A DNA stretch of 64,000 nt from Nitrosopumilus sp. (GCA_965218695.1 OZ244651.1:2395687-2459686), one strand, 5' to 3'; shown: positions 1-64,000, counted from the stretch's first letter. The notes: generated by a model from the sequence alone, not told the origin. Program-made: numbers and translations.

Positions 1-169
1 AGGCACCTGTCGCGCCCCCCACCGGGATGGCTATGGACTCGTTTGGCGAGATGGTCCTCCACGTGGTGACAAACGGCATGTCGCCGGGGTTTTCTGTGTC
101 GGTACTGCCAACCTCCGGTTTCCCTGATGCCTCTGTCTGTTTGGCAAGGGGCGTGTCACTCAACCTCAG
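1..169 (-). pseudogene. Frameshifted continuation of the 156..1433 gene: start of a BspA/DUF285-type surface protein region, running off the window edge
   Basis: The alternative frame reads LRLSDTPLAKQTEASGKPEVGSTDTENPGDMPFVTTWRTISPNESIAIPVGGATGA. The 'PFVTTW.T...ESI.IP' motif is typical of the region preceding DUF285 repeats. It could instead be a separate gene from ATG at 79. Confidence 0.6.
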
Positions 170-1433
170 GCAGTAGCACGAACCCGCGCTGTTCCAGTGC
201 CGCCGTTGATCCTGCAAAGACACACGCAGGCAACCCGGACGGCGATGCCATCAAGACGCGCCCGTCGTCGCCGCAGACGATCTCGTTTAACGGTACTCCG
301 TCGCGCGCCTGCCGGAGGGGCGCGGGGATTGGATCTGCATTCGCTTCAAACCCTGCGGCAACGGCGCCGAACCCGGGAACCGCGTTGGCAAGCACCACAT
401 TCTCACCCACCGGGCCTCCCAGCGGCTCTTCAGACCCGTACCCGCCAAACGTGATGGAGACATCGACAGGGTCGTCAGGGTACAACGGTGTCGTCGCGTG
501 CGTTTCCTTCCCGCCTGCGATGTGCCCGCCGTCTTCTTCCAAGACGATCCTGTCGTTTTGTGTCACCGTGATCGAATAGTTGGCAAACGGGTCGTCAAAC
601 GAGACACCGATTCCCATCCTCTTGCCCTCCTGCGGTTGGGTGGTCCATACGTCTACTGTGGTGCCGTCGCTAAGCACTCCGGTTGCAGACAGATGGTTTG
701 TCGGCATGTCTTGGTAGAGTCTCGGGGAGCGGTCTATGGCGTTTATGCTTGCGGCGATGTAGGCAGCATCGTCTGTCTTGGTGTCTCGTAGTTCCATATC
801 GATATCTATGGCCAGAAATATGCCCGAATCATGATCGTAATAGTAAGACTCTGACAAGTCAAGACTCATATCATCGGTAACGAAGATATCAGATCCCTCA
901 AAATAATTCATCATCTCGAGATCAGGGGTGACATGCACCCCGACAAACGTCATTTTTGTCACAAGCCGCCCTTCGAACTCGCTGCCCACCTCGAGGCCAG
1001 CAGGCATTACAAGGCTGCCGGGGCTAAACGCTCCAAGATCAACTGATTCGGGATTGCGGCTTATCTCACGCCCATCTGCCATTATGCTGACCTCAAGCGT
1101 GACTGCGCTGCCGGATATGTCAGATACCGCGTATTTGATCCACTCAGTATTGGCAATGTCATATCCAATCAGGCCAAACGGAGACTGTCCAAGTATGTCT
1201 ACCCCATCTCTTGCGATATCCCCTACTCTCCCGTCTCCGTCCGCATGGATCAACACTTGGTACTTTATCCAGTCTCCTACCATCAGGGGCGTTGAGGCGG
1301 ATTCCGCAGCAGCCTCGAATCCTGCAATGGACAACGCAGATATCGCTACTGCCAGTGCCAACATCGCAACCGTTCTCACGGGGGTTGTTTGAATTGGACG
1401 ATACTTAAGTTTCAGACAGAACGCATGCTGCAT
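156..1433 (-). CDS. Secreted protein with a C-terminal 46-47 aa two-Cys 'PLxQ/PACVF' module
   Basis: Signal-peptide-like VAMLALAVAISALSIAG; true start probably near 1380/1362. Module at 180..320. Confidence 0.8.
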   Translation of the reverse strand: MQHAFCLKLKYRPIQTTPVRTVAMLALAVAISALSIAGFEAAAESASTPLMVGDWIKYQVLIHADGDGRVGDIARDGVDILGQSPFGLIGYDIANTEWIKYAVSDISGSAVTLEVSIMADGREISRNPESVDLGAFSPGSLVMPAGLEVGSEFEGRLVTKMTFVGVHVTPDLEMMNYFEGSDIFVTDDMSLDLSESYYYDHDSGIFLAIDIDMELRDTKTDDAAYIAASINAIDRSPRLYQDMPTNHLSATGVLSDGTTVDVWTTQPQEGKRMGIGVSFDDPFANYSITVTQNDRIVLEEDGGHIAGGKETHATTPLYPDDPVDVSITFGGYGSEEPLGGPVGENVVLANAVPGFGAVAAGFEANADPIPAPLRQARDGVPLNEIVCGDDGRVLMASPSGLPACVFAGSTAALEQRGFVLLPEVE

Positions 1434-1443
1434 ATCCCGCCGC

Positions 1444-2877
1444 CTACTTTGTCGGATCCGCGATCTTCCCCATGAAGAGTATCGCGCCGCTCTCGTTGTC
1501 CTGTATGAAGAACAGGAACGGGTGGTCTGCCACGAACGATGGGGGTGGGGGCGGTGCGGATGCTGTAGCTACGACTACCGTGGTGACTGCCGCAGCTTCG
1601 GTGCCCTCTTCGTTGACTTTCAGGTACCCGTCGTGCAGCACGGAGCTTACAAATGCCTTGGGGGAGATATCTGGCAGTGAGCCGACATCAAAAATCTCGG
1701 TGGCTCCAAGATCCTTCAGGGGCCCGTTGAGGGAATATTTGGTGCGTGTCTCGAACTTTGGAAACTCAACTTCGACGTTCGTGTGGCGTAACGCGCCTTC
1801 CCATTCCTCCAAAAGGCTGGCCGACAGGCGTTCCTCCAAGGCGTCGATTCCGTCGCGCTCGCGCGGCAGTGCCACCAGCATCGACAGCCGGTCGCCCTCG
1901 TACGGCATGCGGAGCACCTGTTCGCTGCCGACATTCGCATATTCGAATCCCCCGTATACGGACATCGTGTCTGCCGTTACGGTTCCGCTGCCCGTGTAAA
2001 AGTCACCAGGCCTGGTATCATCGGAGTCGAACTGCACCACCCACGTTCCCTTGAAGTATATCGCGTTTGTGAGGATCATTATGGTGTCAGGCCCCAGATC
2101 TTCCAGGATTTTTTTTATTTTTCCGTTTGTGTTGTCAGAGGCCCACTTGTTTATCTGTTCGACGTCGTTTACCGGCGACACGTCTGCACGGTAGACGTCG
2201 CGGATCGTCTCAACGTACTCGCGGCTGGGTTCGCCGGAGACTAGCCACAGCGCGTTTGCCATGGACAGCTCCGCGTGCGGATCCTCGCGGTTCAGCGAGG
2301 ACAGCGCGCGGGCGGTGTCTTCGTAGCGCGCCTGCAAGTCGGGATCGAAGCCAAACGCGTCATGCAGCTGCTCTGCTGCAGAAGGGCTGGTCGCCTCGTA
2401 CAGCATGGACACTGCCATGTATATGCTGAGAGGGGAGAAGAACGCGTTGCTGCCATCGGGCAGCTGCCTGTACATGTCGATCGCAAATGCGTTGTTGGCA
2501 GAAGACACCTTGCTTGGTATTGCAGACGGCTCTCCGTCAAGTATCGTAACTGCAATTGAGGCGGCAGCGGCTCTTTCAGCCTGCGTCTCGGACGTGGGAT
2601 CTTCGGGATGTCCTGCGGGTGCCGCACCAAGTGGTATAAATCCCCTGGCCTCCAAGTCCCCCACCGATGATGCAAAGACGCACGCAGGCGACCCGGACGG
2701 CGTTGCCATCAGCACGCGACTGTCTGAGCACATGATTTCAGTGAATGGCACACCATCGCGCACCTGCTGGAGGGGCGGCTTTGCGTCGGCCTGCGCAAAA
2801 GCCACATCACCAAACAGCAGAATCATTGCGACAATCAGGGAGCCAAACAGGACTGTCTTGAACGCTTTTGGTACCAT
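1444..2877 (-). CDS. Secreted serpin (serine protease inhibitor) with N-terminal PLxQ/PACVF module
   Basis: Serpin motifs NNAFA, FFSPLSI, NAIYFKGTW, MPY, PKFE, EEGTEAAA and FVADHPFLF; signal peptide; ATG at 2877. Confidence 0.95.
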   Translation of the reverse strand: MVPKAFKTVLFGSLIVAMILLFGDVAFAQADAKPPLQQVRDGVPFTEIMCSDSRVLMATPSGSPACVFASSVGDLEARGFIPLGAAPAGHPEDPTSETQAERAAAASIAVTILDGEPSAIPSKVSSANNAFAIDMYRQLPDGSNAFFSPLSIYMAVSMLYEATSPSAAEQLHDAFGFDPDLQARYEDTARALSSLNREDPHAELSMANALWLVSGEPSREYVETIRDVYRADVSPVNDVEQINKWASDNTNGKIKKILEDLGPDTIMILTNAIYFKGTWVVQFDSDDTRPGDFYTGSGTVTADTMSVYGGFEYANVGSEQVLRMPYEGDRLSMLVALPRERDGIDALEERLSASLLEEWEGALRHTNVEVEFPKFETRTKYSLNGPLKDLGATEIFDVGSLPDISPKAFVSSVLHDGYLKVNEEGTEAAAVTTVVVATASAPPPPPSFVADHPFLFFIQDNESGAILFMGKIADPTK

Positions 2878-2896
2878 ACCAAATAGCAAGTCATTG

Positions 2897-2912
2897 GGGC
2901 TATAACGTTTGA
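2897..2912 (-). promoter_or_regulatory. Putative TATA/BRE promoter, duplicated at about 4198..4212
   Basis: The minus strand reads CATCAAACGTTATAG about 25 bp upstream of the ATG in both the serpin gene and the 3023..4177 gene. Confidence 0.55.
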
Positions 2913-3022
2913 TGAAAGGCGTTTTTTACCAAAAATCCCATGCTCGTAAGGAATTTGTCAATGTGGCGCCCGTCACAGGACAATGGCCATGATCGCCATG
3001 TGAAACAAGCGCGAATCAGTCA

Positions 3023-4177
3023 TCAGTCAAGTCCTCTCATGTATATGGCATACGCGTATTCGCCGGTCCACCCATCGACGATTATTCGTGGAATATTAGA
3101 ATGGCCCGCAGCATATTCGTAGTCGCAATAACCTGGGCTCACAACATAGGCAGGGACTCCAAAGATTACTTTGATGCTTGCCCGTTTGGAGAGATCCGCG
3201 CCCCCAACATCGGCCAGCGTGTACTCGCAGTCGCCGCCTTCCTCTGCGGGACGATTCAGATCTGGATCCATGCCTGCATATTTACTGGCAGCTTCGTACG
3301 CCCCCGTCCGGCTCAGGGTAGGAACGACCAGTTCCGGATCGTTGGTCCACCCCCCAAAAATGATCATCAGCTGGACGTATCCGGAGACGTCAAAGTCAGG
3401 AATCTGGGCTGCCAGTGTTGCTGCGGATCCCGGGACATGTTTGGTCAATACCATCGGAACATTCTCTGCATGATAGTCGGCAAAAAGGAACCGTACGTAA
3501 CTATGCTCTTCAAGGATAGTGTAGGAACGAGCGTCGTAGTAAGAAAGTCTAAAGTCGGATTGCTCAAAGGCCTCCCTGTCGTATTCAAAACCCATCTCAT
3601 CCATGAAATGCTTGACGAACTCCTTTTCGGCCGCGTAATCGTCGCGTCCTATGTCGGTCCTCAGCGTGTAGTCTGCCTCGTTGTCAAGATAGAGTTGGGA
3701 TGTAATGGTGTGATCCCGCAGGCGGATCTTGCCTTGCTCCGTCTCGAACACAGTCCCGAAGCCGTTGACTGTGTCCTTGTTCAGCACGGCGTCTCCGGTG
3801 GCCTCTGCCAGGCGCGACGCGAACCCGTCCGTGTCTATGATAGGCACCCAGTAGCCTGAGGGATTCTGGATCGTCTCCAGGCTCCAGTGCGGGGAGCCGG
3901 GGTCAAGCGCCATCCAAGTGGCATGCTTGTCCACCACGCGCGCAAACCCCCTGTCTTGCAGGATTTCCACGGATGCAGGAAACACGCACGCAGGCGATCC
4001 TGATGGTGATGCCATCAGCACGCGGCCATCAGAGCACATGATCTCGTTTAACGGCACCCCGTCGCGCGCCTGCTGGAGGGGGGACGGCTTTGCGTCAGCC
4101 TGCGCAAAATCCACGTTACCAAACAGGAAAATTACTGCGGCAGCCAGGGAACCAAACAGGACTGTCTTTGATGCCAT
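3023..4177 (-). CDS. Secreted hypothetical protein with N-terminal PLxQ/PACVF module
   Basis: Signal peptide and module nearly identical to those of the serpin (KTVLFGSL..A..LFG.V.FAQADAKP); ATG at 4177; cargo domain not recognised. Confidence 0.85.
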   Translation of the reverse strand: MASKTVLFGSLAAAVIFLFGNVDFAQADAKPSPLQQARDGVPLNEIMCSDGRVLMASPSGSPACVFPASVEILQDRGFARVVDKHATWMALDPGSPHWSLETIQNPSGYWVPIIDTDGFASRLAEATGDAVLNKDTVNGFGTVFETEQGKIRLRDHTITSQLYLDNEADYTLRTDIGRDDYAAEKEFVKHFMDEMGFEYDREAFEQSDFRLSYYDARSYTILEEHSYVRFLFADYHAENVPMVLTKHVPGSAATLAAQIPDFDVSGYVQLMIIFGGWTNDPELVVPTLSRTGAYEAASKYAGMDPDLNRPAEEGGDCEYTLADVGGADLSKRASIKVIFGVPAYVVSPGYCDYEYAAGHSNIPRIIVDGWTGEYAYAIYMRGLD

Positions 4178-4327
4178 TACCAAATAGCAGGGAATTGAGA
4201 CTATAACGTTTGATGAAAGGCGTTTTTTAGCAAAAATCCCATGTCGGTTTGCCGCAGTTCCACGTTCGGGGCTGCTGCGCGGACGCTGCAAAATTCAGTT
4301 CATGGGACCGCCCATTCGTTGGAATGA

Positions 4328-6016
4328 TTAGCTCGCCCTGCCCTTTGATATTCTGGCATTGTCCGGATCCAGATCCTCCCAGACCACGTCATAGCCCATC
4401 TTGGACAGCAGGCCAGCATGACAAGTGTCCGGAATCTTCTGTGATGCCAGTATCTTGCAGGCATCAACAAACCTGGAAACCCCGCCAAGGCTGTCGTCTG
4501 TGGCCTTGATCCTCTCCTTTGAGATCAGGTACGAGCCGACTGCAACATAATCCCCGGGGTAATCGGCAAGAAGGATCTTCAATGCCGCAGCCTCCGGAAG
4601 GGAGTTCTCAAGGGCAACCTGTTTTATGGAGATTAAATCCGGACGGTCCTCGTCAAGTCTTATTCTGGTGTGGATCTTTTCCTCGACGATCTCGGCATCA
4701 ATCTTTTTCAGGTGTTCCAAGACGGGCTTGATTGAGACATCTTTTTGAAAGGTAAAGATCCTCTCCTTGGAGATTGCCTCTATCCTAGAGCATGCAAGTT
4801 CAGAATTTATTGCCACCAGCAGATCAATCCCCTTGTCGTTTTTGCCGCCGCCGCCGCCGTCAAGCAGTGCCTGAAGTTTGTCGGCCTTTCTCTCAAGGTA
4901 CTCCCTTGTCCAAAACCCCACAATTTCAAAGTACACCTTTCTTCCAAACCGCTCAAAAAGAAAGTCCGGAATCATGGCCTTGCCGTCTGCAACTAGCGGG
5001 TCAGGCTCCCGGGAGATTCTCCATCCGAACTTGTCGCTTTGATCAAAGTGCTGATAGAATTTTTTTGCAAATGCCGCCTCTGCAGAGCTGTCATAGGAAC
5101 CGTCGCCGTCGTTTCCAGCATTGCCGCTGTCCTGGTGTATGGAATCTATTGTTGGGCGAAAAAATTCACCGGTGTCCTGATTTGACAGTTCAAACGAGTA
5201 GATCTTTTGTCCGTCGTCTGTTTTTTTGACTATGGAGCCTGTGATCTTCCAGGCCGGCGTGCGTACAATTGATGGCAGCAGTTTGGCCATGGACGTGCCA
5301 TACCTGTCAGTCATCCTGAAGAGGCTGAGCGGTCCTTCCAGAACACATCTGATGGAGTCATCCCAATCGGGGTCGTTGCCTGAATGGTACTCCAGTGTAT
5401 ACATCAGCCCGTATCTTTTGACGTTGCGCAGAACCTGCTTCCAGTATACCCCGCCATTTACATGAAATTCCAGTCTGGCACACCTGAAGAGAAGCGTCTG
5501 AAACAGGGACAGGTTGTACCACAAAATCAGGTCTTTTGTGCTGATGACATCAAACCGGGTCAGTATCAGGTTCTCGTCCTTGTCGCTCCACATCATGGCC
5601 TCGATATCGTCTGATGAGATATGCATCCGTGCTGCAGTCTGCCGTATGATGTCCTGTCTTTGCAGACCGGACAGGGCCAGTCCCCGTCTTGCAGATTCCT
5701 CAAAGAGTTTTTGTCTAATAAGCATGGGCGTTGCAACAGCAGATGATGATGACGTGTTTAATCTCCCAAAAATACAGCGCCGTTCCAACAACGCAGACAG
5801 TCCCCTCACCAGCTTGTAGTCGTGTTCGGATTCAAGCGATCCTATCTTTTGCAGTAGGTCGCCTTTGCGCTGTCTGTCTTTTTGTGAATTCGTGAAAAGT
5901 TCGACAAGCCTGCAGGCAAGATCGTAATCGGTGCTGTTGCCAGATGTTGAAGTGCAAAACAGTGGCCTTATCCTGCCCCGGCTGATCTTGGTGCGCAAAA
6001 GTTCAGACGGGAGCAT
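4328..6016 (-). CDS. bax1: DUF790-family endonuclease (Bax1, XPB partner)
   Basis: MLPSELLR start, YNLSLFQTLLF, GPLSLF...RYG, PD-(D/E)xK-like IPDF...FEIVGFWT; overlaps the xpb stop codon. Confidence 0.9.
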   Translation of the reverse strand: MLPSELLRTKISRGRIRPLFCTSTSGNSTDYDLACRLVELFTNSQKDRQRKGDLLQKIGSLESEHDYKLVRGLSALLERRCIFGRLNTSSSSAVATPMLIRQKLFEESARRGLALSGLQRQDIIRQTAARMHISSDDIEAMMWSDKDENLILTRFDVISTKDLILWYNLSLFQTLLFRCARLEFHVNGGVYWKQVLRNVKRYGLMYTLEYHSGNDPDWDDSIRCVLEGPLSLFRMTDRYGTSMAKLLPSIVRTPAWKITGSIVKKTDDGQKIYSFELSNQDTGEFFRPTIDSIHQDSGNAGNDGDGSYDSSAEAAFAKKFYQHFDQSDKFGWRISREPDPLVADGKAMIPDFLFERFGRKVYFEIVGFWTREYLERKADKLQALLDGGGGGKNDKGIDLLVAINSELACSRIEAISKERIFTFQKDVSIKPVLEHLKKIDAEIVEEKIHTRIRLDEDRPDLISIKQVALENSLPEAAALKILLADYPGDYVAVGSYLISKERIKATDDSLGGVSRFVDACKILASQKIPDTCHAGLLSKMGYDVVWEDLDPDNARISKGRAS

Positions 6017-7614
6017 CAGGCATGGCCTCCGCTGTTCTTGCCGTCCTGTTGGGCGTCATGCCGGTTCCCCTGTGTTGCCAAACCATAGTCTTCCCGGGAC
6101 GCCGAATCTTTTTTCAGTGCGGTTATTCTTTTTGCACTGGTACTTGTCTCCCGCGTATGTCTTGATACCAGTTCAATCAGCCTTGCCTGTCTGCCATCCC
6201 GTTTTGGCCTTAGGATCCTGCCCAGCCTCTGTATCATCTCCCTGCCGCTGCCTGTGCCGCTCATGATTATGCCCAATTCTGCATCAGGAACGTCCACTCC
6301 CTCGTCCAGAACCCTTGATGTGACCACCGCGGTATACCTGCCGGATTTGAATCCCTCCAAGACATCCCGCCTTTCGTCCCTTGCCGTCTTGTGTGTGATG
6401 TGCGGTATTAGGAACCTGTCTGACAGACGGTAGACCATCTTGTTGTTTTGTGTAAAGATTATCGTCTTTGCGCCGCCGTACTGCTGCAGTATCTTTTGCA
6501 GCTCGTCTATCTTTGCCTGGCTGTTTAGTGCAATCTCGTTTGCCCTGTTTCTTGCAAGCATCGCCTCCCTTGCGATCCTGCTTCTGTTTGACATCATGAT
6601 TAGCCGCTTGAGATTATACATTGTGGGTGTCTTGAATCCCAACCGTCTGAGGTTTGCCAGGAACCTGTTGTGGCTGGCCTCGTACTCTTTTTGCTCGTCC
6701 GGGGTCAGGCTGACTTGGATTCGGTCTATGGTGTACCCTGCCAGATGCTTTTGTCTTGAGAGCTCCTGGGAACCAAGGCGGAACACGACGCCTCCCGTGA
6801 GGTACGGGATCAGCTCGTGCAGTTCGTCCTCCCTTTCTATTGTCGCAGTCAGGCCCAGCCGGCATGGCGCAATGAGCTGCTCTGCAATGGAACGGTATCC
6901 CGGGGCGGGAAGATGGTGCACCTCGTCAAATATTACCAGCTTGAATTGGTTTCCAATTGTTGATGCCCGGATGTATGCAGAGTCGTATGTCGCTATGGTG
7001 ATTGCCTGAAGGTCGTCTTCTCCTCCTCCCAGCCTGCCTACGTGGATCCGTTGCGGGTTGTGGTCGTCATCACCATCATCAGTCAAGAGGTATCTGGAGA
7101 CGTTCTCTGCCCACTGTTCCATCAGGTCAATCGTCGGGACCACCACCAGTGCAGACGCGTTTACCCTCTGAATTGCCTTGATTCCCAAGGCGGTCTTTCC
7201 CGCACCCGTGGGCAGAATGACGCATCCCCTCATGGACGCATTCTCCCAGTTTTGCATGGCCTGCTGTTGGTAGTCCCGCAGCTCCAAGCCCTTGATTTGG
7301 AATACTGGTGACGGGATGAAATCAGGTACGTTGTCGACAAAATTCAAATCACTATTCTTTAGATACTCGACAATTTCTGAATAGTTCAGGCCATGGGATC
7401 TCAGGGATTTGGTGCGTTCGTCATATTTTGTATCAGGAATTCTGACCAGTCTGCTGTTCTCAATGAGAATGGTACCCTTGTCAAAGAACAGTTTTGGGTT
7501 TGGTGATGTGCTAGAGGACAAATCTGATTCCTTGTTGCCAGCGGCACTATAATCATTTTTTGTTTGCTCAGGAGATTGAAATGGATACAGAATTGAGCAC
7601 CATATAACATCCAA
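6016..7614 (-). CDS. xpb: XPB/Rad25-family SF2 DNA helicase
   Basis: LRDYQ, LPTGAGKT, DEVHH, LGLTAT, VLDEGVDVP, QRLGRILR. Confidence 0.93.
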   Translation of the reverse strand: MDVIWCSILYPFQSPEQTKNDYSAAGNKESDLSSSTSPNPKLFFDKGTILIENSRLVRIPDTKYDERTKSLRSHGLNYSEIVEYLKNSDLNFVDNVPDFIPSPVFQIKGLELRDYQQQAMQNWENASMRGCVILPTGAGKTALGIKAIQRVNASALVVVPTIDLMEQWAENVSRYLLTDDGDDDHNPQRIHVGRLGGGEDDLQAITIATYDSAYIRASTIGNQFKLVIFDEVHHLPAPGYRSIAEQLIAPCRLGLTATIEREDELHELIPYLTGGVVFRLGSQELSRQKHLAGYTIDRIQVSLTPDEQKEYEASHNRFLANLRRLGFKTPTMYNLKRLIMMSNRSRIAREAMLARNRANEIALNSQAKIDELQKILQQYGGAKTIIFTQNNKMVYRLSDRFLIPHITHKTARDERRDVLEGFKSGRYTAVVTSRVLDEGVDVPDAELGIIMSGTGSGREMIQRLGRILRPKRDGRQARLIELVSRHTRETSTSAKRITALKKDSASREDYGLATQGNRHDAQQDGKNSGGHA

Positions 7615-8649
7615 AATTTGTATCGATATTGAATTGTCTGATTGTATGTGATGTAACCAAGATATCTGCTATAGTGAAAAGTGAAAGTTCGTTCCAAGTT
7701 CAGCACCTCAGACCGAAAACTATGTAGATCAGCCGGTCGCCTAACGCGGCATGATCAAAGTAACACGGGAAGAACTCGAAGTAGCATACAAAAAAGAAAA
7801 GGACCTCAGGGTGGGAGCCAGAATGCTTGCAGTACACATGGTACATTTTCGTAAAATGAGCATAGATGATGCGGCCGTCAATCTTCTGCGATGTCCCAGG
7901 TGGGTACGCAACTGGCTGGAACGCTTCGAGAATGGAGGCCTACAAGGCCTCCGGGATCTTCCCAGATCCGGCAGGCCGCCCAAGATTTCGCCGGAAGCGA
8001 TGGACGGCATACTGGACAAGGTAGTGGACCGGTTCAAGACCACTCCTGCCGAACTGCAGCAGGTCATACACAGGGAAACGGGAACAAAGATGCACAGAAC
8101 GAATATCAGGAAAATCATGCAAAAATACGGCCTGTCTCCCAAGGGGTCGCAAAGGATCCACATCAACAGGGCCACCAAAACGGCCGTAAAAAGCTGGCAA
8201 TATCGCCTCAAAAAGAGAATTTCACGCCTAGAAAAGGACGATTTTGTCCCAGTCGTGGAAGACGAGGCGTTCTTCATACACGACGTAAAATCGGGTCGCA
8301 AGTATTGGTCGCCTGTGGGGGTGCCAATAACCGTGCCATATACGGGAAGCCACAAAAGAATTACCGCGTACGGTTCAATTACAATGGATGGCAGGCAGTT
8401 CTTCAGGACTGCCAGCGGGTTTAACGCGCCCACATTTGTTGCTTATCTCAAGGCCATGCAGAAGCATTTTGGGAAGGTTGCCGTCCTGGTGGACAGGGCG
8501 TCCCCGCACCGCGCAAAAGCCGTCCGGACGCTGCTGCGCGAGAACAAGAACATCAGGATCATATACCTGCCAAAAGGCTCACCGTATCTCAACGCCGTGG
8601 AAGAATGCTGGCACCAGGGAAAACGGAACCTGCTTGTTTCAGAATACTA

Positions 8650-9902
8650 TACCAGCAATGAAAAATTCATATCAAAATCGCTCATAAATTTTTGATGCGA
8701 CATCCGTCTCTGGAAATTACGAGGTGCGTTGAATTCCCAAATGACGAGAAAAGACGCCCCGAACATTAGACATTGCATGCTCTGGTGCGCCGTGCATGGC
8801 ACACGCTAGGCGGCGTGGATCCGGTGCGGTTTGATGTCGTTTTAGATGGCCCTGTACAGAAAATTCTCGACTACCAGATTCGGTTTTTTGTACCTCGTGT
8901 ACCGGGTGATCGCCTCGCGGAGCATGCTCAGGCTGGTGTACGGCACGTCAAGCACTGCCCGTTTGAGATCCCTCCAGTACGTCTCTATGGCGCTCAGGTC
9001 CGGGGTCGCAGTTGGCAGGAAGATTATCTCCAGGCCGTCTGTGCCATCAAGCAGTTTGCGTATGTTTGATGCCCTGTGCTGGGAGGCCTTGTCCATGATC
9101 AGGCAGATCTTCTTGAACCTGTACATCGCCTGCCTTAGAAAGTCCTCAAAGGTGTCCTTGGTAAACGCATCGTACTGCCGGAACATGCCCCTGCCGTCCG
9201 TGGTGATTAGTCCATGGATTATCGTCTTGGAGTGTGAGCCGGTGTACGTGAAAAACGCCCGTATTCCCTTCCTGGTGTAGCCGCGTCTTCGCGGCCGCGC
9301 ATCGGAGATTACTATGGACTCGTCCTGTATCGCTACGACTGTTCCTTCACTGTTCTTTTTTTATAATCTCTGGCATCTCTTTTTGGAATTTCCTGATCTC
9401 CTCGTCAGGTGCCCTTCTTGCATGTTTTCCTACGGGAACCTTTTGGGAATAGCCCCACCCGCGCAGTATCTGGCGCACATATCCGAGTTCGTACTTTACT
9501 CCGGTCTTCTGTTGGATGTATTGCTGCATCTCCCTGCCCGTCCAGACCGGTTTACTGCATGCGGCCTTTCTGATCTTCTTCATGTCTGCCTTGCTCGCCT
9601 TGGTCGGCCTGCCGGAGCGCGGCATGTTTCCCAGCCTGTCAAATCCGACTTCCAGGTAGCGCTCATGCCACTTGTAGCCCCACGAGGCTGACTTTCCCAG
9701 GGATTTTGCAGAATCCCTCATGGTTATTCCATCACGTTTGACTCTGATGATCAGCATCATGCGGTCCTTGGTATCGCAGTCTGTCTCAGCGGCGTATCTT
9801 TTCAACATCGTCTTGATCTTCATTGACTGTGGGACGTGAAATTGGTATAACTCTAGATGCGGTAAAATATGTGACAATCGCATCAACTTTTCACTTTTGG
9901 TA
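8650..9902 (-). mobile_element. IS630-family element type B (1253 bp), copy 1
   Basis: TIRs TACCAGCAATGAAAA / TTTTCACTTTTGGTA; TA duplicated at 8648-49 and 9903-04; second copy at 24780..26032. Confidence 0.95.
8842..9823 (-). CDS. IS630 transposase split into HTH and DDE frames, needing a +1 shift at the A7 run (9356..9362)
   Basis: HTH part (PRSGRP) ends at KKEQ*; the +1 frame continues VAIQDES...MDKASQH...PDLSAIE. Confidence 0.8.
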
Positions 9903-10153
9903 TACAAAACCTTCTTGGACATGCACAGTGCCGTCTCCCAGTACTATCGAACTGCGAGATTCAATCTGGATTTGATCAAATTCTTTAACAGAAAAGCCGA
10001 ATTATTTTGCAAGAACTTTTGATCGCCACTATAGGCAGGAAGCATGCACCAATATCGGTAGCACTTGCAAAGAACGGGTTTAAAAATATGGACGGCGTGA
10101 TTTTGTGGTTTCTGCCTCGACACATCACTGCCAGAGAGGTCTGGTAAGATCTA

Positions 10154-11254
10154 TACTGACGATCAAAAGTTTGTGCACAATGCCTCATATTTTCGGCTGG
10201 TAAATTTGAGGATGTCAAGCTTGAACCTGGCGGTTCGATAATACAACGAAACTGCCCGGTGCATGTCCTGAAATGTCCGGTAATATTCCGAGACGAGCAG
10301 GACGCGCTTTCCTTGGTGCCAGCATTCCTCCATCGCGTTGAGGTACGGCGAGCCCTTTGGCAGATAGATCATCTTGACATCCCTGTTGCTGCGCAGAAAT
10401 TCCTTTACCAGTTTTGAGCGGTGCTGCGGGGCCCGGTCTGCCGTCACTACCACCTTGCCAAAATGCCGGTGCAGATCCTTGAGGTATCTGACAAACGTGG
10501 GTCCGTCAAATTTCTCGTACGTCCGGAAAAACTGCCTGCCGTCTTTTGCGATCGAGCCGTACGCTGCGATCCTCTTGTGGCTGCCGGTGTACGGCACGCT
10601 TATGGGATGGCCCACCAGGGACCAATATTTACGGCCGACTATCACGTCGTGTATGAAGATTGCCTCGTCCTCCATTACCGTGGTAAATCCCTCCTTTTCT
10701 AGGCGTGAAACGCGCTTGTTGAAGCGGTATTTCCAGTTCTGCACGGCCTTTTTGTTGGCCCTGTTAACATGGACTTTCCGTGGTGCCTTCGGGGACAGGC
10801 CGTACTGGTGCATGATCTTCCTGACGTACGTGATGTGAAGCTTTACGCCCGTGTCATGGTGTATGTTCTGTTGCAGTTCCGAGGGCGTGATTTTATGGCA
10901 TGCCGTCTTTGCAATTATTCCGTCGATGACGTCTTGCGGGATCTTTCTGGGCCGTCCGCATCTGGGAAGATCACGGAGGCCTTGCAGGCCTCCGTCATCG
11001 AAGCGGCTCAACCAGTTGCGGACCCAGTTTGGGCTCCGTCCTTGGATGTCGGCAGTCTCCTCCACGGTCATGTTGAACACGCGAACCATGCGTACCGTGA
11101 CCATCCTAGCCCGAACCTTGTGGTCTTTTTCTTTTTTGCACGCTTTTTTTAGTTCTTCCAGTTTGGAGTCGTCCATGTCTCCATGAAAGAAAGTCTGATC
11201 TAGAAACTTTGCGGTTGGCTAGGGCATTTGCTCAAAGACTTTTGCGTGTCAGTA
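10154..11254 (-). mobile_element. IS630-family element type C (1101 bp), copy 1
   Basis: TIRs TACTGACGATCAAAAGT / ACTTTTGCGTGTCAGTA; TA duplication; matching copy at 31798..32898. Confidence 0.95.
10163..11176 (-). CDS. IS630 transposase, intact
   Basis: HTH (DLPRCGRP), EDEA, DRAPQH, LPKGSPYLNAME. Confidence 0.95.
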   Translation of the reverse strand: MDDSKLEELKKACKKEKDHKVRARMVTVRMVRVFNMTVEETADIQGRSPNWVRNWLSRFDDGGLQGLRDLPRCGRPRKIPQDVIDGIIAKTACHKITPSELQQNIHHDTGVKLHITYVRKIMHQYGLSPKAPRKVHVNRANKKAVQNWKYRFNKRVSRLEKEGFTTVMEDEAIFIHDVIVGRKYWSLVGHPISVPYTGSHKRIAAYGSIAKDGRQFFRTYEKFDGPTFVRYLKDLHRHFGKVVVTADRAPQHRSKLVKEFLRSNRDVKMIYLPKGSPYLNAMEECWHQGKRVLLVSEYYRTFQDMHRAVSLYYRTARFKLDILKFTSRKYEALCTNF

Positions 11255-11985
11255 TAAGCGGACATTAGCCTTACTCTGCCGGAACCATGCATCTCGAACT
11301 CAGGGCACGACCTGACAATGGACAACAGATCTCCATAGCAATAGTGACGGGGATCAAAGTCTGGATGCGATACTCCAACTATTTGTGCAACCTGCGAGAG
11401 AAAAGCCCAGCCGTCCTCACGTGCGTAGTATGGAATGGCTTCCTTAATAGCCTCTTTTCAGTTAAACAGAGTCTCCCAAGAGGCAGCATCAAGACTAACC
11501 GATAGAGGTAGATCTTCCAAATTCTTGAAGACTGTGCATGTGTCCTTGAACGATATGTTCCTGTCTGAGCTGTCGATTCCCATCACGAAAACACTATCCG
11601 GGTGGATCCTCCTAATCAAGCTGGCAAAATGGTTGTCGCTGGCTACGATGCAAAAACCGTTGACCTCTTCTCTGGAACAGAGCATCTCCACGGCGTCAAT
11701 CGTAAGCGCAAAGTCCGCGGCATTACTACCCTCGGCATAGTTGGGAACAATCTTTATCCTATGTCGCCCAATACATTTCTCCCAGTCTGACAGTTTTTTG
11801 TAGTTGCCATAGATACGGCGTGTGACAACCGTACCATGCCGGCTTGCTTCAGACAGCACGCTCCCAAAGTATTCCGGATCCACAAAATCTCCGTCGATCA
11901 GTACGGCCAACCGGCGCGGGTCAGAAGCCATAACGTGACAATCACAAATCATCAATATACTGTTTTCGTCGGGAGTGGGACACAC
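11255..11985 (-). pseudogene. NYN (LabA/DUF88) RNase + OST-HTH/LOTUS domain protein with a premature TGA at 11458..11460
   Basis: LAVLIDGD, RIYGN, AADFALTIDA, IVASDNHF; after the TGA the same frame gives DGWAFLSQV...PDFDPRHYCYGDLLSIV. Confidence 0.85.
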
Positions 11986-12135
11986 GACGATCTCGTACCG
12001 ACTCCGTCATTCCAGGCTCATGATCCTTTCTCAGTAAGGAACTGAATGGAATTTAACCGGAATTATTCGTTTTTTATGGTTTTTTATGGAATTTATGCTA
12101 ATTTTGAGTATTTTTGCAGGCATGCATTACGCATA

Positions 12136-13429
12136 GTGGACGACAGAATGTTTCGCTCATTTTGCCATGAGTGGCAAGTACCTGATATTCAAATTAAAAC
12201 CCCGCCAGGACGACACGGCGTAAGCATGGTCCAAATGGTTTTGGTGCAAAAATTCCCGTGAAGATCCTTACGGCGTAAGGTACTTCATGAGTTTGACGGG
12301 TTTCATCTCGCCTGTTCTGATTATTCTCTTGACGGCGCCTGCAACCTCACCTGTAGTCTTGAACTGCCTTCCGGCAAGTATTCTCTTGAGCACCCTCCAC
12401 TGGACCTCGATGGGGTTGAGCTGCGGGGTGTACGGCGGGAGGAATATCAGCCGCACGTCTCCTCCGGTGCCCTTCACAAAATTCTTCACCGTATCCGTCT
12501 TGTGATATGACGCGTTGTCCAAGACCATGACGAATCTTCCGTACGTCCGGCGCATGTCTTTTAGGAAATCTACGAACGTTTCGGAGTTTGTGGACTCGAC
12601 TTCTTTTGCGTGGATCCGGCCCAGGGCCAGCGCGCCAAACATCCGGACTGATCTCGTGCTGAACTTGACGCTTACCGTGCCTCTGCCTCCTATGGGCCTC
12701 CACCCGTATCCGGCGCCTGCCCCCAGCTGGACTGCAGCCTCGTCTCCTGCAAGCACGGCGTATCCGCGTGAAATTACGCCCAGGATCGTTCTTTTTGTCT
12801 TCTCCTTGAATTGCTCCTGCTCCTCGGTCGTGGCAGACTTGCGGGGCGCGGGCCGGGGTTTTGTGTATGAGAACCTGATCCGGTGCAGTGCCCGCTGTAG
12901 CGTGCGGATGCAGCCGAATGCGCAGATCCTGCTCCTGATTGCGTCGCGCACCATGCCCAAGCTCCACGACGCGGATGCGAATCCGAATTTGGACGGATCC
13001 TCGTACAGCCAGTTTCTTATCATCCTGACTGTGTGCTCGTCCAGTATCCTCTTTCTCCCGGTTGACTTTTTGTCAAACCTGCCGTTCAATCCATCTTGGA
13101 CGAGCCGCACGAGCCACCCGCGGATGGTGGAGTACGGCCTCATCATGGAGCCGGATATGGCGCGCAGGCTCATTCCGTCTTTTCTCTTGCAGCACGCAAC
13201 CAGTATGTCGCGCGCCTTGCCTGACGGCGTTTGGGAAATCATCCGGCGGATCTTGTCTTGGCTCACGTCTTGCAGGAATTGGTCGCCTTTGGGCAGCCTG
13301 TCATTCTTGTATGGCGTGTTTGAGAATATCACCCAGATTTTCAGCACGTTCTGGGATCAAAATCTTTCGGTGGGAAATAACACCCACTCAATTTACGCGC
13401 TTAAATGATCGAAACATTTTGTCGTCCAC
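12136..13429 (-). mobile_element. IS630-family element type D
   Basis: TIRs GTGGACGACAGAATGTTTCGCTCATTT / AAATGATCGAAACATTTTGTCGTCCAC, flanked by TA. Confidence 0.88.
12268..13347 (-). CDS. IS630 transposase
   Basis: GDEA, LDNASYH, LPPYTPQLNPIE. Confidence 0.93.
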   Translation of the reverse strand: MLKIWVIFSNTPYKNDRLPKGDQFLQDVSQDKIRRMISQTPSGKARDILVACCKRKDGMSLRAISGSMMRPYSTIRGWLVRLVQDGLNGRFDKKSTGRKRILDEHTVRMIRNWLYEDPSKFGFASASWSLGMVRDAIRSRICAFGCIRTLQRALHRIRFSYTKPRPAPRKSATTEEQEQFKEKTKRTILGVISRGYAVLAGDEAAVQLGAGAGYGWRPIGGRGTVSVKFSTRSVRMFGALALGRIHAKEVESTNSETFVDFLKDMRRTYGRFVMVLDNASYHKTDTVKNFVKGTGGDVRLIFLPPYTPQLNPIEVQWRVLKRILAGRQFKTTGEVAGAVKRIIRTGEMKPVKLMKYLTP

Positions 13430-13456
13430 TACGCAATATAGTAGTATTTGGAGTAT

Positions 13457-13557
13457 TTTTGGGGCCTTTTCTGGGCATTTTGGGGCCTTTTCTGGGCATT
13501 TTGGGGCCTTTTCTGGGCATTTTGGGGCCTTTTCTGGGCATTTTGGGGCCTTTCTGG
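13457..13557. repeat. Tandem repeat of a 21-bp unit, TTTTGGGGCCTTTTCTGGGCA, about 4.8 copies
   Basis: Four perfect units plus a partial fifth; no spacers. Confidence 0.95.
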
Positions 13558-13944
13558 TACTTTTCCACATACACATTACACATGTCACCGCACCGTCTGC
13601 CCTTCCACCCTCCTTCCGCGCCTTCGCTCCGCTCGGCGCGGGTATCGCCTCCAAGACCACCACCCACAGGCCCGCGTCGCCTCTTCATCCGCGCCTGCGG
13701 CTTCGGCTCCGCTAAATCCCGGCCTGCGCCCCGGCGCGGCGAGCACCCCGTGACCATGGAGTCGGTAGCTACCATACCATGGCACCACGATACTGCCAAA
13801 CGACCCGAGGGTGCGGCAGTGTCGAAGTTCGGCGACGCGACCGTCCAACCCGGCGGCGGTTCAAACCGGATGGGACATATCGCGATAAAGCATTTTAGGT
13901 TCCACCATATCTACAAACCATATTGCATCATTCCAACAACAACT

Positions 13945-14064
13945 CTTGGAGGAATTACGCCCCGTGTCTACTGCCACGAGAATCTATCATCTCTTGTTGA
14001 GTCGTATCCGGAGTTTCAGGCACAAGAACTCGATCAGATGAGACTGCGTGCTGTAGAATTTTAG
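13945..14064 (+). pseudogene. Orphan OST-HTH/LOTUS C-terminal fragment
   Basis: GITPRVYCHENLSSLVESYPEFQ resembles DFDPRHYCYGDLLSIVRSCPEFE at about 11300-11360. Confidence 0.5.
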
Positions 14065-14133
14065 TGTGATAGACAAAGCAGTAATGTCCTGTGCCAAGAA
14101 ATACATTTGCATTCTTACCATCTGACTCTGCTA

Positions 14134-15235
14134 TAGTGAAAAGCAAAAATTCGTTCCAAGTTCAGCACCTCAGACCGAAAACTATGTAGATCATCTGGTC
14201 GCCTAACGCGGCATGAGCAAAGTAACACGGGAAGAACTCGAAGCAGCATACAAAAAAGAAAAAGACCTCAGGGTGGGAGTCAGAATGCTTGCAGTGCACA
14301 TGGTATATTTTCGCAAAGTGAGCATAGAGGATGCAGCCGTCAATCTTTTGCGATGCCCTCGATGGGTGCGCAACTGGCTGGAACGCTTCGAGAAGGGAGG
14401 CCTTGAAGGCCTCCTGGATCTTCCCAGATCCGGCAGGCCGCCCAAGATTTCGCCGGAAACAATGGACGGCATACTGGACAAGGTAGACAGGTTCAAGACC
14501 ACTCCTGCCGAACTGCAACAGGTCATACACAAGGAAACGGGAACAAGGATGCACAGGACGAATGTCAGGAAAATCATGCAAAAATACGGCCTGTCTCCCA
14601 AGGGGTCGCAAAGGATCCACATTAACAGGGCCACCAAAACGGCCGTAAAAAGTTGGCAATATCGCCTCAAAAAGAGAATTTCACGCCTAGAAAAGGACGG
14701 TTTTGTCCTGGCCGTGCAAGACGAGGCGTTCTTCATACACGACGTAAAATCGGGTCGCAAGTATTGGTCGCCTGTGGGGGTGCCAATAACCGTACCATAT
14801 ACTGGAAGCCACAAAAGAATTGCCGTGTACGGTTCAATCACGACGGACGGCAGGCAGTTCTTCAGGACTGCCAGCGGGTTTAATGCGCCCACATTTGTTG
14901 CCTATCTCAAGGCCATGCAGAGGCATTTTGGGAAGGTGGCCGTCATGGTGGACAGGGCGTCCCCGCACCGCGCAAAAGCCGTCCGGACGCTGCTGCGCAA
15001 GAACAAGAACATCAGGATCATATACCTGCCAAAAGGCTCACCGCATCTCAACGCCGTGGAAGAATGCTGGCACCAGGGAAAACGGAACCTGCTTGTCTCA
15101 GAATACTACAAAACCTTCTTGGACATGCACAGGGCCATCTCCCAGTATTATCGAACTGCGAGATTCAATCTGGATTTGATCAAATTCTTTAACAGAAAAG
15201 CCGAATTATTTTGCAAGAACTTTTGATCGCCACTA
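14134..15235 (+). mobile_element. IS630-family element type A, intact copy
   Basis: Same TIRs as 7672..10031; TA duplication in CTAG. Confidence 0.95.
14213..15226 (+). CDS. IS630 transposase, intact
   Basis: QDEA, DRASPH, LPKGSPHLNAVE. Confidence 0.95.
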   Translation: MSKVTREELEAAYKKEKDLRVGVRMLAVHMVYFRKVSIEDAAVNLLRCPRWVRNWLERFEKGGLEGLLDLPRSGRPPKISPETMDGILDKVDRFKTTPAELQQVIHKETGTRMHRTNVRKIMQKYGLSPKGSQRIHINRATKTAVKSWQYRLKKRISRLEKDGFVLAVQDEAFFIHDVKSGRKYWSPVGVPITVPYTGSHKRIAVYGSITTDGRQFFRTASGFNAPTFVAYLKAMQRHFGKVAVMVDRASPHRAKAVRTLLRKNKNIRIIYLPKGSPHLNAVEECWHQGKRNLLVSEYYKTFLDMHRAISQYYRTARFNLDLIKFFNRKAELFCKNF

Positions 15236-15894
15236 TAGTCACTCATTTCTGCATGAGATCCACGTTTTTTCTGTGCAGTCAACACAGGTTCCATGCCTGA
15301 TGGTCACGAGTCTAAACGTCTTTGTACGTGTCTGCAAATGAGTTCATGTAATGGTCTTAGTAAAACTGATGACCGAACGGTTACCTGACACATTTGCAAA
15401 GTATCTGTATCTTCTGGATCACAAACATGTCACCAAAAGGCATTGTGCATAGAAACCACATAACCTGCCAAATTTTGGCAATTTGGACAGGGTTTGAAAA
15501 AAATGAACATTAATTAGATCCTACATCATAGTATCACAAATGGATAAGCTGTTTTCAGAAAGAAATGGACTGGTAACACACAAGATGCAAATAGAATCGA
15601 TGAACGAGGAGTTACGAACCCGGTTGTGGAATGCCTTTTACGTATTCCTTATGAATCCCCATAAACGTATTATAGCTATATTTCTATGGACAAAATTTTT
15701 CAAATGGAAAATTGATGAATATTCTCACAAAACGTCCGGAAATCTTATTAAAAAAGAATTTTTTGACATGCCGTGGTATCGAGTTTATGACCTCATAGAA
15801 GTTATTTACAAGTTTGATGCTGCCGGATCTGTTTATGGGACTCAAGAGAGACAAGTTCTGAATGAGATGAATAAGAATATTGAGCAATTCACTA

Positions 15895-17418
15895 GAAAAT
15901 ATGCGTAATCCAGAATTTTTTCAAACTCCGCGTTGACATGTTAGCCCTGCTGTCAAAAATTTATGATCCATTCAATTAAAACCAAAATATGCCGGTTCAT
16001 ACTGTTGTCGAATCAGAAAACAAGCGACCTGCAAAAAGAGAATAAGGCTCTCAGAGACATGATCAAGCGCCAGGACGCTGACATCAAGCGCCAGGACGCT
16101 GACATCAAGCGCCAGGACGCAGCTGCCAGGCACGAGCAAAGCCTGTGGCGCACACGGGACGGTTCCGAATCCGGAGCCGCAGGAGAGCCCGCCCTGTTGC
16201 ACCGCGTGGAGGTGCTTGACGACATCATCAGAGTCGGGAAGAAGCTTCATGACGCGACGCTGAAGTGCAGGGAACAGTTCCAATACATACTTGACAGGGC
16301 CGAGGCGTGGATAAGGCAAAGCGGCAAATCCCCACTCTTCAGGAATGACGAGACGAGGGCATCGGATCCCGGGAACCGCTGCAAGCTGTACCCAAGGCAC
16401 GCGCTGCTCATGTCACTGATGTACAAAAAGGGCAACCCCACGCAGGGCGTGCTTGCGGCATTCTTTGGAATAGACCAGGCAACCGTGTCCCGGTATATCG
16501 ATGTACTAGACGAGGTGCTTGACGTGGCGCTGCCCACTGCTGCCAACATCTCAAAGGAGATGGCAGACACGGAGACAAAAGAGGATCTCAAAAAAATAAT
16601 TTCCGGACCTGACGGGGGCATCATGATGATCGACGGCACGCACTGCCCCATACAGAGGCCGGACGAAAAACAGATGAGAAGCATGATGTATTCTGGCAAG
16701 AAGAAAAAGTTCACCCTCAATACCACCGTGTGCATAAACGAAAACGGGGTGATAGTCGCCATATCCGACAGCACCGTGGGATCCGTCCACGACATCACGC
16801 TTCTCAGGGAGAGCCCGCTGCCATTTGGAAAGTGGTGGGACCGCATGTGCGACGAGAACACCCCCGAAGAGGACAGGGTCCACACCCTTACTGACCGCGG
16901 TTACAAGGGAATCGCAAAGGATATGCCCGGTACAAACACCCTGCAGCCGCACAAGAAGACCAAGAACCACAAGCGCTTTACAAAGGAGGAAGAAGAACAC
17001 AACCACAAAATCAATTCCGCCCGGGTAAAGGTAGAGCACTCCATTGGCAGGCTGAAGCGGTACGGCCGGCTTACCGCGCCATACAAGGGAAAGATTGGCG
17101 ACTTTAACAGGGAATTTAACATAATAACAGGGCTTGTAAACCTGGACCTCGTGTGGAACTACCTGGAGAAGGGACCCCCTTCAGGCGGCAATCTGGGGCC
17201 GGTAATAAACTGGGAACAGGCAAACGTCCCCGGCAGCGCCGTTTCAAACAATTAATTCCGTGCACATCGCGGTGCTGCAAGGCTGCGCACGTTATTTTGT
17301 ATTTCTGGCAGGACAGGATCCCCACATGGCTAACATGGCGATAATTAAATTAGAATTTTTAATATTTTCTGGTTTTTCTGGTTTAACCCAACGAAATGGA
17401 GGGATTACGCATGGCTTC
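15895..17418 (+). mobile_element. IS5-family (ISL2-like) element A, copy 1
   Basis: TIRs GAAAATATGCGTAATCC / GGATTACGCATGGCTTC, flanked by TA; second copy at 37615..40501. Confidence 0.9.
15963..17255 (+). CDS. IS5-family transposase (HTH_Tnp_4 + DDE_Tnp_4) with N-terminal coiled coil
   Basis: LAAFFGIDQATVSR, IDGT, YSGKKK, HD, DRGY, R.KVEHSIG.LK. Confidence 0.92.
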   Translation: MIHSIKTKICRFILLSNQKTSDLQKENKALRDMIKRQDADIKRQDADIKRQDAAARHEQSLWRTRDGSESGAAGEPALLHRVEVLDDIIRVGKKLHDATLKCREQFQYILDRAEAWIRQSGKSPLFRNDETRASDPGNRCKLYPRHALLMSLMYKKGNPTQGVLAAFFGIDQATVSRYIDVLDEVLDVALPTAANISKEMADTETKEDLKKIISGPDGGIMMIDGTHCPIQRPDEKQMRSMMYSGKKKKFTLNTTVCINENGVIVAISDSTVGSVHDITLLRESPLPFGKWWDRMCDENTPEEDRVHTLTDRGYKGIAKDMPGTNTLQPHKKTKNHKRFTKEEEEHNHKINSARVKVEHSIGRLKRYGRLTAPYKGKIGDFNREFNIITGLVNLDLVWNYLEKGPPSGGNLGPVINWEQANVPGSAVSNN

Positions 17419-17917
17419 TATTGTAAAAGACGACAACATTACATTAGGCAAAGCATTAGATCGAATAAAAAAAATGGAAAAGTTAGCCGTTCCTCGTGCT
17501 TGGATTGATGTGTTCGATAGATTATATGGTCACACAAGCACAAATAGTTCTAGACATGCAGCCAGTCAAAACAGTGCTCAAATTCAGCAAGAAGAGGCTA
17601 TACTTTTTTTGGTGACATGTTCTGCTTTTGTAAACTATTTGAATAAAATCGTATTATTACAGTCATAGTCCAAACGCATGTGAATTGAGAGCATGTTCTG
17701 CAGCATAACACGGTAAAATCTATGCAGAATCACCACATATCAGAAAATTGCTTGTCACAAAATAAAAATAATAAAAACATGCCACAAATGACATATTTAC
17801 AAACACAAAGACTTGCATGTTAAGTATTTTTAGCAGTGTTGGTTTGTGGGAGTTTGCTTTGTTTTTTCAACTATTTGTGTTGCGGTTATGACGTACTTCT
17901 ATAACCGTGCGGACATA

Positions 17918-18195
17918 TACTGAGGATCAAAAGTTCGTGCACAGGATCTCATATTTTCTGCTGGTAAGTTTGAGGAGGTCAAGATTGAACCGGATGGTTC
18001 GATAATACAACAAGACTGCCCAGTGTATGTCTTGAAATGTTCGGTGGTATTCTGAGACTAGCAGAATGCACTTTCCCTGGTGCCAACATTCCTCCATCAC
18101 GTTGAGGTACGAGGAGTCCTTTGGCAGATAGATCATCTTGACGTCCTTGTCGTTGTGCAGAAATTCTCTTACCCCTTTGAGCGATGTTGCAGAAC
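17918..18195 (-). mobile_element. IS630 3'-end relic, related to type C
   Basis: TIR TACTGAGGATCAAAAGTTC and degenerate C-terminus IYLPKDSSYLNVMEECW...CTNF. Confidence 0.85.
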
Positions 18196-18553
18196 CAGGC
18201 ATCCCAGATTTGGCAAATGAACTAAAACCAGACTGCAAGACGCGTCTGCACGGTTCCCCCGCGTCTGCACGACTCCCCACGGTTGGTGCATTAGAAGCCA
18301 CAAGACAGCCAAGCGACCCCAGAGGGTTCGGGCGTTGGGTGGAACGCCGCTTTGAATCGGTGTTACTTTGAATCGATACCTCTTCGAGCCTTCAAATCTC
18401 GACCGTCGCCGGCCGGCCGGAACCTCTTGATTCCCAAGCGTGGAGGTCCTTGCCGGCCCTTGTTGAGCCTTATGGTCCGACCGTGATTCAGATTCAGGCA
18501 AAAGATCAACTGACATCGCGCGACGGGGCGCAAAAGAACAACTGATGGAGATT

Positions 18554-19140
18554 TTAGATCACCGGGATGCCAATTTCCTTGAGATAACAGTACGTGCCAT
18601 CGTAAAACTTGCTATCTCTAGTGTCGTCTGCGGGATCTCCTTCGGGCACGAAGATGATCATGCCTTCCCTAGCCCGTGTAAGCAAGACTCGGTACGCATT
18701 CTTTAGAAATCTCTGCTTGTATTCTTTGTTTATTTTGGTCCACTTGTCACCCCGAAACTCCCTGTACTGCCATGTATCTCCCACATACCGCAGATCCGCG
18801 TCCCACCCAATGCACACCCAGTCAAGTTCCAGGCCCTGCACCTTAAACTCCGTGGCAGCGTACTCCAAGCTGCACGAGGAACGTGGATCCCTGCACGGGT
18901 TGAGGAACCAATGGGCGGCATCTATTGCCAGCTCTACGTATATCCCATGGGGCTTGAGGCGGTATGACTTTGCGGCCGCAACTATTCCAAACCTCCTGCT
19001 TCCCCGAGCCCGCGCCCGTAGCCATTTTTTTGTGGCTCCAAAATCTCGTGTGAGCACGATCGGATACTGGTCCATCCCATTCAGCATCCTCTTGGCCCCA
19101 GCATGGTCAAGATCCAGCAGGGATTTGACAAACGCAGATA
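18554..19140 (-). pseudogene. DUF2075 (Schlafen-like P-loop helicase) C-terminal fragment
   Basis: ATEF.VQGLELDW...WDAD, YRVLLTRAR.GM.IFVP.GD; 5' part replaced by IS630. Confidence 0.88.
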
Positions 19141-20228
19141 TAGTGTCGATCAAAAGTTTTTTACATTTAGGGACTTTCTACAGATAAACTCCATTACATC
19201 AATCCTTGGACGCGCGGTCCTGAAATACTCCGACATCGCGTTGCGCATCTGCACTATCGTGGCATAGTACTCGGACACCAGCACGTTACGTTTTGCCTGG
19301 TGCCAGTACTCCTCCACGCCGCTAAGCTCGGGCGTTGCAGCTGGAAGCCACATGACCTTGATGTCGGGATTTTCCTTTAGAAATTTCATCACGATCCTTG
19401 ACTTGTGTTGTGGCGCATTATCCATGATTACGACCACCTTTCCAAAATGCCTGACCAGATCCTTGAGATACTGCAGGACCGTCTCCTTGTCAAATTTTTC
19501 ATGCGTCCTGAAGAACTGCCTGCCGTCTGTTACAATGGAACCGTATGCCACCACCTTTCCGTGCCGTCCCTTGTATGTCGTGACAATCGGCTCGCCTTCT
19601 GGCGACCAATACTTTACGCCCGATGCCGGATCGTCTACAAATATGGCCTCGTCAAAGACGACTGGGAGAAAACCCTTCTCTTGCAGGCGTGAAATCCGCC
19701 TTTTGGCGTTGCGCTGCCACTGCCTGATCTTTTTGATCTCTGGCCTGTTGACGTGGATGCGCCGGGCCGTCTTGGCAGACAGGCCAAGCCTGTGCATTAT
19801 CTTTGTGACGTTTGAAATGTGGTATGTCACCTTGAATTCTTTGCGTATGTTTTCTTTGAGCTGTTTTGGAGTTGTGATGCTGCCAGTCCTTGCTGCAAGT
19901 CCCGCAATCTTCTCAAGCCCGACCTTGGGCGGCCTGCCCGGGCGGGGCCTGTCTTCCAGGCCTGCAAGACCCTCGCTTTCAAAGTGCCGGACCCAGCTTG
20001 TGACAGTGTGCGGGTCGCAAAAGCACAGTGATGCCACCTCGGATACGCCCAGCCCCCTGATCTTGACCATGCAGACGGCGTGGATCCTACCCTTTATGGT
20101 TCCCCTCTTCTCTCTCTTGTAGGCCTGGATTAACAGCTTTTTGCTTTTTTCATCCATGTGGGCGGTAGTGCGGAGTGATCAAAAAATGTTACGCTCAGAC
20201 TGACGTAGAAGACTTTTGATTGACACTA
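19141..20228 (-). mobile_element. IS630-family element type E
   Basis: TIRs TAGTGTCGATCAAAAGT / ACTTTTGATTGACACTA, flanked by TA. Confidence 0.93.
19150..20157 (-). CDS. IS630 transposase, intact
   Basis: RPRPGRP, FDEA, MDNAPQH, LPAATPELSGVE. Confidence 0.93.
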   Translation of the reverse strand: MDEKSKKLLIQAYKREKRGTIKGRIHAVCMVKIRGLGVSEVASLCFCDPHTVTSWVRHFESEGLAGLEDRPRPGRPPKVGLEKIAGLAARTGSITTPKQLKENIRKEFKVTYHISNVTKIMHRLGLSAKTARRIHVNRPEIKKIRQWQRNAKRRISRLQEKGFLPVVFDEAIFVDDPASGVKYWSPEGEPIVTTYKGRHGKVVAYGSIVTDGRQFFRTHEKFDKETVLQYLKDLVRHFGKVVVIMDNAPQHKSRIVMKFLKENPDIKVMWLPAATPELSGVEEYWHQAKRNVLVSEYYATIVQMRNAMSEYFRTARPRIDVMEFICRKSLNVKNF

Positions 20229-20230
20229 TA

Positions 20231-21299
20231 TCTCCTGCAACCTTTCAGGACTGGAAGGGCAAGTTCCTGCAGGGAGGCAAACATGCTCTCATAAACAGGG
20301 GAGATGCGGCCAAAAACCATTTGGCAGAGGTGGAAAACCTCAAGCGCATAATCGACAAGATCACCGTAGCCAACGACATTTTAAAAAAAACTTTGGAGGG
20401 AACAAAGTGATGAGAATGCAGGCCATCAGTGATGTAAGCAGGCACATGAGCCTGAACAAGGCCCTGCAGTACTGCGGCATGTCCAAGCATGCCTGGTACT
20501 ACACCAAGAAGCCAAGAGACGTGGCCATGGACCCGGACGTGGTTGACGTGGTAAGAACCATAGCCTCCAAGCGTCCCACGTACGGAACCAGGCGCATGGC
20601 AGCGCAGGTCACCAGGGAGACAAACATTCCAACAAATCGCAAGAGAATACAGCGAATATATCACAAAATAGGCTGGATCGAGCCCAAAAAGACTAAAAAC
20701 GACATCATTCGTGCCTCAAGGCGCAGGAGGTTCAAGCCCACCGCACCCAACCAGCTATGGGAGACTGACATAACGTACATCCACTGCGGGATTGATGGAT
20801 GGTGCTACTGTTTCAACGTCCTTGACGTGTTCACCAGAAAGTGGGTGGCGTACATGTTTGACACCACGGCTCCTGCCCACACGGCAGTGCAATCGGTGCT
20901 AAAGGCGGTGTCGTCTGCAGGAGAGATCTCAAACCTGAGGCTCAGGACCGACAACGGTTCCCAGTACAGCAGCCGCGAATTCAAAAAGGCCATGCAGGCA
21001 CTGGGGATAAGACACGAGTTCATCTGGAAGCAGACGCCGGAGCAGAACGGACACGTGGAGTCATTCCACGGGACGCTCAAGAGGGAGTACATCTGGCCGC
21101 ATGAATTTGCACGCTTTCAGGATGCCGAGGTCGTGCTTGCAAAGGCCTTTGAGGACTACAACAAGGACAGGATCCATTCGGCGCTGGGATATCTTACACC
21201 TGATGAGTTTGTAGGCAAGATGGAGGTTGGGAATAAATGAGAGGCAGGATTATTCGGAAAAGATGCAAAAAGTGGTACCAAAAACAGGGGTCCAGATCA
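20231..21299 (+). mobile_element. IS3-family element, 5'-truncated
   Basis: orfA tail, A8C slippery run at about 20383-20391, orfB, and right end ...GGGGTCCAGATCA. Confidence 0.88.
20407..21240 (+). CDS. IS3-family OrfB transposase (rve integrase core)
   Basis: YGTRR, PNQLWETDITY, TDNGSQY, NGHVESF, YN..RIHSALGYLTP. Confidence 0.93.
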   Translation: MMRMQAISDVSRHMSLNKALQYCGMSKHAWYYTKKPRDVAMDPDVVDVVRTIASKRPTYGTRRMAAQVTRETNIPTNRKRIQRIYHKIGWIEPKKTKNDIIRASRRRRFKPTAPNQLWETDITYIHCGIDGWCYCFNVLDVFTRKWVAYMFDTTAPAHTAVQSVLKAVSSAGEISNLRLRTDNGSQYSSREFKKAMQALGIRHEFIWKQTPEQNGHVESFHGTLKREYIWPHEFARFQDAEVVLAKAFEDYNKDRIHSALGYLTPDEFVGKMEVGNK

Positions 21300-21458
21300 A
21301 AGACGTTCTATGAAGATATCTAAAATGGTTATCCAAATGAATTTTTCCGTTTAGATATCTATCAAAGAACTTGAGTTGTAATACTGTCTAGCACTTTGAA
21401 TTGAATTTGTCAATGGCTTGCATGATCCTTTAAATGTTCAAATTACCTTAATGGCATC

Positions 21459-21767
21459 ATGGGGTTTCTGTCAAATTTTAAAAAAAAATCTAATGAGGCT
21501 AAAAAAGCCAAAGCAGCACAAATCAACGGCAAAGAACTAAAAAAGTTACTAAAGAAATTCAAAGAGGAACGAGACAGAATTGAGAAAGAGACAGGCGTCA
21601 GACCTCAAATCGATTCTCATACACAGATGTTCATGCAGAAAATTCTAAACGTTTGGATTGATCAGGGAAGAAATATTGATGAAGAGAAATTTTGGAGGGA
21701 AGTTGATTATAACCGACAGTTTACTCACCCTGTAGAATATTATGAGAGAAACCATCATGGTGTATAA
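21459..21767 (+). CDS. Small hypothetical protein of thaumarchaeal type
   Basis: Clean AT-rich ORF preceded by TTTAAA; function not recognised. Confidence 0.75.
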   Translation: MGFLSNFKKKSNEAKKAKAAQINGKELKKLLKKFKEERDRIEKETGVRPQIDSHTQMFMQKILNVWIDQGRNIDEEKFWREVDYNRQFTHPVEYYERNHHGV

Positions 21768-22022
21768 TAATAAGGAGCATGTAGTAGAGATATCATCACT
21801 TGATGCTATAGTGAAACGTGAAAGTTTGTTCCAAGTTCAACACATCAAACCGGAAACCATGTAGATCACATAGTCTTCTGACGCTGCATGGTCAAAGTAA
21901 CACGGGAAAAACTCGAAGAGGCATACCGGAAGGAGGAGGATCACAGGGTGGGAGCCGGAATGCTTGCAGTACACATGAGATCTCATGCAGAATGCGCCTG
22001 ACTTAAAAAACTGAATTAAATT

Positions 22023-24281
22023 GTAAGAGGTCGCCTTTGCGAAGCGATTTCGTGCCTGATCTGCCCCGATTAATTACCAACTGAGCTACGTTTTCGGCCG
22101 TAAATGCCCATTTAATTGGCATTATTCTGAGTTTTTCCGGGGGAGTCCGACTGAGCTACGTTTTGGCAGATCCGGTGATCGGGCTTGCGAAGTGGCCTTT
22201 TTTGGCGCTGTCCGGGGCGGTGCGTTGTGCCCGAATCGGGTGGCGGGCCGGCACGGCGGCCTGACATGTCAGGCAACCGGTGCGACGGGAGTCGCGCAGG
22301 ACATGCAGGGCAGCCATGGATGGATTTTGCAGGATTTATGCAGCTGTTGCTGCTACTGCCGGTATTTTTTCGACCATGCCTCGCATGTAGTCGACCAAAA
22401 AGTCGTGCGGGTTGACGCCGCGCATCCTGCACGTCTCGCGGATGGTGGCCAGGACGGCGTGGTTGTATGCGCCGGCAAGGCTCTTGCTGCCGCCTGAGAC
22501 CTTCCGGGATGCGACGCTGGGCCGCAGGGGACGCTCGGCATCGTTGTTATGGCACTTTGTGTTGAGGCGGATGAATGGGAACAGATGGGTGATCTCGCGC
22601 CGCAGCCGCTTGACAAACCGCTTGCAGTGGGGTTCGGTGTAGCTGCCAGACATCAGGCGCCTCACCCGGGCCAGGAGGTTGCGCACCTTGAGGTTTCGCG
22701 CGGCCTTGTCGTCATGCGGGTTGAGTCCCTTCTCTGCGTGCCAGGAATCGATGATTATCCCCTTTAGGGCCTTGGCAAACTTTTTGAATTCTGGCCCCGG
22801 GTTTTTCATGGCCAGGGTGCGGATGATCTCGCGGAGATAGTGGTAGTGGCACTTTTGGTGGGTTCTGCCGATGCGGTTCCACGCGGAGTGTGAATCAGAG
22901 GTGACGTGGCCTGCGTACCCTCCAAGCAGGGTCTCCAGCACGTCTCCTCCCCGGCGCTTGTCCACGTAAAAGACAGTCGAGTTGTCACCGACTAGTATCC
23001 ACAGCCAGTACAGCACACCGGCTACCCTCCAGCTGGTCTCGTCCCCGAAGACATGCTCTGAGAAGAATATCTCCTCGAGCATCTCCTCGTAGAGCGGGTG
23101 GAGGGATCCTGTCACGGCATCCACGTGGCCGATGACAGTCGACTTTGCAAGGCCCGTGTGGTAGATTATGTTGATCAGCTTGCGGATGGGTTCGTATGGA
23201 ATGTTGTACATCCTCATCGTCGTCTCAAGGCACGTCAGGCTGGCGCCGAACCGTCCACCGGGGACGACCCCTGGGATCTCGGGGGCAAACTGCCTGCCGC
23301 ATTCCCTGCAGTACCTGCGGACGACGGTATACTGGATGCCGGTCAGCTTCCCGTCGATAATCTCCTCGACTACCCGGATGGTCACCTCGGTGGGCTCCTT
23401 CGAGAGGGCATGGCCGTGCGGGCAGGCGGGCATGTCGACTAGCTTTTTTTCGGATATCGGGGGAGGATCACGGCCGGTGCGCAGGCAGACGACCTTCCTG
23501 AACGGATTCGGCGCAGGCCCGGGCGATTCCCGGAGCCGCTTCTGGGAGCGGCGGCTTTTGATGCCCAGATTCTCGGCTGCCAGCGCCGAGTTGGCCGCGC
23601 GCGCCTCCCTCAACTGAGAGGCATGCTCTGATGCCTGCTGCTCCAGGCGGGCTATCCTGTCCATGACTGCCTGCGAGACGTCGCATCCCTGCAGGAGGGC
23701 GGCATTCTCTGCCCGCAGCTTCTCTACCTCTACCTTCAAATTCTCCATATCTCCTCCCAGATTCTCTATCTCTGCATCTTTCAGCTCTATCTCGGAGTCC
23801 TTTTGTTCTATCTCGGAGTCCTTTTGCACATTCTCTTCTTCCAGCAGTTTGATCCTGGCATCCATCTCCGTCAGCATCGCGTGTTCCCCTGAGAAGGCCT
23901 CTGCCTCCTCCTTCAGCTGCTCGATGTCTTTTCTCAGCGCCATGCTCTCCTCGTCCTTGGATTTGAGCATGTCAAGGACGGATTCGAAGAGGGACCTGGT
24001 GTCTGTTACGGAGTTCCAGTCAATCTTTTCCAAGTCGATTACAGGCACCACGCCATAACACGGGAAGGCATGATCCATAAAGCTTTTGGGCACGCAGCGC
24101 CTGCCGGAAAATGCGGCGCAAAAGATCCAACCGGAAGAGCCTTGATCCGAAAACCGCCCTGTCTGAGGACCGTGTTGATAACGTGCAATTAATCGGGTAT
24201 TTATGGTCAAAAACGTAGCTCAGTTGGTAATTAATCGGGACAGATCAGGCACGGAATCGCTTCGCAAAGGCGACCTCTTAC
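22023..24281 (-). mobile_element. IS66-family element (single ORF, ISBst12-like) with about 100-bp TIRs
   Basis: GTAA... ends; 8-bp TSD ATTAAATT at 22015..22022 and 24282..24289. Confidence 0.93.
22336..24210 (-). CDS. IS66 transposase (TnpC-like); true start probably near 24050
   Basis: Coiled coil, zinc finger (CPHG...CRECG), GDETSW, YWLW, SD, HQKC..H..R, NNDAER.LR...RK.SGG. Confidence 0.9.
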   Translation of the reverse strand: MTINTRLIARYQHGPQTGRFSDQGSSGWIFCAAFSGRRCVPKSFMDHAFPCYGVVPVIDLEKIDWNSVTDTRSLFESVLDMLKSKDEESMALRKDIEQLKEEAEAFSGEHAMLTEMDARIKLLEEENVQKDSEIEQKDSEIELKDAEIENLGGDMENLKVEVEKLRAENAALLQGCDVSQAVMDRIARLEQQASEHASQLREARAANSALAAENLGIKSRRSQKRLRESPGPAPNPFRKVVCLRTGRDPPPISEKKLVDMPACPHGHALSKEPTEVTIRVVEEIIDGKLTGIQYTVVRRYCRECGRQFAPEIPGVVPGGRFGASLTCLETTMRMYNIPYEPIRKLINIIYHTGLAKSTVIGHVDAVTGSLHPLYEEMLEEIFFSEHVFGDETSWRVAGVLYWLWILVGDNSTVFYVDKRRGGDVLETLLGGYAGHVTSDSHSAWNRIGRTHQKCHYHYLREIIRTLAMKNPGPEFKKFAKALKGIIIDSWHAEKGLNPHDDKAARNLKVRNLLARVRRLMSGSYTEPHCKRFVKRLRREITHLFPFIRLNTKCHNNDAERPLRPSVASRKVSGGSKSLAGAYNHAVLATIRETCRMRGVNPHDFLVDYMRGMVEKIPAVAATAA

Positions 24282-24402
24282 ATTAAATTGGGTTATTCCC
24301 ACGTGCGGCACCACATGCGGCCGAATATCCACAGAATCGTAAAGCATGCCAATCCAAGAAGGATAACCGAAACGTTAAGATCGGTGATTTTTACGCCACA
24401 CC

Positions 24403-26863
24403 GTGATGGCAATGCTAGTCGATCCAACGGTGCAGAGATTACAGCAGGAAAACGAGGCGCTCAGGGAGTCGGATGAATTCCGCCGGCAGAGGATCAGGGC
24501 CCTCAGGGAGGCGCGCAGGACAGACCGACAGAAGTGCGAGGCCCTCGAGGAACACCTGACTGATCACTGGACTGTCACGTCTAGGTATCTTGACGACATC
24601 ATAAAATATCCTGAATTCCTGCACGCCATGACGCTGCGCACCCCGGAAAGGTTTGACCACACGCTGCACCGCCTCGAGGATCTTTTGGAGCGGAACGGGG
24701 AGACTGCGCTCTTTTCTGAAATCAAGAGCAGATCGAAAAACTCCGGGAGCAGGCGCATCCTGCCCCTGAGGCACGCGTATACCAGCAATGAAAAATTCAT
24801 ATCAAAATCGCTCATAAATTTTTGATGCAACAGCCGTCTCTGGAAATTACGAGGTGCGTTGAATTCCCAAATGACGAGAAAAGACGCCCCGAACATTAGA
24901 CATTGCATGCTCTGGTGCGCCGTGCATGGCACACGCTAGGCGGCGTGGATCCGGTGCGGTTTGATGTCGTTCTAGATGGCCCTGTACAGAAAATTCTCGA
25001 CTACCAGATTCGGTTTTTTGTACCTCGTGTACCGGGTGATCGCCTCGCGGAGCATGCTCAGGCTGGTGTACGGCACGTCAAGCACTGCCCGTTTGAGATC
25101 CCTCCAGTACGTCTCTATGGCGCTCAGGTCCGGGGTCGCAGTTGGCAGGAAGATTATCTCCAGGCCGTCTGTGCCATCAAGCAGTTTGCGTATGTTTGAT
25201 GCCCTGTGCTGGGAGGCCTTGTCCATGATCAGGCAGATCTTCTTGAACCTGTACATCGCCTGCCTTAGAAAGTCCTCAAAGGTGTCCTTGGTAAACGCAT
25301 CGTACTGCCGGAACATGCCCCTGCCGTCCGTGGTGATTAGTCCATGGATTATCGTCTTGGAGTGTGAGCCGGTGTACGTGAAAAACGCCCGTATTCCCTT
25401 CCTGGTGTAGCCGCGTCTTCGCGGCCGCGCATCGGAGATTACTATGGACTCGTCCTGTATCGCTACGACTGTTCCTTCACTGTTCTTTTTTTATAATCTC
25501 TGGCATCTCTTTTTGGAATTTCCTGATCTCCTCGTCAGGTGCCCTTCTTGCATGTTTTCCTACGGGAACCTTTTGGGAATAGCCCCACCCGCGCAGTATC
25601 TGGCGCACATATCCGAGTTCGTACTTTACTCCGGTCTTCTGTTGGATGTATTGCTGCATCTCCCTGCCCGTCCAGACCGGTTTACTGCATGCGGCCTTTC
25701 TGATCTTCTTCATGTCTGCCTTGCTCGCCTTGGTCGGCCTGCCGGAGCGCGGCATGTTTCCCAGCCTGTCAAATCCGACTTCCAGGTAGCGCTCATGCCA
25801 CTTGTAGCCCCACGAGGCTGACTTTCCCAGGGATTTTGCAGAATCCCTCATGGTTATTCCATCACGTTTGACTCTGATGATCAGCATCATGCGGTCCTTG
25901 GTATCGCAGTCTGTCTCAGCGGTGTATCTTTTCAACATCGTCTTGATCTTCATTGACTGTGGGACGTGAAATTGGTATAACTCTAGATGCGGTAAAATAT
26001 GTGACAATCGCATCAACTTTTCACTTTTGGTATACCTGCTGTGGCTGTTTCGGGCAAGGCTGAGCATACCGCAGGAAGCCCTTGCCGCGATGTTTGGCGT
26101 CGACCAGGCCACAGTCTCCAGGTACCTTCCGCTGATGACCAGGCTGCTAGGCGAGACAGGCACGGCGCCGCGCAAAATCAGCGAGGCTGCACAAAAGGCC
26201 AGGACGCTTGAGGAGAGCAAGAAGATAATACCCGGCAGGAGGGGAGGAGAACTGATGGTGGACGGCACGCACAACCGGGTCAGAAGGTCCGCGGACAAGG
26301 AGAGGCGCAAAAAGACGTACTCTGGCAAGAAGAAGGCACACACGTACAACACCAACATCGTGATCAACAAGCGCCGCGTGATAGTGGCGATAAGCAAGAC
26401 CGTTCCGGGCAGCGTCCACGACAAGACCCTGCTCAACGAGGATCCGCCAAACCTTGGAATCATTACGGCAAGGATGGGTCAGAAGGACGTGCCCGAAAAG
26501 GAAAAGCCTGACGTCCTGATGGACAAGGGCTACCAAGGGGCAAGAGAGGAATATCCCGGATGGCACATCAGGCACCCGCACAAGAAAAAGCGTGGAGCCG
26601 ACAAAAAGACCGGCGGCCTGACAAAGAAGCAACGCGCCTACAACAAGAGGGTAAACAGCTCCCGTGTGGCCATAGAGCACGTTATCGGAAGCCTGAAACA
26701 GTACAAGAGGCTGACTGACCCGTACGACGGCACCGAGGAGGAGTACAACGACGAGCTCAACGCGATTGCGGGAATGGTAAACCAGGATCTGATGTGGGAC
26801 GAAATAAAACTCAGGGACGCGGACCTTCTCAAAAGGCTGGCCGAGAAAAGGGCGCGCCTCTGA
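24403..26863 (+). pseudogene. IS5-family transposase interrupted by IS630-B
   Basis: Removing 24780..26034 restores RHAY|LLWLFRAR; VDGT, YSGKKK, DKGY, IEHVIG.LK. Confidence 0.9.
24780..26032 (-). mobile_element. IS630-family element type B, copy 2 (split transposase 24972..25953)
   Basis: Near-identical to 8650..9902; TA duplication. Confidence 0.95.
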
Positions 26864-27882
26864 GGCAGGGCGGCACGAGCCGCCTGACGGAGTGAAAGAC
26901 AGGTGGCATCAGGCAGTGCAGGAATGTCGCGCACGGCATCCAATATTTGTGCAAATTCCCCCACCATTCCCCATGAAACAACCTGCCGCCCCGGGGACGG
27001 ATGCCGCACATCCACAGGACGTGCCTTATTTTCCAATACTGGAAACTGGATTTTTCACATGGACGTGCAAGACAAATTTGTAAAATATACGGCAGACGAG
27101 ATTTTCAAATATGGCCACGTCTAGCGCAGTTCTGACATGATTTTATGATTTGCCACGTCAGGCACATTCTGCATAGGATCTATGGTACATTTTCGTAAAA
27201 TGAGCATAGATGATGCAGCCGTCAATCTTCTGCGATGTCCCAAGTGGGTACGCAACTGATTGGGACGCTTCGAAGCCGGAGGCCTTGAAGGCCTCCGGGA
27301 TCTTCCCAGGTCCGGCAGGCCGCCCAAGATTTCACAGGAAGCGATGAATGGCGTACTGGGCAAGGCAGACCGGTTCAAGACCACTCCTGCTGAAGTGCGA
27401 CAGGTCATACACAAGGAGACCGGAACAAAGATGCACAGAACGAACGTTAGAAAAATCATGCAAAAATACGGCCTGTCTCCCAAGGGGTCACAAAAAATTC
27501 ACATCAACAGGGCCACCAAGGCAGCTGTAAAAAGTTGGCAATATCACCTCAAAAAGAGAATTTCACGCCTAGAAAAAGACGGTTTTGTCATAGCCATGGA
27601 AGACGAGGCGTTCTTCATACACGATGTAAAATCCGGTCGCAAGTACTGGTCCCCCGTGGGGGTGCCAATAATCGTGCCATACACGGGAAGCCACAAAAGA
27701 ATTACCGCGTACGGTTCAATTACAATGGATGGCAGGCAGTTCTTCAGGACAGAAAGATGGTTTAACGCGCCCACTTTTGTTGCATATCTCAAGGCCATGC
27801 AGAGACATTTTGGGAAGGTAACTGTCATGGTGGACCGGGCGTCCCCGCACCGCGCAAAGCTTGTCAAGAAATTATTGCGGGA

Positions 27883-28017
27883 GATTCTGCGGCCGGCCCG
27901 GTGCCAGAATGGGTCAGGACGGTTGTCGGAGACTGGTCAGGCGGCACTGCAGAAGATTATGCCTTCGTCAACGCCATACAGTTTCTCATCCGGAGCGGCA
28001 TGATGGGCCTGGGCTGA
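27883..28017 (+). pseudogene. C-terminal remnant of a thaumarchaeal surface protein
   Basis: Reads VPEWVRTVVGDWSGGTAEDYAFVNAIQFLIRSGMM*, matching the common 'IP.W.K....W..G...D..F..AIQ.LI..G' tail; fused to the truncated IS630. Confidence 0.7.
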
Positions 28018-28117
28018 CTGGAATATCCTGATTGCCTGCCCGTGTTTGGGCAGCCTTGGCTCAAGCAACCGGATAATGCCTGCCGCACATCCAAAATCAA
28101 GCGGCGGTCCGTGCCGC

Positions 28118-30760
28118 TTACGCTGTCGGGTCTGCGACTCTGCCCATGAAGAGTATGGTGCCGCTCTCGTCGTCGATTATGAAGAACAAGAACGGGCGGT
28201 CTGCCACAAACGACGGGGGTGACGACAGCGTCGTGACCAAGGATGTCACAGCCGCAGCCTCCGTTCCTTCCTCGTTAACGTTCACGTACGCGTCTTGGGT
28301 CGCCTTGCCAATGAACAGCGGTCCGTCTCCCATTCCGGAGAGATCGGAAAGCGATTCGTCAAAGACGTCCGTTATTCCGAGGTGCGGCAGCAACTTTGTC
28401 AGGTCGTACCTGGTCTTTGCCTCGAATTTTGGGATCGAGACGACCATGTCCGCGTTTGACACAAGGTTCCTCCACTCGCCCACGGCAGTATGCGTGATGT
28501 TTCCTTCCAGTGCTGCCAGCCCGCCCCTTTCGTTCGGCAGCACGACCAGCATGGAAAGCCTGTCACCCTTGTATGGCATGCGAAGCACCTGCACGCCGTC
28601 GGCTTTGGCATATTCAAACTCGGCCATGATGTTCATAAAGTCGGCCTTTACGGTGCCGGTGCCGGTCCAAAAGTCCGCCCCGCGTGTGTCTTTCACTGGA
28701 AACTGGTTCGCCCACGTCCCCTTGAAGTATATGGCATTGAGTATTGCAGCCATGCTGAATTCATTCATGTCGTCGGGAGACAGGACCTCAGGTATCTTGC
28801 CCCGCGTCTTCTTGTCCGCCCATCCGTTTATGCGATCTACTGTGCCCTTGTCCGTAAAATCAACAGTCTCAATATCTGCGCGATAGACGCCACGCACAAT
28901 ATCCACGTACTCGCTGCGCGGCACGAGCCGGTCTGCAAGCCACAGCGAGTTTGCCATCTCCAGCGTGGCGTGCGGGTCATAGCGGTTCAGCGACGACATC
29001 GTGTCATGTACGGACTGGTGTCTTGCCGCATCGTCTAGGATCAGTCCAAACGCCTCGCGGATTTGCTCTGCCGTCTCGCCGCGGGCACCCTCATGCAACA
29101 CGGAGAATGCAGCGTGCATGCTAGACGGGGAGAAGAAATGGTTGCCGGCCGTTTCTGCGACTTTCTTGTAAAAGTCCACGGCAAAGGCGTTGTTTGCCGA
29201 GGCTACCCCTGGCGGAATTGGATCCGGCTCCTCGAACGTGAACGACGTGAATCCCCTGCCAAGCAGCATCTCTGCAGATCCCGTAAAGACGCACGCAGGC
29301 GCGCCGGATGGCGATTGCATGAGAACGCGGTCGCCAGTGCAGACTATCCGGTCTGACGAAACCCCTCCTAGCACTTGCTGACGGGGCGTGGGGGGAAGGT
29401 CCGCCTGCGCGGTCAGCTGAAGTATCTGGACGCCCCCGTCGTCGTACGAGGCAACGGCCGCGTAGGTGCGGCCACCTGACTCGAACGTGTCTATGGCAGA
29501 TGCGCCGCCAAGTGTAACTGTGCGCAAATTACCAATGCCGCCGGCAGCGACTATGTCCCCGGGGTCGGTGATGTCGAATACCTGAACGTTATTTTTAAAA
29601 TTCGAGGCAACGGCTGCGTAGGCGCGGCCGTCCACAGTAAACACGCCGGTGTCGCCTGAGTCGAAATATTCGAAACCGCTGTATGTGATGTTGCCTGCCG
29701 TAGCGATCCTGTGGGGGTCGGTGACATCAAGAGTCCAGATGCCGCTGTTTGTGGTGACGGCCGCGTAGGTGCGCCCACCCAATTCGTATACGTCAATGTC
29801 CTCAGTCGAGGGACGGAAGAAGTAGTCGGTGTGGGTGATGCTGTCTGTTGCGGCGATCTCGTAGGGGTTGGACACGTCGAGGATCTGTATGCCGTAATCA
29901 TACAACGATGCAACTGCCGCGTAGGTGCGATCTTTCAGCTTGAAGGTATCTATGTTGGTTGGCCGGCTAAGCACGAGGTCGCCGACGTCTATGATTGTGT
30001 CAGCCTCGATTATATTGTAGGGATCGGTGATGTCAAGTATCTGGATGCCATCATGGGACGATGCAACTGCCGCGTAGGTGCGCCCTTCGGATCCGAATAC
30101 ATCCATGTCCTGCACAAATGCAAGCATGAGTCTGTATGTGTGGGTGATGCTGTCTGCGGCAACAATCTCGTAAGGATCGGTGATGTCAAGTATCTGGATG
30201 CCCTCGTCGCCTTGCGAGATTACTGCCGCGTAGGTGCGCCCTTCGGATCCGAATGTATCTATGTCCAGTGCGCCTTTGAGCACTAGGTCGTCCGTGTCTG
30301 TGATGCTGTCTGCGGCAACAATCTCGTAAGGATCGGTGATGTCAAGTATCTGGATGCCCTCGTCGCCTTGCGAGATTACTGCCGCGTAGGTGCGCCCTTC
30401 GGATCCGAATGTATCTATGTCCAGTGCGCCTTTGAGCACTAGGTCGCCCGTGTCTGTGATGCTGCCGGCCGCATCAAGGCTCAGCACAGTTGAGTGCGTG
30501 GCCCGTACATGGGTGTCATCTGCGGGAACAAATCCCCTGTATGACAGTACTCCTGTCGATGATTCAAACACGCATGCCTGTATGCCAGACGGCGATTGCA
30601 CCAGCACGCGCTCGCCGGCGCATTCCACCTCTTTTACAGGAATTCCCGATTGCGCTTGCTGGAGGGGAGTGGGGATGGATTCGGCGTGGGTTGCTGGAAT
30701 GGCCACGCACAGAACCGCCAGCGCGACTGCCAGCATCGCGGTCTTTATCACGGGGAACAT
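28118..30760 (-). CDS. Secreted multidomain serpin: signal peptide, module, 7 LVIVD-type repeats, module, serpin
   Basis: Seven R(T/A)YAAV...GIQILD repeats; serpin motifs FFSPSS, NAIYFKGTW, EEGTEAAA, FVADRPF; modules at 30530..30667 and 29249..29386. Confidence 0.93.
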   Translation of the reverse strand: MFPVIKTAMLAVALAVLCVAIPATHAESIPTPLQQAQSGIPVKEVECAGERVLVQSPSGIQACVFESSTGVLSYRGFVPADDTHVRATHSTVLSLDAAGSITDTGDLVLKGALDIDTFGSEGRTYAAVISQGDEGIQILDITDPYEIVAADSITDTDDLVLKGALDIDTFGSEGRTYAAVISQGDEGIQILDITDPYEIVAADSITHTYRLMLAFVQDMDVFGSEGRTYAAVASSHDGIQILDITDPYNIIEADTIIDVGDLVLSRPTNIDTFKLKDRTYAAVASLYDYGIQILDVSNPYEIAATDSITHTDYFFRPSTEDIDVYELGGRTYAAVTTNSGIWTLDVTDPHRIATAGNITYSGFEYFDSGDTGVFTVDGRAYAAVASNFKNNVQVFDITDPGDIVAAGGIGNLRTVTLGGASAIDTFESGGRTYAAVASYDDGGVQILQLTAQADLPPTPRQQVLGGVSSDRIVCTGDRVLMQSPSGAPACVFTGSAEMLLGRGFTSFTFEEPDPIPPGVASANNAFAVDFYKKVAETAGNHFFSPSSMHAAFSVLHEGARGETAEQIREAFGLILDDAARHQSVHDTMSSLNRYDPHATLEMANSLWLADRLVPRSEYVDIVRGVYRADIETVDFTDKGTVDRINGWADKKTRGKIPEVLSPDDMNEFSMAAILNAIYFKGTWANQFPVKDTRGADFWTGTGTVKADFMNIMAEFEYAKADGVQVLRMPYKGDRLSMLVVLPNERGGLAALEGNITHTAVGEWRNLVSNADMVVSIPKFEAKTRYDLTKLLPHLGITDVFDESLSDLSGMGDGPLFIGKATQDAYVNVNEEGTEAAAVTSLVTTLSSPPSFVADRPFLFFIIDDESGTILFMGRVADPTA
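30144..30463 (-). repeat. Near-perfect 156-bp tandem duplication (propeller blades 1-2)
   Basis: SITDT(G/D)DLVLKGALDIDTFGSEGRTYAAVISQGDEGIQILDITDPYEIVAAD occurs twice. Confidence 0.92.
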
Positions 30761-30780
30761 TGGGAGGCTCGGTACTTAAA

Positions 30781-31223
30781 TTGGGCCGTTCGCATCGGGG
30801 AAGATCCCGGTGACCTTGCAGGTCTCCTTCGTTGTAGCGGCGCAGCCGGTTGTGGATCCAGGCGGGACACCGTACTCGGACGTCGGGAATCTTTTTCATG
30901 GACATGTTGCACATGCGCACCATGCCCGTGGACGAGACTGCCAAAATTCAGGTACGATGCCCCACATGTGTCCGCAACCGGCTGCGCTGTTACGACGAAA
31001 GAGGATCATGCATTTTCTCAAAGGCTTGCCGTACCTGAACGCCGTGGAAGAATGCCGGCGCTAGGGAAAGTGCAGGCCGCTGGTTTCCGAATATTGTAGG
31101 ATATTTTCTGATATGTGCAGGGCCGTCTCTACGTATTATCGAACGGCGTGGTTCAATCTGGAATTGATCAGATATGTACACAAAAAAACTGACTTAATCC
31201 ACACGAACTTTTGATCTTAGCTA
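30781..31223. mobile_element. Rearranged IS630 relics: two head-to-head 5' fragments plus a 3' end
   Basis: Minus strand RCPAWIHNRLRRY..DLPRCERP; plus strand RCPTCVRNRLRCY then PYLNAVEEC... and TIR AACTTTTGATCTTAGCTA. Confidence 0.8.
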
Positions 31224-31797
31224 TAGGCTTGATTACCATAAATGAACGGAGCCTGGTTAAAGAATAGATTTATTATACATATGAAAAGGGGATGGGTGGA
31301 ACAATGACTACTGACGAATCATTTGTCAGAGGAAAGGTATCCAAGGTATTCATCAAATTTGCATTTCCTTCTGTCCTGACTAGTCTCTTAATGATTAGCA
31401 CGTACTTGGTGGATGGAATATTGATTGGCCAGTTTATTGGGCCAGGCGGACTAGCTGCATTCAACCTAGTCTTTCCAATGTTTAGCTTTTTAGCAGCAAC
31501 TGGCATTGTAATTTCAACTGGAGGTTCTGCACTTATTGGAAAATATCTTGGCGAAAACAGGCTAAAAGACGCAAATCAAGTGTTCAATCTTTCATTAATT
31601 ATGGCTGTTGCTTTTTCAGTTGCTATTTCTGTAACCACATTGTTCTTTGCTGATGATATTACACGGTTTCTTGGCGCAACTGAGTTACTTTTTGATGCGA
31701 CAAAAGAATACTTTACGGTTCTTTCTGTATTCTTTATACTGTTCATTGTAGGAATTTGCCTGCAATATTTTATCAGAAATGAAGGCAATTCAATCTA

Positions 31798-32898
31798 TAC
31801 TGACGATCAAAAGTTTGTGCACAATGCCTCATATTTTCGGCTGGTAAATTTGAGGATGTCAAGCTTGAACCTGGCGGTTCGATAATACAACGAAACTGCC
31901 CGGTGCATGTCCTGAAATGTCCGGTAATATTCCGAGACGAGCAGGACGCGCTTTCCTTGGTGCCAGCATTCCTCCATCGCGTTGAGGTACGGCGAGCCCT
32001 TTGGCAGATAGATCATCTTGACATCCCTGTTGCTGCGCAGAAATTCCTTTACCAGTTTTGAGCGGTGCTGCGGGGCCCGGTCTGCCGTCACTACCACCTT
32101 GCCAAAATGCCGGTGCAGATCCTTGAGGTATCTGACAAACGTGGGTCCGTCAAATTTCTCGTACGTCCGGAAAAACTGCCTGCCGTCTTTTGCGATCGAG
32201 CCGTACGCTGCGATCCTCTTGTGGCTGCCGGTGTACGGCACGCTTATGGGATGGCCCACCAGGGACCAATATTTACGGCCGACTATCACGTCGTGTATGA
32301 AGATTGCCTCGTCCTCCATTACCGTGGTAAATCCCTCCTTTTCTAGGCGTGAAACGCGCTTGTTGAAGCGGTATTTCCAGTTCTGCACGGCCTTTTTGTT
32401 GGCCCTGTTAACATGGACTTTCCGTGGTGCCTTCGGGGACAGGCCGTACTGGTGCATGATCTTCCTGACGTACGTGATGTGAAGCTTTACGCCCGTGTCA
32501 TGGTGTATGTTCTGTTGCAGTTCCGAGGGCGTGATTTTATGGCATGCCGTCTTTGCAATTATTCCGTCGATGACGTCTTGCGGGATCTTTCTGGGCCGTC
32601 CGCATCTGGGAAGATCACGGAGGCCTTGCAGGCCTCCGTCATCGAAGCGGCTCAACCAGTTGCGGACCCAGTTTGGGCTCCGTCCTTGGATGTCGGCAGT
32701 CTCCTCCACGGTCATGTTGAACACGCGAACCATGCGTACCGTGACCATCCTAGCCCGAACCTTGTGGTCTTTTTCTTTTTTGCACGCTTTTTTTAGTTCT
32801 TCCAGTTTGGAGTCGTCCATGTCTCCATGAAAGAAAGTCTGATCTAGAAACTTTGCGGTTGGCTAGGGCATTTGCTCAAAGACTTTTGCGTGTCAGTA
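31798..32898 (-). mobile_element. IS630-family element type C, copy 2
   Basis: Same length and identical protein to 10154..11254; TA duplication. Confidence 0.95.
31807..32820 (-). CDS. IS630 transposase, intact
   Basis: Identical protein to 10163..11176. Confidence 0.95.
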   Translation of the reverse strand: MDDSKLEELKKACKKEKDHKVRARMVTVRMVRVFNMTVEETADIQGRSPNWVRNWLSRFDDGGLQGLRDLPRCGRPRKIPQDVIDGIIAKTACHKITPSELQQNIHHDTGVKLHITYVRKIMHQYGLSPKAPRKVHVNRANKKAVQNWKYRFNKRVSRLEKEGFTTVMEDEAIFIHDVIVGRKYWSLVGHPISVPYTGSHKRIAAYGSIAKDGRQFFRTYEKFDGPTFVRYLKDLHRHFGKVVVTADRAPQHRSKLVKEFLRSNRDVKMIYLPKGSPYLNAMEECWHQGKRVLLVSEYYRTFQDMHRAVSLYYRTARFKLDILKFTSRKYEALCTNF

Positions 32899-33735
32899 TA
32901 TCCAATCAAGGCAACCATGGTATCAGTAGCAATCAACGTTCCAATGACGTATGTTTTCTTGGGGGTTTTAGATATGAGTTTGGGGGCCGCTGCGTTAGGA
33001 AGCGGCATTTCATTGATTGCGAGTACTGCCTTGCTACTTGTATATTTCCTTAGAAAAAAATCCATCATGTCTTATGGCATGCCTTCTTTTGGCTTTTTTA
33101 CAATTAAAAAAATTCTTTACAATGGTTCTTCTGAAGGACTGTCTGAATTTTCTGTCGGCCTAGTCGTACTTTTCTTCAATTTGACCCTGATTCAATATCT
33201 GGGCGAGATAGGAATTGCGGCATTTGCAATCGTATCTCTCACATCTCTTGTTCTCATCATGATCAATGTAGGACTCTCCATGGCTCTTCAGCCCATGGTC
33301 AGCTATAATTTTGGCTCAAAAGAGATACAACGGGTAAAAGACACACTCAAAATATCCATCAAGCTTGCAGTCATAATTGGAGCCGTATTTTATGGCGCAG
33401 TTTTTGTATTTGGAGACTATTTCATAGGGCTATTTAGTGCAGGAGACGAAGAATTGACATCTATCGCGTTTGATGCGATTCGCATATATGGATTGGCATA
33501 CCTCTTCATGGGAATCAGTTATCTCGCTTCCGGATATCTGACTGCGCTTCAGAAACCACAAATCTCACTGGTTATCTCATTATCGTCCAATTTGATTTTT
33601 GTAGTCATCGGTTTGTTAGCATTGCCACGAATCTTTGGAGCGTCTGGAATCTGGTGGGCCGTCCCATTTGCCAGCATTGCAGCGGTTTTTGTCTCGTTCT
33701 ATTTCATAAAAAGAATCAACAGGAGCATGCTTTGA

Positions 33736-33920
33736 ATGGAAAATCAGGATGTCGCAAAAATATCGTAAACAAGCTTTTTGATGCCTGGAACAGCAGGGAT
33801 GTTGATTCCATGTTTGAGCTAATCGGCGATGATGTGAAACTTGTATGTCCGTTAGAACAGTTACACGGAAAGCAGGAATATCTTGAAGGTGCAAAAAAGC
33901 ATTTCCCAGATTCAGTTTAA
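33736..33920 (+). pseudogene. SnoaL/NTF2-like fragment, frameshifted and truncated
   Basis: MENQDVAK, then a shift at A5 to NIVNKLFDAWNSRDVDSMFELIGDDV...HGK...FPD. Confidence 0.7.
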
Positions 33921-34147
33921 TGAAAACATTGGATCAGTATTCTGATGACGAGGACATGCTCTATCTCCCTCCCCTTGCTGAGAGCGTCGCCGGGGGATCC
34001 GGAGTACCTGCCAAGCATTTTTTGACGGCGGCCACGGCTCAACTTCTTGATGGCATCCGGGGACATGTGGACGTGGCGCGGGAAGATATATCTGGCCAGC
34101 GTGGACTTGCCGCTTCCGGCGATGCCGACCATGAGGATTATCTCCAT
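33917..34147 (-). pseudogene. AAA_33/PNK-like P-loop kinase N-terminal fragment
   Basis: MEIILMVGIAGSGKSTLAR...HMSPD; truncated after about 70 aa. Confidence 0.7.
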
Positions 34148-34281
34148 TGGCGGACAGTCAGGCTGGATGCTAATCATTGTTTTGCGCAATCCCCACAAAA
34201 GCCGTCGCGACCCGGCCGGAAACCGTCCCCGACCAAATCGCGCGGCCGCGTTTATTAGGCCGAGTGCCGGGTAGGGGCTCC

Positions 34282-34965
34282 ATGAAGGACGTTGACGAGT
34301 GCGCCGACATGATCCGGCGGGACGAATACGAGAATGCAGTCCGGCACCTGTCAAGGATCGCGATGAACAAGCCAAACGATCCGGAGACAAACATCCTGAA
34401 AGGACTGGCGCTGTACTCTCTGGGCCGGTATCCGGAAGCGCTGGAGGCCTGTGGCGTGGCACTGAATTATGGCGGCGATCTTTCCGAGGAATACGAAGAG
34501 TTGTGGCACAGGTACTACGAAGAGAAAATGCACGACGAGGCACTGGAGTGCAGCCTCGTGGTGTCCCTCATGGACGAGATCATCGTGGGGGCAAAATACG
34601 TGGGGGCAAAGGCGCTGTTTCGGATGGGGGTGCGGAACAAGGCGATTCATGAGATCAATTTCGAGATGAAACTGGATCCGGACGACCCGGCCGAGCACCA
34701 CATCCTGACCATGATCCTGAGCGAGATGTATCACATGGAAGACGCGGGATCGAAAGACGCATCGTCAATCGCGCACATGCACGGTCCGATGTTCCAAGAC
34801 TTTTGGAGCCACCACGAAGAATACAGGGAAAAACTTGAGGAAAGACTCGAGGCGGCCGACTTGGCAGTCGGCATCCACGGGGATGAGGCCGGCAACCAGA
34901 CTCTTCAAAATCGTGGATCTCAGTCAAACCCAATCAGTCTGTACGTGTCAGATCACCTTATCTGA
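34282..34965 (+). CDS. TPR-repeat protein, probably truncated
   Basis: KGLALYSLGRYPEALEAC, AKALFRMG, LDPDDP. Confidence 0.7.
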   Translation: MKDVDECADMIRRDEYENAVRHLSRIAMNKPNDPETNILKGLALYSLGRYPEALEACGVALNYGGDLSEEYEELWHRYYEEKMHDEALECSLVVSLMDEIIVGAKYVGAKALFRMGVRNKAIHEINFEMKLDPDDPAEHHILTMILSEMYHMEDAGSKDASSIAHMHGPMFQDFWSHHEEYREKLEERLEAADLAVGIHGDEAGNQTLQNRGSQSNPISLYVSDHLI

Positions 34966-35020
34966 ACAGAGTCAGCTGCTAACTCACAAACTACTTTAGA
35001 TAAAAAACCCAGCAGTCAGT

Positions 35021-35707
35021 ATGGCCGAGGAGAGTCCAAGGGGCATGGTTCCAAAATTCTTTAACAGTAACGCCGGCTCGTATGACAGAATAGTCAGCTG
35101 GGCCACTTTTGGCAGGGACGGTCTCTGGAAACGCAAAATTTTGGAGCATCTGTCCGACGAAAAGAACGTGTTGGATCTTGCCTGCGGCACGGGCATCCTT
35201 ACAAGACGGATTGCAGAGACGCTGCCGGATGCAGAGATAGTGGGCGTCGACGTCACCTGGCGGTACCTTGAAAAGGCCATGGAGAGGTCGGCCCCGCACC
35301 GAAACATCTCCTTTGTAAACCAGGATGCCGAGAAGCTCAGTCTTGGGGGGAAATTCTCCTGCATCACTGCGTCATACCTGCCAAAATACTGCACGCCGGA
35401 CATCCTGATCAGGAACTGCCTCGACCATCTCGACGTCGGCGGAAAGATAGTTTTGCATGACTTTACGTATCCAAGGGCCGGCCCGGTGCGCAGAATGTGG
35501 GATTTTTATTTCAAGCTGCTGAATTTGGTGGGTCTCTTCACCCCGGGATGGAGACAGGTTTTCGTCGACCTGCCACGCCTGATAAGGGCCTCAAACTGGG
35601 TGCAGGAATACGGGGATGCCATGGAAAGCCACGGACTGGAAATCAGCAGGCAGGATTTGACGTGGGGCTCCTCAGCCGTACTTGTAGGAACCAAGGTAAA
35701 AGGTTAG
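35021..35707 (+). CDS. Class I SAM-dependent methyltransferase (UbiE/MenG-like)
   Basis: F...A.SYD....TFG.D..WK, VLDLACGTG, GVD. Confidence 0.9.
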   Translation: MAEESPRGMVPKFFNSNAGSYDRIVSWATFGRDGLWKRKILEHLSDEKNVLDLACGTGILTRRIAETLPDAEIVGVDVTWRYLEKAMERSAPHRNISFVNQDAEKLSLGGKFSCITASYLPKYCTPDILIRNCLDHLDVGGKIVLHDFTYPRAGPVRRMWDFYFKLLNLVGLFTPGWRQVFVDLPRLIRASNWVQEYGDAMESHGLEISRQDLTWGSSAVLVGTKVKG

Positions 35708-35726
35708 GTTCGCCTCCAACGGATCT

Positions 35727-36173
35727 CTAAATCAACACGTGAGCATAACCGCTTACGGAACCAAGACTGTTTAGGTTTATCTCCTCGAATATGGTAAACC
35801 ATACGGCCCCGTCATGGATGAGCTCGTACTCTCTCGAGGTTATGCCATGACTCGGATGCAGGTTCAGGATTCTCCTGGTTGCGGCGATGCCGTTGACGTT
35901 GAGAATGGTTCCGACGCCGCGCTTCTTCCTCAGGAGCTCGCCCATTACGGATTCGGGCAGCACGGTGGAATCAAACTTTACGCTTGCCTTTATGACAGGC
36001 AGTCCCCGCGCCGTAATCTCGACCTTCCTTACGAACTGGTTGGGCGCAACGGCGTTCTGCTCCACCACATGCAGCTGAACGGCGCAGTCAAGGACCTCCC
36101 CCAGGACCGTGACCACCTGGCCTACGGGGGCGTCCAGTATCCTAGCTAGAAGCATCTCAGAATCCGGCCTCAT
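35727..36173 (-). CDS. Chorismate-pyruvate lyase / DUF98-like protein
   Basis: L.V+EQ, RKV.I, G+G.IL, SREY.+......F.I.E pattern. Confidence 0.6.
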   Translation of the reverse strand: MRPDSEMLLARILDAPVGQVVTVLGEVLDCAVQLHVVEQNAVAPNQFVRKVEITARGLPVIKASVKFDSTVLPESVMGELLRKKRGVGTILNVNGIAATRRILNLHPSHGITSREYELIHDGAVWFTIFEEINLNSLGSVSGYAHVLI

Positions 36174-36571
36174 ACAGTGGTATCCCTTTCACACGAATTA
36201 AAGATACCGTAAGATTACACTGGTACATCTTGGGGTTTTCATGGTTTAAACCGGTAAAATGAGAATATTGTGCATGGATTTTACTGGAATGAAAACTGCT
36301 ACCGCTGAAGGGCACAAACCACACCTTTTTCTTGGTAACAACCGTCACACCATTCTACGTGGGAAATTCGGTAGATCGAGATGCTCCGTAACACCTTCAG
36401 GCCTATTCGGTAGATTTGCCTAGTGGTGTGTTTTGAGTCATCCTCCTCCACTTGTTCTTGCCGTCAGCCACGATCTTTGAGACCCTGTGCAGGGATCCGA
36501 TGATAACACAACAAGCCTGAAAATCACGCCTCATGATCAGTCGGTACGGCAAAAACCAGGTCTCGAAGATG

Positions 36572-37258
36572 TTACAGAACCCGTAAGATAAAAAAGCCGG
36601 CCGTGCCAAACATCACCGCGAAGCTTGTAGCCTTGAGAACCGCCTCCTTCTTGTAGTACGACCCGTGGCTCGCATTCCGATGCTTCAGCTCCTTGTACTT
36701 TCTGGACGTGGTTATGAGGACGTAGCTTGCAAGTCCCGCAACCGCTGAAAGCGTCACGGTCTCGACGGACACGGCGTTTGACTGGATTGCGGCGCCGGCA
36801 AAGACAGGCAGGACCCCCCAGGCTACGACGAATGATGCGTTGTTGTGAAATTTCCCGCGAAATAGTTCCAGATTGTATGCCAAAAGAAAAAACACCTCGA
36901 TGGCCCCTATCGGGAATAGCAGCCAAGAATCCAAAAACGCATAGTACAGCCCGATGGAAAGGGAGGCAGTCAGGGAAATTACGGATGCGAGCCAGAGCTT
37001 CGACGGCGATATGCGGCCCCAAGGCTTTTTTTTGCTTCCTAATGCGTCAAGGCAGTGCGCAGATATCCCTATTGCAAGGAAATAGAGCAGGCAGACTGAC
37101 ACCAGCCTGTCAAGACTGAAATCCACCGAGAGGGAGCCCCACACGGTAAAGGATACCACCATCCCGGTGTAGGGCAGAAACAGGATTCCTACCGACAGTC
37201 GGAAATTCCTAGGGCCGAATTTGGGCACGAACCATTCAGACAGCCTGTCATTTTGCAT
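36572..37258 (-). CDS. Multi-pass membrane protein, UbiA prenyltransferase-like
   Basis: Hydrophobic; LFLPYTGM, AHCLDAL, AYNLE.F.G.FH, WG.LP. Confidence 0.7.
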   Translation of the reverse strand: MQNDRLSEWFVPKFGPRNFRLSVGILFLPYTGMVVSFTVWGSLSVDFSLDRLVSVCLLYFLAIGISAHCLDALGSKKKPWGRISPSKLWLASVISLTASLSIGLYYAFLDSWLLFPIGAIEVFFLLAYNLELFRGKFHNNASFVVAWGVLPVFAGAAIQSNAVSVETVTLSAVAGLASYVLITTSRKYKELKHRNASHGSYYKKEAVLKATSFAVMFGTAGFFILRVL

Positions 37259-37851
37259 TATTTTTCAATGGTGCCCATACATTAAACGGTTTAGCACACT
37301 GCAGATCTTTGGAATTTTCCCGAACTGCCGGCATCCGTCTCAGAGCGACTGCCGCTGTCGGTGCAGGTTACGTCCGCACGTTCCAATAATCCGCATCGAG
37401 ATGGATGCGGGCAGCGGACAGAACCGGACGGTCACATGCCCGGCGTACCTCGCTGGCCAAGACCCGGCCGGTTCCACGGTCGCCGTCATTTGCAAAGGCA
37501 GGTCGCTGCCAGGCAAAAGCAACGTCGTAACTACCATGAACGCCTGCCTGATCAGACTTTCATGTACTGTGTCAAAGGCGCTGCTCAACATTATGCGTAG
37601 TGCACGACAGAATAGAAGCCATGCGTAATCCCTCCATTTCGTTGGGTTAAACCAGAAAAACCCAGAAAATATTAAAAATTCTGATTTAATTCTCGCCATG
37701 TTAGCCATGTGGGGATCCTGTCCTGCCAGAAATACAAAATAACGTGCGCAACCTTGCAGCACCACGATGTGCACGGAATTAATTGTTTGAAACGGCGCTG
37801 CCGGGGACGTTTGCCTCTTCCCAGTTTATTACCGGCCCCAGCGTGCTACCT

Positions 37852-39187
37852 CAGTAATCCCAGATGTGCTCACGGAGCCACGGGATCTGGCGGTGGCTCG
37901 GGCTGAATCGTAATATTCCGATAGATTGCTATTAGCGTGACAATTTTCATATACAGCTGCGTCACCGGAAGGACTCCGTCACGCAGCTTCAGAAAGCTGG
38001 CCAGCTGCGCGTTTACCAGCACCCACGCATTGAATAGCATCAGCGAGTACAGAAAGCAGAAAAGCCGGGCAGGCCTACTGCTGCCGAACGATTTCGCCCT
38101 GGCATTCTCTACCAGTCTGTAGCATGTCTCGATGGTCCACCTTTTGGAATATTCCTCTACATCCATCCACGGGGCATTGGTGGCAAACGCAATGTATCGA
38201 TCTTCCGGCGCACCTGCCTTCTTGTCCCCGTTCTTCGCCCCCTCACTTTCCTTCCTTACTCTCTTCTTCTCTGCTATGATCATGTGGTACTGAACCGTTG
38301 CCTTGTCAGAATTCGTCATGTCGGATTTTGAGATGGGGCCGAGCGTTTTGGCCACGAACTTGCGCAGCGAGTCTTTCACCCTACTGGTTCTGGTGCACGG
38401 CATCAGGTACTCAAGGCTAAGACGCTCAATCTCGGATATTGAGTTCACTGAAAAGAAGCCCCTGTCAACCAGGATCAGTCCCAGCCTGGATCCGACGGCG
38501 GAGACGTTTTCTAGGCACGAATTGAGGATTTCACGCAGGGATTCGTGCACGGATGAGGACTTGTCCACGTATAGGGCCGCAAGGATAAGCCGCGATTTGG
38601 AGTTGACGCACTGCGCCGTGATGTACGCCTCGAATCTGTTGGTGCCGCTCTTGCGCTCTCCGCCTCTCAGGTCAGAGCCAAGTTTCTTGCTGTGGCACGG
38701 TATCAGGTGCATGTCGATGGCCACATCAAGCACATCAGGCAGCCTGCCAAACAGGTAAAGCTCATCCAGCTGTGCCCTTACCGCCTGGTTAAAAGTCTCA
38801 AGCGCCTTACCCTCGTCCGTCTTGGACAGGATATCGCGAAACCACTCGTCGCTTGGAGAATGACGTGAATATCTTGGATTCTCGATGGACTGCGCCGTGA
38901 TTTCTCTCATGGCGAAGCTGCATCCGCCGACCGAAGTGTCAAGCATCGCGGCATGCAGCATGCCGACGTTAAAGTCGCTTGCGCCATATGTCGCGTTGTA
39001 CCTTTTGGAGACCTCGGCGGACGGCACGATGCTTTCTCTCAGCACCTTCTCAACAGATTCATATATTTTGCCATTGTTCATCATATCGCGTCTCAGGCGA
39101 TCTTTTTGGTGGTACATAAGGATCGTCTGGGCGTGCCCCCATTGATCTGTTTGCATCAGGTGCTAGATGGCACATCTGGGATTACTG
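37852..39187 (-). mobile_element. ISH3-family (IS4-like) element
   Basis: Perfect 18-bp TIR CAGTAATCCCAGATGTGC; 5-bp TSD TACCT. Confidence 0.93.
37870..39156 (-). CDS. ISH3-family DDE transposase
   Basis: AIDMHLIP, DRGFFS, Y.KRW.IET.YR, YS..L.N.W. Confidence 0.92.
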   Translation of the reverse strand: MQTDQWGHAQTILMYHQKDRLRRDMMNNGKIYESVEKVLRESIVPSAEVSKRYNATYGASDFNVGMLHAAMLDTSVGGCSFAMREITAQSIENPRYSRHSPSDEWFRDILSKTDEGKALETFNQAVRAQLDELYLFGRLPDVLDVAIDMHLIPCHSKKLGSDLRGGERKSGTNRFEAYITAQCVNSKSRLILAALYVDKSSSVHESLREILNSCLENVSAVGSRLGLILVDRGFFSVNSISEIERLSLEYLMPCTRTSRVKDSLRKFVAKTLGPISKSDMTNSDKATVQYHMIIAEKKRVRKESEGAKNGDKKAGAPEDRYIAFATNAPWMDVEEYSKRWTIETCYRLVENARAKSFGSSRPARLFCFLYSLMLFNAWVLVNAQLASFLKLRDGVLPVTQLYMKIVTLIAIYRNITIQPEPPPDPVAP

Positions 39188-40433
39188 TACCTGAAGGAGG
39201 TCCTTTCTTCATCTGGTTCCACAGGAGGTCCAGGTTTACGAGTCCGGTTATTATGTTAAATTCCCTGTTAAAGTCGCCAATCTTTCCTTTGTATGGCGCG
39301 GTAAGCCGGCCGTACCGCTTCAGCCTGCCGATGGAGTGCTCCACCTTTACCCTGGCCGAGTTGACGGCGTGGTTGTGCTCCTTTTCCTCCTTTGTAAAGC
39401 GCTTGTGGTTCTTGGTCTTCTTGTGCGGCTGCAGGGTGTTTGTGCCGGGCAGATCCTTTGCGATTCCCTTGTAGCCGCGGTCAGTAAGGGTGTGGATCCT
39501 GTCCTCTTCGGGGGTGTTCTCGTCGCACATGCGGTCCCACCATTTTCCAAACGGCAGCGGGCTCTCCCTGAGCAGCGTGATGTCGTGGACGGATCCCACG
39601 GTGCTGCCGGATATGGCGACTATCACCCCGTTTTCATTTATGCAGACTGTGGTGTTGAGCGTGAATTTCTTCTTCTTGCCCGAATACATCATGCTCCTCA
39701 TCTGTTTTTCGTCCGGCCTCTGTATGGGGCAGTGCGTGCCGTCGATCATCATGATGCCCCCGTCAGGCCCGGAAATTATTTTTTTGAGATCCTCTTTTGT
39801 CTCCGTGCCTGCTATCTCCTTTGATATGTTGGCAGCAGTGGGCAGCGCCGCCTCGAGTACCGCGTCCATGACGTCGATGTACCTGGACACGGTCGCCTGG
39901 TCTATTCCAAAGAATGCCGCAAGCGCGCCCTGCGTGGGGTTGCCCTTTTTGTACATCAGTGACATGAGTAGCGCGTGCCTTGGGTACAGCTTGCAGCGGT
40001 TCCCGGGATCCGACGCCCTCGTCTCGTCGTTCCTGAAGAGCGGGGATTTGCCGCTTTGTCTTATCCATGCCTCGGCCCTGTCAAGTATGTACTGGAATTG
40101 CCCCCTGCCCTTCAGCGTCGCGTCATGAAGCTTCTTCCCGACGCCGATGACGTCGTCAAGCACCTCCACGCGGTGCAGCAGGGCGGGCTCCCCTGCGGCT
40201 CCGGACTCGGAGCCGTCCCGCGTGCTCCACAGGCTTTGCTCGTGCTTGGCGGCTGCCTCCAAGCGCTTGATGTCAGCGTCCTGGCGCTTGATGTCAGCGT
40301 CCTGGCGCTTGATGTCAGCGTCCTGGCGCTTGATCATGTATCTGAGAGCCTTGTTCTCTTTTTGCAGGTCACTTGTTTCCTGATTCGACAACAGTATGAA
40401 CCGGCATATTCTGGTTTTAATTGGATGGATCAT
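39156..40433 (-). CDS. IS5-family transposase; extreme C-terminus replaced by the ISH3 end
   Basis: Highly similar to 15963..17255. Confidence 0.9.
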   Translation of the reverse strand: MIHPIKTRICRFILLSNQETSDLQKENKALRYMIKRQDADIKRQDADIKRQDADIKRLEAAAKHEQSLWSTRDGSESGAAGEPALLHRVEVLDDVIGVGKKLHDATLKGRGQFQYILDRAEAWIRQSGKSPLFRNDETRASDPGNRCKLYPRHALLMSLMYKKGNPTQGALAAFFGIDQATVSRYIDVMDAVLEAALPTAANISKEIAGTETKEDLKKIISGPDGGIMMIDGTHCPIQRPDEKQMRSMMYSGKKKKFTLNTTVCINENGVIVAISGSTVGSVHDITLLRESPLPFGKWWDRMCDENTPEEDRIHTLTDRGYKGIAKDLPGTNTLQPHKKTKNHKRFTKEEKEHNHAVNSARVKVEHSIGRLKRYGRLTAPYKGKIGDFNREFNIITGLVNLDLLWNQMKKGPPSGTVIPDVPSST

Positions 40434-40501
40434 AAATTTTTGACAGCAGGGCTAACATGTCAGCGCGGAGTTTGAAAAAGTTCCGGATTACGCATATTTT
40501 C

Positions 40502-42142
40502 GTAACTGCATAGTTTTTTGATCAAATGTTGAACTCCATGCCTACGCGCGTCTATGCAGTTTTTTGACGTGGAGCCAGGCCCTCGCGCAGGATCGTGCCA
40601 AGATCATCTCCCCTTGCCTTGCATGTCTGCTTGATGCTCATCAGCGTGGCAATGGCATCTGCACCCTTCTTTGACCTGCTCCCGTTGCTGTTCTTGCGCA
40701 GGATGACGCACGGCCTGATGGCCCGCTCTGCCCGGTTGTTGTGGTATTCGACGCCGTCTGTCTCCAGAAACGCAAACAGGTGGCCTTTTTCCCGCACCAG
40801 CCTCTTGCGCATCCTGTTGCAGTGCTTGCAGTCGCGGTCCTTTTCGAGCCTGCCGATAAGTGACGCAATACGACGATCCAGCCTCTTCTTTGCGGCAAGC
40901 GCGTCTGCCCCTCCCGGAACGGCGCCGTCGATGTGCGAGTCCCACAGTATCGCGCGCAGCGTCCTTGCGTGACGCTTGTAGTCGTAGCCGGGATTCTTGT
41001 ATTTCAGGGTGTCCTTGATGTCCCGGGCGTAATGAAGGTGGCACTTTTGGTGTTCGGATCCGATGACGTTCCACGCGGCCCACGAGTCAGACGTGACGCA
41101 TCCCGGGTAGTCCTTGCCGAGCATCTTTTTTGGAACCTTCGAGTTCCTGTGGCGGTGCACCTCGTAGATTACGGCGTACCTGGCTACAGCCACCCACAGC
41201 CAGTAGTTCGTGCCGTCGACGCGCCAGATTGTCTCGTCCCCGTTTATCGCAGGCGAGTTTCTTACCTCCTCCTTGATCTTCTCGTACAGCGGCCCGAGCT
41301 CCCGGGCCATCCTGCACACCATGCGGTTTATCGCAGATTCCGTGATTCTTGCCGAGTACATCATCATGACAATATTGCATATTCTGAGGTCTGACATGCC
41401 GTGCAGCCTGAGGATGACCATCATTATCATAAAGTTGATCCCGTACCTGGAGTTTGGCAGTGCCAGCGGGGTCCTGCCGGACACGGTCCTCTTGCAGTTC
41501 CTGCAACGCCTTCTCTTTACTGTCACCTTGATGTGCTTTAGTTCCGTCTTGGCAGCCTCCCTTACCACCTTTGTGTACGTGGATACGCACTCGGAGAGGT
41601 CGGAGCTGCCGCAGTTGTCGCACGTGTGGGGATCTGCCGTCTCCTCTGCGTCTATTCTTTCAGGACGCGCAAGGCCCGTGCGTTTGTGGTCACTTGGCTT
41701 GCCCTTGGCCTTGCCCTTGCCCTTTGCGCGGCGCCGGGTACTGCCGGTCTTTTTGTCCGGTTTTGCGCCGATGCTCCTTGCAACGGCAGCCGATATGATG
41801 CCCTTTGCCTCCTGCAACTCTGCCGTGAGATCCTGGATCTGTTTGAGGGCGGCAGCGTAAAGATCAGCGAGTTTGGCCATCTGCCGGTCTTTTTCGGCCA
41901 TCTGCCGGTCTTTTTCGGCCATCTGCTCTGCCATCACACCCACTTTTTCCTCCAGTTCTGCAATCCTTGACTCGGAATTATCATCAGACATATGCAAACC
42001 GTGGGCAACAATGATCTAAAAATTAGGACGGAGAGAAAAACTCGATCAAGTGATCAAAAATAGTTTTAAAAAATTAGACAGACGCGGATTTTCTGATTGT
42101 AGATATGGAGTTCAACATTTGATCAAAAAACTACACAGATAC
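40502..42142 (-). mobile_element. IS66-family element (single ORF)
   Basis: 38-bp TIRs GTAACTGCATAGTTTTTTGATCAAATGTTGAACTCCAT / ATGGAGTTCAACATTTGATCAAAAAACTACACAGATAC; no TSD. Confidence 0.9.
40552..41997 (-). CDS. IS66 transposase
   Basis: Coiled coil, CDNC...CRNC, GDETIW, YWLW, HQKC..H..R, NNRAERAIR. Confidence 0.92.
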   Translation of the reverse strand: MHMSDDNSESRIAELEEKVGVMAEQMAEKDRQMAEKDRQMAKLADLYAAALKQIQDLTAELQEAKGIISAAVARSIGAKPDKKTGSTRRRAKGKGKAKGKPSDHKRTGLARPERIDAEETADPHTCDNCGSSDLSECVSTYTKVVREAAKTELKHIKVTVKRRRCRNCKRTVSGRTPLALPNSRYGINFMIMMVILRLHGMSDLRICNIVMMMYSARITESAINRMVCRMARELGPLYEKIKEEVRNSPAINGDETIWRVDGTNYWLWVAVARYAVIYEVHRHRNSKVPKKMLGKDYPGCVTSDSWAAWNVIGSEHQKCHLHYARDIKDTLKYKNPGYDYKRHARTLRAILWDSHIDGAVPGGADALAAKKRLDRRIASLIGRLEKDRDCKHCNRMRKRLVREKGHLFAFLETDGVEYHNNRAERAIRPCVILRKNSNGSRSKKGADAIATLMSIKQTCKARGDDLGTILREGLAPRQKTA

Positions 42143-42436
42143 GGAAAATCTAAAAAGGATCTTGACAATTTGCTGAAAATTCTCTTTGACGTACTGTCTT
42201 CAAACATGAAGAACGGTCAAGATTATCTTCCTGGACTTGGCTTGATGAAAGATGACACTTTTGTTTATAAAATAAAATGTGAAAAGAAAGAAAATTCCAA
42301 GAAAAGAGAAGGATTTGATTTGAAAATTTTACGGCAGGTTGGTTTAGCAAACAATTTAAATCCGGAACATGAAATATTAAGTATGGTTGAGATTAGAGAA
42401 AATGATGAACTTACTAATCGGTTCCGTTATTGGTGA
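42143..42436 (+). pseudogene. AT-rich 3' gene fragment truncated by IS66
   Basis: Open frame from the IS end to TGA at 42436; no start of its own; family not recognised. Confidence 0.45.
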
Positions 42437-42654
42437 TTTTTATGACTTCATTATATCTTATACATATTCCATCAAAAAATGAAATTTCAGCAGCAATCTA
42501 AATTTACCATCGTGCCAAAATCTTGATCTGCCATCCTAAATATTACCCAAACAAACGTGACCTTTTTGTAGTTTTTGGTATGGGGATGTGTACCAGATGC
42601 TGTGCGAGATTATCTTTCAAGCATCATCTCTGGCTTTTTTAGTTGTGACGCATA

Positions 42655-42804
42655 GTAAACGACAGAATGTTCCACTCATTTGAGGTCGGAAATTTTTGCA
42701 ACAAAACACCATTTGTCATGCCTCTTAGGCATGGTTTCAAGATGAGCAACCGGTTTCTGTGTGTACCCCAGATAGCAAAATGAGCGAAACATTCTGTCGT
42801 CTAC
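42655..42804. mobile_element. 150-bp MITE sharing TIRs with IS630-D
   Basis: GTAAACGACAGAATGTTCCACTCATTT ... AAATGAGCGAAACATTCTGTCGTCTAC, flanked by TA. Confidence 0.88.
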
Positions 42805-42830
42805 TACACTTGGTTCAAATTGTTGATGGT

Positions 42831-43382
42831 CTACGTTGATTTGACGGCATTTTCGGATTCTGCGGTACCATGAACGCCCTGAACACCAGCCAGTACCAGA
42901 ACCAGCGCCCTGTCCATGGGGTCGTGCGCGTTTCGAAGCATCTTGGATATCCCTTCCCGGGACCATCCTCGGGAGTCTGGCAGGTTGTCCTGTTCGGGGT
43001 ACGTCGCGTAGATCATCTTCCACGGCAGCATGACCTCGTTCATGTCGAAGAGCTTCTTGAGGGGCTTGAAGTAGTTGTCGATTGAGGCTGGGTTGAGGTA
43101 GTCCGGGTCGTCTTTTGCAAGCTCCGTCCTCTTGCACAGGTTCTCGGATATCTTCAGTAGCAGATCGCGCGTCCAGTCAGATGTCTCCCTGCCGATCGTG
43201 ACCATCTGCCTCATCCTCTCCTCGAACGTGTCATCCAGCACGTTCTCCAGGTAGTTGCACAGTATCCTTTGCAGCGTCCTGGTGTACCTGTCTAGGGTCA
43301 CCTTGGACTTTATCCCCTGCGTGAACCGCTCCAGCGACGTCGATTCGTCTATCTCTTCGATCTTGTCCTTGGTCAGATTCAC
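42831..43382 (-). pseudogene. Tyrosine recombinase/integrase N-terminal part
   Basis: F..GIKS..T...Y...L, NYFKPLKKLFDMN, RG.SRE.I.KML, DRALVLVLA, then the catalytic region is lost; adjacent to the tRNA 3' end. Confidence 0.75.
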
Positions 43383-43426
43383 ACCCGTCCGTCCGCGTGG
43401 AACCTATCAAATTGAATAGTAAGGTA

Positions 43427-43521
43427 TGGACCGGATGGGATTCGAACCCACGACCCTTGCGGGAGTGATACTCCTTACGCAGTGTGAGTGCGTCATCCAA
43501 ACCAGGCTAGACGACCGGTCC
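43427..43521 (-). tRNA. tRNA-Val(CAC) with a 20-nt intron at non-canonical position 44/45 (43456..43475)
   Basis: Acceptor GGACCGG/CCGGTCC-A; anticodon arm ACGCA-CTCACAC-TGCGT; T arm GTGGG-TTCGAAT-CCCAT; perfect BHB motif. Confidence 0.93.
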
Positions 43522-44129
43522 GGTTAGACTGCGCGGGGGGTATTTTTTTACCTTTAGATCCTGTAAAATCAGAACTGATGTACTCTGTGGCACGGACGGG
43601 CATCACTACCGCTGCCGCTGCCGCAGCAGCCCCATCATGTACCCGCATCAAGCAATACGCTGAGATCAAAAGGCAAGATGACAGCGTAGCCAGCCACCAC
43701 GGACAGGACCAGCAGTCCGAACGCCTTGGCGGTCCCAAACGCGTGCACGACTTTTATCGCCTTCACGGACAGGACTATGATCCATGCCGAGACTGCAACC
43801 ACCACGGCATAGTACGCAAGAGCCAGCCCAATGTCCTGCTGGAGGGTGAGCATCGAATGCTGCATGTCCGACGGGGGCACTGCAACCCATATCGCCCCGA
43901 CTGCCACAGCAGCCACCACGAGCAGCACGTGCACATGGAACAACGTCACGAACGTCTGCTTCCAGTTTGCACTGCCACCAAGCCTGCGTCCTGCAAGGTG
44001 CACGACCAGTGTGGAGACTACCCCGCTTGCCAGTACGGATGCCATGTTGGCAAGGAACGGAGTCCAGCCCAATCCGCCTGTATCCTCGTATATGATCTCG
44101 TATGGCACCACAATGACGGCCCCAAGAAT

Positions 44130-45993
44130 CAGTTAACACAGAAGTAAAAGATCCTGCCTGACATGCAGGACACGCCCGCGCCATCTCGTACACATCCGCA
44201 CTGAATCTGCAGGCGTTGCCAAAAATAGCTGCCGGCAGGTGCAAATTACATGTCATTGCAGCTTAAAAGAATGGAGTGAGAGTACCCGTCAATGAACCAC
44301 CATGAACGGGCTCACACACCATATCGGATTCACGGAATTGGGATTTAAGGTTTGCACGGCTGCTGCCGGAAACGGCGCTGCATCAGGCAGGCGGCGAAAC
44401 CCGAAGTGACTGCCATGCCCGGCCCGCAGAACCGCATGCAGCGTTCCCTGAAAAACAATCCGGCCATGATGGGCGGGCCGGTCATGGACGGGGTATCTGA
44501 GACATTTGATCCCGGAATTCCGTCCCCCAAAAGGCACAACACCACGTACGGGCCGGCCGATTTTCACAGGGTCATGGTGGCAGCTGCGCTGCTTGGCGTC
44601 TCGGCCTTTGGATACGCGTCTGCCATGCGCAATGCCACGACCTTCCTGTCGGGGCTGAAAAAATCCCACCGCCGGGCCGTCAGCGGCGAGTGGATCCGGG
44701 ACACGATATCCAGGATCAAAAGGGATCAGCTGATCAAGGCGTTTAACGAAAAGATAGGCGTCCAGCTGGACAGGTTGCAGGAGCTGGGCATGCTTGCAGG
44801 CAGGAAGATGGACGTGGCCATAGACATGCACCTGATACCCCGCTGGGACTCCAACCACAACGAAGACGTAGTGCGCTCAAAGAGCAAGGGCAAGACGGGC
44901 AGTTTTGAGCGCTACGTCACGGCGCAGTGCGTCAACAGGAGGATGAACCTTGCGCTTGGCGTGATTCACATGCCCGCCCTTGAAGACGCCTCTGATTTTG
45001 TACGGCGGATCATCAAAACGTGCAGGGACAACAGGGTCAGAATCGGGGTTGCCATGCTTGACCGCGAATTCTTTTCCACCGACGTCATCCGGACACTGCA
45101 TGAGACGGGCGTGGACTTTCTCATGCCGTGCGTCAACACGACCAACGTGATCCGGGCCATCGCGCAGTTTGATCGCGGGGAGCGCATGGCAGTGTCCAGG
45201 TTCCGCATAGCAAAGACCAAGAACGACTACGAGGAATACACCATGATAATAACAAAACGCAAAAGAAAAAGCAGGAAATCAGGCGGCAAAAAGCCCGAGG
45301 AGGAATACATCGCGTTTGCCACAAGCGTGCCCGGAATCAAGCCAGACCTGTACTCCAAGAGGTGGGTCATAGAGACCGGATACAGGATGGTGGAGAGCCA
45401 AAGGGTAAGGACGCGCAGTACCTCCAGTACCGCGCGGCTGTTCTGTTTTCTCTACTCGATGATCCTGTACAACGTGTGGGTTCTGGCAAATGCCGAGCTG
45501 ACACGCAATCCGGGCATGTCAGGCGGCAGCGGGGTGTATTTGACAATGAGGCAGATTGACATGAAGGCAATCCTTTTGCTGATGACCATTCCCCGGGATC
45601 TTGCCAGGCACAAGCCGCCGGATCCGTGCTGCATCTGCCACGCTGCCGGATGCGCGGCCGGCCGCCGCATCCAAGGCACCCTGCCACCCCTGAAGTAGAT
45701 TCCGCAGGGCCGTCTCTTGCAGGAATGGACGGACGGACGGACGGTGCGTAGCCATTCCGAAGAACCGGACGCAGTACTGCGTTTTGCCTTCAAACGTATC
45801 CAGCGTGCCACTGAATGTTTGTCTTTTGCCCATGGGCACGGCCACCGACACCCGGTACCGCCATGCCCACGCCATGCATCTAGATCATGCAGGCAGGACA
45901 AGACATTGGCATGTTTGAGGCTTTCAACATGGGTATTGGAATAGGCATTCTATCCAATCATGCACTAAATTGTTGCTACTTCTGCGTTAACTG
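44130..45993 (+). mobile_element. ISH3-family element B
   Basis: TIRs CAGTTAACACAGAAGTA / TACTTCTGCGTTAACTG; 5-bp TSD AGAAT. Confidence 0.93.
44415..45698 (+). CDS. ISH3-family DDE transposase
   Basis: AIDMHLIP, DREFFS, YSKRW.IETGYR; start codon uncertain. Confidence 0.9.
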   Translation: MPGPQNRMQRSLKNNPAMMGGPVMDGVSETFDPGIPSPKRHNTTYGPADFHRVMVAAALLGVSAFGYASAMRNATTFLSGLKKSHRRAVSGEWIRDTISRIKRDQLIKAFNEKIGVQLDRLQELGMLAGRKMDVAIDMHLIPRWDSNHNEDVVRSKSKGKTGSFERYVTAQCVNRRMNLALGVIHMPALEDASDFVRRIIKTCRDNRVRIGVAMLDREFFSTDVIRTLHETGVDFLMPCVNTTNVIRAIAQFDRGERMAVSRFRIAKTKNDYEEYTMIITKRKRKSRKSGGKKPEEEYIAFATSVPGIKPDLYSKRWVIETGYRMVESQRVRTRSTSSTARLFCFLYSMILYNVWVLANAELTRNPGMSGGSGVYLTMRQIDMKAILLLMTIPRDLARHKPPDPCCICHAAGCAAGRRIQGTLPPLK

Positions 45994-46158
45994 AGAATGG
46001 AGGCAACAAGAAATATCACTACGGACTGTCCCAGGTATGCGTCCGGGTCGTTGCAGAGGCGCGCAAACGTGGCGTTTGGTGACGTCATAACCCGGATGAC
46101 TATCCAGATATCAAAACGCAATCTGCCACGGCATTGATTATTTCCCAATAAGAATGGA

Positions 46159-46206
<48 letters not shown>

Positions 46207-46328
46207 ACGCGCAACCTCTCTCTTATTCACGAAGGTAGGATCATCTGTGGCATTTTCTACCTAACAGCAGCAGCAGCACCACCATATTCTTCATCCATTC
46301 AGGTACCGAGAAATGGCCGGCTCGGACC

Positions 46329-46496
46329 CTACTTTTTGGCGCCCATGTTGCGGTTCTTGAGCCGCAGGTACGGGTTCCTGCACTTTCTGCACCGCGTGGC
46401 CTTGATGTCGTTTCTGCACCCACAGTTGAAGCATATCTGCATGATGAGGCGGGCGTTCTGCGCTATGCGCTTCTTTTCAGGATCAGTAACTGGCAT
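46329..46496 (-). CDS. rpl40e: 50S ribosomal protein L40e
   Basis: MPVTDPEKKRIAQNARLIMQICFNCGCRNDIKATRCRKCRNPYLRLKNRNMGAKK (55 aa; not in the ORF track). Confidence 0.93.
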   Translation of the reverse strand: MPVTDPEKKRIAQNARLIMQICFNCGCRNDIKATRCRKCRNPYLRLKNRNMGAKK

Positions 46497-46526
46497 CAGA
46501 CTCTTCCCGGATTCCTCTCTTTTATT

Positions 46527-47450
46527 CTAATCGGATTTGTCCGCTGCCATCTTTCCTGCAAGAAGCATGGGCACCTCTGCTGGCCTCTTTGCGACGGGGA
46601 TGTCTGCCTTGTTGAACATGGATATCTTGGACTCTGCAGAGCCGTACGTCCCCATCACTATGGCCCCGGCATGGCCCATCCTCTTCTCCTTGGGCGCTGC
46701 CCTTCCTGCAATGTACGCCACGGCGGGCTTGTCAAACCCGCAATCCATTATCCTCTGGGCCAGGATCTCCTCAGAGTCCCCGCCTATCTCGCCCACTATC
46801 ACCAGCCCGTCAAGGTCCGGAGAGTCCTTTACCATCTCAAAGGCATCGACAAGCCTGGTGCCGTTCACCGGATCCCCGCCTATACCGATCGTGATGGACT
46901 GGCCGAACCCGGCGCTGGTCAGCGCGTCTGATATCTCGTAGAGCAGCGTGCCGCTCTTTGAGAGCACGGCGATCCTGCCCATCTTGAACGGCGTGGGTGG
47001 CATGATTCCAATCTTTATCACCTCGGGAATCATGATCCCGGGCGTGTTGGGCCCGATGATTACTGCGCCCTTGTCTCCTGCAATCTCAAGTGCAGTCATT
47101 GTGTCCCGGACCGGCACGTGCTCGGGAATCGCGACAAGCAGCTTGATTCCGGCATCCAACGCCTCGCGCGCGGCAGGCAAGAAGAATTTGGCAGGGACAA
47201 ACACGGCAGATATCGCCGCACCGGTCGCATCCACTGCATCCTGCACGGTATCGTATATCGGAATGGTGCCGTCAAACTTCTGCCCCCCCTTGCCGGGAGT
47301 CACGCCTGCCACGATGTTTGTCCCGTAGGCGACCATGTTCCTGGCGTGCAGCGAGCCGTACGCGCCGGTGATTCCCTGCACTATCACGCCCTTCCTCCCA
47401 TAGTCAGGCTCTTCGGGCACGCCGCGGAGGATCCCAAATATGTCGCTCAA
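46527..47450 (-). CDS. sucD: Succinyl-CoA synthetase alpha subunit
   Basis: VQGITG, GVTPGKGG, GPNTPG, GIGGD, RMGHAGA. Confidence 0.96.
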   Translation of the reverse strand: MSDIFGILRGVPEEPDYGRKGVIVQGITGAYGSLHARNMVAYGTNIVAGVTPGKGGQKFDGTIPIYDTVQDAVDATGAAISAVFVPAKFFLPAAREALDAGIKLLVAIPEHVPVRDTMTALEIAGDKGAVIIGPNTPGIMIPEVIKIGIMPPTPFKMGRIAVLSKSGTLLYEISDALTSAGFGQSITIGIGGDPVNGTRLVDAFEMVKDSPDLDGLVIVGEIGGDSEEILAQRIMDCGFDKPAVAYIAGRAAPKEKRMGHAGAIVMGTYGSAESKISMFNKADIPVAKRPAEVPMLLAGKMAADKSD

Positions 47451-48553
47451 CTGTTTACCTCCGTTACCGCAGAGTTGATCGCATCCTCCAGCGAGTCAAA
47501 TATCCTGGTCCTGGATCCCTCAAGCATCTGGCGCGCCTTGTCAGACTCTGCCCCCTTCAGCCTGGAGAATACCGGCACGTCGATGAGTCCGTTGTCATAC
47601 GCCTGCAGGAACGCCTCTGCTACCACAGACGTCTTGACTATCCCGCCGTAAAGGTTCACCAGGATCCCCTTGACGCGGCCGATCCTGCTTATCAGCGTGA
47701 GCGCCTCATACACGGACTCTGTGGTGGCACCGCCGCCCACGTCCAGAAAGCATGCCGGCCTGCCGCCGTTGTCTGACAGCATGTCAAGGGTCGACATTAC
47801 CAGCCCCGCGCCGTTTCCCACGACGGCGATGTCCCCGTCAAGCTCCACCAGGGAGAATCCGCTCTTTTCGGCCATGCTCTCAATCTCTGACTTTTCCTGG
47901 TACTTTTCCATCTCCGGGTGCCTAAAGTTGCCGTTGTCGTCTGTGACAAACTTGCCGTCCAGTGCCATCACGGTGCCGTCTTGCATGATTGCAAGCGGGT
48001 TTATCTCTGCAAGCTCTGCCTCCTTTTCCACTGCAAGCCTTGACAGTTTCATCAGGGTGTCCACGAATCCGTCTGCGGTAATCCCCGCAAGCCCCATTCG
48101 TTTGGCAATATCTGCTGCAACCTCACCGGACACCTCGCCGAGTCCCACCTCCACTATTATCTGGTTCTTTACCGACTCTATCTCGACTCCGCCGTCTGCA
48201 GAGGCAATCACCGTATAGCACCTCTTGGAACGGTTCAGAAACAGCGAAAGGTACAGTTCCTTTTTGATGTCGGCCATCTTTTCTAGCAGTATGGCCCTTG
48301 CCTTCTCCCCCTTGATCGTCAGGCCCATAACCTGCGGGTACCGCAGCTCAAACTCGTCGGGGTTGTGGCATCTCTGTATCCCCCCTGCCTTGCCTCGTCC
48401 GCCCACCGGGACCTGGATCTTTATCACAAACGGGTACCCCAACTCCTTTGCGTGCACCCTGCCGTCTGCTATGTCATTTGAGGCCCTGCTCTCAAGCAGG
48501 TTGATTCCGTACTCGCGAAAGAGCTCCTTTGCCTGGAATTCAAGTAGGCGCAT
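47447..48553 (-). CDS. sucC: Succinyl-CoA synthetase beta subunit
   Basis: MRLLEFQAKELF, GGRGKAGG, EINPL, NGAGL.M.T.D, FLDVGGG. Confidence 0.96.
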   Translation of the reverse strand: MRLLEFQAKELFREYGINLLESRASNDIADGRVHAKELGYPFVIKIQVPVGGRGKAGGIQRCHNPDEFELRYPQVMGLTIKGEKARAILLEKMADIKKELYLSLFLNRSKRCYTVIASADGGVEIESVKNQIIVEVGLGEVSGEVAADIAKRMGLAGITADGFVDTLMKLSRLAVEKEAELAEINPLAIMQDGTVMALDGKFVTDDNGNFRHPEMEKYQEKSEIESMAEKSGFSLVELDGDIAVVGNGAGLVMSTLDMLSDNGGRPACFLDVGGGATTESVYEALTLISRIGRVKGILVNLYGGIVKTSVVAEAFLQAYDNGLIDVPVFSRLKGAESDKARQMLEGSRTRIFDSLEDAINSAVTEVNS

Positions 48554-48584
48554 GCAAAAATACTCAATTGTCGGCATTTATTAA

Positions 48585-48923
48585 CTATGATACCTTGGCC
48601 AAGTGCTCCTCGAGGGTGTCCACGACCTCCTGGAACAGGTCCGTGCTCTTTTGCTGGAGCGTCTTGGAGTACTCCTCAAGCGTAAAGGCCTGCTGCTGGC
48701 GAAAGGTCGGGACGATCATTCCCCCCGACACCACCACCTGCTCTATCACGTGGCGCGAGGTAAGGGAGCAGACGATCTCCTCGTATGCGTCATCCTCCTC
48801 CTCCAGCGTCTGCCGGTACAGTATGATGGGCATGCCCGTCCTTTTGACTATCTCGGATCCCGCCCCCAGCAGTTCCAAAAGATGGTTAACCTGAAATGCG
48901 TCAAGGCTGATCTGTCCAGTCAT
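48585..48923 (-). CDS. Hypothetical protein
   Basis: Clean acidic ORF co-oriented with sucCD and preceded by TTAAATA. Confidence 0.75.
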   Translation of the reverse strand: MTGQISLDAFQVNHLLELLGAGSEIVKRTGMPIILYRQTLEEEDDAYEEIVCSLTSRHVIEQVVVSGGMIVPTFRQQQAFTLEEYSKTLQQKSTDLFQEVVDTLEEHLAKVS

Positions 48924-48992
48924 GCCATCAATACGTGATTTTTCTATTTAAGGGACGAGCCTGCCGTCTGCAGGCGGTGCGGGCCCCCCTTC

Positions 48993-49580
48993 TCAGGCCA
49001 TGTCAAGTGCCCGGGAGTGCCTCTTGGTGTGCGGCCTCTCGCCTGAGTGTCTCCTTCTCATGTGTCCTGAAGGCCTGCCGTACAGCAGTTCCAGAAACCA
49101 CGACTCGTGCTCGATCTCTTCTGCCAGGATGTCTTTTGCAATGTCGTACGTTGCAGGATCCTTTCCCATCGTCATCTTGCAGACCTTGTCCCAGTTGACG
49201 ATCGCCCCCTGTTCTGCCTTGAGGCACTTTTCCAGTATCGCCTTGTGGTCAGTCGGGTTCTTTGGAAGCTGCAGGAACTCGCATCCGGACATCCTGATGA
49301 ACTCGGTGGCATCGTTTGGAAGGGAGCCTCCGAGCTGGTAGATCCTCTCAAGGCACGACTCAAAGTGGCTGAGATCCTCAAGCCTTGCATCCTCGATGAT
49401 TCCCTTGAGGCCCTCCCCGTCCATGCCGGTGCAGTGCGCCCTCAGGTTGGTAAAGTAATAGTACGCGGTAAACTCGACTGAGGCGTTGTGGATAAGGACC
49501 CTCTTGAGTTCGTCCACGTCAAGGCCGTTCTGCTTGAGAATGTTGATTCCGACCACATTCGGCTTCTTTTTACCGGCCAT
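48993..49580 (-). CDS. dps: DPS-like (ferritin superfamily) protein
   Basis: E..AYYY..NLR, EDARLED..HFE, E..AI, EEIEHESWF. Confidence 0.9.
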   Translation of the reverse strand: MAGKKKPNVVGINILKQNGLDVDELKRVLIHNASVEFTAYYYFTNLRAHCTGMDGEGLKGIIEDARLEDLSHFESCLERIYQLGGSLPNDATEFIRMSGCEFLQLPKNPTDHKAILEKCLKAEQGAIVNWDKVCKMTMGKDPATYDIAKDILAEEIEHESWFLELLYGRPSGHMRRRHSGERPHTKRHSRALDMA

Positions 49581-49911
49581 CGTCTCTTCCAGTTTGCGAT
49601 TCTAATAAAAATATGTCGGGGCGGTTCTTGCGGCGCTTTCATACAGACGTGGGCACGCCAGAGAAGGAAAGGTCGACAAGATCCATGACGGCGTGCCAGA
49701 GACCGGAAGGAGTAAGACGGGCAGGCGTCGAGACAAGAACGCATGGCAGCGTGCCAAAACCTGTCAGCAGATAATCAATGGATCCATGGATTGTCGGAGA
49801 GATGAGCAGCATCGAGCCAGAAGAATTTGGGAGTGCGTCCAACCCGCATTGGCCGGGCTTGTGACCGCGACTCGATCTCGTAGCATGCAGACTGGTCAGG
49901 TTCGGTGATCA

Positions 49912-50466
49912 TCATGGGGGCTGGCCAGAGACGTCAGCGACGTACTTTGAGGCAAGATCGTCGAGTATGCCGTCCAGTGCCTCTGCAAACTCCTCGTTCC
50001 CTGACAGCTCCCGGGGCCTTTCAAAGGATACCCTCTTTGACGTTTCACCGTTGGAGATCTCTATATGCACGATCGGCGCGTCCGTCTCCCCGGGCCGCCC
50101 TATAACCTCCGGCAGGGTGCGGAACTTTTCCAAATCAAGCAGGCCCGTCAGATGATCCCACTCCCGCTCTTGGAACGGCAGTTCGACGCGTATTTCAAGG
50201 CATTCAGGCACGCACCTGCTAGTGTAGCTGTGATATACGACCGACTCGGGGGTCAGGGTCATGTCGGCGCCGCAGCGTCCAAGGCATTCGCCTGCCCACC
50301 AGCCGGTCTCAATTACCGTGAGCGGTTTTTCTGCATCCCAGTCATCGGCGAACATTTTGCCGAGACCGGTCACGGTTTCAGGCATGACAGACGGCCCGCC
50401 GGCAAGCACGATCCCGGAAGCTGCAAGCACGGCCAGCGCCAGTCCCAGTACCATGACCTTCTGCAT
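49912..50466 (-). CDS. Secreted hypothetical protein
   Basis: Signal peptide; GECLGRC, G.PG..D motifs. Confidence 0.7.
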   Translation of the reverse strand: MQKVMVLGLALAVLAASGIVLAGGPSVMPETVTGLGKMFADDWDAEKPLTVIETGWWAGECLGRCGADMTLTPESVVYHSYTSRCVPECLEIRVELPFQEREWDHLTGLLDLEKFRTLPEVIGRPGETDAPIVHIEISNGETSKRVSFERPRELSGNEEFAEALDGILDDLASKYVADVSGQPP

Positions 50467-50491
50467 TCAAATGAAGTCGGGTCAGGCGATA

Positions 50492-52063
50492 CTAAAGAGA
50501 TCCATGGCATGATCGTGCCCTTGCACGGGCAGTTCGTCCGTTGGCCGATGAAACAGAAGGGATCGCTGCCGGTTGGCACGCATGCTGCGTCTTGCGTGGC
50601 TGCAAGAGGATACCGTGCGGCTCTGCTGCGACCACTCCCCCGGATGCCGCACTTGCATTCTGCCTGCCGTATGCCACCTTGTGGAACAGGTTGTGGGATG
50701 CTGCTACTGCCAGCGCGGCTACTCCTGCCCCGATAAAGTTTCTCACTGCCGTGTACGGGTCAGGCGGGCTTGCAAGAATGGATGCTTGGAACAGCAGGTG
50801 CGAGTTGTCAAGGAGCCAGAACGCCATGGTAACCCATGCAAGCATGCCGTCCACAAGATACCCGAGCCTGGTCCTGCCGCGCATTGCCACTATCGAAAAG
50901 ACTATTCCTGCATACCACAGCGCAGACAAGGCAAGCCAGACGGGCAGGTACACGTCCGGCCGCGCATCCTGCCAGTAGTACGTTGTACCTACAAGCGCCA
51001 TCGCCACAAGGGCCAGCTGAATCACCACGTGGTTGGCTCCAAAACCGGTTCTCCGCGAGGCGTCTTGCCGTGTCTCGTTTTTTGACTCCCTCTCGGCGGT
51101 CCTGATGGCATCCTCCACCGAATGCAGCTTGAGGGGAACCATCCCGATTATGGAATCGTCTTCTACCACCGTATCGTGCACAAGGCTGTCTATCAGGGGC
51201 CTGGCAAGGGACGCCTTGACCGGCGTGACCAGGTCCACCCAGTAGGAGGACAGGCGGGTGGTCAGGAACGGGATCTGCAGTATGCGCAGACTCCTGCCCA
51301 GATACGCAGAGTATGCCCGCATCATCTCCTCGTATGTGATCTTTTCAGGACCCCCGATCTCAAGTATCCTGCCTTTGGTCTCCTGCGTGGACAGGCATCC
51401 TGTAAGATATTTTATCACGTCCCGTACGTCTATTGGCTGGGCAAGGGACTTTACCCATGACGGGCACACCATTACCGGCAGCCTCTCTACAAGGTACCTG
51501 AGCATCTGGTAGGAGCTTCCCTGCGCGCCTATGATTATTGATGCGCGCAGCTCAGTCACCGGGATCTGGCCGGAGGCCAGCATCTCTCCGACATCCCCCC
51601 GGCTCTGCATGTGCAGGGAGAGATGCGTGCTGCCGTGTACCAGCCCCCCAAGGTAGATTATCCTCCCGACTCCTTCCTCGGATGCCGCCTTGAGGAAGTT
51701 CTGCGCCTGCACGATCTCCCTTGAGGCAAAGTCCTGCCACGTCTTCTTGTCCCCCTCCATGGAATGGAGCAGGTAGTATGCAACGTCGATCCCCTGCATC
51801 GCATGCCTCAGGCTCTCCGGATCAAAGGCGTCTGTCTGGACATACTTTACATTATCCGTATCCGGGATGTCCCTCCTGCTCATCCCTCTTACCGAATACC
51901 CCGATTCTGCCAGTGCCGGGATCAGTCGGGTGCCTATGAATCCGGTAGCTCCGGTAACCAGTACCTGCGTCTTTTTGTCATGGCGCAGGCTTGCAGTCTT
52001 GTTTGTGCCTAGTTCCTGTCCGGATCCTGTATCGTTCATACCCATTTTACACGCATTTGGCAT
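50492..52063 (-). CDS. NAD(P)-dependent epimerase/SDR (YbjT-like) with C-terminal membrane domain
   Basis: LVTGATGFIG, AYYLLHSM, LRASIIIG, QPI...DV, LIDSL. Confidence 0.88.
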   Translation of the reverse strand: MPNACKMGMNDTGSGQELGTNKTASLRHDKKTQVLVTGATGFIGTRLIPALAESGYSVRGMSRRDIPDTDNVKYVQTDAFDPESLRHAMQGIDVAYYLLHSMEGDKKTWQDFASREIVQAQNFLKAASEEGVGRIIYLGGLVHGSTHLSLHMQSRGDVGEMLASGQIPVTELRASIIIGAQGSSYQMLRYLVERLPVMVCPSWVKSLAQPIDVRDVIKYLTGCLSTQETKGRILEIGGPEKITYEEMMRAYSAYLGRSLRILQIPFLTTRLSSYWVDLVTPVKASLARPLIDSLVHDTVVEDDSIIGMVPLKLHSVEDAIRTAERESKNETRQDASRRTGFGANHVVIQLALVAMALVGTTYYWQDARPDVYLPVWLALSALWYAGIVFSIVAMRGRTRLGYLVDGMLAWVTMAFWLLDNSHLLFQASILASPPDPYTAVRNFIGAGVAALAVAASHNLFHKVAYGRQNASAASGGVVAAEPHGILLQPRKTQHACQPAAIPSVSSANGRTARARARSCHGSL

Positions 52064-52212
52064 ATAGTGGTGGGGCGTTTTCGTGTCGGTGCCGGTATTT
52101 TCCCACGTCCCACGATCATAATGGGTTCAATTCCACGTTCAGGTATTGCATCAGGGGATAAGAAAACCGGTGTGGTTTTTTGCCTTGCGTGCTATCCAGA
52201 ACGGGCGTACCG

Positions 52213-55200
52213 TCAGGAGTTCTCAAGCACGTATGAGATGGCAGTGACAAACTCGTCCAGGCTAATCTTGTCCTTTGAGAACATGGTTCCCAGATGCGTC
52301 ATCGTCCAGTCCGGAAGGTCTCCGTCGGATTCCAGACCGAGTGCCGCAAGGAGTTCCTTATCGGTTGCAGACTCTGATGCAAACCCGGACCACATGCGGA
52401 TTATCGTTTCAGGCGTGTTTTGGTCTTTTGCTGTTGTTGCACTGTCAAGTTCAGTCACGGGATCCTCAACGGGTTCTGGATCCACATCAGGCTCGGTTAC
52501 AGATTCCGGGTCTGCCTCGGACTCGGGTTCGGCCGCCACCGCCTCGGATGCAGGCGTTACCACCTCGAATGCATCTAGGACTCGTACGATCGTAGAGGAC
52601 GCATCGGTGTTCCAGGTCCGGATTACGAGGTTGGTCTGTTCCATCTCGCCTTCAAACGTGATGACAAATGCGACTACGTGTCTTAGCGAATCTGCCTTGC
52701 TGGTATTGATGGAGACTGTGGCATCTGAGATGAGATCGTGCGGGTCGACTATGCGGATGTTGCCCATGTCATACGTGACATACGTGTCGCTATCCCGATA
52801 TTCGGTGTCCTGTCCGTGCAGGTTCATGTACAGGGTAAAGTGTGCTATGTCGGCACGATCATACACGGCAAAGCTGATGGCGTTGGGGACTCCGGTCAGG
52901 AGGGTCTGGGGTTCCAGCGTGTTCAGGCTGCCGCCCAGCAGGTAGCGGCTGTCGTTTATGGTCATTACAAAGTCAAACTCGTCATCTGCGTTCATGGGGG
53001 CAATGGGTGCAAGCGGATCATGCGGCTTTATGGTGCTGTTAAGGAAATCCATATAGCCCAACGACTGTAGAGAAGTAAGATCCACTGCCGGCGTGGATGA
53101 TGATGAGGAGGAGGAGCGCTTGCGCGACTGCTTGTTTATCGGCTCGTCAAAGCTGACTAGAAAATTGCCCTCTCCATCTGCAATCCTGCCCGAACCTCCT
53201 TCATAGCGGAGCCTCGGGGCCTCGTCGTCTGGTATCGGGTCGTCTAGTTCCAGCGTGATGGTGGATCCGGATACGGTAACTGCCAGCACTGTAATTGGCA
53301 TCGTGCTGTTGACAGAAAAGTCGCCTGATCCGGTACTGCCCAGTACAACGGCCTCAGACAGCCTGACGTAGACGGTGCCGGAGTTGTCTATCGTGACAGA
53401 ACGCACCGTCGGAGCCGTAGTGTCAAGGGTGTTTTGCACTGCCTTGTCAAAGCTTGCAAGGGGCTTGCCTCGGAGATCCTTTATGGAGCCGTCGGCGTCG
53501 TTGTAAACCAGCCGGGGAGAGTCAGAATCAAGCATGCCGCCAGACAGGGTCAGCGTGGCTATATCATCAAGAGACTCGACGCTGCGTATGGAGATGGAAG
53601 AGTCGGACACGACGTCAGATATGGTAAATCCGGCAGTAGTGGTCACGCTCTGCACAGCCTCAGACATGGTCATGATTATGGTGTCAGTCTCTCCTGTCTC
53701 AATGGAGACGACGTACGGTGCGACATCCACATTGACGACAACTCGCAAGGTGGCAGTCGCAGCGTTGTTGGAATTGTCAGTACAGGTATAGGTCACAGTG
53801 TACGTGGCCGGGATGCTTGGATCTACCGTGTCAGAAGTGGTAGCAGTCAGGGAGCCGTCAACGTCGTCAGCACACGTGGCCACAGGAGTGGAGTACTGGT
53901 CACCCTCAGTTATTGTCAGCGGGTTGTCTCCCGGGATGTCGATGACAGGCCGTGTGCTGTCAGGCGTGACAGTAACGCTCTGAGTTGCAGTCACCCTGTT
54001 GCTAGAACTGTCAGTACAGGTGTAGGTCACAGTCTGCGGACCCAGGATGTTTGTATCTACTGCAGTATGCGTGAGAGTCGGGGAGGCATCAACGTCGTCA
54101 GTACACGTGGCAGACGGGGTGAATGTTGCGCCTTGGCTTACTGTTACCGGACCGGTGTTACGAATGACAGGGTCGATGTAGTTAGGAGGAGTCAGACCGA
54201 TTTGGATATCCTTGCTGTAACTAAGCGAACCGACGCTGCCTGGTTGAGGCAGTGTTATGGTATCAACGAGGGTACCGTTAGAATACCCCAATCTCTTAGA
54301 GCTGAAATGAAGTGCGTCCGTTCCAGCATATGCAAGATCAGGAGAATAATCGCCCTTCCTCACACTATACTCGAAGATCAGGGCCTGGCTTGTCGATTCC
54401 TTGTATACTGCACGCGCAGGCGGATCGGTGTCCAGTGCAATGAATGGCAAAAGCGGGTTTACGGGTCCTGCAGGATTTGTAATGTCGATTATCTGGACGC
54501 CGCTGTCGGAGCTAGATGCGACCAGGGCGTAATGACTGCTTCCAATACGAGTAGTCGTGACAGAACGCGCCCCGAGAAGTTCGTCAAAGCCGCCTGAGCC
54601 GTCAGTTATGTTGGCAGTTGCCACGGGGCTGGCAGGGGTGCTTATGTCGATTATCTGGACGCCGCTGTCGAAATCAGCTGCGACCAGGGCGTAATGATTG
54701 CCTCCGATTTGGGTCGTCGTGACAGAACGCGCCCCGCCAAGTACGCCAAAACCTCCCGAGTCGTCAGTTATGCTGGCAGTTGCCACGGGGCTGGCAGGGG
54801 TGCTTATGTCGATTATCTGGACGCCGCCGCTGATGGAGCTAGATGCGACCAGGGCGTAATGCTTGCCTCCGATTTGGGTCGTCGTGACAGAATATGCATC
54901 CTCAAGTACGTCAAAGCCGCCTGAGCCGTCAGTTATGTTGGCAGTTGCCACGGGGCGGGCAGGGGTGCTTATGTCGATTATCTGGACGCCGTCGTCGTTG
55001 CTAGATGCGACCAGGGCGTAATGACTGCTTCCAATACGAGTAGTCGTGACAGAACGCGGGTCGGAAAGGACGCCAAAGCCGTCTGAACTGCTAGTAATGT
55101 TGGCAGTTGCCACGGGGCTGGCAGGATTGGTTATGTCGATTATCTGGACGCCAGGATTATTGTAGTAGGATGCGACCAGGGCGTAGTGGCGGTTTCCAAT

Positions 55201-55779
55201 TTGGGTCGTCGTGATGGAATATGCACCGCCAAGTACGCCAAAGCCGTCTGAGCCGTCAGTTATGTTGGCAGTTGCCACGGGGCGGGCAGGGGTGCTTATG
55301 TCGATTATCTGGACGCCGTCGTCAAAATCAGCTGCGACCAGGGCGTAGTGACGGTTTCCAATTTGGGTCGTCGTGACGGAGGCTGGACGGTAAAGTTCGC
55401 CAAAGCCGTCTGAGCCGTCAGTTATGTTGGCAGTTGCCACGGGGCGGGCAGGATTGGTTATGTCGATTATCTGGACGCCGCCGCTGTTGGTGCCGTAAGC
55501 TGCGACCAGGGCGTAATGTTTGCCTCCGATTTGGGTCGTCGTGACAGAATATGCCTGCTCGAGTGCGCCAAAACCGTGTCTGCCATCAACGATATTGAAT
55601 TCTTCAAAGGTTGGGCTCTCTGAAAGTATCATCCTGACATCAATGAACCCCTCCGTGTAGGTGCCGTTGGCAGTATCAGAGGTTACGTTTGCCGACACCT
55701 GTGCGTGGGCAGACCCAACCCCCACAGAGAGTACCCCAAGGCAGAGTAGGGCAAGCAGACTGGGGTTCATGTATAACAT
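52213..55779 (-). CDS. Large surface protein: signal peptide, 7 LVIVD-type beta-propeller repeats, Ig-like (DUF5011/HYR-like) domains, thaumarchaeal C-terminal anchor-like domain
   Basis: Seven HYALVA...GVQIID repeats; two TC.DDVD...VTYTCTD domains; LPDW...F..AISY tail; start at 55779 or 55770. Confidence 0.9.
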   Translation of the reverse strand: MLYMNPSLLALLCLGVLSVGVGSAHAQVSANVTSDTANGTYTEGFIDVRMILSESPTFEEFNIVDGRHGFGALEQAYSVTTTQIGGKHYALVAAYGTNSGGVQIIDITNPARPVATANITDGSDGFGELYRPASVTTTQIGNRHYALVAADFDDGVQIIDISTPARPVATANITDGSDGFGVLGGAYSITTTQIGNRHYALVASYYNNPGVQIIDITNPASPVATANITSSSDGFGVLSDPRSVTTTRIGSSHYALVASSNDDGVQIIDISTPARPVATANITDGSGGFDVLEDAYSVTTTQIGGKHYALVASSSISGGVQIIDISTPASPVATASITDDSGGFGVLGGARSVTTTQIGGNHYALVAADFDSGVQIIDISTPASPVATANITDGSGGFDELLGARSVTTTRIGSSHYALVASSSDSGVQIIDITNPAGPVNPLLPFIALDTDPPARAVYKESTSQALIFEYSVRKGDYSPDLAYAGTDALHFSSKRLGYSNGTLVDTITLPQPGSVGSLSYSKDIQIGLTPPNYIDPVIRNTGPVTVSQGATFTPSATCTDDVDASPTLTHTAVDTNILGPQTVTYTCTDSSSNRVTATQSVTVTPDSTRPVIDIPGDNPLTITEGDQYSTPVATCADDVDGSLTATTSDTVDPSIPATYTVTYTCTDNSNNAATATLRVVVNVDVAPYVVSIETGETDTIIMTMSEAVQSVTTTAGFTISDVVSDSSISIRSVESLDDIATLTLSGGMLDSDSPRLVYNDADGSIKDLRGKPLASFDKAVQNTLDTTAPTVRSVTIDNSGTVYVRLSEAVVLGSTGSGDFSVNSTMPITVLAVTVSGSTITLELDDPIPDDEAPRLRYEGGSGRIADGEGNFLVSFDEPINKQSRKRSSSSSSSTPAVDLTSLQSLGYMDFLNSTIKPHDPLAPIAPMNADDEFDFVMTINDSRYLLGGSLNTLEPQTLLTGVPNAISFAVYDRADIAHFTLYMNLHGQDTEYRDSDTYVTYDMGNIRIVDPHDLISDATVSINTSKADSLRHVVAFVITFEGEMEQTNLVIRTWNTDASSTIVRVLDAFEVVTPASEAVAAEPESEADPESVTEPDVDPEPVEDPVTELDSATTAKDQNTPETIIRMWSGFASESATDKELLAALGLESDGDLPDWTMTHLGTMFSKDKISLDEFVTAISYVLENS
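54470..55580 (-). repeat. Seven coding repeats of about 162-168 bp
   Basis: ATGTCGATTATCTGGACGCC and GCGACCAGGGCGTA recur seven times. Confidence 0.93.
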
Positions 55780-55868
55780 GGCACCCCTGTGTCGCTTGCG
55801 TGACAAAACACAAATTTGTTTAATAAATTCATTTACAGTATTTTCAAGAATAAAATAGTCTAATAAGT

Positions 55869-55934
55869 CTATATATTTCATATATATTCATATATCATAT
55901 ATATTCATATATCATATATATTCATATATCATAC
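55869..55934. repeat. Degenerate CATATAT(A/T)-type AT-rich tandem repeat
   Basis: atatatttcatatatattcatatatatcatatattcatatatcatatatattcatatatcatac. Confidence 0.85.
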
Positions 55935-56044
55935 AAAAATTATGCATCTGAGAATACTCAGACACGCTATGCAATGCTACTTCAAGATACATGGGACCGG
56001 GGAGCCGTCTGCAGCGATGCGCAGTTTCCTGTTGCTACCGCCGC

Positions 56045-59000
56045 TTATTCCACCGAGATTCTGATGGTCTGGCCGTCAATGTCTGCCTCCTTGTACTCGT
56101 GACAGGAGTCGTCAAAGCAGACTCGCCTGACCCGGACCAAAAACGCTAGCTCCTGCGATCTCTCCTTGAGCATCTCAGAGGATTCTGAGTCCAGGCCCAG
56201 TATGCATGCCACGTCCAGGAGATCAGTGGGGTTGTGCCCCCTCTCCTTTCTCAGAGTCTGCAGTCGCCGCGCGACGTCCTTGACCAGTCCCCTTGCCATC
56301 ATGTCGCGATTTCGCGTAGCCGAGACAAACACCGCATAGCCGTCCCGTCCGGACATGGCATAGCCGCCGTCGGCGTCAGGGTCAACAATAAAGTCTGCAG
56401 CGTCAAGTGATATGGTGCTGCCGTCAATCTCAAAGTCGTATACGGAGTGATCCTGAAGGGACTCGACTATATCCCAGGGGTCGGTTCGCTCAAACCTTGC
56501 AAGAAGTTTTGGCATGTGCTGTCGCGCTTTTGGTCCTATCCTCTTTCGCTCTAGGCTCACTGTTGCCCGTACGGGCATCCCCAGCCGTCGCATCTCGAGT
56601 ACCCGTTCCGGTCCCGATTCGGACTGCACCTCTACGATGCTGATCTTCTCGACGTTCAGCTGCGACTGCAAAAGATCCAAGAGCGGCTCCAGCCTCTTCT
56701 TCTGGCCCGGCCTGACGCAGATCTTGGCCTCGTCCAGCGGCCACCTCCTCTTGAGTCTTCCCTTCATGCGTGCAGCAGCTGCCACTGACACCACGCTTCG
56801 TACCGCCTCAAAGGACTCCTCCAGGGAATCATCGACTAGGGACGGATCGTATGACGGCCATGACTCAAGCAACAGACTGGGTCCTGCCTCAAATACTGTC
56901 CGGTACAGGTACTCGCTGGTAAAGGGACAGAACGGATGAATCAGGACGTCCAGCGTCTCAAGCACCCTGCCCAGCACGGCATACACTGCCATCCTCCTGT
57001 CCTTTTTTGCATCATCCTCGTCCCACAGCTCCCCGCGCGTCATGGGGATGTACGTCTGGCTGAGTGTGTTGATGAGGTAGTCGTCGATGGCCCGCGCGCT
57101 CTCGTGGAACCTGCAGGACTCGTTTCTGGCAGTGACAGTCCGGATCAGCTTCTGGAGCTTGGAGAGCAGCCAGATGTCAGGCGGCATCAGCAGGCCGTTT
57201 TTCTGCGCCCAGGACAGGTTGTTTGACTCCCCAAAGCCGTCATACCTGCTGTTCTGCCGGAAGTAGAGGTGCAGGTTGAACAGGGTGCTGATGATCTGGT
57301 ACGGCCGCGAGACCATCTCGTCTGTGTCAAAGCTGAGCGGCTCTATCGGGCTTGCCTTCCACATAAAGTAGAGCCGGATGAGATCCGCGGGGTATCGGGC
57401 CAGCAGTTCTGCGCCGTCCAGTACGTTGCCCTTGCTCTTGCTCATCTTTCCGCCGTTCTTGTCCAGTACGTGCCCCTGGAAGAGAAACGACTTGTATGGC
57501 GCGACCGGTGCGCCCCGGAGTATTACGTTTTCAATCAGCAGCGTGTAGGCCCACCCCCGGGTCTGGTCGATTCCCTCGGTGAAGAACGGTCCCGGAATCT
57601 CTTCTGAATATTCCGAGTCGGTAAGCGACGAGTACGGTGCGGCGCCGCTGTTGTGCCACGTGTCCAGGACAAACTCCTCCCTTTTGGTGTTGGTGCCCCC
57701 GCAGCCTGAGCACCTTGTAGTGATACGGTCAATCCACGGCCTGTGCAGCTCAAAGTCGGGGCCGTCGGGAAGGTCGGATGCTGCATCGACTATCTCCTGG
57801 CGCGTAAAGAACCAGTTCTTCTTGTTACAGTCCATGCAGTCCCATACTGGCAGCGGGCAGCCCCACACCCTCTCCCTTGAGATGCACCACGGGTGCCTCT
57901 CCTTGATTATTCCAAGGAACCGGTTCCTTGGCTGCTCAAAGAAATACTCCACTGCCCGTGCGGCATCGACTGCCATGTCCTCCAGCCTGTCCAGCTTGTA
58001 AAACCACCCCCGCCTGGCAAGCCACACGATCGGATGGTGCGACCTCCAGCAGAGCGGATACTTGTGCTTTATGCGGCCAATCTTTACCAGGGCGCCGCGC
58101 TCCTTGAGATCCTGCACTATCACGTTATCTGCATCCCTGACAAACATCCCGGAGTACTTGCCTGCATCTGACGTGAATCTTACCTCGTCATTAATGGGAC
58201 TGAACACCTTGACGCGGCGCCTGTTTGCAATCTTGATGTCCTCTTCTCCGTTTGCAGGAGAGAGGTGCACCAGGCCGCTGCCGGCACTGGCATCGACAAA
58301 CGGCTCAGATACCGTAACATGAAAGTTTTCGGCCTCTTCGGCACACGCTGCAAGACCCGGAATGACATCAAGGAGGGGATGCACGTACCTTCTTCCCTCA
58401 AGGGCAGAGCCTAGGACGGTCCTGCCAGGGGCGTACTGTTTCACGCCGGCCTCGGCCATAAACCCCTCAAGCCGGGTCTTTCCCACTATCCATGTCTCCC
58501 GGCCCACCTTGACGCGGACGTACTCCTCGTCCGGATGCAGTCCCACCATGGCATCGGTGACCAGCGTAAACGGCATGGTCGTCCACACTATCAGAAATAC
58601 ACCTTCCTCGTCTGCAAGCCTGACCTTGTAGTACAGGGACGGATCCCGGACCTCCTCGTACCCCTGGTTCACCTCTGCGTGGCTCAGCGACGTCTGGCAG
58701 CTCGGGCAGTATGCAATCACCGTGTAGTCCTCGTCAAGTATGCCGCCCTCAAGGGCCCTTTTCAGTACCTGCCACTCCCGTTCGATGAACCCGTCCCGAA
58801 ACGTCCAGTACGCCCTGTCGTGGTCAAGGGAGATGCCAAGGGATCGGTCTGCATCGACCCACGCGGTGTTGTATTTTTCAACCACGCCCTTGCACTCTGC
58901 AACTATCCTCTCTATTCCAAACTTTTTGATGGCCTCGGTCTTTCCGCCTGTCACCCCCAGCTCTTTTTCTGCCTGCAGCTCCACCGGAAGCCCTTGGGTG

Positions 59001-59248
59001 TCCCATCCGCCATCAAACATGACATGCCTGCCCTGCAGCGTGTTGAAGCGGTACCAGAGATCCTTGATTATCCTTCCCCTCAGGTGCCCCGCATGGGGGA
59101 TTCCGTTCATGGTGGGCGGTCCCTCGATGAACCGAACCTTCTCGGACCGGCCGGACGCGGAGATTAGTTTCTGCAGGTCCACTGATTCGATGTGTTTCTT
59201 TACCTGCGACTCGATCTCCTTTGCGTCAAACCTTTCAGAGAACTCCAT
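56045..59248 (-). CDS. ileS: Isoleucine--tRNA ligase
   Basis: EGPP..NG.PHAGH, WTTMP, WCISR, EGIDQTRGW, KMSKS. Confidence 0.97.
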   Translation of the reverse strand: MEFSERFDAKEIESQVKKHIESVDLQKLISASGRSEKVRFIEGPPTMNGIPHAGHLRGRIIKDLWYRFNTLQGRHVMFDGGWDTQGLPVELQAEKELGVTGGKTEAIKKFGIERIVAECKGVVEKYNTAWVDADRSLGISLDHDRAYWTFRDGFIEREWQVLKRALEGGILDEDYTVIAYCPSCQTSLSHAEVNQGYEEVRDPSLYYKVRLADEEGVFLIVWTTMPFTLVTDAMVGLHPDEEYVRVKVGRETWIVGKTRLEGFMAEAGVKQYAPGRTVLGSALEGRRYVHPLLDVIPGLAACAEEAENFHVTVSEPFVDASAGSGLVHLSPANGEEDIKIANRRRVKVFSPINDEVRFTSDAGKYSGMFVRDADNVIVQDLKERGALVKIGRIKHKYPLCWRSHHPIVWLARRGWFYKLDRLEDMAVDAARAVEYFFEQPRNRFLGIIKERHPWCISRERVWGCPLPVWDCMDCNKKNWFFTRQEIVDAASDLPDGPDFELHRPWIDRITTRCSGCGGTNTKREEFVLDTWHNSGAAPYSSLTDSEYSEEIPGPFFTEGIDQTRGWAYTLLIENVILRGAPVAPYKSFLFQGHVLDKNGGKMSKSKGNVLDGAELLARYPADLIRLYFMWKASPIEPLSFDTDEMVSRPYQIISTLFNLHLYFRQNSRYDGFGESNNLSWAQKNGLLMPPDIWLLSKLQKLIRTVTARNESCRFHESARAIDDYLINTLSQTYIPMTRGELWDEDDAKKDRRMAVYAVLGRVLETLDVLIHPFCPFTSEYLYRTVFEAGPSLLLESWPSYDPSLVDDSLEESFEAVRSVVSVAAAARMKGRLKRRWPLDEAKICVRPGQKKRLEPLLDLLQSQLNVEKISIVEVQSESGPERVLEMRRLGMPVRATVSLERKRIGPKARQHMPKLLARFERTDPWDIVESLQDHSVYDFEIDGSTISLDAADFIVDPDADGGYAMSGRDGYAVFVSATRNRDMMARGLVKDVARRLQTLRKERGHNPTDLLDVACILGLDSESSEMLKERSQELAFLVRVRRVCFDDSCHEYKEADIDGQTIRISVE

Positions 59249-59370
59249 CAGGGTTCAGATGAGGGTGTGGCATTATAAACATAAAACTGCATGGAGCCTC
59301 ACGGGCCCGAACCGCGCCGCCGTGCACGGCATGCATATCCCGGAAGTGACGCCGGCAGGAATGACTCGTT

Positions 59371-59934
59371 TCACTTTCGGGTCTGCAGTGTCCTCTCTTC
59401 TGTCACAATCCAGTCAATCAGGACGTCGTGGTCTGACTGTGGAATCCTTTTGATGATCTGCTTTTCAAGTGTCAGCGAGACTGTCACGGCATCGCAGCCT
59501 GCAAGGAACCTGTCATAGTATCCGTAGCCGTACCCCAGGCGGACCCCGTCAGGCGATATCCCGACTGTCGGGACCAGTATCACGTCAAGGGAGTCGCTGA
59601 CGGGGCATCCGTCCTTGGGCTCCATGATGCCAAGGCTGCCCTTCTCAAGATCCGAAAAGTCGCGAATCCGTCCAAACTCCATGTCCCTGCCGCCGGAGAT
59701 TCGGGGCAGGAACACCTCCTTTCCGCTGCTCAGCAGGTTCTGGATGATGTCCTGCGTCAGGATCTCGCTCCCGATGGGGTGGTATGCCCCGATTCTGACC
59801 GCGTCCCGGTACGCTGCGATGCTGCCGAGCCTGTTCTGTATCGCTTTGCTTGATATCCTCAGAAGATCAAACGAGGTGCCGTCCCTCCGCTCCAGCAAGA
59901 GGTTCCGAAGCGAGCTCCGATCAGAGTCGCTCAA
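59371..59934 (-). CDS. ygfA: 5-formyltetrahydrofolate cyclo-ligase
   Basis: GIMEP, DVILVP...G.RLGYGYGYYDRFL, HDV.ID.IVTE. Confidence 0.93.
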   Translation of the reverse strand: MSDSDRSSLRNLLLERRDGTSFDLLRISSKAIQNRLGSIAAYRDAVRIGAYHPIGSEILTQDIIQNLLSSGKEVFLPRISGGRDMEFGRIRDFSDLEKGSLGIMEPKDGCPVSDSLDVILVPTVGISPDGVRLGYGYGYYDRFLAGCDAVTVSLTLEKQIIKRIPQSDHDVLIDWIVTEERTLQTRK

Positions 59935-60794
59935 TCCCGTGGTCTCCGGGATGCTGCTGCTGCAGTAACTGTGTTTTTCAACAGCATCGCAACTGTCATC
60001 GGGCCCACGCCTCCGGGCACGGGCGTGGCAAAGGACGCCTTTTTGATGATGCCGTCATAGTCTGCATCCCCTGCAAGCCTGCCCTCAAACCTGGAGATGG
60101 CCACATCGATGACGACTGCGCCGTCCCGTACCATCTCAGGGGTCAGAACAAACCTGCTCCTGTCACCAACGGCAGTGATTATGACGTCTGCATTCTTGCA
60201 TATGTCCTGTATCCCTCTTGTTCTGGAATGGCATGTCGTAACGGTGGCGTTTTGATTCAGCAGCAGGTGGTACAGCGGCTTTCCGACCAGATTGCTCCTA
60301 TTAATCAGGACTACGCGTCTTCCATCCAAGCCAATCCCGTGATACCTGAACATCTCCATGACTCCGGACGGTGTGCATGCCACAAGATCCGCCTTTCCCA
60401 TGGCAAGCAGTCCTGCGTTGTGCGGGGTCAGCCCGTCGACATCCTTTTCAGGAGAGATTCTTGAGATTGTCATGAATTCGTCCAGGTGATCAGGCAGGGG
60501 AAGCTGGACAAGTATACCATGAACGGAATAGTCAGAATTCAGATCTTCTATTGCCCGGTTCAGTTGGGATTGGGTGGTATCGGCATCGAGCTTGTAATCC
60601 CTTGTAGCAATTCCCACATCCATGCAGGCCTTGTGCTTGTTTCTGACGTACGTGGCAGACGCCGGATCATCACCCACAAGGACAGTGGCCAGGCACGGAT
60701 CTATTCCCTGATGCTTTAATGCCGCAACCTGCACGCCAATCCCGTCCCTGAGTGACTGCGCTATGATCTTTCCATCGATCCGGATGCCGGTCAT
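59931..60794 (-). CDS. folD: Methylenetetrahydrofolate dehydrogenase/cyclohydrolase
   Basis: YVRNK, HGILVQLPLP, KDVDG, CTP.G, TPVPGGVGPMT. Confidence 0.97.
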   Translation of the reverse strand: MTGIRIDGKIIAQSLRDGIGVQVAALKHQGIDPCLATVLVGDDPASATYVRNKHKACMDVGIATRDYKLDADTTQSQLNRAIEDLNSDYSVHGILVQLPLPDHLDEFMTISRISPEKDVDGLTPHNAGLLAMGKADLVACTPSGVMEMFRYHGIGLDGRRVVLINRSNLVGKPLYHLLLNQNATVTTCHSRTRGIQDICKNADVIITAVGDRSRFVLTPEMVRDGAVVIDVAISRFEGRLAGDADYDGIIKKASFATPVPGGVGPMTVAMLLKNTVTAAAASRRPRD

Positions 60795-61015
60795 GGTACC
60801 GTGTCGGCACGTAGATATTTAATTCTTGGAAGCGTGGAACTGCACATCCCGGTTCGATCATGACACATGCATGCAAGGCCACCCCAGCATCCATTTTACC
60901 AGGATCCGGATACTCCTAACAAGGGTTTATTAGACCTATTTTCCGTATGTATGTGTTGAAATGATGACGGAGATGCAATACACCTTTTCGTCATTGTCTA
61001 AGAGTAGAAGATGAA

Positions 61016-62356
61016 ATGACAAAGTTTGAAGAATTGGGATTAGTCAAGGAGATACTGAGGGGAATTGAGGATCTCGGATACGAGGATACGTTTCCCATCC
61101 AGGAGGCAGTGATTCCAGTCCTGCTTACAGGCAGGGATGTAGTCGGGCAGGCACACACGGGATCCGGCAAGACCGCCGCGTTTGCACTATCCATGCTGCA
61201 GGAGATAAAACCAAAGAACGGGATTCAGGGGTTGATAATGGCACCCACAAGGGAGCTTGCAATGCAGATAACAGACGAGATAAAGAAATTCGGCAAATAC
61301 ACGGATATCAGGGTGGTCACAGTCTACGGCGGACAGGGAATGGGGCTCCAGCTGGACGCACTTGAGAGAGGCGTGGAGATCGTCGTGGCGACCCCCGGAA
61401 GGATGATTGACCACCTCAAGAGGGGCTCCATAGACCTCAGGGACGTGACCCACATCGTTCTTGACGAGGCAGACACGATGCTTGACATGGGATTTATCGA
61501 CGACATCCAGTTCATTCTTGATCTGGCCCCGGAGGAGAGGGTGATGTCGCTCTTTTCGGCCACCATGCCGACTGAGATTCTAAGGCTCTCAGAGGAGTAC
61601 CTGACCAACCCCAAGCAGTTTCTTCTGGATGCAGACGATCTGAGCGGGGAGGGAATAGACCAGTCATTCTTGGTCATCAAGGACAGGGACAAGTCCAAGT
61701 ACCTGGTTGACTTTATCAAACAAGGTAAGGGCCAGTGCATCGTGTTTTGTTCAACAAAGTACAGGACCAGGGACGTGGCCAGGTTTCTCCACAGGGAGAG
61801 GTTTGATGCAGTTGCAATCGAAGGCGACATGTCCCAGCACAGAAGGGAGCAGTCAATGTCAAAGTTTCGCAGCAACAAGGCACACATTCTGGTCGCAACA
61901 GACGTCGCATCCAGGGGAATAGACGTTCCAAGGGTGGGGCTGGTAATCAACTATGACATTCCAAACCAGGAACTGGTATACTTTCACCGAATCGGAAGGA
62001 CCGCCAGGGCGGGTGCAAAGGGAAAGGCCATAACGTTTGTCTCATACTCTTCGGTGGGCGACTGGAACATCATCAAGCGCCAGATCAAGGTACCCATCAA
62101 GGACTTGAACGAGGAGATGGGAATCAAGGTATCGATTCCGGATCCCCTGAAGAGGCAGTCATCATCCCCGAGAAGATTCGGAAGCCAGTCAAGATTCGGC
62201 TATTCAAGGGGAGGCCGCTCAGGCGGTGGCGGTGGCGGTGGCGGATACGGCAGATCAGGCAAACGGCACGATTCAAGGGACGACCAACATGGGGGAGGAA
62301 GAAGATCCAGCGACAAGGGATACAGGAACAGCTACGGCGGCCGCAGCAGATGGTGA
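61016..62356 (+). CDS. DEAD-box RNA helicase (CshA/DeaD-like)
   Basis: TGSGKT, PTRELA, TPGR, DEAD, SAT, HRIGRTAR; RGG-rich tail. Confidence 0.96.
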   Translation: MTKFEELGLVKEILRGIEDLGYEDTFPIQEAVIPVLLTGRDVVGQAHTGSGKTAAFALSMLQEIKPKNGIQGLIMAPTRELAMQITDEIKKFGKYTDIRVVTVYGGQGMGLQLDALERGVEIVVATPGRMIDHLKRGSIDLRDVTHIVLDEADTMLDMGFIDDIQFILDLAPEERVMSLFSATMPTEILRLSEEYLTNPKQFLLDADDLSGEGIDQSFLVIKDRDKSKYLVDFIKQGKGQCIVFCSTKYRTRDVARFLHRERFDAVAIEGDMSQHRREQSMSKFRSNKAHILVATDVASRGIDVPRVGLVINYDIPNQELVYFHRIGRTARAGAKGKAITFVSYSSVGDWNIIKRQIKVPIKDLNEEMGIKVSIPDPLKRQSSSPRRFGSQSRFGYSRGGRSGGGGGGGGYGRSGKRHDSRDDQHGGGRRSSDKGYRNSYGGRSRW

Positions 62357-62405
62357 GACATCTACAAGATTTAAAGGCTTGAATCGTACCTACTAATGTT
62401 AAGTA

Positions 62406-62639
62406 ATGTACAAGGGATTCATTCTGTTAAACTGCGATCTTGGCGCAGAAGAGTACATAGTAGACGAGATAAGGCAGATGGATCACGTGAGCAACGCATA
62501 CATTACATTTGGCGCGTACGACACCATTGCAGAGATCCAGACAGATGACCAGGACGAGTTTGAAGAGACGATTGCAGAGATCAGGCGGCTCTCCAGGGTG
62601 CTGAGCACGATGACGCTAAACGTGATTATTCCGGAGTGA
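62406..62639 (+). CDS. Lrp/AsnC ligand-binding (RAM) domain protein
   Basis: FILLNC..G.E, FGAYD.IA, IR....V.ST.TL. Confidence 0.9.
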   Translation: MYKGFILLNCDLGAEEYIVDEIRQMDHVSNAYITFGAYDTIAEIQTDDQDEFEETIAEIRRLSRVLSTMTLNVIIPE

Positions 62640-62720
62640 GTGGGATCATCCCATATCCAATGGCAGGACGTCAACAAATATGATAATTGTTATAAGGACT
62701 GTGCCCGGGGTTATTTGAGA

Positions 62721-63011
62721 TTGCGCAAGATTAACTATGAGCGACCGGTCTGGGTTCTAAACTACAACAATCCCGAACCGCTTTTGGATCACGCAATACA
62801 CATGCTGGAAAGGCACGGGGTGAAACGGGAGGACATGGAGATTACAGATACCCCCACGGTGTCGATCGGCTCCATCGTGGTGGAGATATGGCCGTACGAG
62901 CTGGTGATAGGAAGGGTCAGGTCAACCCGTAACGAGTCGTTTATCAGCGGCACAGAGTTTACAATCGAATTAAAATTAGGCGAGGACGGAAACTATACCG
63001 ACTATCTTTGA
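62721..63011 (+). CDS. Hypothetical protein
   Basis: ORF overlapping the next gene by 4 nt; start uncertain (TTG at 62721, maximal ORF from 62640). Confidence 0.65.
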   Translation: MRKINYERPVWVLNYNNPEPLLDHAIHMLERHGVKREDMEITDTPTVSIGSIVVEIWPYELVIGRVRSTRNESFISGTEFTIELKLGEDGNYTDYL

Positions 63012-63706
63012 AGAAGAAGAAGAAGAAAATCCAAAACATCACGATCGGGGCGGTCGCGGTCCTGATAGTGGCCGCGGTAATAGCGTACAACTACTCGGCA
63101 GATCAGACCAGGCAGAAGGGGCTGCAGTTTGGGATCGAGCTGGAGATGATTCAGGAGGACGTAAGGCAGCTGCAGTCAGCATTCTACTCGGAGAAGGTAA
63201 AGTGGGAGGAGGGAGACATCACAAGGGAGCAGCTGCTGGAGTTTTACGACGTCCACGTGGCAGACTTTCTGGCCTTGATATCAGAGTACGACGGCCTGGA
63301 CCCGCCCGAGCTGTTCAGCAGTTCGGTGGAGCTGCTCAAACTCTCCTCAGAGACGCAGCTGGAAAGCGACAGGCAGTTCATCGAGTGGATCAGAACAGGG
63401 GACGAGTCGGCCAGGATAAGGTCGGATGCGCGGCTGCAGGAATCGCTAGAGTACGAGCTGCACGGGCTAGTCGAGTTCTATTCTGCCAAGACCGGCGTAA
63501 AAAACTATGACGAACCGGAAAAATTCGAGGCGCCGCAGAGAGGGCTGGCGCAGATGGTTACTGACGTGTACGAGAACATGAAGAACCAGTGCGACGAGGC
63601 GTTCACTGACGGGTCGGGAGGATTCGCCTCGGATGAAGACGAGTCAGGCTGGTCCGAATGCATCGCAGATGCCGAGACATGGAAGGCAGAGCACCTGCTG
63701 CCATAG
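63008..63706 (+). CDS. Membrane-anchored helical hypothetical protein
   Basis: Lys-rich N-terminus, one TM helix, acidic helical domain. Confidence 0.8.
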   Translation: MKKKKKKIQNITIGAVAVLIVAAVIAYNYSADQTRQKGLQFGIELEMIQEDVRQLQSAFYSEKVKWEEGDITREQLLEFYDVHVADFLALISEYDGLDPPELFSSSVELLKLSSETQLESDRQFIEWIRTGDESARIRSDARLQESLEYELHGLVEFYSAKTGVKNYDEPEKFEAPQRGLAQMVTDVYENMKNQCDEAFTDGSGGFASDEDESGWSECIADAETWKAEHLLP

Positions 63707-63756
63707 AATGCCGGCCGGCAAAAACTACTTTAGACAAAGTGCAGGGAAGATCAGGT

Positions 63757-64000
63757 ATGAGGATACTTCTTGCAATGGTCATGATCCTTGCCGTGGGAAC
63801 GCCGCTGGCATTTGGCGAGGTGTACGTTCAAAACGATCGGCAGTACATAGGCGATGACGGCTCGCTCCACATAGTCGGGGAGATCAGAAACGACCTGCAG
63901 GTCCCGCTGAACCAGATGACAGTGCACGTAACGCTTCTTGACGAATCAGGCAACCCCATCACGACAGAGGAGACAGGCTCGCTTGTAAACATCATGATGC
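63757..64000 (+). CDS. Secreted FxLYD/DUF3426-like protein (partial)
   Basis: MRILLAMVMILAVGTPLAFG...GSLHIVGEIRN...VTLLDESGN; runs off the window. Confidence 0.75.
   Translation, partial: MRILLAMVMILAVGTPLAFGEVYVQNDRQYIGDDGSLHIVGEIRNDLQVPLNQMTVHVTLLDESGNPITTEETGSLVNIMM

Follow-up and report, generated by a model that had tools for sequence, protein, structure and literature searches.

WING-49 modules on unrelated exported proteins of Nitrosopumilus relatives: a shuffled leader cassette and its possible docking role

Four minus-strand genes in a 64,000-nucleotide stretch of a Nitrosopumilus sp. genome (GCA_965218695.1 OZ244651.1:2395687-2459686; hereafter the window, with positions counted from its first letter) carry five copies of a 46-residue, two-cysteine unit joined to largely unrelated extracellular domains. 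What is this unit, how did it come to be shared by such proteins, and what might it do outside the cell? To our knowledge, protein retention, sorting and display are poorly understood in archaea that possess only an S-layer, and for the ammonia oxidisers dominant in marine nitrification nothing is established. In one passage, a 2012 review refers to “as yet unidentified mechanisms” by which some archaea keep, sort or display exported proteins (PMC3387779). The unit, identified below as the WING-49 domain, provides a concrete entry point to this question in the ammonia oxidisers.

Five copies of a catalogued domain in four genes

Translation of the minus strand placed the module at exactly the intervals listed in Table 1, with M1 being 47 aa (141 bp) long and M2–M5 46 aa (138 bp) each. 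Each of the four genes opens with a hydrophobic signal peptide whose end carries an AxA-type site, and on number, position, size and export the sequence-only reading was exact. Nineteen alignment columns are invariant across the five copies, as are the two cysteines and the signature S-P-L-x-Q ... P-A-C-V ... R-G-[WF], which was derived in this analysis and not from the documentation of NF058652. A profile built from the five copies recovered them from the six-frame translated genome at 1e-27 to 1e-30, and profile searches found no sixth copy in the window.

The unit is the WING-49 domain, an already catalogued family. The NCBIfam model NF058652.1 (“WING-49 domain-containing protein”) describes a 49-position domain with a curated cut-off of 22 bits, which all five window modules pass, scoring 33.9, 42.0 and 52.0 bits in the single-copy proteins and 73.6 bits, over two stretches, in the two-copy protein, along model positions 1-47/48. 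Chance is excluded because every window copy passes this cut-off, while the confident predicted fold and the invariant columns argue against a compositional artefact behind the model. The unit had been described as having no assigned function, which is right, but a curated model already exists; NF058652 gives a name, not a function, no paper mentioning “WING-49” was found in the literature searched, and no Pfam family matched the module at E<=0.1.

The serpins of genes 2 and 4 match Pfam PF00079 over profile positions 2-370 of 370 (331 and 361 bits), and the gene-3 cargo, expected to belong to no family, gave no Pfam match at E<=5. Four homologues of this cargo were found, 58-96% identical and of similar length, and in a related genome it stands behind a different leader. 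Gene 4 retains the proposed order of signal peptide, module, propeller, module and serpin, with both modules confirmed, but its middle is better called propeller-like repeats: an LVIVD identity falls below the Pfam cut-off (E=1.5, 8.7 bits vs 20.2 bits), as does a choice-of-anchor B assignment (NCBIfam TIGR04312, 48.1 bits vs 100 bits).

A further proposed concatenate, of signal peptide, domain, module and BspA/DUF285-type region, is intact in relatives and apparently broken in the window. A stop lies 8 codons past the RGF of M1 (156-158), and the PKD+DUF285 region beyond it, most of which lies left of the window, is in another frame and holds one in-frame stop and a second frameshift; because of these lesions, the concatenate appears here to be a broken gene. 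The DUF285 profile match (90 bits) falls just left of the window and is not in frame with M1; related genomes carry an intact module-PKD-DUF285 gene. The longest ORF of gene 1 spans 425 aa (402 aa in the database copy, which starts at an internal Met), and its domain X has no Pfam match at E<=5. Run X5 gave a weak hint at this site, in a contig of depth ~31 that lacks three letters at 263 and diverges across 98-164, where the frame break of the window lies.

Table 1. Features of the WING-49 genes, in window positions
Feature	Position	Strand	Basis
Start of decayed linker-PKD-DUF285 region; other frame than gene 1, continues left of window	1..163	-	
Gene 1: signal peptide, ~330-aa domain X, module	156..1433	-	
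WING-49 module M1, 47 aa, C-terminal end of gene 1	180..320	-	alignment, NF058652
Gene 2 (477 aa counted from the ATG): signal peptide and module, then linker and serpin	1444..2877	-	
WING-49 module M2, 46 aa, behind signal peptide of 477-aa serpin (gene 2)	2638..2775	-	
Gene 2 leader cassette: promoter-like 50 nt, then signal peptide and module; homologue of the gene 3 cassette at 3944-4243	2638..2942	-	
Gene 3 (384 aa counted from the ATG): signal peptide and module, then a 300-aa cargo without known family	3023..4177	-	
WING-49 module M3, 46 aa, behind gene 3 signal peptide	3944..4081	-	
Gene 3 leader cassette	3944..4243	-	
Gene 4, encoding 880 aa: signal peptide and module, then propeller-like repeats, a second module and serpin	28118..30760	-	
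WING-49 module M4, internal, directly before serpin domain of 880-aa gene 4 protein	29249..29386	-	
Propeller-like 52-aa repeats, seven or so	29396..30520	-	
156-bp tandem repeat, 2.9 copies, within propeller-like region	30017-30464	-	
WING-49 module M5, behind signal peptide of 880-aa gene 4 protein	30530..30667	-	

Fold, range and cargoes

The fold predicted for the module, in a 52-residue model with a pLDDT of 94.5, is a helix, a beta-hairpin and a second helix. Foldseek returned no match in the PDB at E<=1e-3 (its best hit had 1.8), VIA-align, run on 48,161 chains, reached a best Z of 2.9 on the hairpin-helix portion only, and a search of the PDB by sequence gave nothing below E=0.8; the absence of a nameable known fold does not prove a new one. 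The closest ESM Atlas clusters, at 0.81-0.85, hold unnamed Nitrososphaerota proteins and are a lead only. Across 151 copies, both cysteines and Gln7 are conserved at 100%, Pro4 at 99%, RG at 93-94% and W/F/Y at 94%. The predicted fold and the alignment show the module as an autonomous mini-domain with two invariant cysteines, between which we infer a disulfide from their conservation and from export, not from coordinates. Against the disulfide, Tyr replaces the first Cys in one orthologue from a related genome. Copper binding by the two cysteines was set aside because no His or Met is conserved in the 151 copies.

This genome holds 20 copies, all over the NF058652 cut-off, and none of 14 control genomes matched. 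WING-49 occurs in 38 of the 43 genomes sampled from the family of Nitrosopumilus and Cenarchaeum, with 4 to 22 module-bearing exported proteins per genome across the family, and in 0 of the 257 sampled outside that family but within the phylum; within this sample, its range stops at that one archaeal family. A profile search collected 4,496 cluster representatives at E<=1e-3, and the named relatives carrying the module are Nitrosopumilus sp. and Cenarchaeum sp. MAGs. One match, P0001, was a spurious tandem repeat and was dropped from the representatives, and the sole non-archaeal locus, L058, which came from a five-row alignment search with 22 residues matched, was taken as chance. The window genes sit in a region dense with transposases, and the high-GC, transposase-rich genome looks like that of a sponge symbiont.

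The module had been said to precede its cargo, which is often so, but the copies in this genome comprise 9 N-terminal, 6 internal, 3 C-terminal and 2 truncated ones. Among 149 representatives, 10 of which hold two copies, the spread is similar: out of 159 modules, 93 lie N-terminally, 54 internally and 12 C-terminally. An N-terminal position is thus not required, since 66 of the 159 lie elsewhere. In 88 of the N-terminal cases an AxA motif lies ~5 residues ahead of S-P-L-x-Q.

The module is joined to serpin, Peripla_BP_6, SBP_bac_3+Cache, plastocyanin, DUF285+PKD, DUF2330 and propeller cargoes, with a Pfam family absent from 63 of 79 representatives. The 30 residues past the module are at most 20% hydrophobic in 24 of 94 proteins, vs 2 of 94 random windows, and a clearly linker-like stretch thus described follows the module in only about a quarter of proteins. 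None of the module ORFs in this genome (n=19) has a hydrophobic segment beyond the N-terminal one; archaeal binding proteins are normally lipid- or TM-anchored, as stated in a section of one review (PMC3387779). Carriage within a cargo family is variable: 11 of 28 serpins have the module and 17 do not, the latter including a tandem paralogue ~85% identical to a module-bearing serpin, and 5 of 7 DUF285 loci in this genome lack it. Judged by eye, 9 of 12 module-less serpins have a hydrophobic N-terminal helix without an AxA site.

Shuffling of the leader cassette

Comparison of sequences shows that cargo shuffling is real, with signal peptide and module re-attached as one cassette to different bodies. 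A serpin tree requires at least 4 changes in module presence (7 by parsimony), and among 67 representative proteins there are 21 pairs whose signal peptide and module are >=70% identical and whose cargoes are unrelated. Together with the leader swap between genomes, this bears out the earlier view of a discrete module on unrelated extracellular cargoes whose architectures are not fixed. Within the window, the leader cassettes of the adjacent genes 2 and 3 (promoter, signal peptide and module) are 79% identical over 309 bp. In one related genome, signal peptide and first module codons are the best conserved DNA of the cassette. Read joints at 197>2671 and 320>4086 in X7 (depth 6 and 2, 85% likeness) were set aside, as paralogues of other organisms are possible. 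Parts of the window left uncovered in sequencing runs X5-X7 were likewise not drawn on.

Such mosaics raise the question of whether the main role of the module lies at the DNA level, as a homology tract for cargo exchange in the manner of pre-toxin domains, an explanation that we regard as very unlikely. It would be consistent with leader/cargo mosaics across genomes, with the transposase-dense surroundings of the genes, and with the homology of genes 2 and 3, which ends exactly at the RGF codons. This last observation, generalised in the sequence-only reading to all copies, does not extend to the G147 paralogue pair, where the break falls after the linker, at the start of the serpin domain; domain X, moreover, is inserted ahead of the module, not behind it. 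Module DNA is 62-78% identical among the window copies, and the longest exact run common to module copies in the genome is 17 nt, one recent whole-gene duplicate excepted, which is too little for present-day homologous recombination. What is conserved is protein, including the invariant Cys, Gln and Pro, and no orphan cassettes were seen beyond two decayed serpin genes. As the cargoes are also not toxins and the module is mostly a mature N-terminus, the analogy with the joints of polymorphic toxins was not sustained.

A possible docking handle and its counterparts

Our preferred account, to which we assign a probability of roughly 45%, is that of an exported WING-49 cassette whose module is a handle for docking to the envelope or retention on it. 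The module is exported behind a Sec signal peptide that is cleaved off, and in most proteins it becomes the extreme mature N-terminus, often followed by a linker of low hydrophobicity. Signal peptide and module, sometimes with the promoter, act as a single leader cassette, placed ahead of unrelated extracellular domains by duplication and illegitimate recombination, and left between domains by gene fusion. The module would then dock or retain exoproteins that have no other attachment, through an envelope component common to them all and located beneath the S-layer or on it, replacing the membrane or lipid anchor borne by such proteins in other archaea; in this genome, the same handle may have been recruited for serpins and DUF285 proteins. 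Taken alone, the part concerning the cysteine disulfide and the module as a common docking or retention handle is tentative, and stands at clearly less than even odds. A more specific proposal, which we consider doubtful, is that WING-49 forms the ligand half of a non-covalent, family-specific system for surface display or retention in marine ammonia-oxidising archaea, in which one envelope receptor serves all N-terminal-module proteins. If true, this would be a functional counterpart of lipoprotein or sortase anchoring, and a plug-and-play leader with which newly acquired domains (serpins and DUF285 repeats, for example) are fitted out for display, above all in sponge-symbiotic lineages.

Phyletic comparison offers no link to the S-layer: every one of the 5 module-less genomes of the family has an S-layer protein homologue, and such profiling is therefore uninformative. 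That no partner emerged from it suits a different explanation, in which the module has no partner and is a structural cap or spacer, a disulfide-locked mini-domain that would shield the mature N-terminus and junctions from proteolysis or nucleate folding, having spread as the harmless passenger of a good signal peptide. The compact, confidently predicted fold is compatible with this, nearly all of the conserved positions could be structural in a domain of 46 residues, and copies between domains and at C-termini fit a spacer equally well. We nevertheless consider it rather unlikely, as polar residues (Gln7 at 100%, Arg at 94%) are kept across unlike cargoes more strictly than is usual for a spacer, and the same cargo families, serpins and DUF285 proteins among them, often do without it. 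Were the module only a stable cap, WING-49 would be an unremarkable lineage-specific domain whose history of shuffling is tidy. The constant spacing between the AxA site and S-P-L-x-Q, the conservation of the signal peptide and first module codons in one related genome, and the family-restricted range could instead point to an export or sorting signal, read after cleavage by family-specific machinery for processing the protein, for its passage through the S-layer or for its mounting there. Against this stand the internal and C-terminal copies, the nature of the module as a folded domain and not a short motif, and the fact that no candidate machinery emerged, which leave it distinctly less probable than a cap. 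Homotypic clustering, by which modules would bind each other and gather exoproteins into assemblies, is highly improbable: the two-copy proteins (gene 4 and those among the representatives) favour it, but serpins and solute-binding proteins generally act as monomers, and a predicted module homodimer (score 0.08, mark 0.42) gives no evidence either way.

Excerpts of two papers on sponge-associated ammonia-oxidising archaea describe secreted serpins and DUF285/eukaryotic-like proteins (PMC6790972, PMC7848895). Like those archaea, the present genome has an expanded set of extracellular serpins, DUF285 repeats, a high GC content and numerous transposases, whereas the N-terminal module is unmentioned for these proteins in those excerpts (PMC6790972, PMC7848895). 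Reuse of a ready-made leader is a simple explanation for the origin of secreted serpins and eukaryotic-like repeat proteins in host-associated lineages.

Several better-known systems resemble WING-49 in part. The pre-toxin (PT) joint links a long, constant region used for delivery to a variable toxin at the C-terminus, and has in common with WING-49 a conserved unit beyond which sequences cease to resemble each other and the C-terminal parts vary; it differs in that the module here lies at the mature N-terminus, on non-toxin cargoes, with low DNA identity between copies. The lipoprotein families of mycoplasma and Borrelia are variable surface proteins that share a promoter and signal-peptide block. 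As in WING-49 paralogues, promoter, signal peptide and first mature residues are near-identical and the bodies differ, but the block here holds a folded domain, its cleavage site is of type I and lacks a lipobox cysteine, and phase-variation machinery is not seen. Dockerins are small modules of cellulosomal enzymes, with a duplicated calcium-binding loop-helix motif and cohesin as partner. WING-49 has neither a Pfam dockerin match nor the duplicated calcium loop, would be stabilised by its cysteine pair and is mostly N-terminal; like dockerin, it is a small autonomous module linked to many unrelated extracellular cargoes, for which one receptor would serve many.

WING-49 family and its members in the window

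The module, a two-cysteine unit of 46-47 residues ending in RGF, occurs five times in the window, always on the minus strand and spread over four genes (see table). Four copies measure 138 bp and the fifth 141 bp, and the sequence-only reading had their positions and lengths exactly right; 19 alignment columns are invariant across the five. All four proteins score above the 22-bit cut-off of NCBIfam model NF058652.1, "WING-49 domain-containing protein", whose name carries no function. No mention of "WING-49" was found in the literature searched, and a looser search for the module under another name gave nothing relevant among the papers listed; the window copies add new members to a domain family already catalogued, though uncharacterised. 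Pfam recognises two serpin domains in the window (331 and 361 bits), and has no match for the module, for domain X of gene 1 or for the gene 3 cargo (the protein part joined to the module).

Features of the window, and of related loci on contigs C1 and C3 of its genome or in sampled loci (L)
Feature	Position	Strand	Description
Gene 1	156-1433	-	signal peptide, ~330-aa domain X, module at residues 372-418 of 425
Gene 2	1444-2877	-	signal peptide, module, linker, serpin
Gene 3	3023-4177	-	signal peptide, module, 300-aa cargo without family match
Gene 4	28118-30760	-	880 aa: signal peptide, module, propeller-like 52-aa repeats, second module, serpin
Gene 4 tandem repeat	30017-30464		156 bp, 2.9 copies, 88% matches, in the propeller-like part
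Helicase pair	4328-7614		XPB-type helicase (ResIII/Helicase_C/XPB_DRD) adjoining a DUF790 protein; presumably the usual archaeal XPB-Bax1 nuclease pair
Transposase run	7700-33000		dense; six DDE_3 (IS630-like) frames, two HTH-only fragments, one DDE_Tnp_4, one rve (IS3-like), one IS66-like frame
DDE_3 frames	10163-11176; 31807-32820		identical Pfam scores
Other genes amid insertion sequences	11458-11985; 18554-19153		NYN-domain protein; Schlafen-group-3-like helicase fragment (199 aa)
Transporter frames	31292-33735		two frames resembling multidrug/MATE-type membrane transporter halves (by eye), with the IS630-like element of 31807-32820 between them
Decayed serpin loci	C1 1228439-1233722; C1 422440-423759		
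Divergent gene pair	C3 781-2253; C3 3740-5293	-; +	near-identical, each with an internal WING-49 copy; 127 identical bases across the module
Secreted protein	L016 2473-4116	-	547 aa; C1, left of the window
Gene 2 serpin orthologue	L047 866-2347		related Nitrosopumilus MAG; Tyr replaces the first module cysteine, the second is kept

An AlphaFold2 model of the module, built with a 16-row alignment, is confident (pLDDT 94.5) and comprises helices at 4-9 and 38-46 and a hairpin at 24-27/33-36. Foldseek and VIA-align returned no convincing PDB neighbour of this fold, and sequence searching found the module in no PDB chain. In 151 copies from the best representatives, a set biased towards high scorers, both cysteines and Gln7 are present throughout, Pro4 in 99%, Leu27 and Leu47 in 97%, and Arg-Gly in 93-94%, the next residue being W/F/Y in 94%. 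As the domain is exported and its cysteines are invariant, the two presumably form a disulfide.

The window's genome (2.63 Mb, 9 contigs, 52.8% GC) contains 20 module matches within 19 open frames. Within a phylum sample of 301 genomes, the module is present in 38 of 43 from the window's own family, at 4 to 22 matches each, and was found in none of the 257 searched from other families; none of 14 control genomes matched. A profile built from 16 own-genome copies and searched against 1.84 billion clusters retrieved 4,496 representatives at E<=1e-3, of which 673 reached 1e-10, one top match (P0001) being dropped as a spurious repeat. Close relatives that carry a name are MAGs of Nitrosopumilus sp. 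and Cenarchaeum sp. According to PMC6790972 and PMC7848895, sponge-associated members of the group are marked by high GC, abundant transposases, several serpins and DUF285 proteins, and we infer that the window's genome belongs to a sponge symbiont.

Position of the module and its cargo

The 149 representatives contain 159 modules, of which 93 begin no later than residue 60 of the protein, 54 lie internally and 12 at the C-terminus. Typical Sec signal peptides precede 88 N-terminal modules, with an AxA motif about five residues ahead of the invariant S-P-L-x-Q; the module is therefore the mature N-terminus. The 30 residues past it are poor in hydrophobic residues (<=20% in 24 of 94 proteins, compared with 2 of 94 random windows). 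Contrary to the sequence-only reading, the module does not always precede cargo: in the window's genome nine copies are N-terminal, six internal, three C-terminal and two truncated. The C-terminal part of the L016 protein carries the motif G-G-C-L-V-A-T-A-V-Y-G and then hydrophobic segments, possibly a C-terminal anchoring signal of another kind.

The observations of the sequence-only reading otherwise stand, with two further corrections. Gene 1, described as signal peptide-domain-module-BspA, has the first three elements, but its frame stops 8 codons past RGF and the PKD-DUF285 part is decayed. The "LVIVD propeller" of gene 4 is a region of propeller-like repeats that is not confirmed as LVIVD; the tandem repeat there suggests recent blade duplication.

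Serpin cargo is encoded at four loci of the genome. The two intact ones are both in the window; of the two decayed ones, one lies in three pieces (~1.2 and 2.6 kb between) and the other is missing its signal peptide and the first residues of the module. Further cargo includes Peripla_BP_6, two SBP_bac_3+Cache, plastocyanin-like, DUF285+PKD and DUF2330 proteins, the propeller, a PKD protein and several unknowns. No Pfam family was assigned to 63 of 79 scanned representatives; the families recognised were DUF285 (eight), serpin (three), SBP_bac_3 (two), and Laminin_G_3, cupredoxin and DUF1254+DUF1214 (one each). The cargo is the cell's secretome at large, not a toxin arsenal.

Shuffling of leaders and cargo

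Neighbouring genes 2 and 3 share a 309-bp block (79% identity) that begins ~50 nt 5' of the ATG with a 94% identical stretch containing a TATA-like box, spans signal peptide and module, and stops at the RGF codons, with no similarity beyond. In a related genome the gene 3 cargo (60% identity) follows another signal peptide (35-40% identical) and a linker of 24 aa, whereas in the window its leader is 73-77% identical to that of the serpin. In one related MAG, four genes whose cargo is of three kinds have in common the DNA for the signal peptide and the opening codons of the module. Comparison of 67 representatives with an N-terminal module yielded 21 pairs (15 proteins) at least 70% identical in signal peptide and module, while the rest of the paired proteins has no BLAST similarity.

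Serpins, found in 30 of 121 sampled family genomes, carry the module on 11 of 28 full-length frames. When 30 serpin domains are placed on a quick maximum-likelihood tree, module presence requires 7 changes, at least 4 forced by well-supported branches; shuffled labels require 10 on average. One genome (G147) holds two tandem serpin paralogues, ~85% identical and different only in leader, a hydrophobic helix without AxA site versus signal peptide, module and linker, with the break at the start of the serpin domain. The counterpart of gene 1 in a related genome, likewise adjoining a serpin gene, is an intact signal-peptide/module/PKD/DUF285 gene; the window's version has domain X inserted between signal peptide and module. 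Module shuffling is real, and to this extent the earlier interpretation is supported; as far as searches went, neither the cassette behaviour nor a constant site behind the cleavage site has been described. The window genes adjoin a stretch with at least nine transposase frames (7.7 to 33 kb), which may favour their rearrangement. The 455-aa representative P0005 has a second, internal module preceded by a signal-peptide-like remnant ending AFA, as if two adjacent genes, each with a leader, had been fused by read-through.

Possible roles of the module

That many unrelated proteins are exported with the same small and strictly conserved domain at their mature N-terminus, often tethered by a linker, suggests a shared interaction. 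The tentatively preferred role is to dock or retain these proteins on a common envelope component (probability roughly 35-40%), because module proteins of the window's genome lack another anchor, none having a second hydrophobic segment; because they include solute-binding proteins, which are lipid- or TM-anchored in other archaea (PMC3387779); and because serpins without the module mostly start with an apparent uncleaved hydrophobic anchor (9 of 12, judged by eye). A structural cap or spacer would be a less likely role, a sorting signal for a machinery is improbable, and homotypic clustering is the most far-fetched.

The sequence-only reading had also suggested a recombination joint resembling pre-toxin motifs. 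That the module is a site of DNA recombination is quite improbable: its copies are 62-78% identical in bases and share at most 17 consecutive identical bases, except in the C3 pair, the genome's only recent module-gene duplicate; what is conserved is the protein sequence, and breakpoints also occur elsewhere than at RGF. It follows that the module is a protein domain under selection, marking a natural domain border, rather than a demonstrated recombination device, and the likeness to a toxin joint is not borne out.
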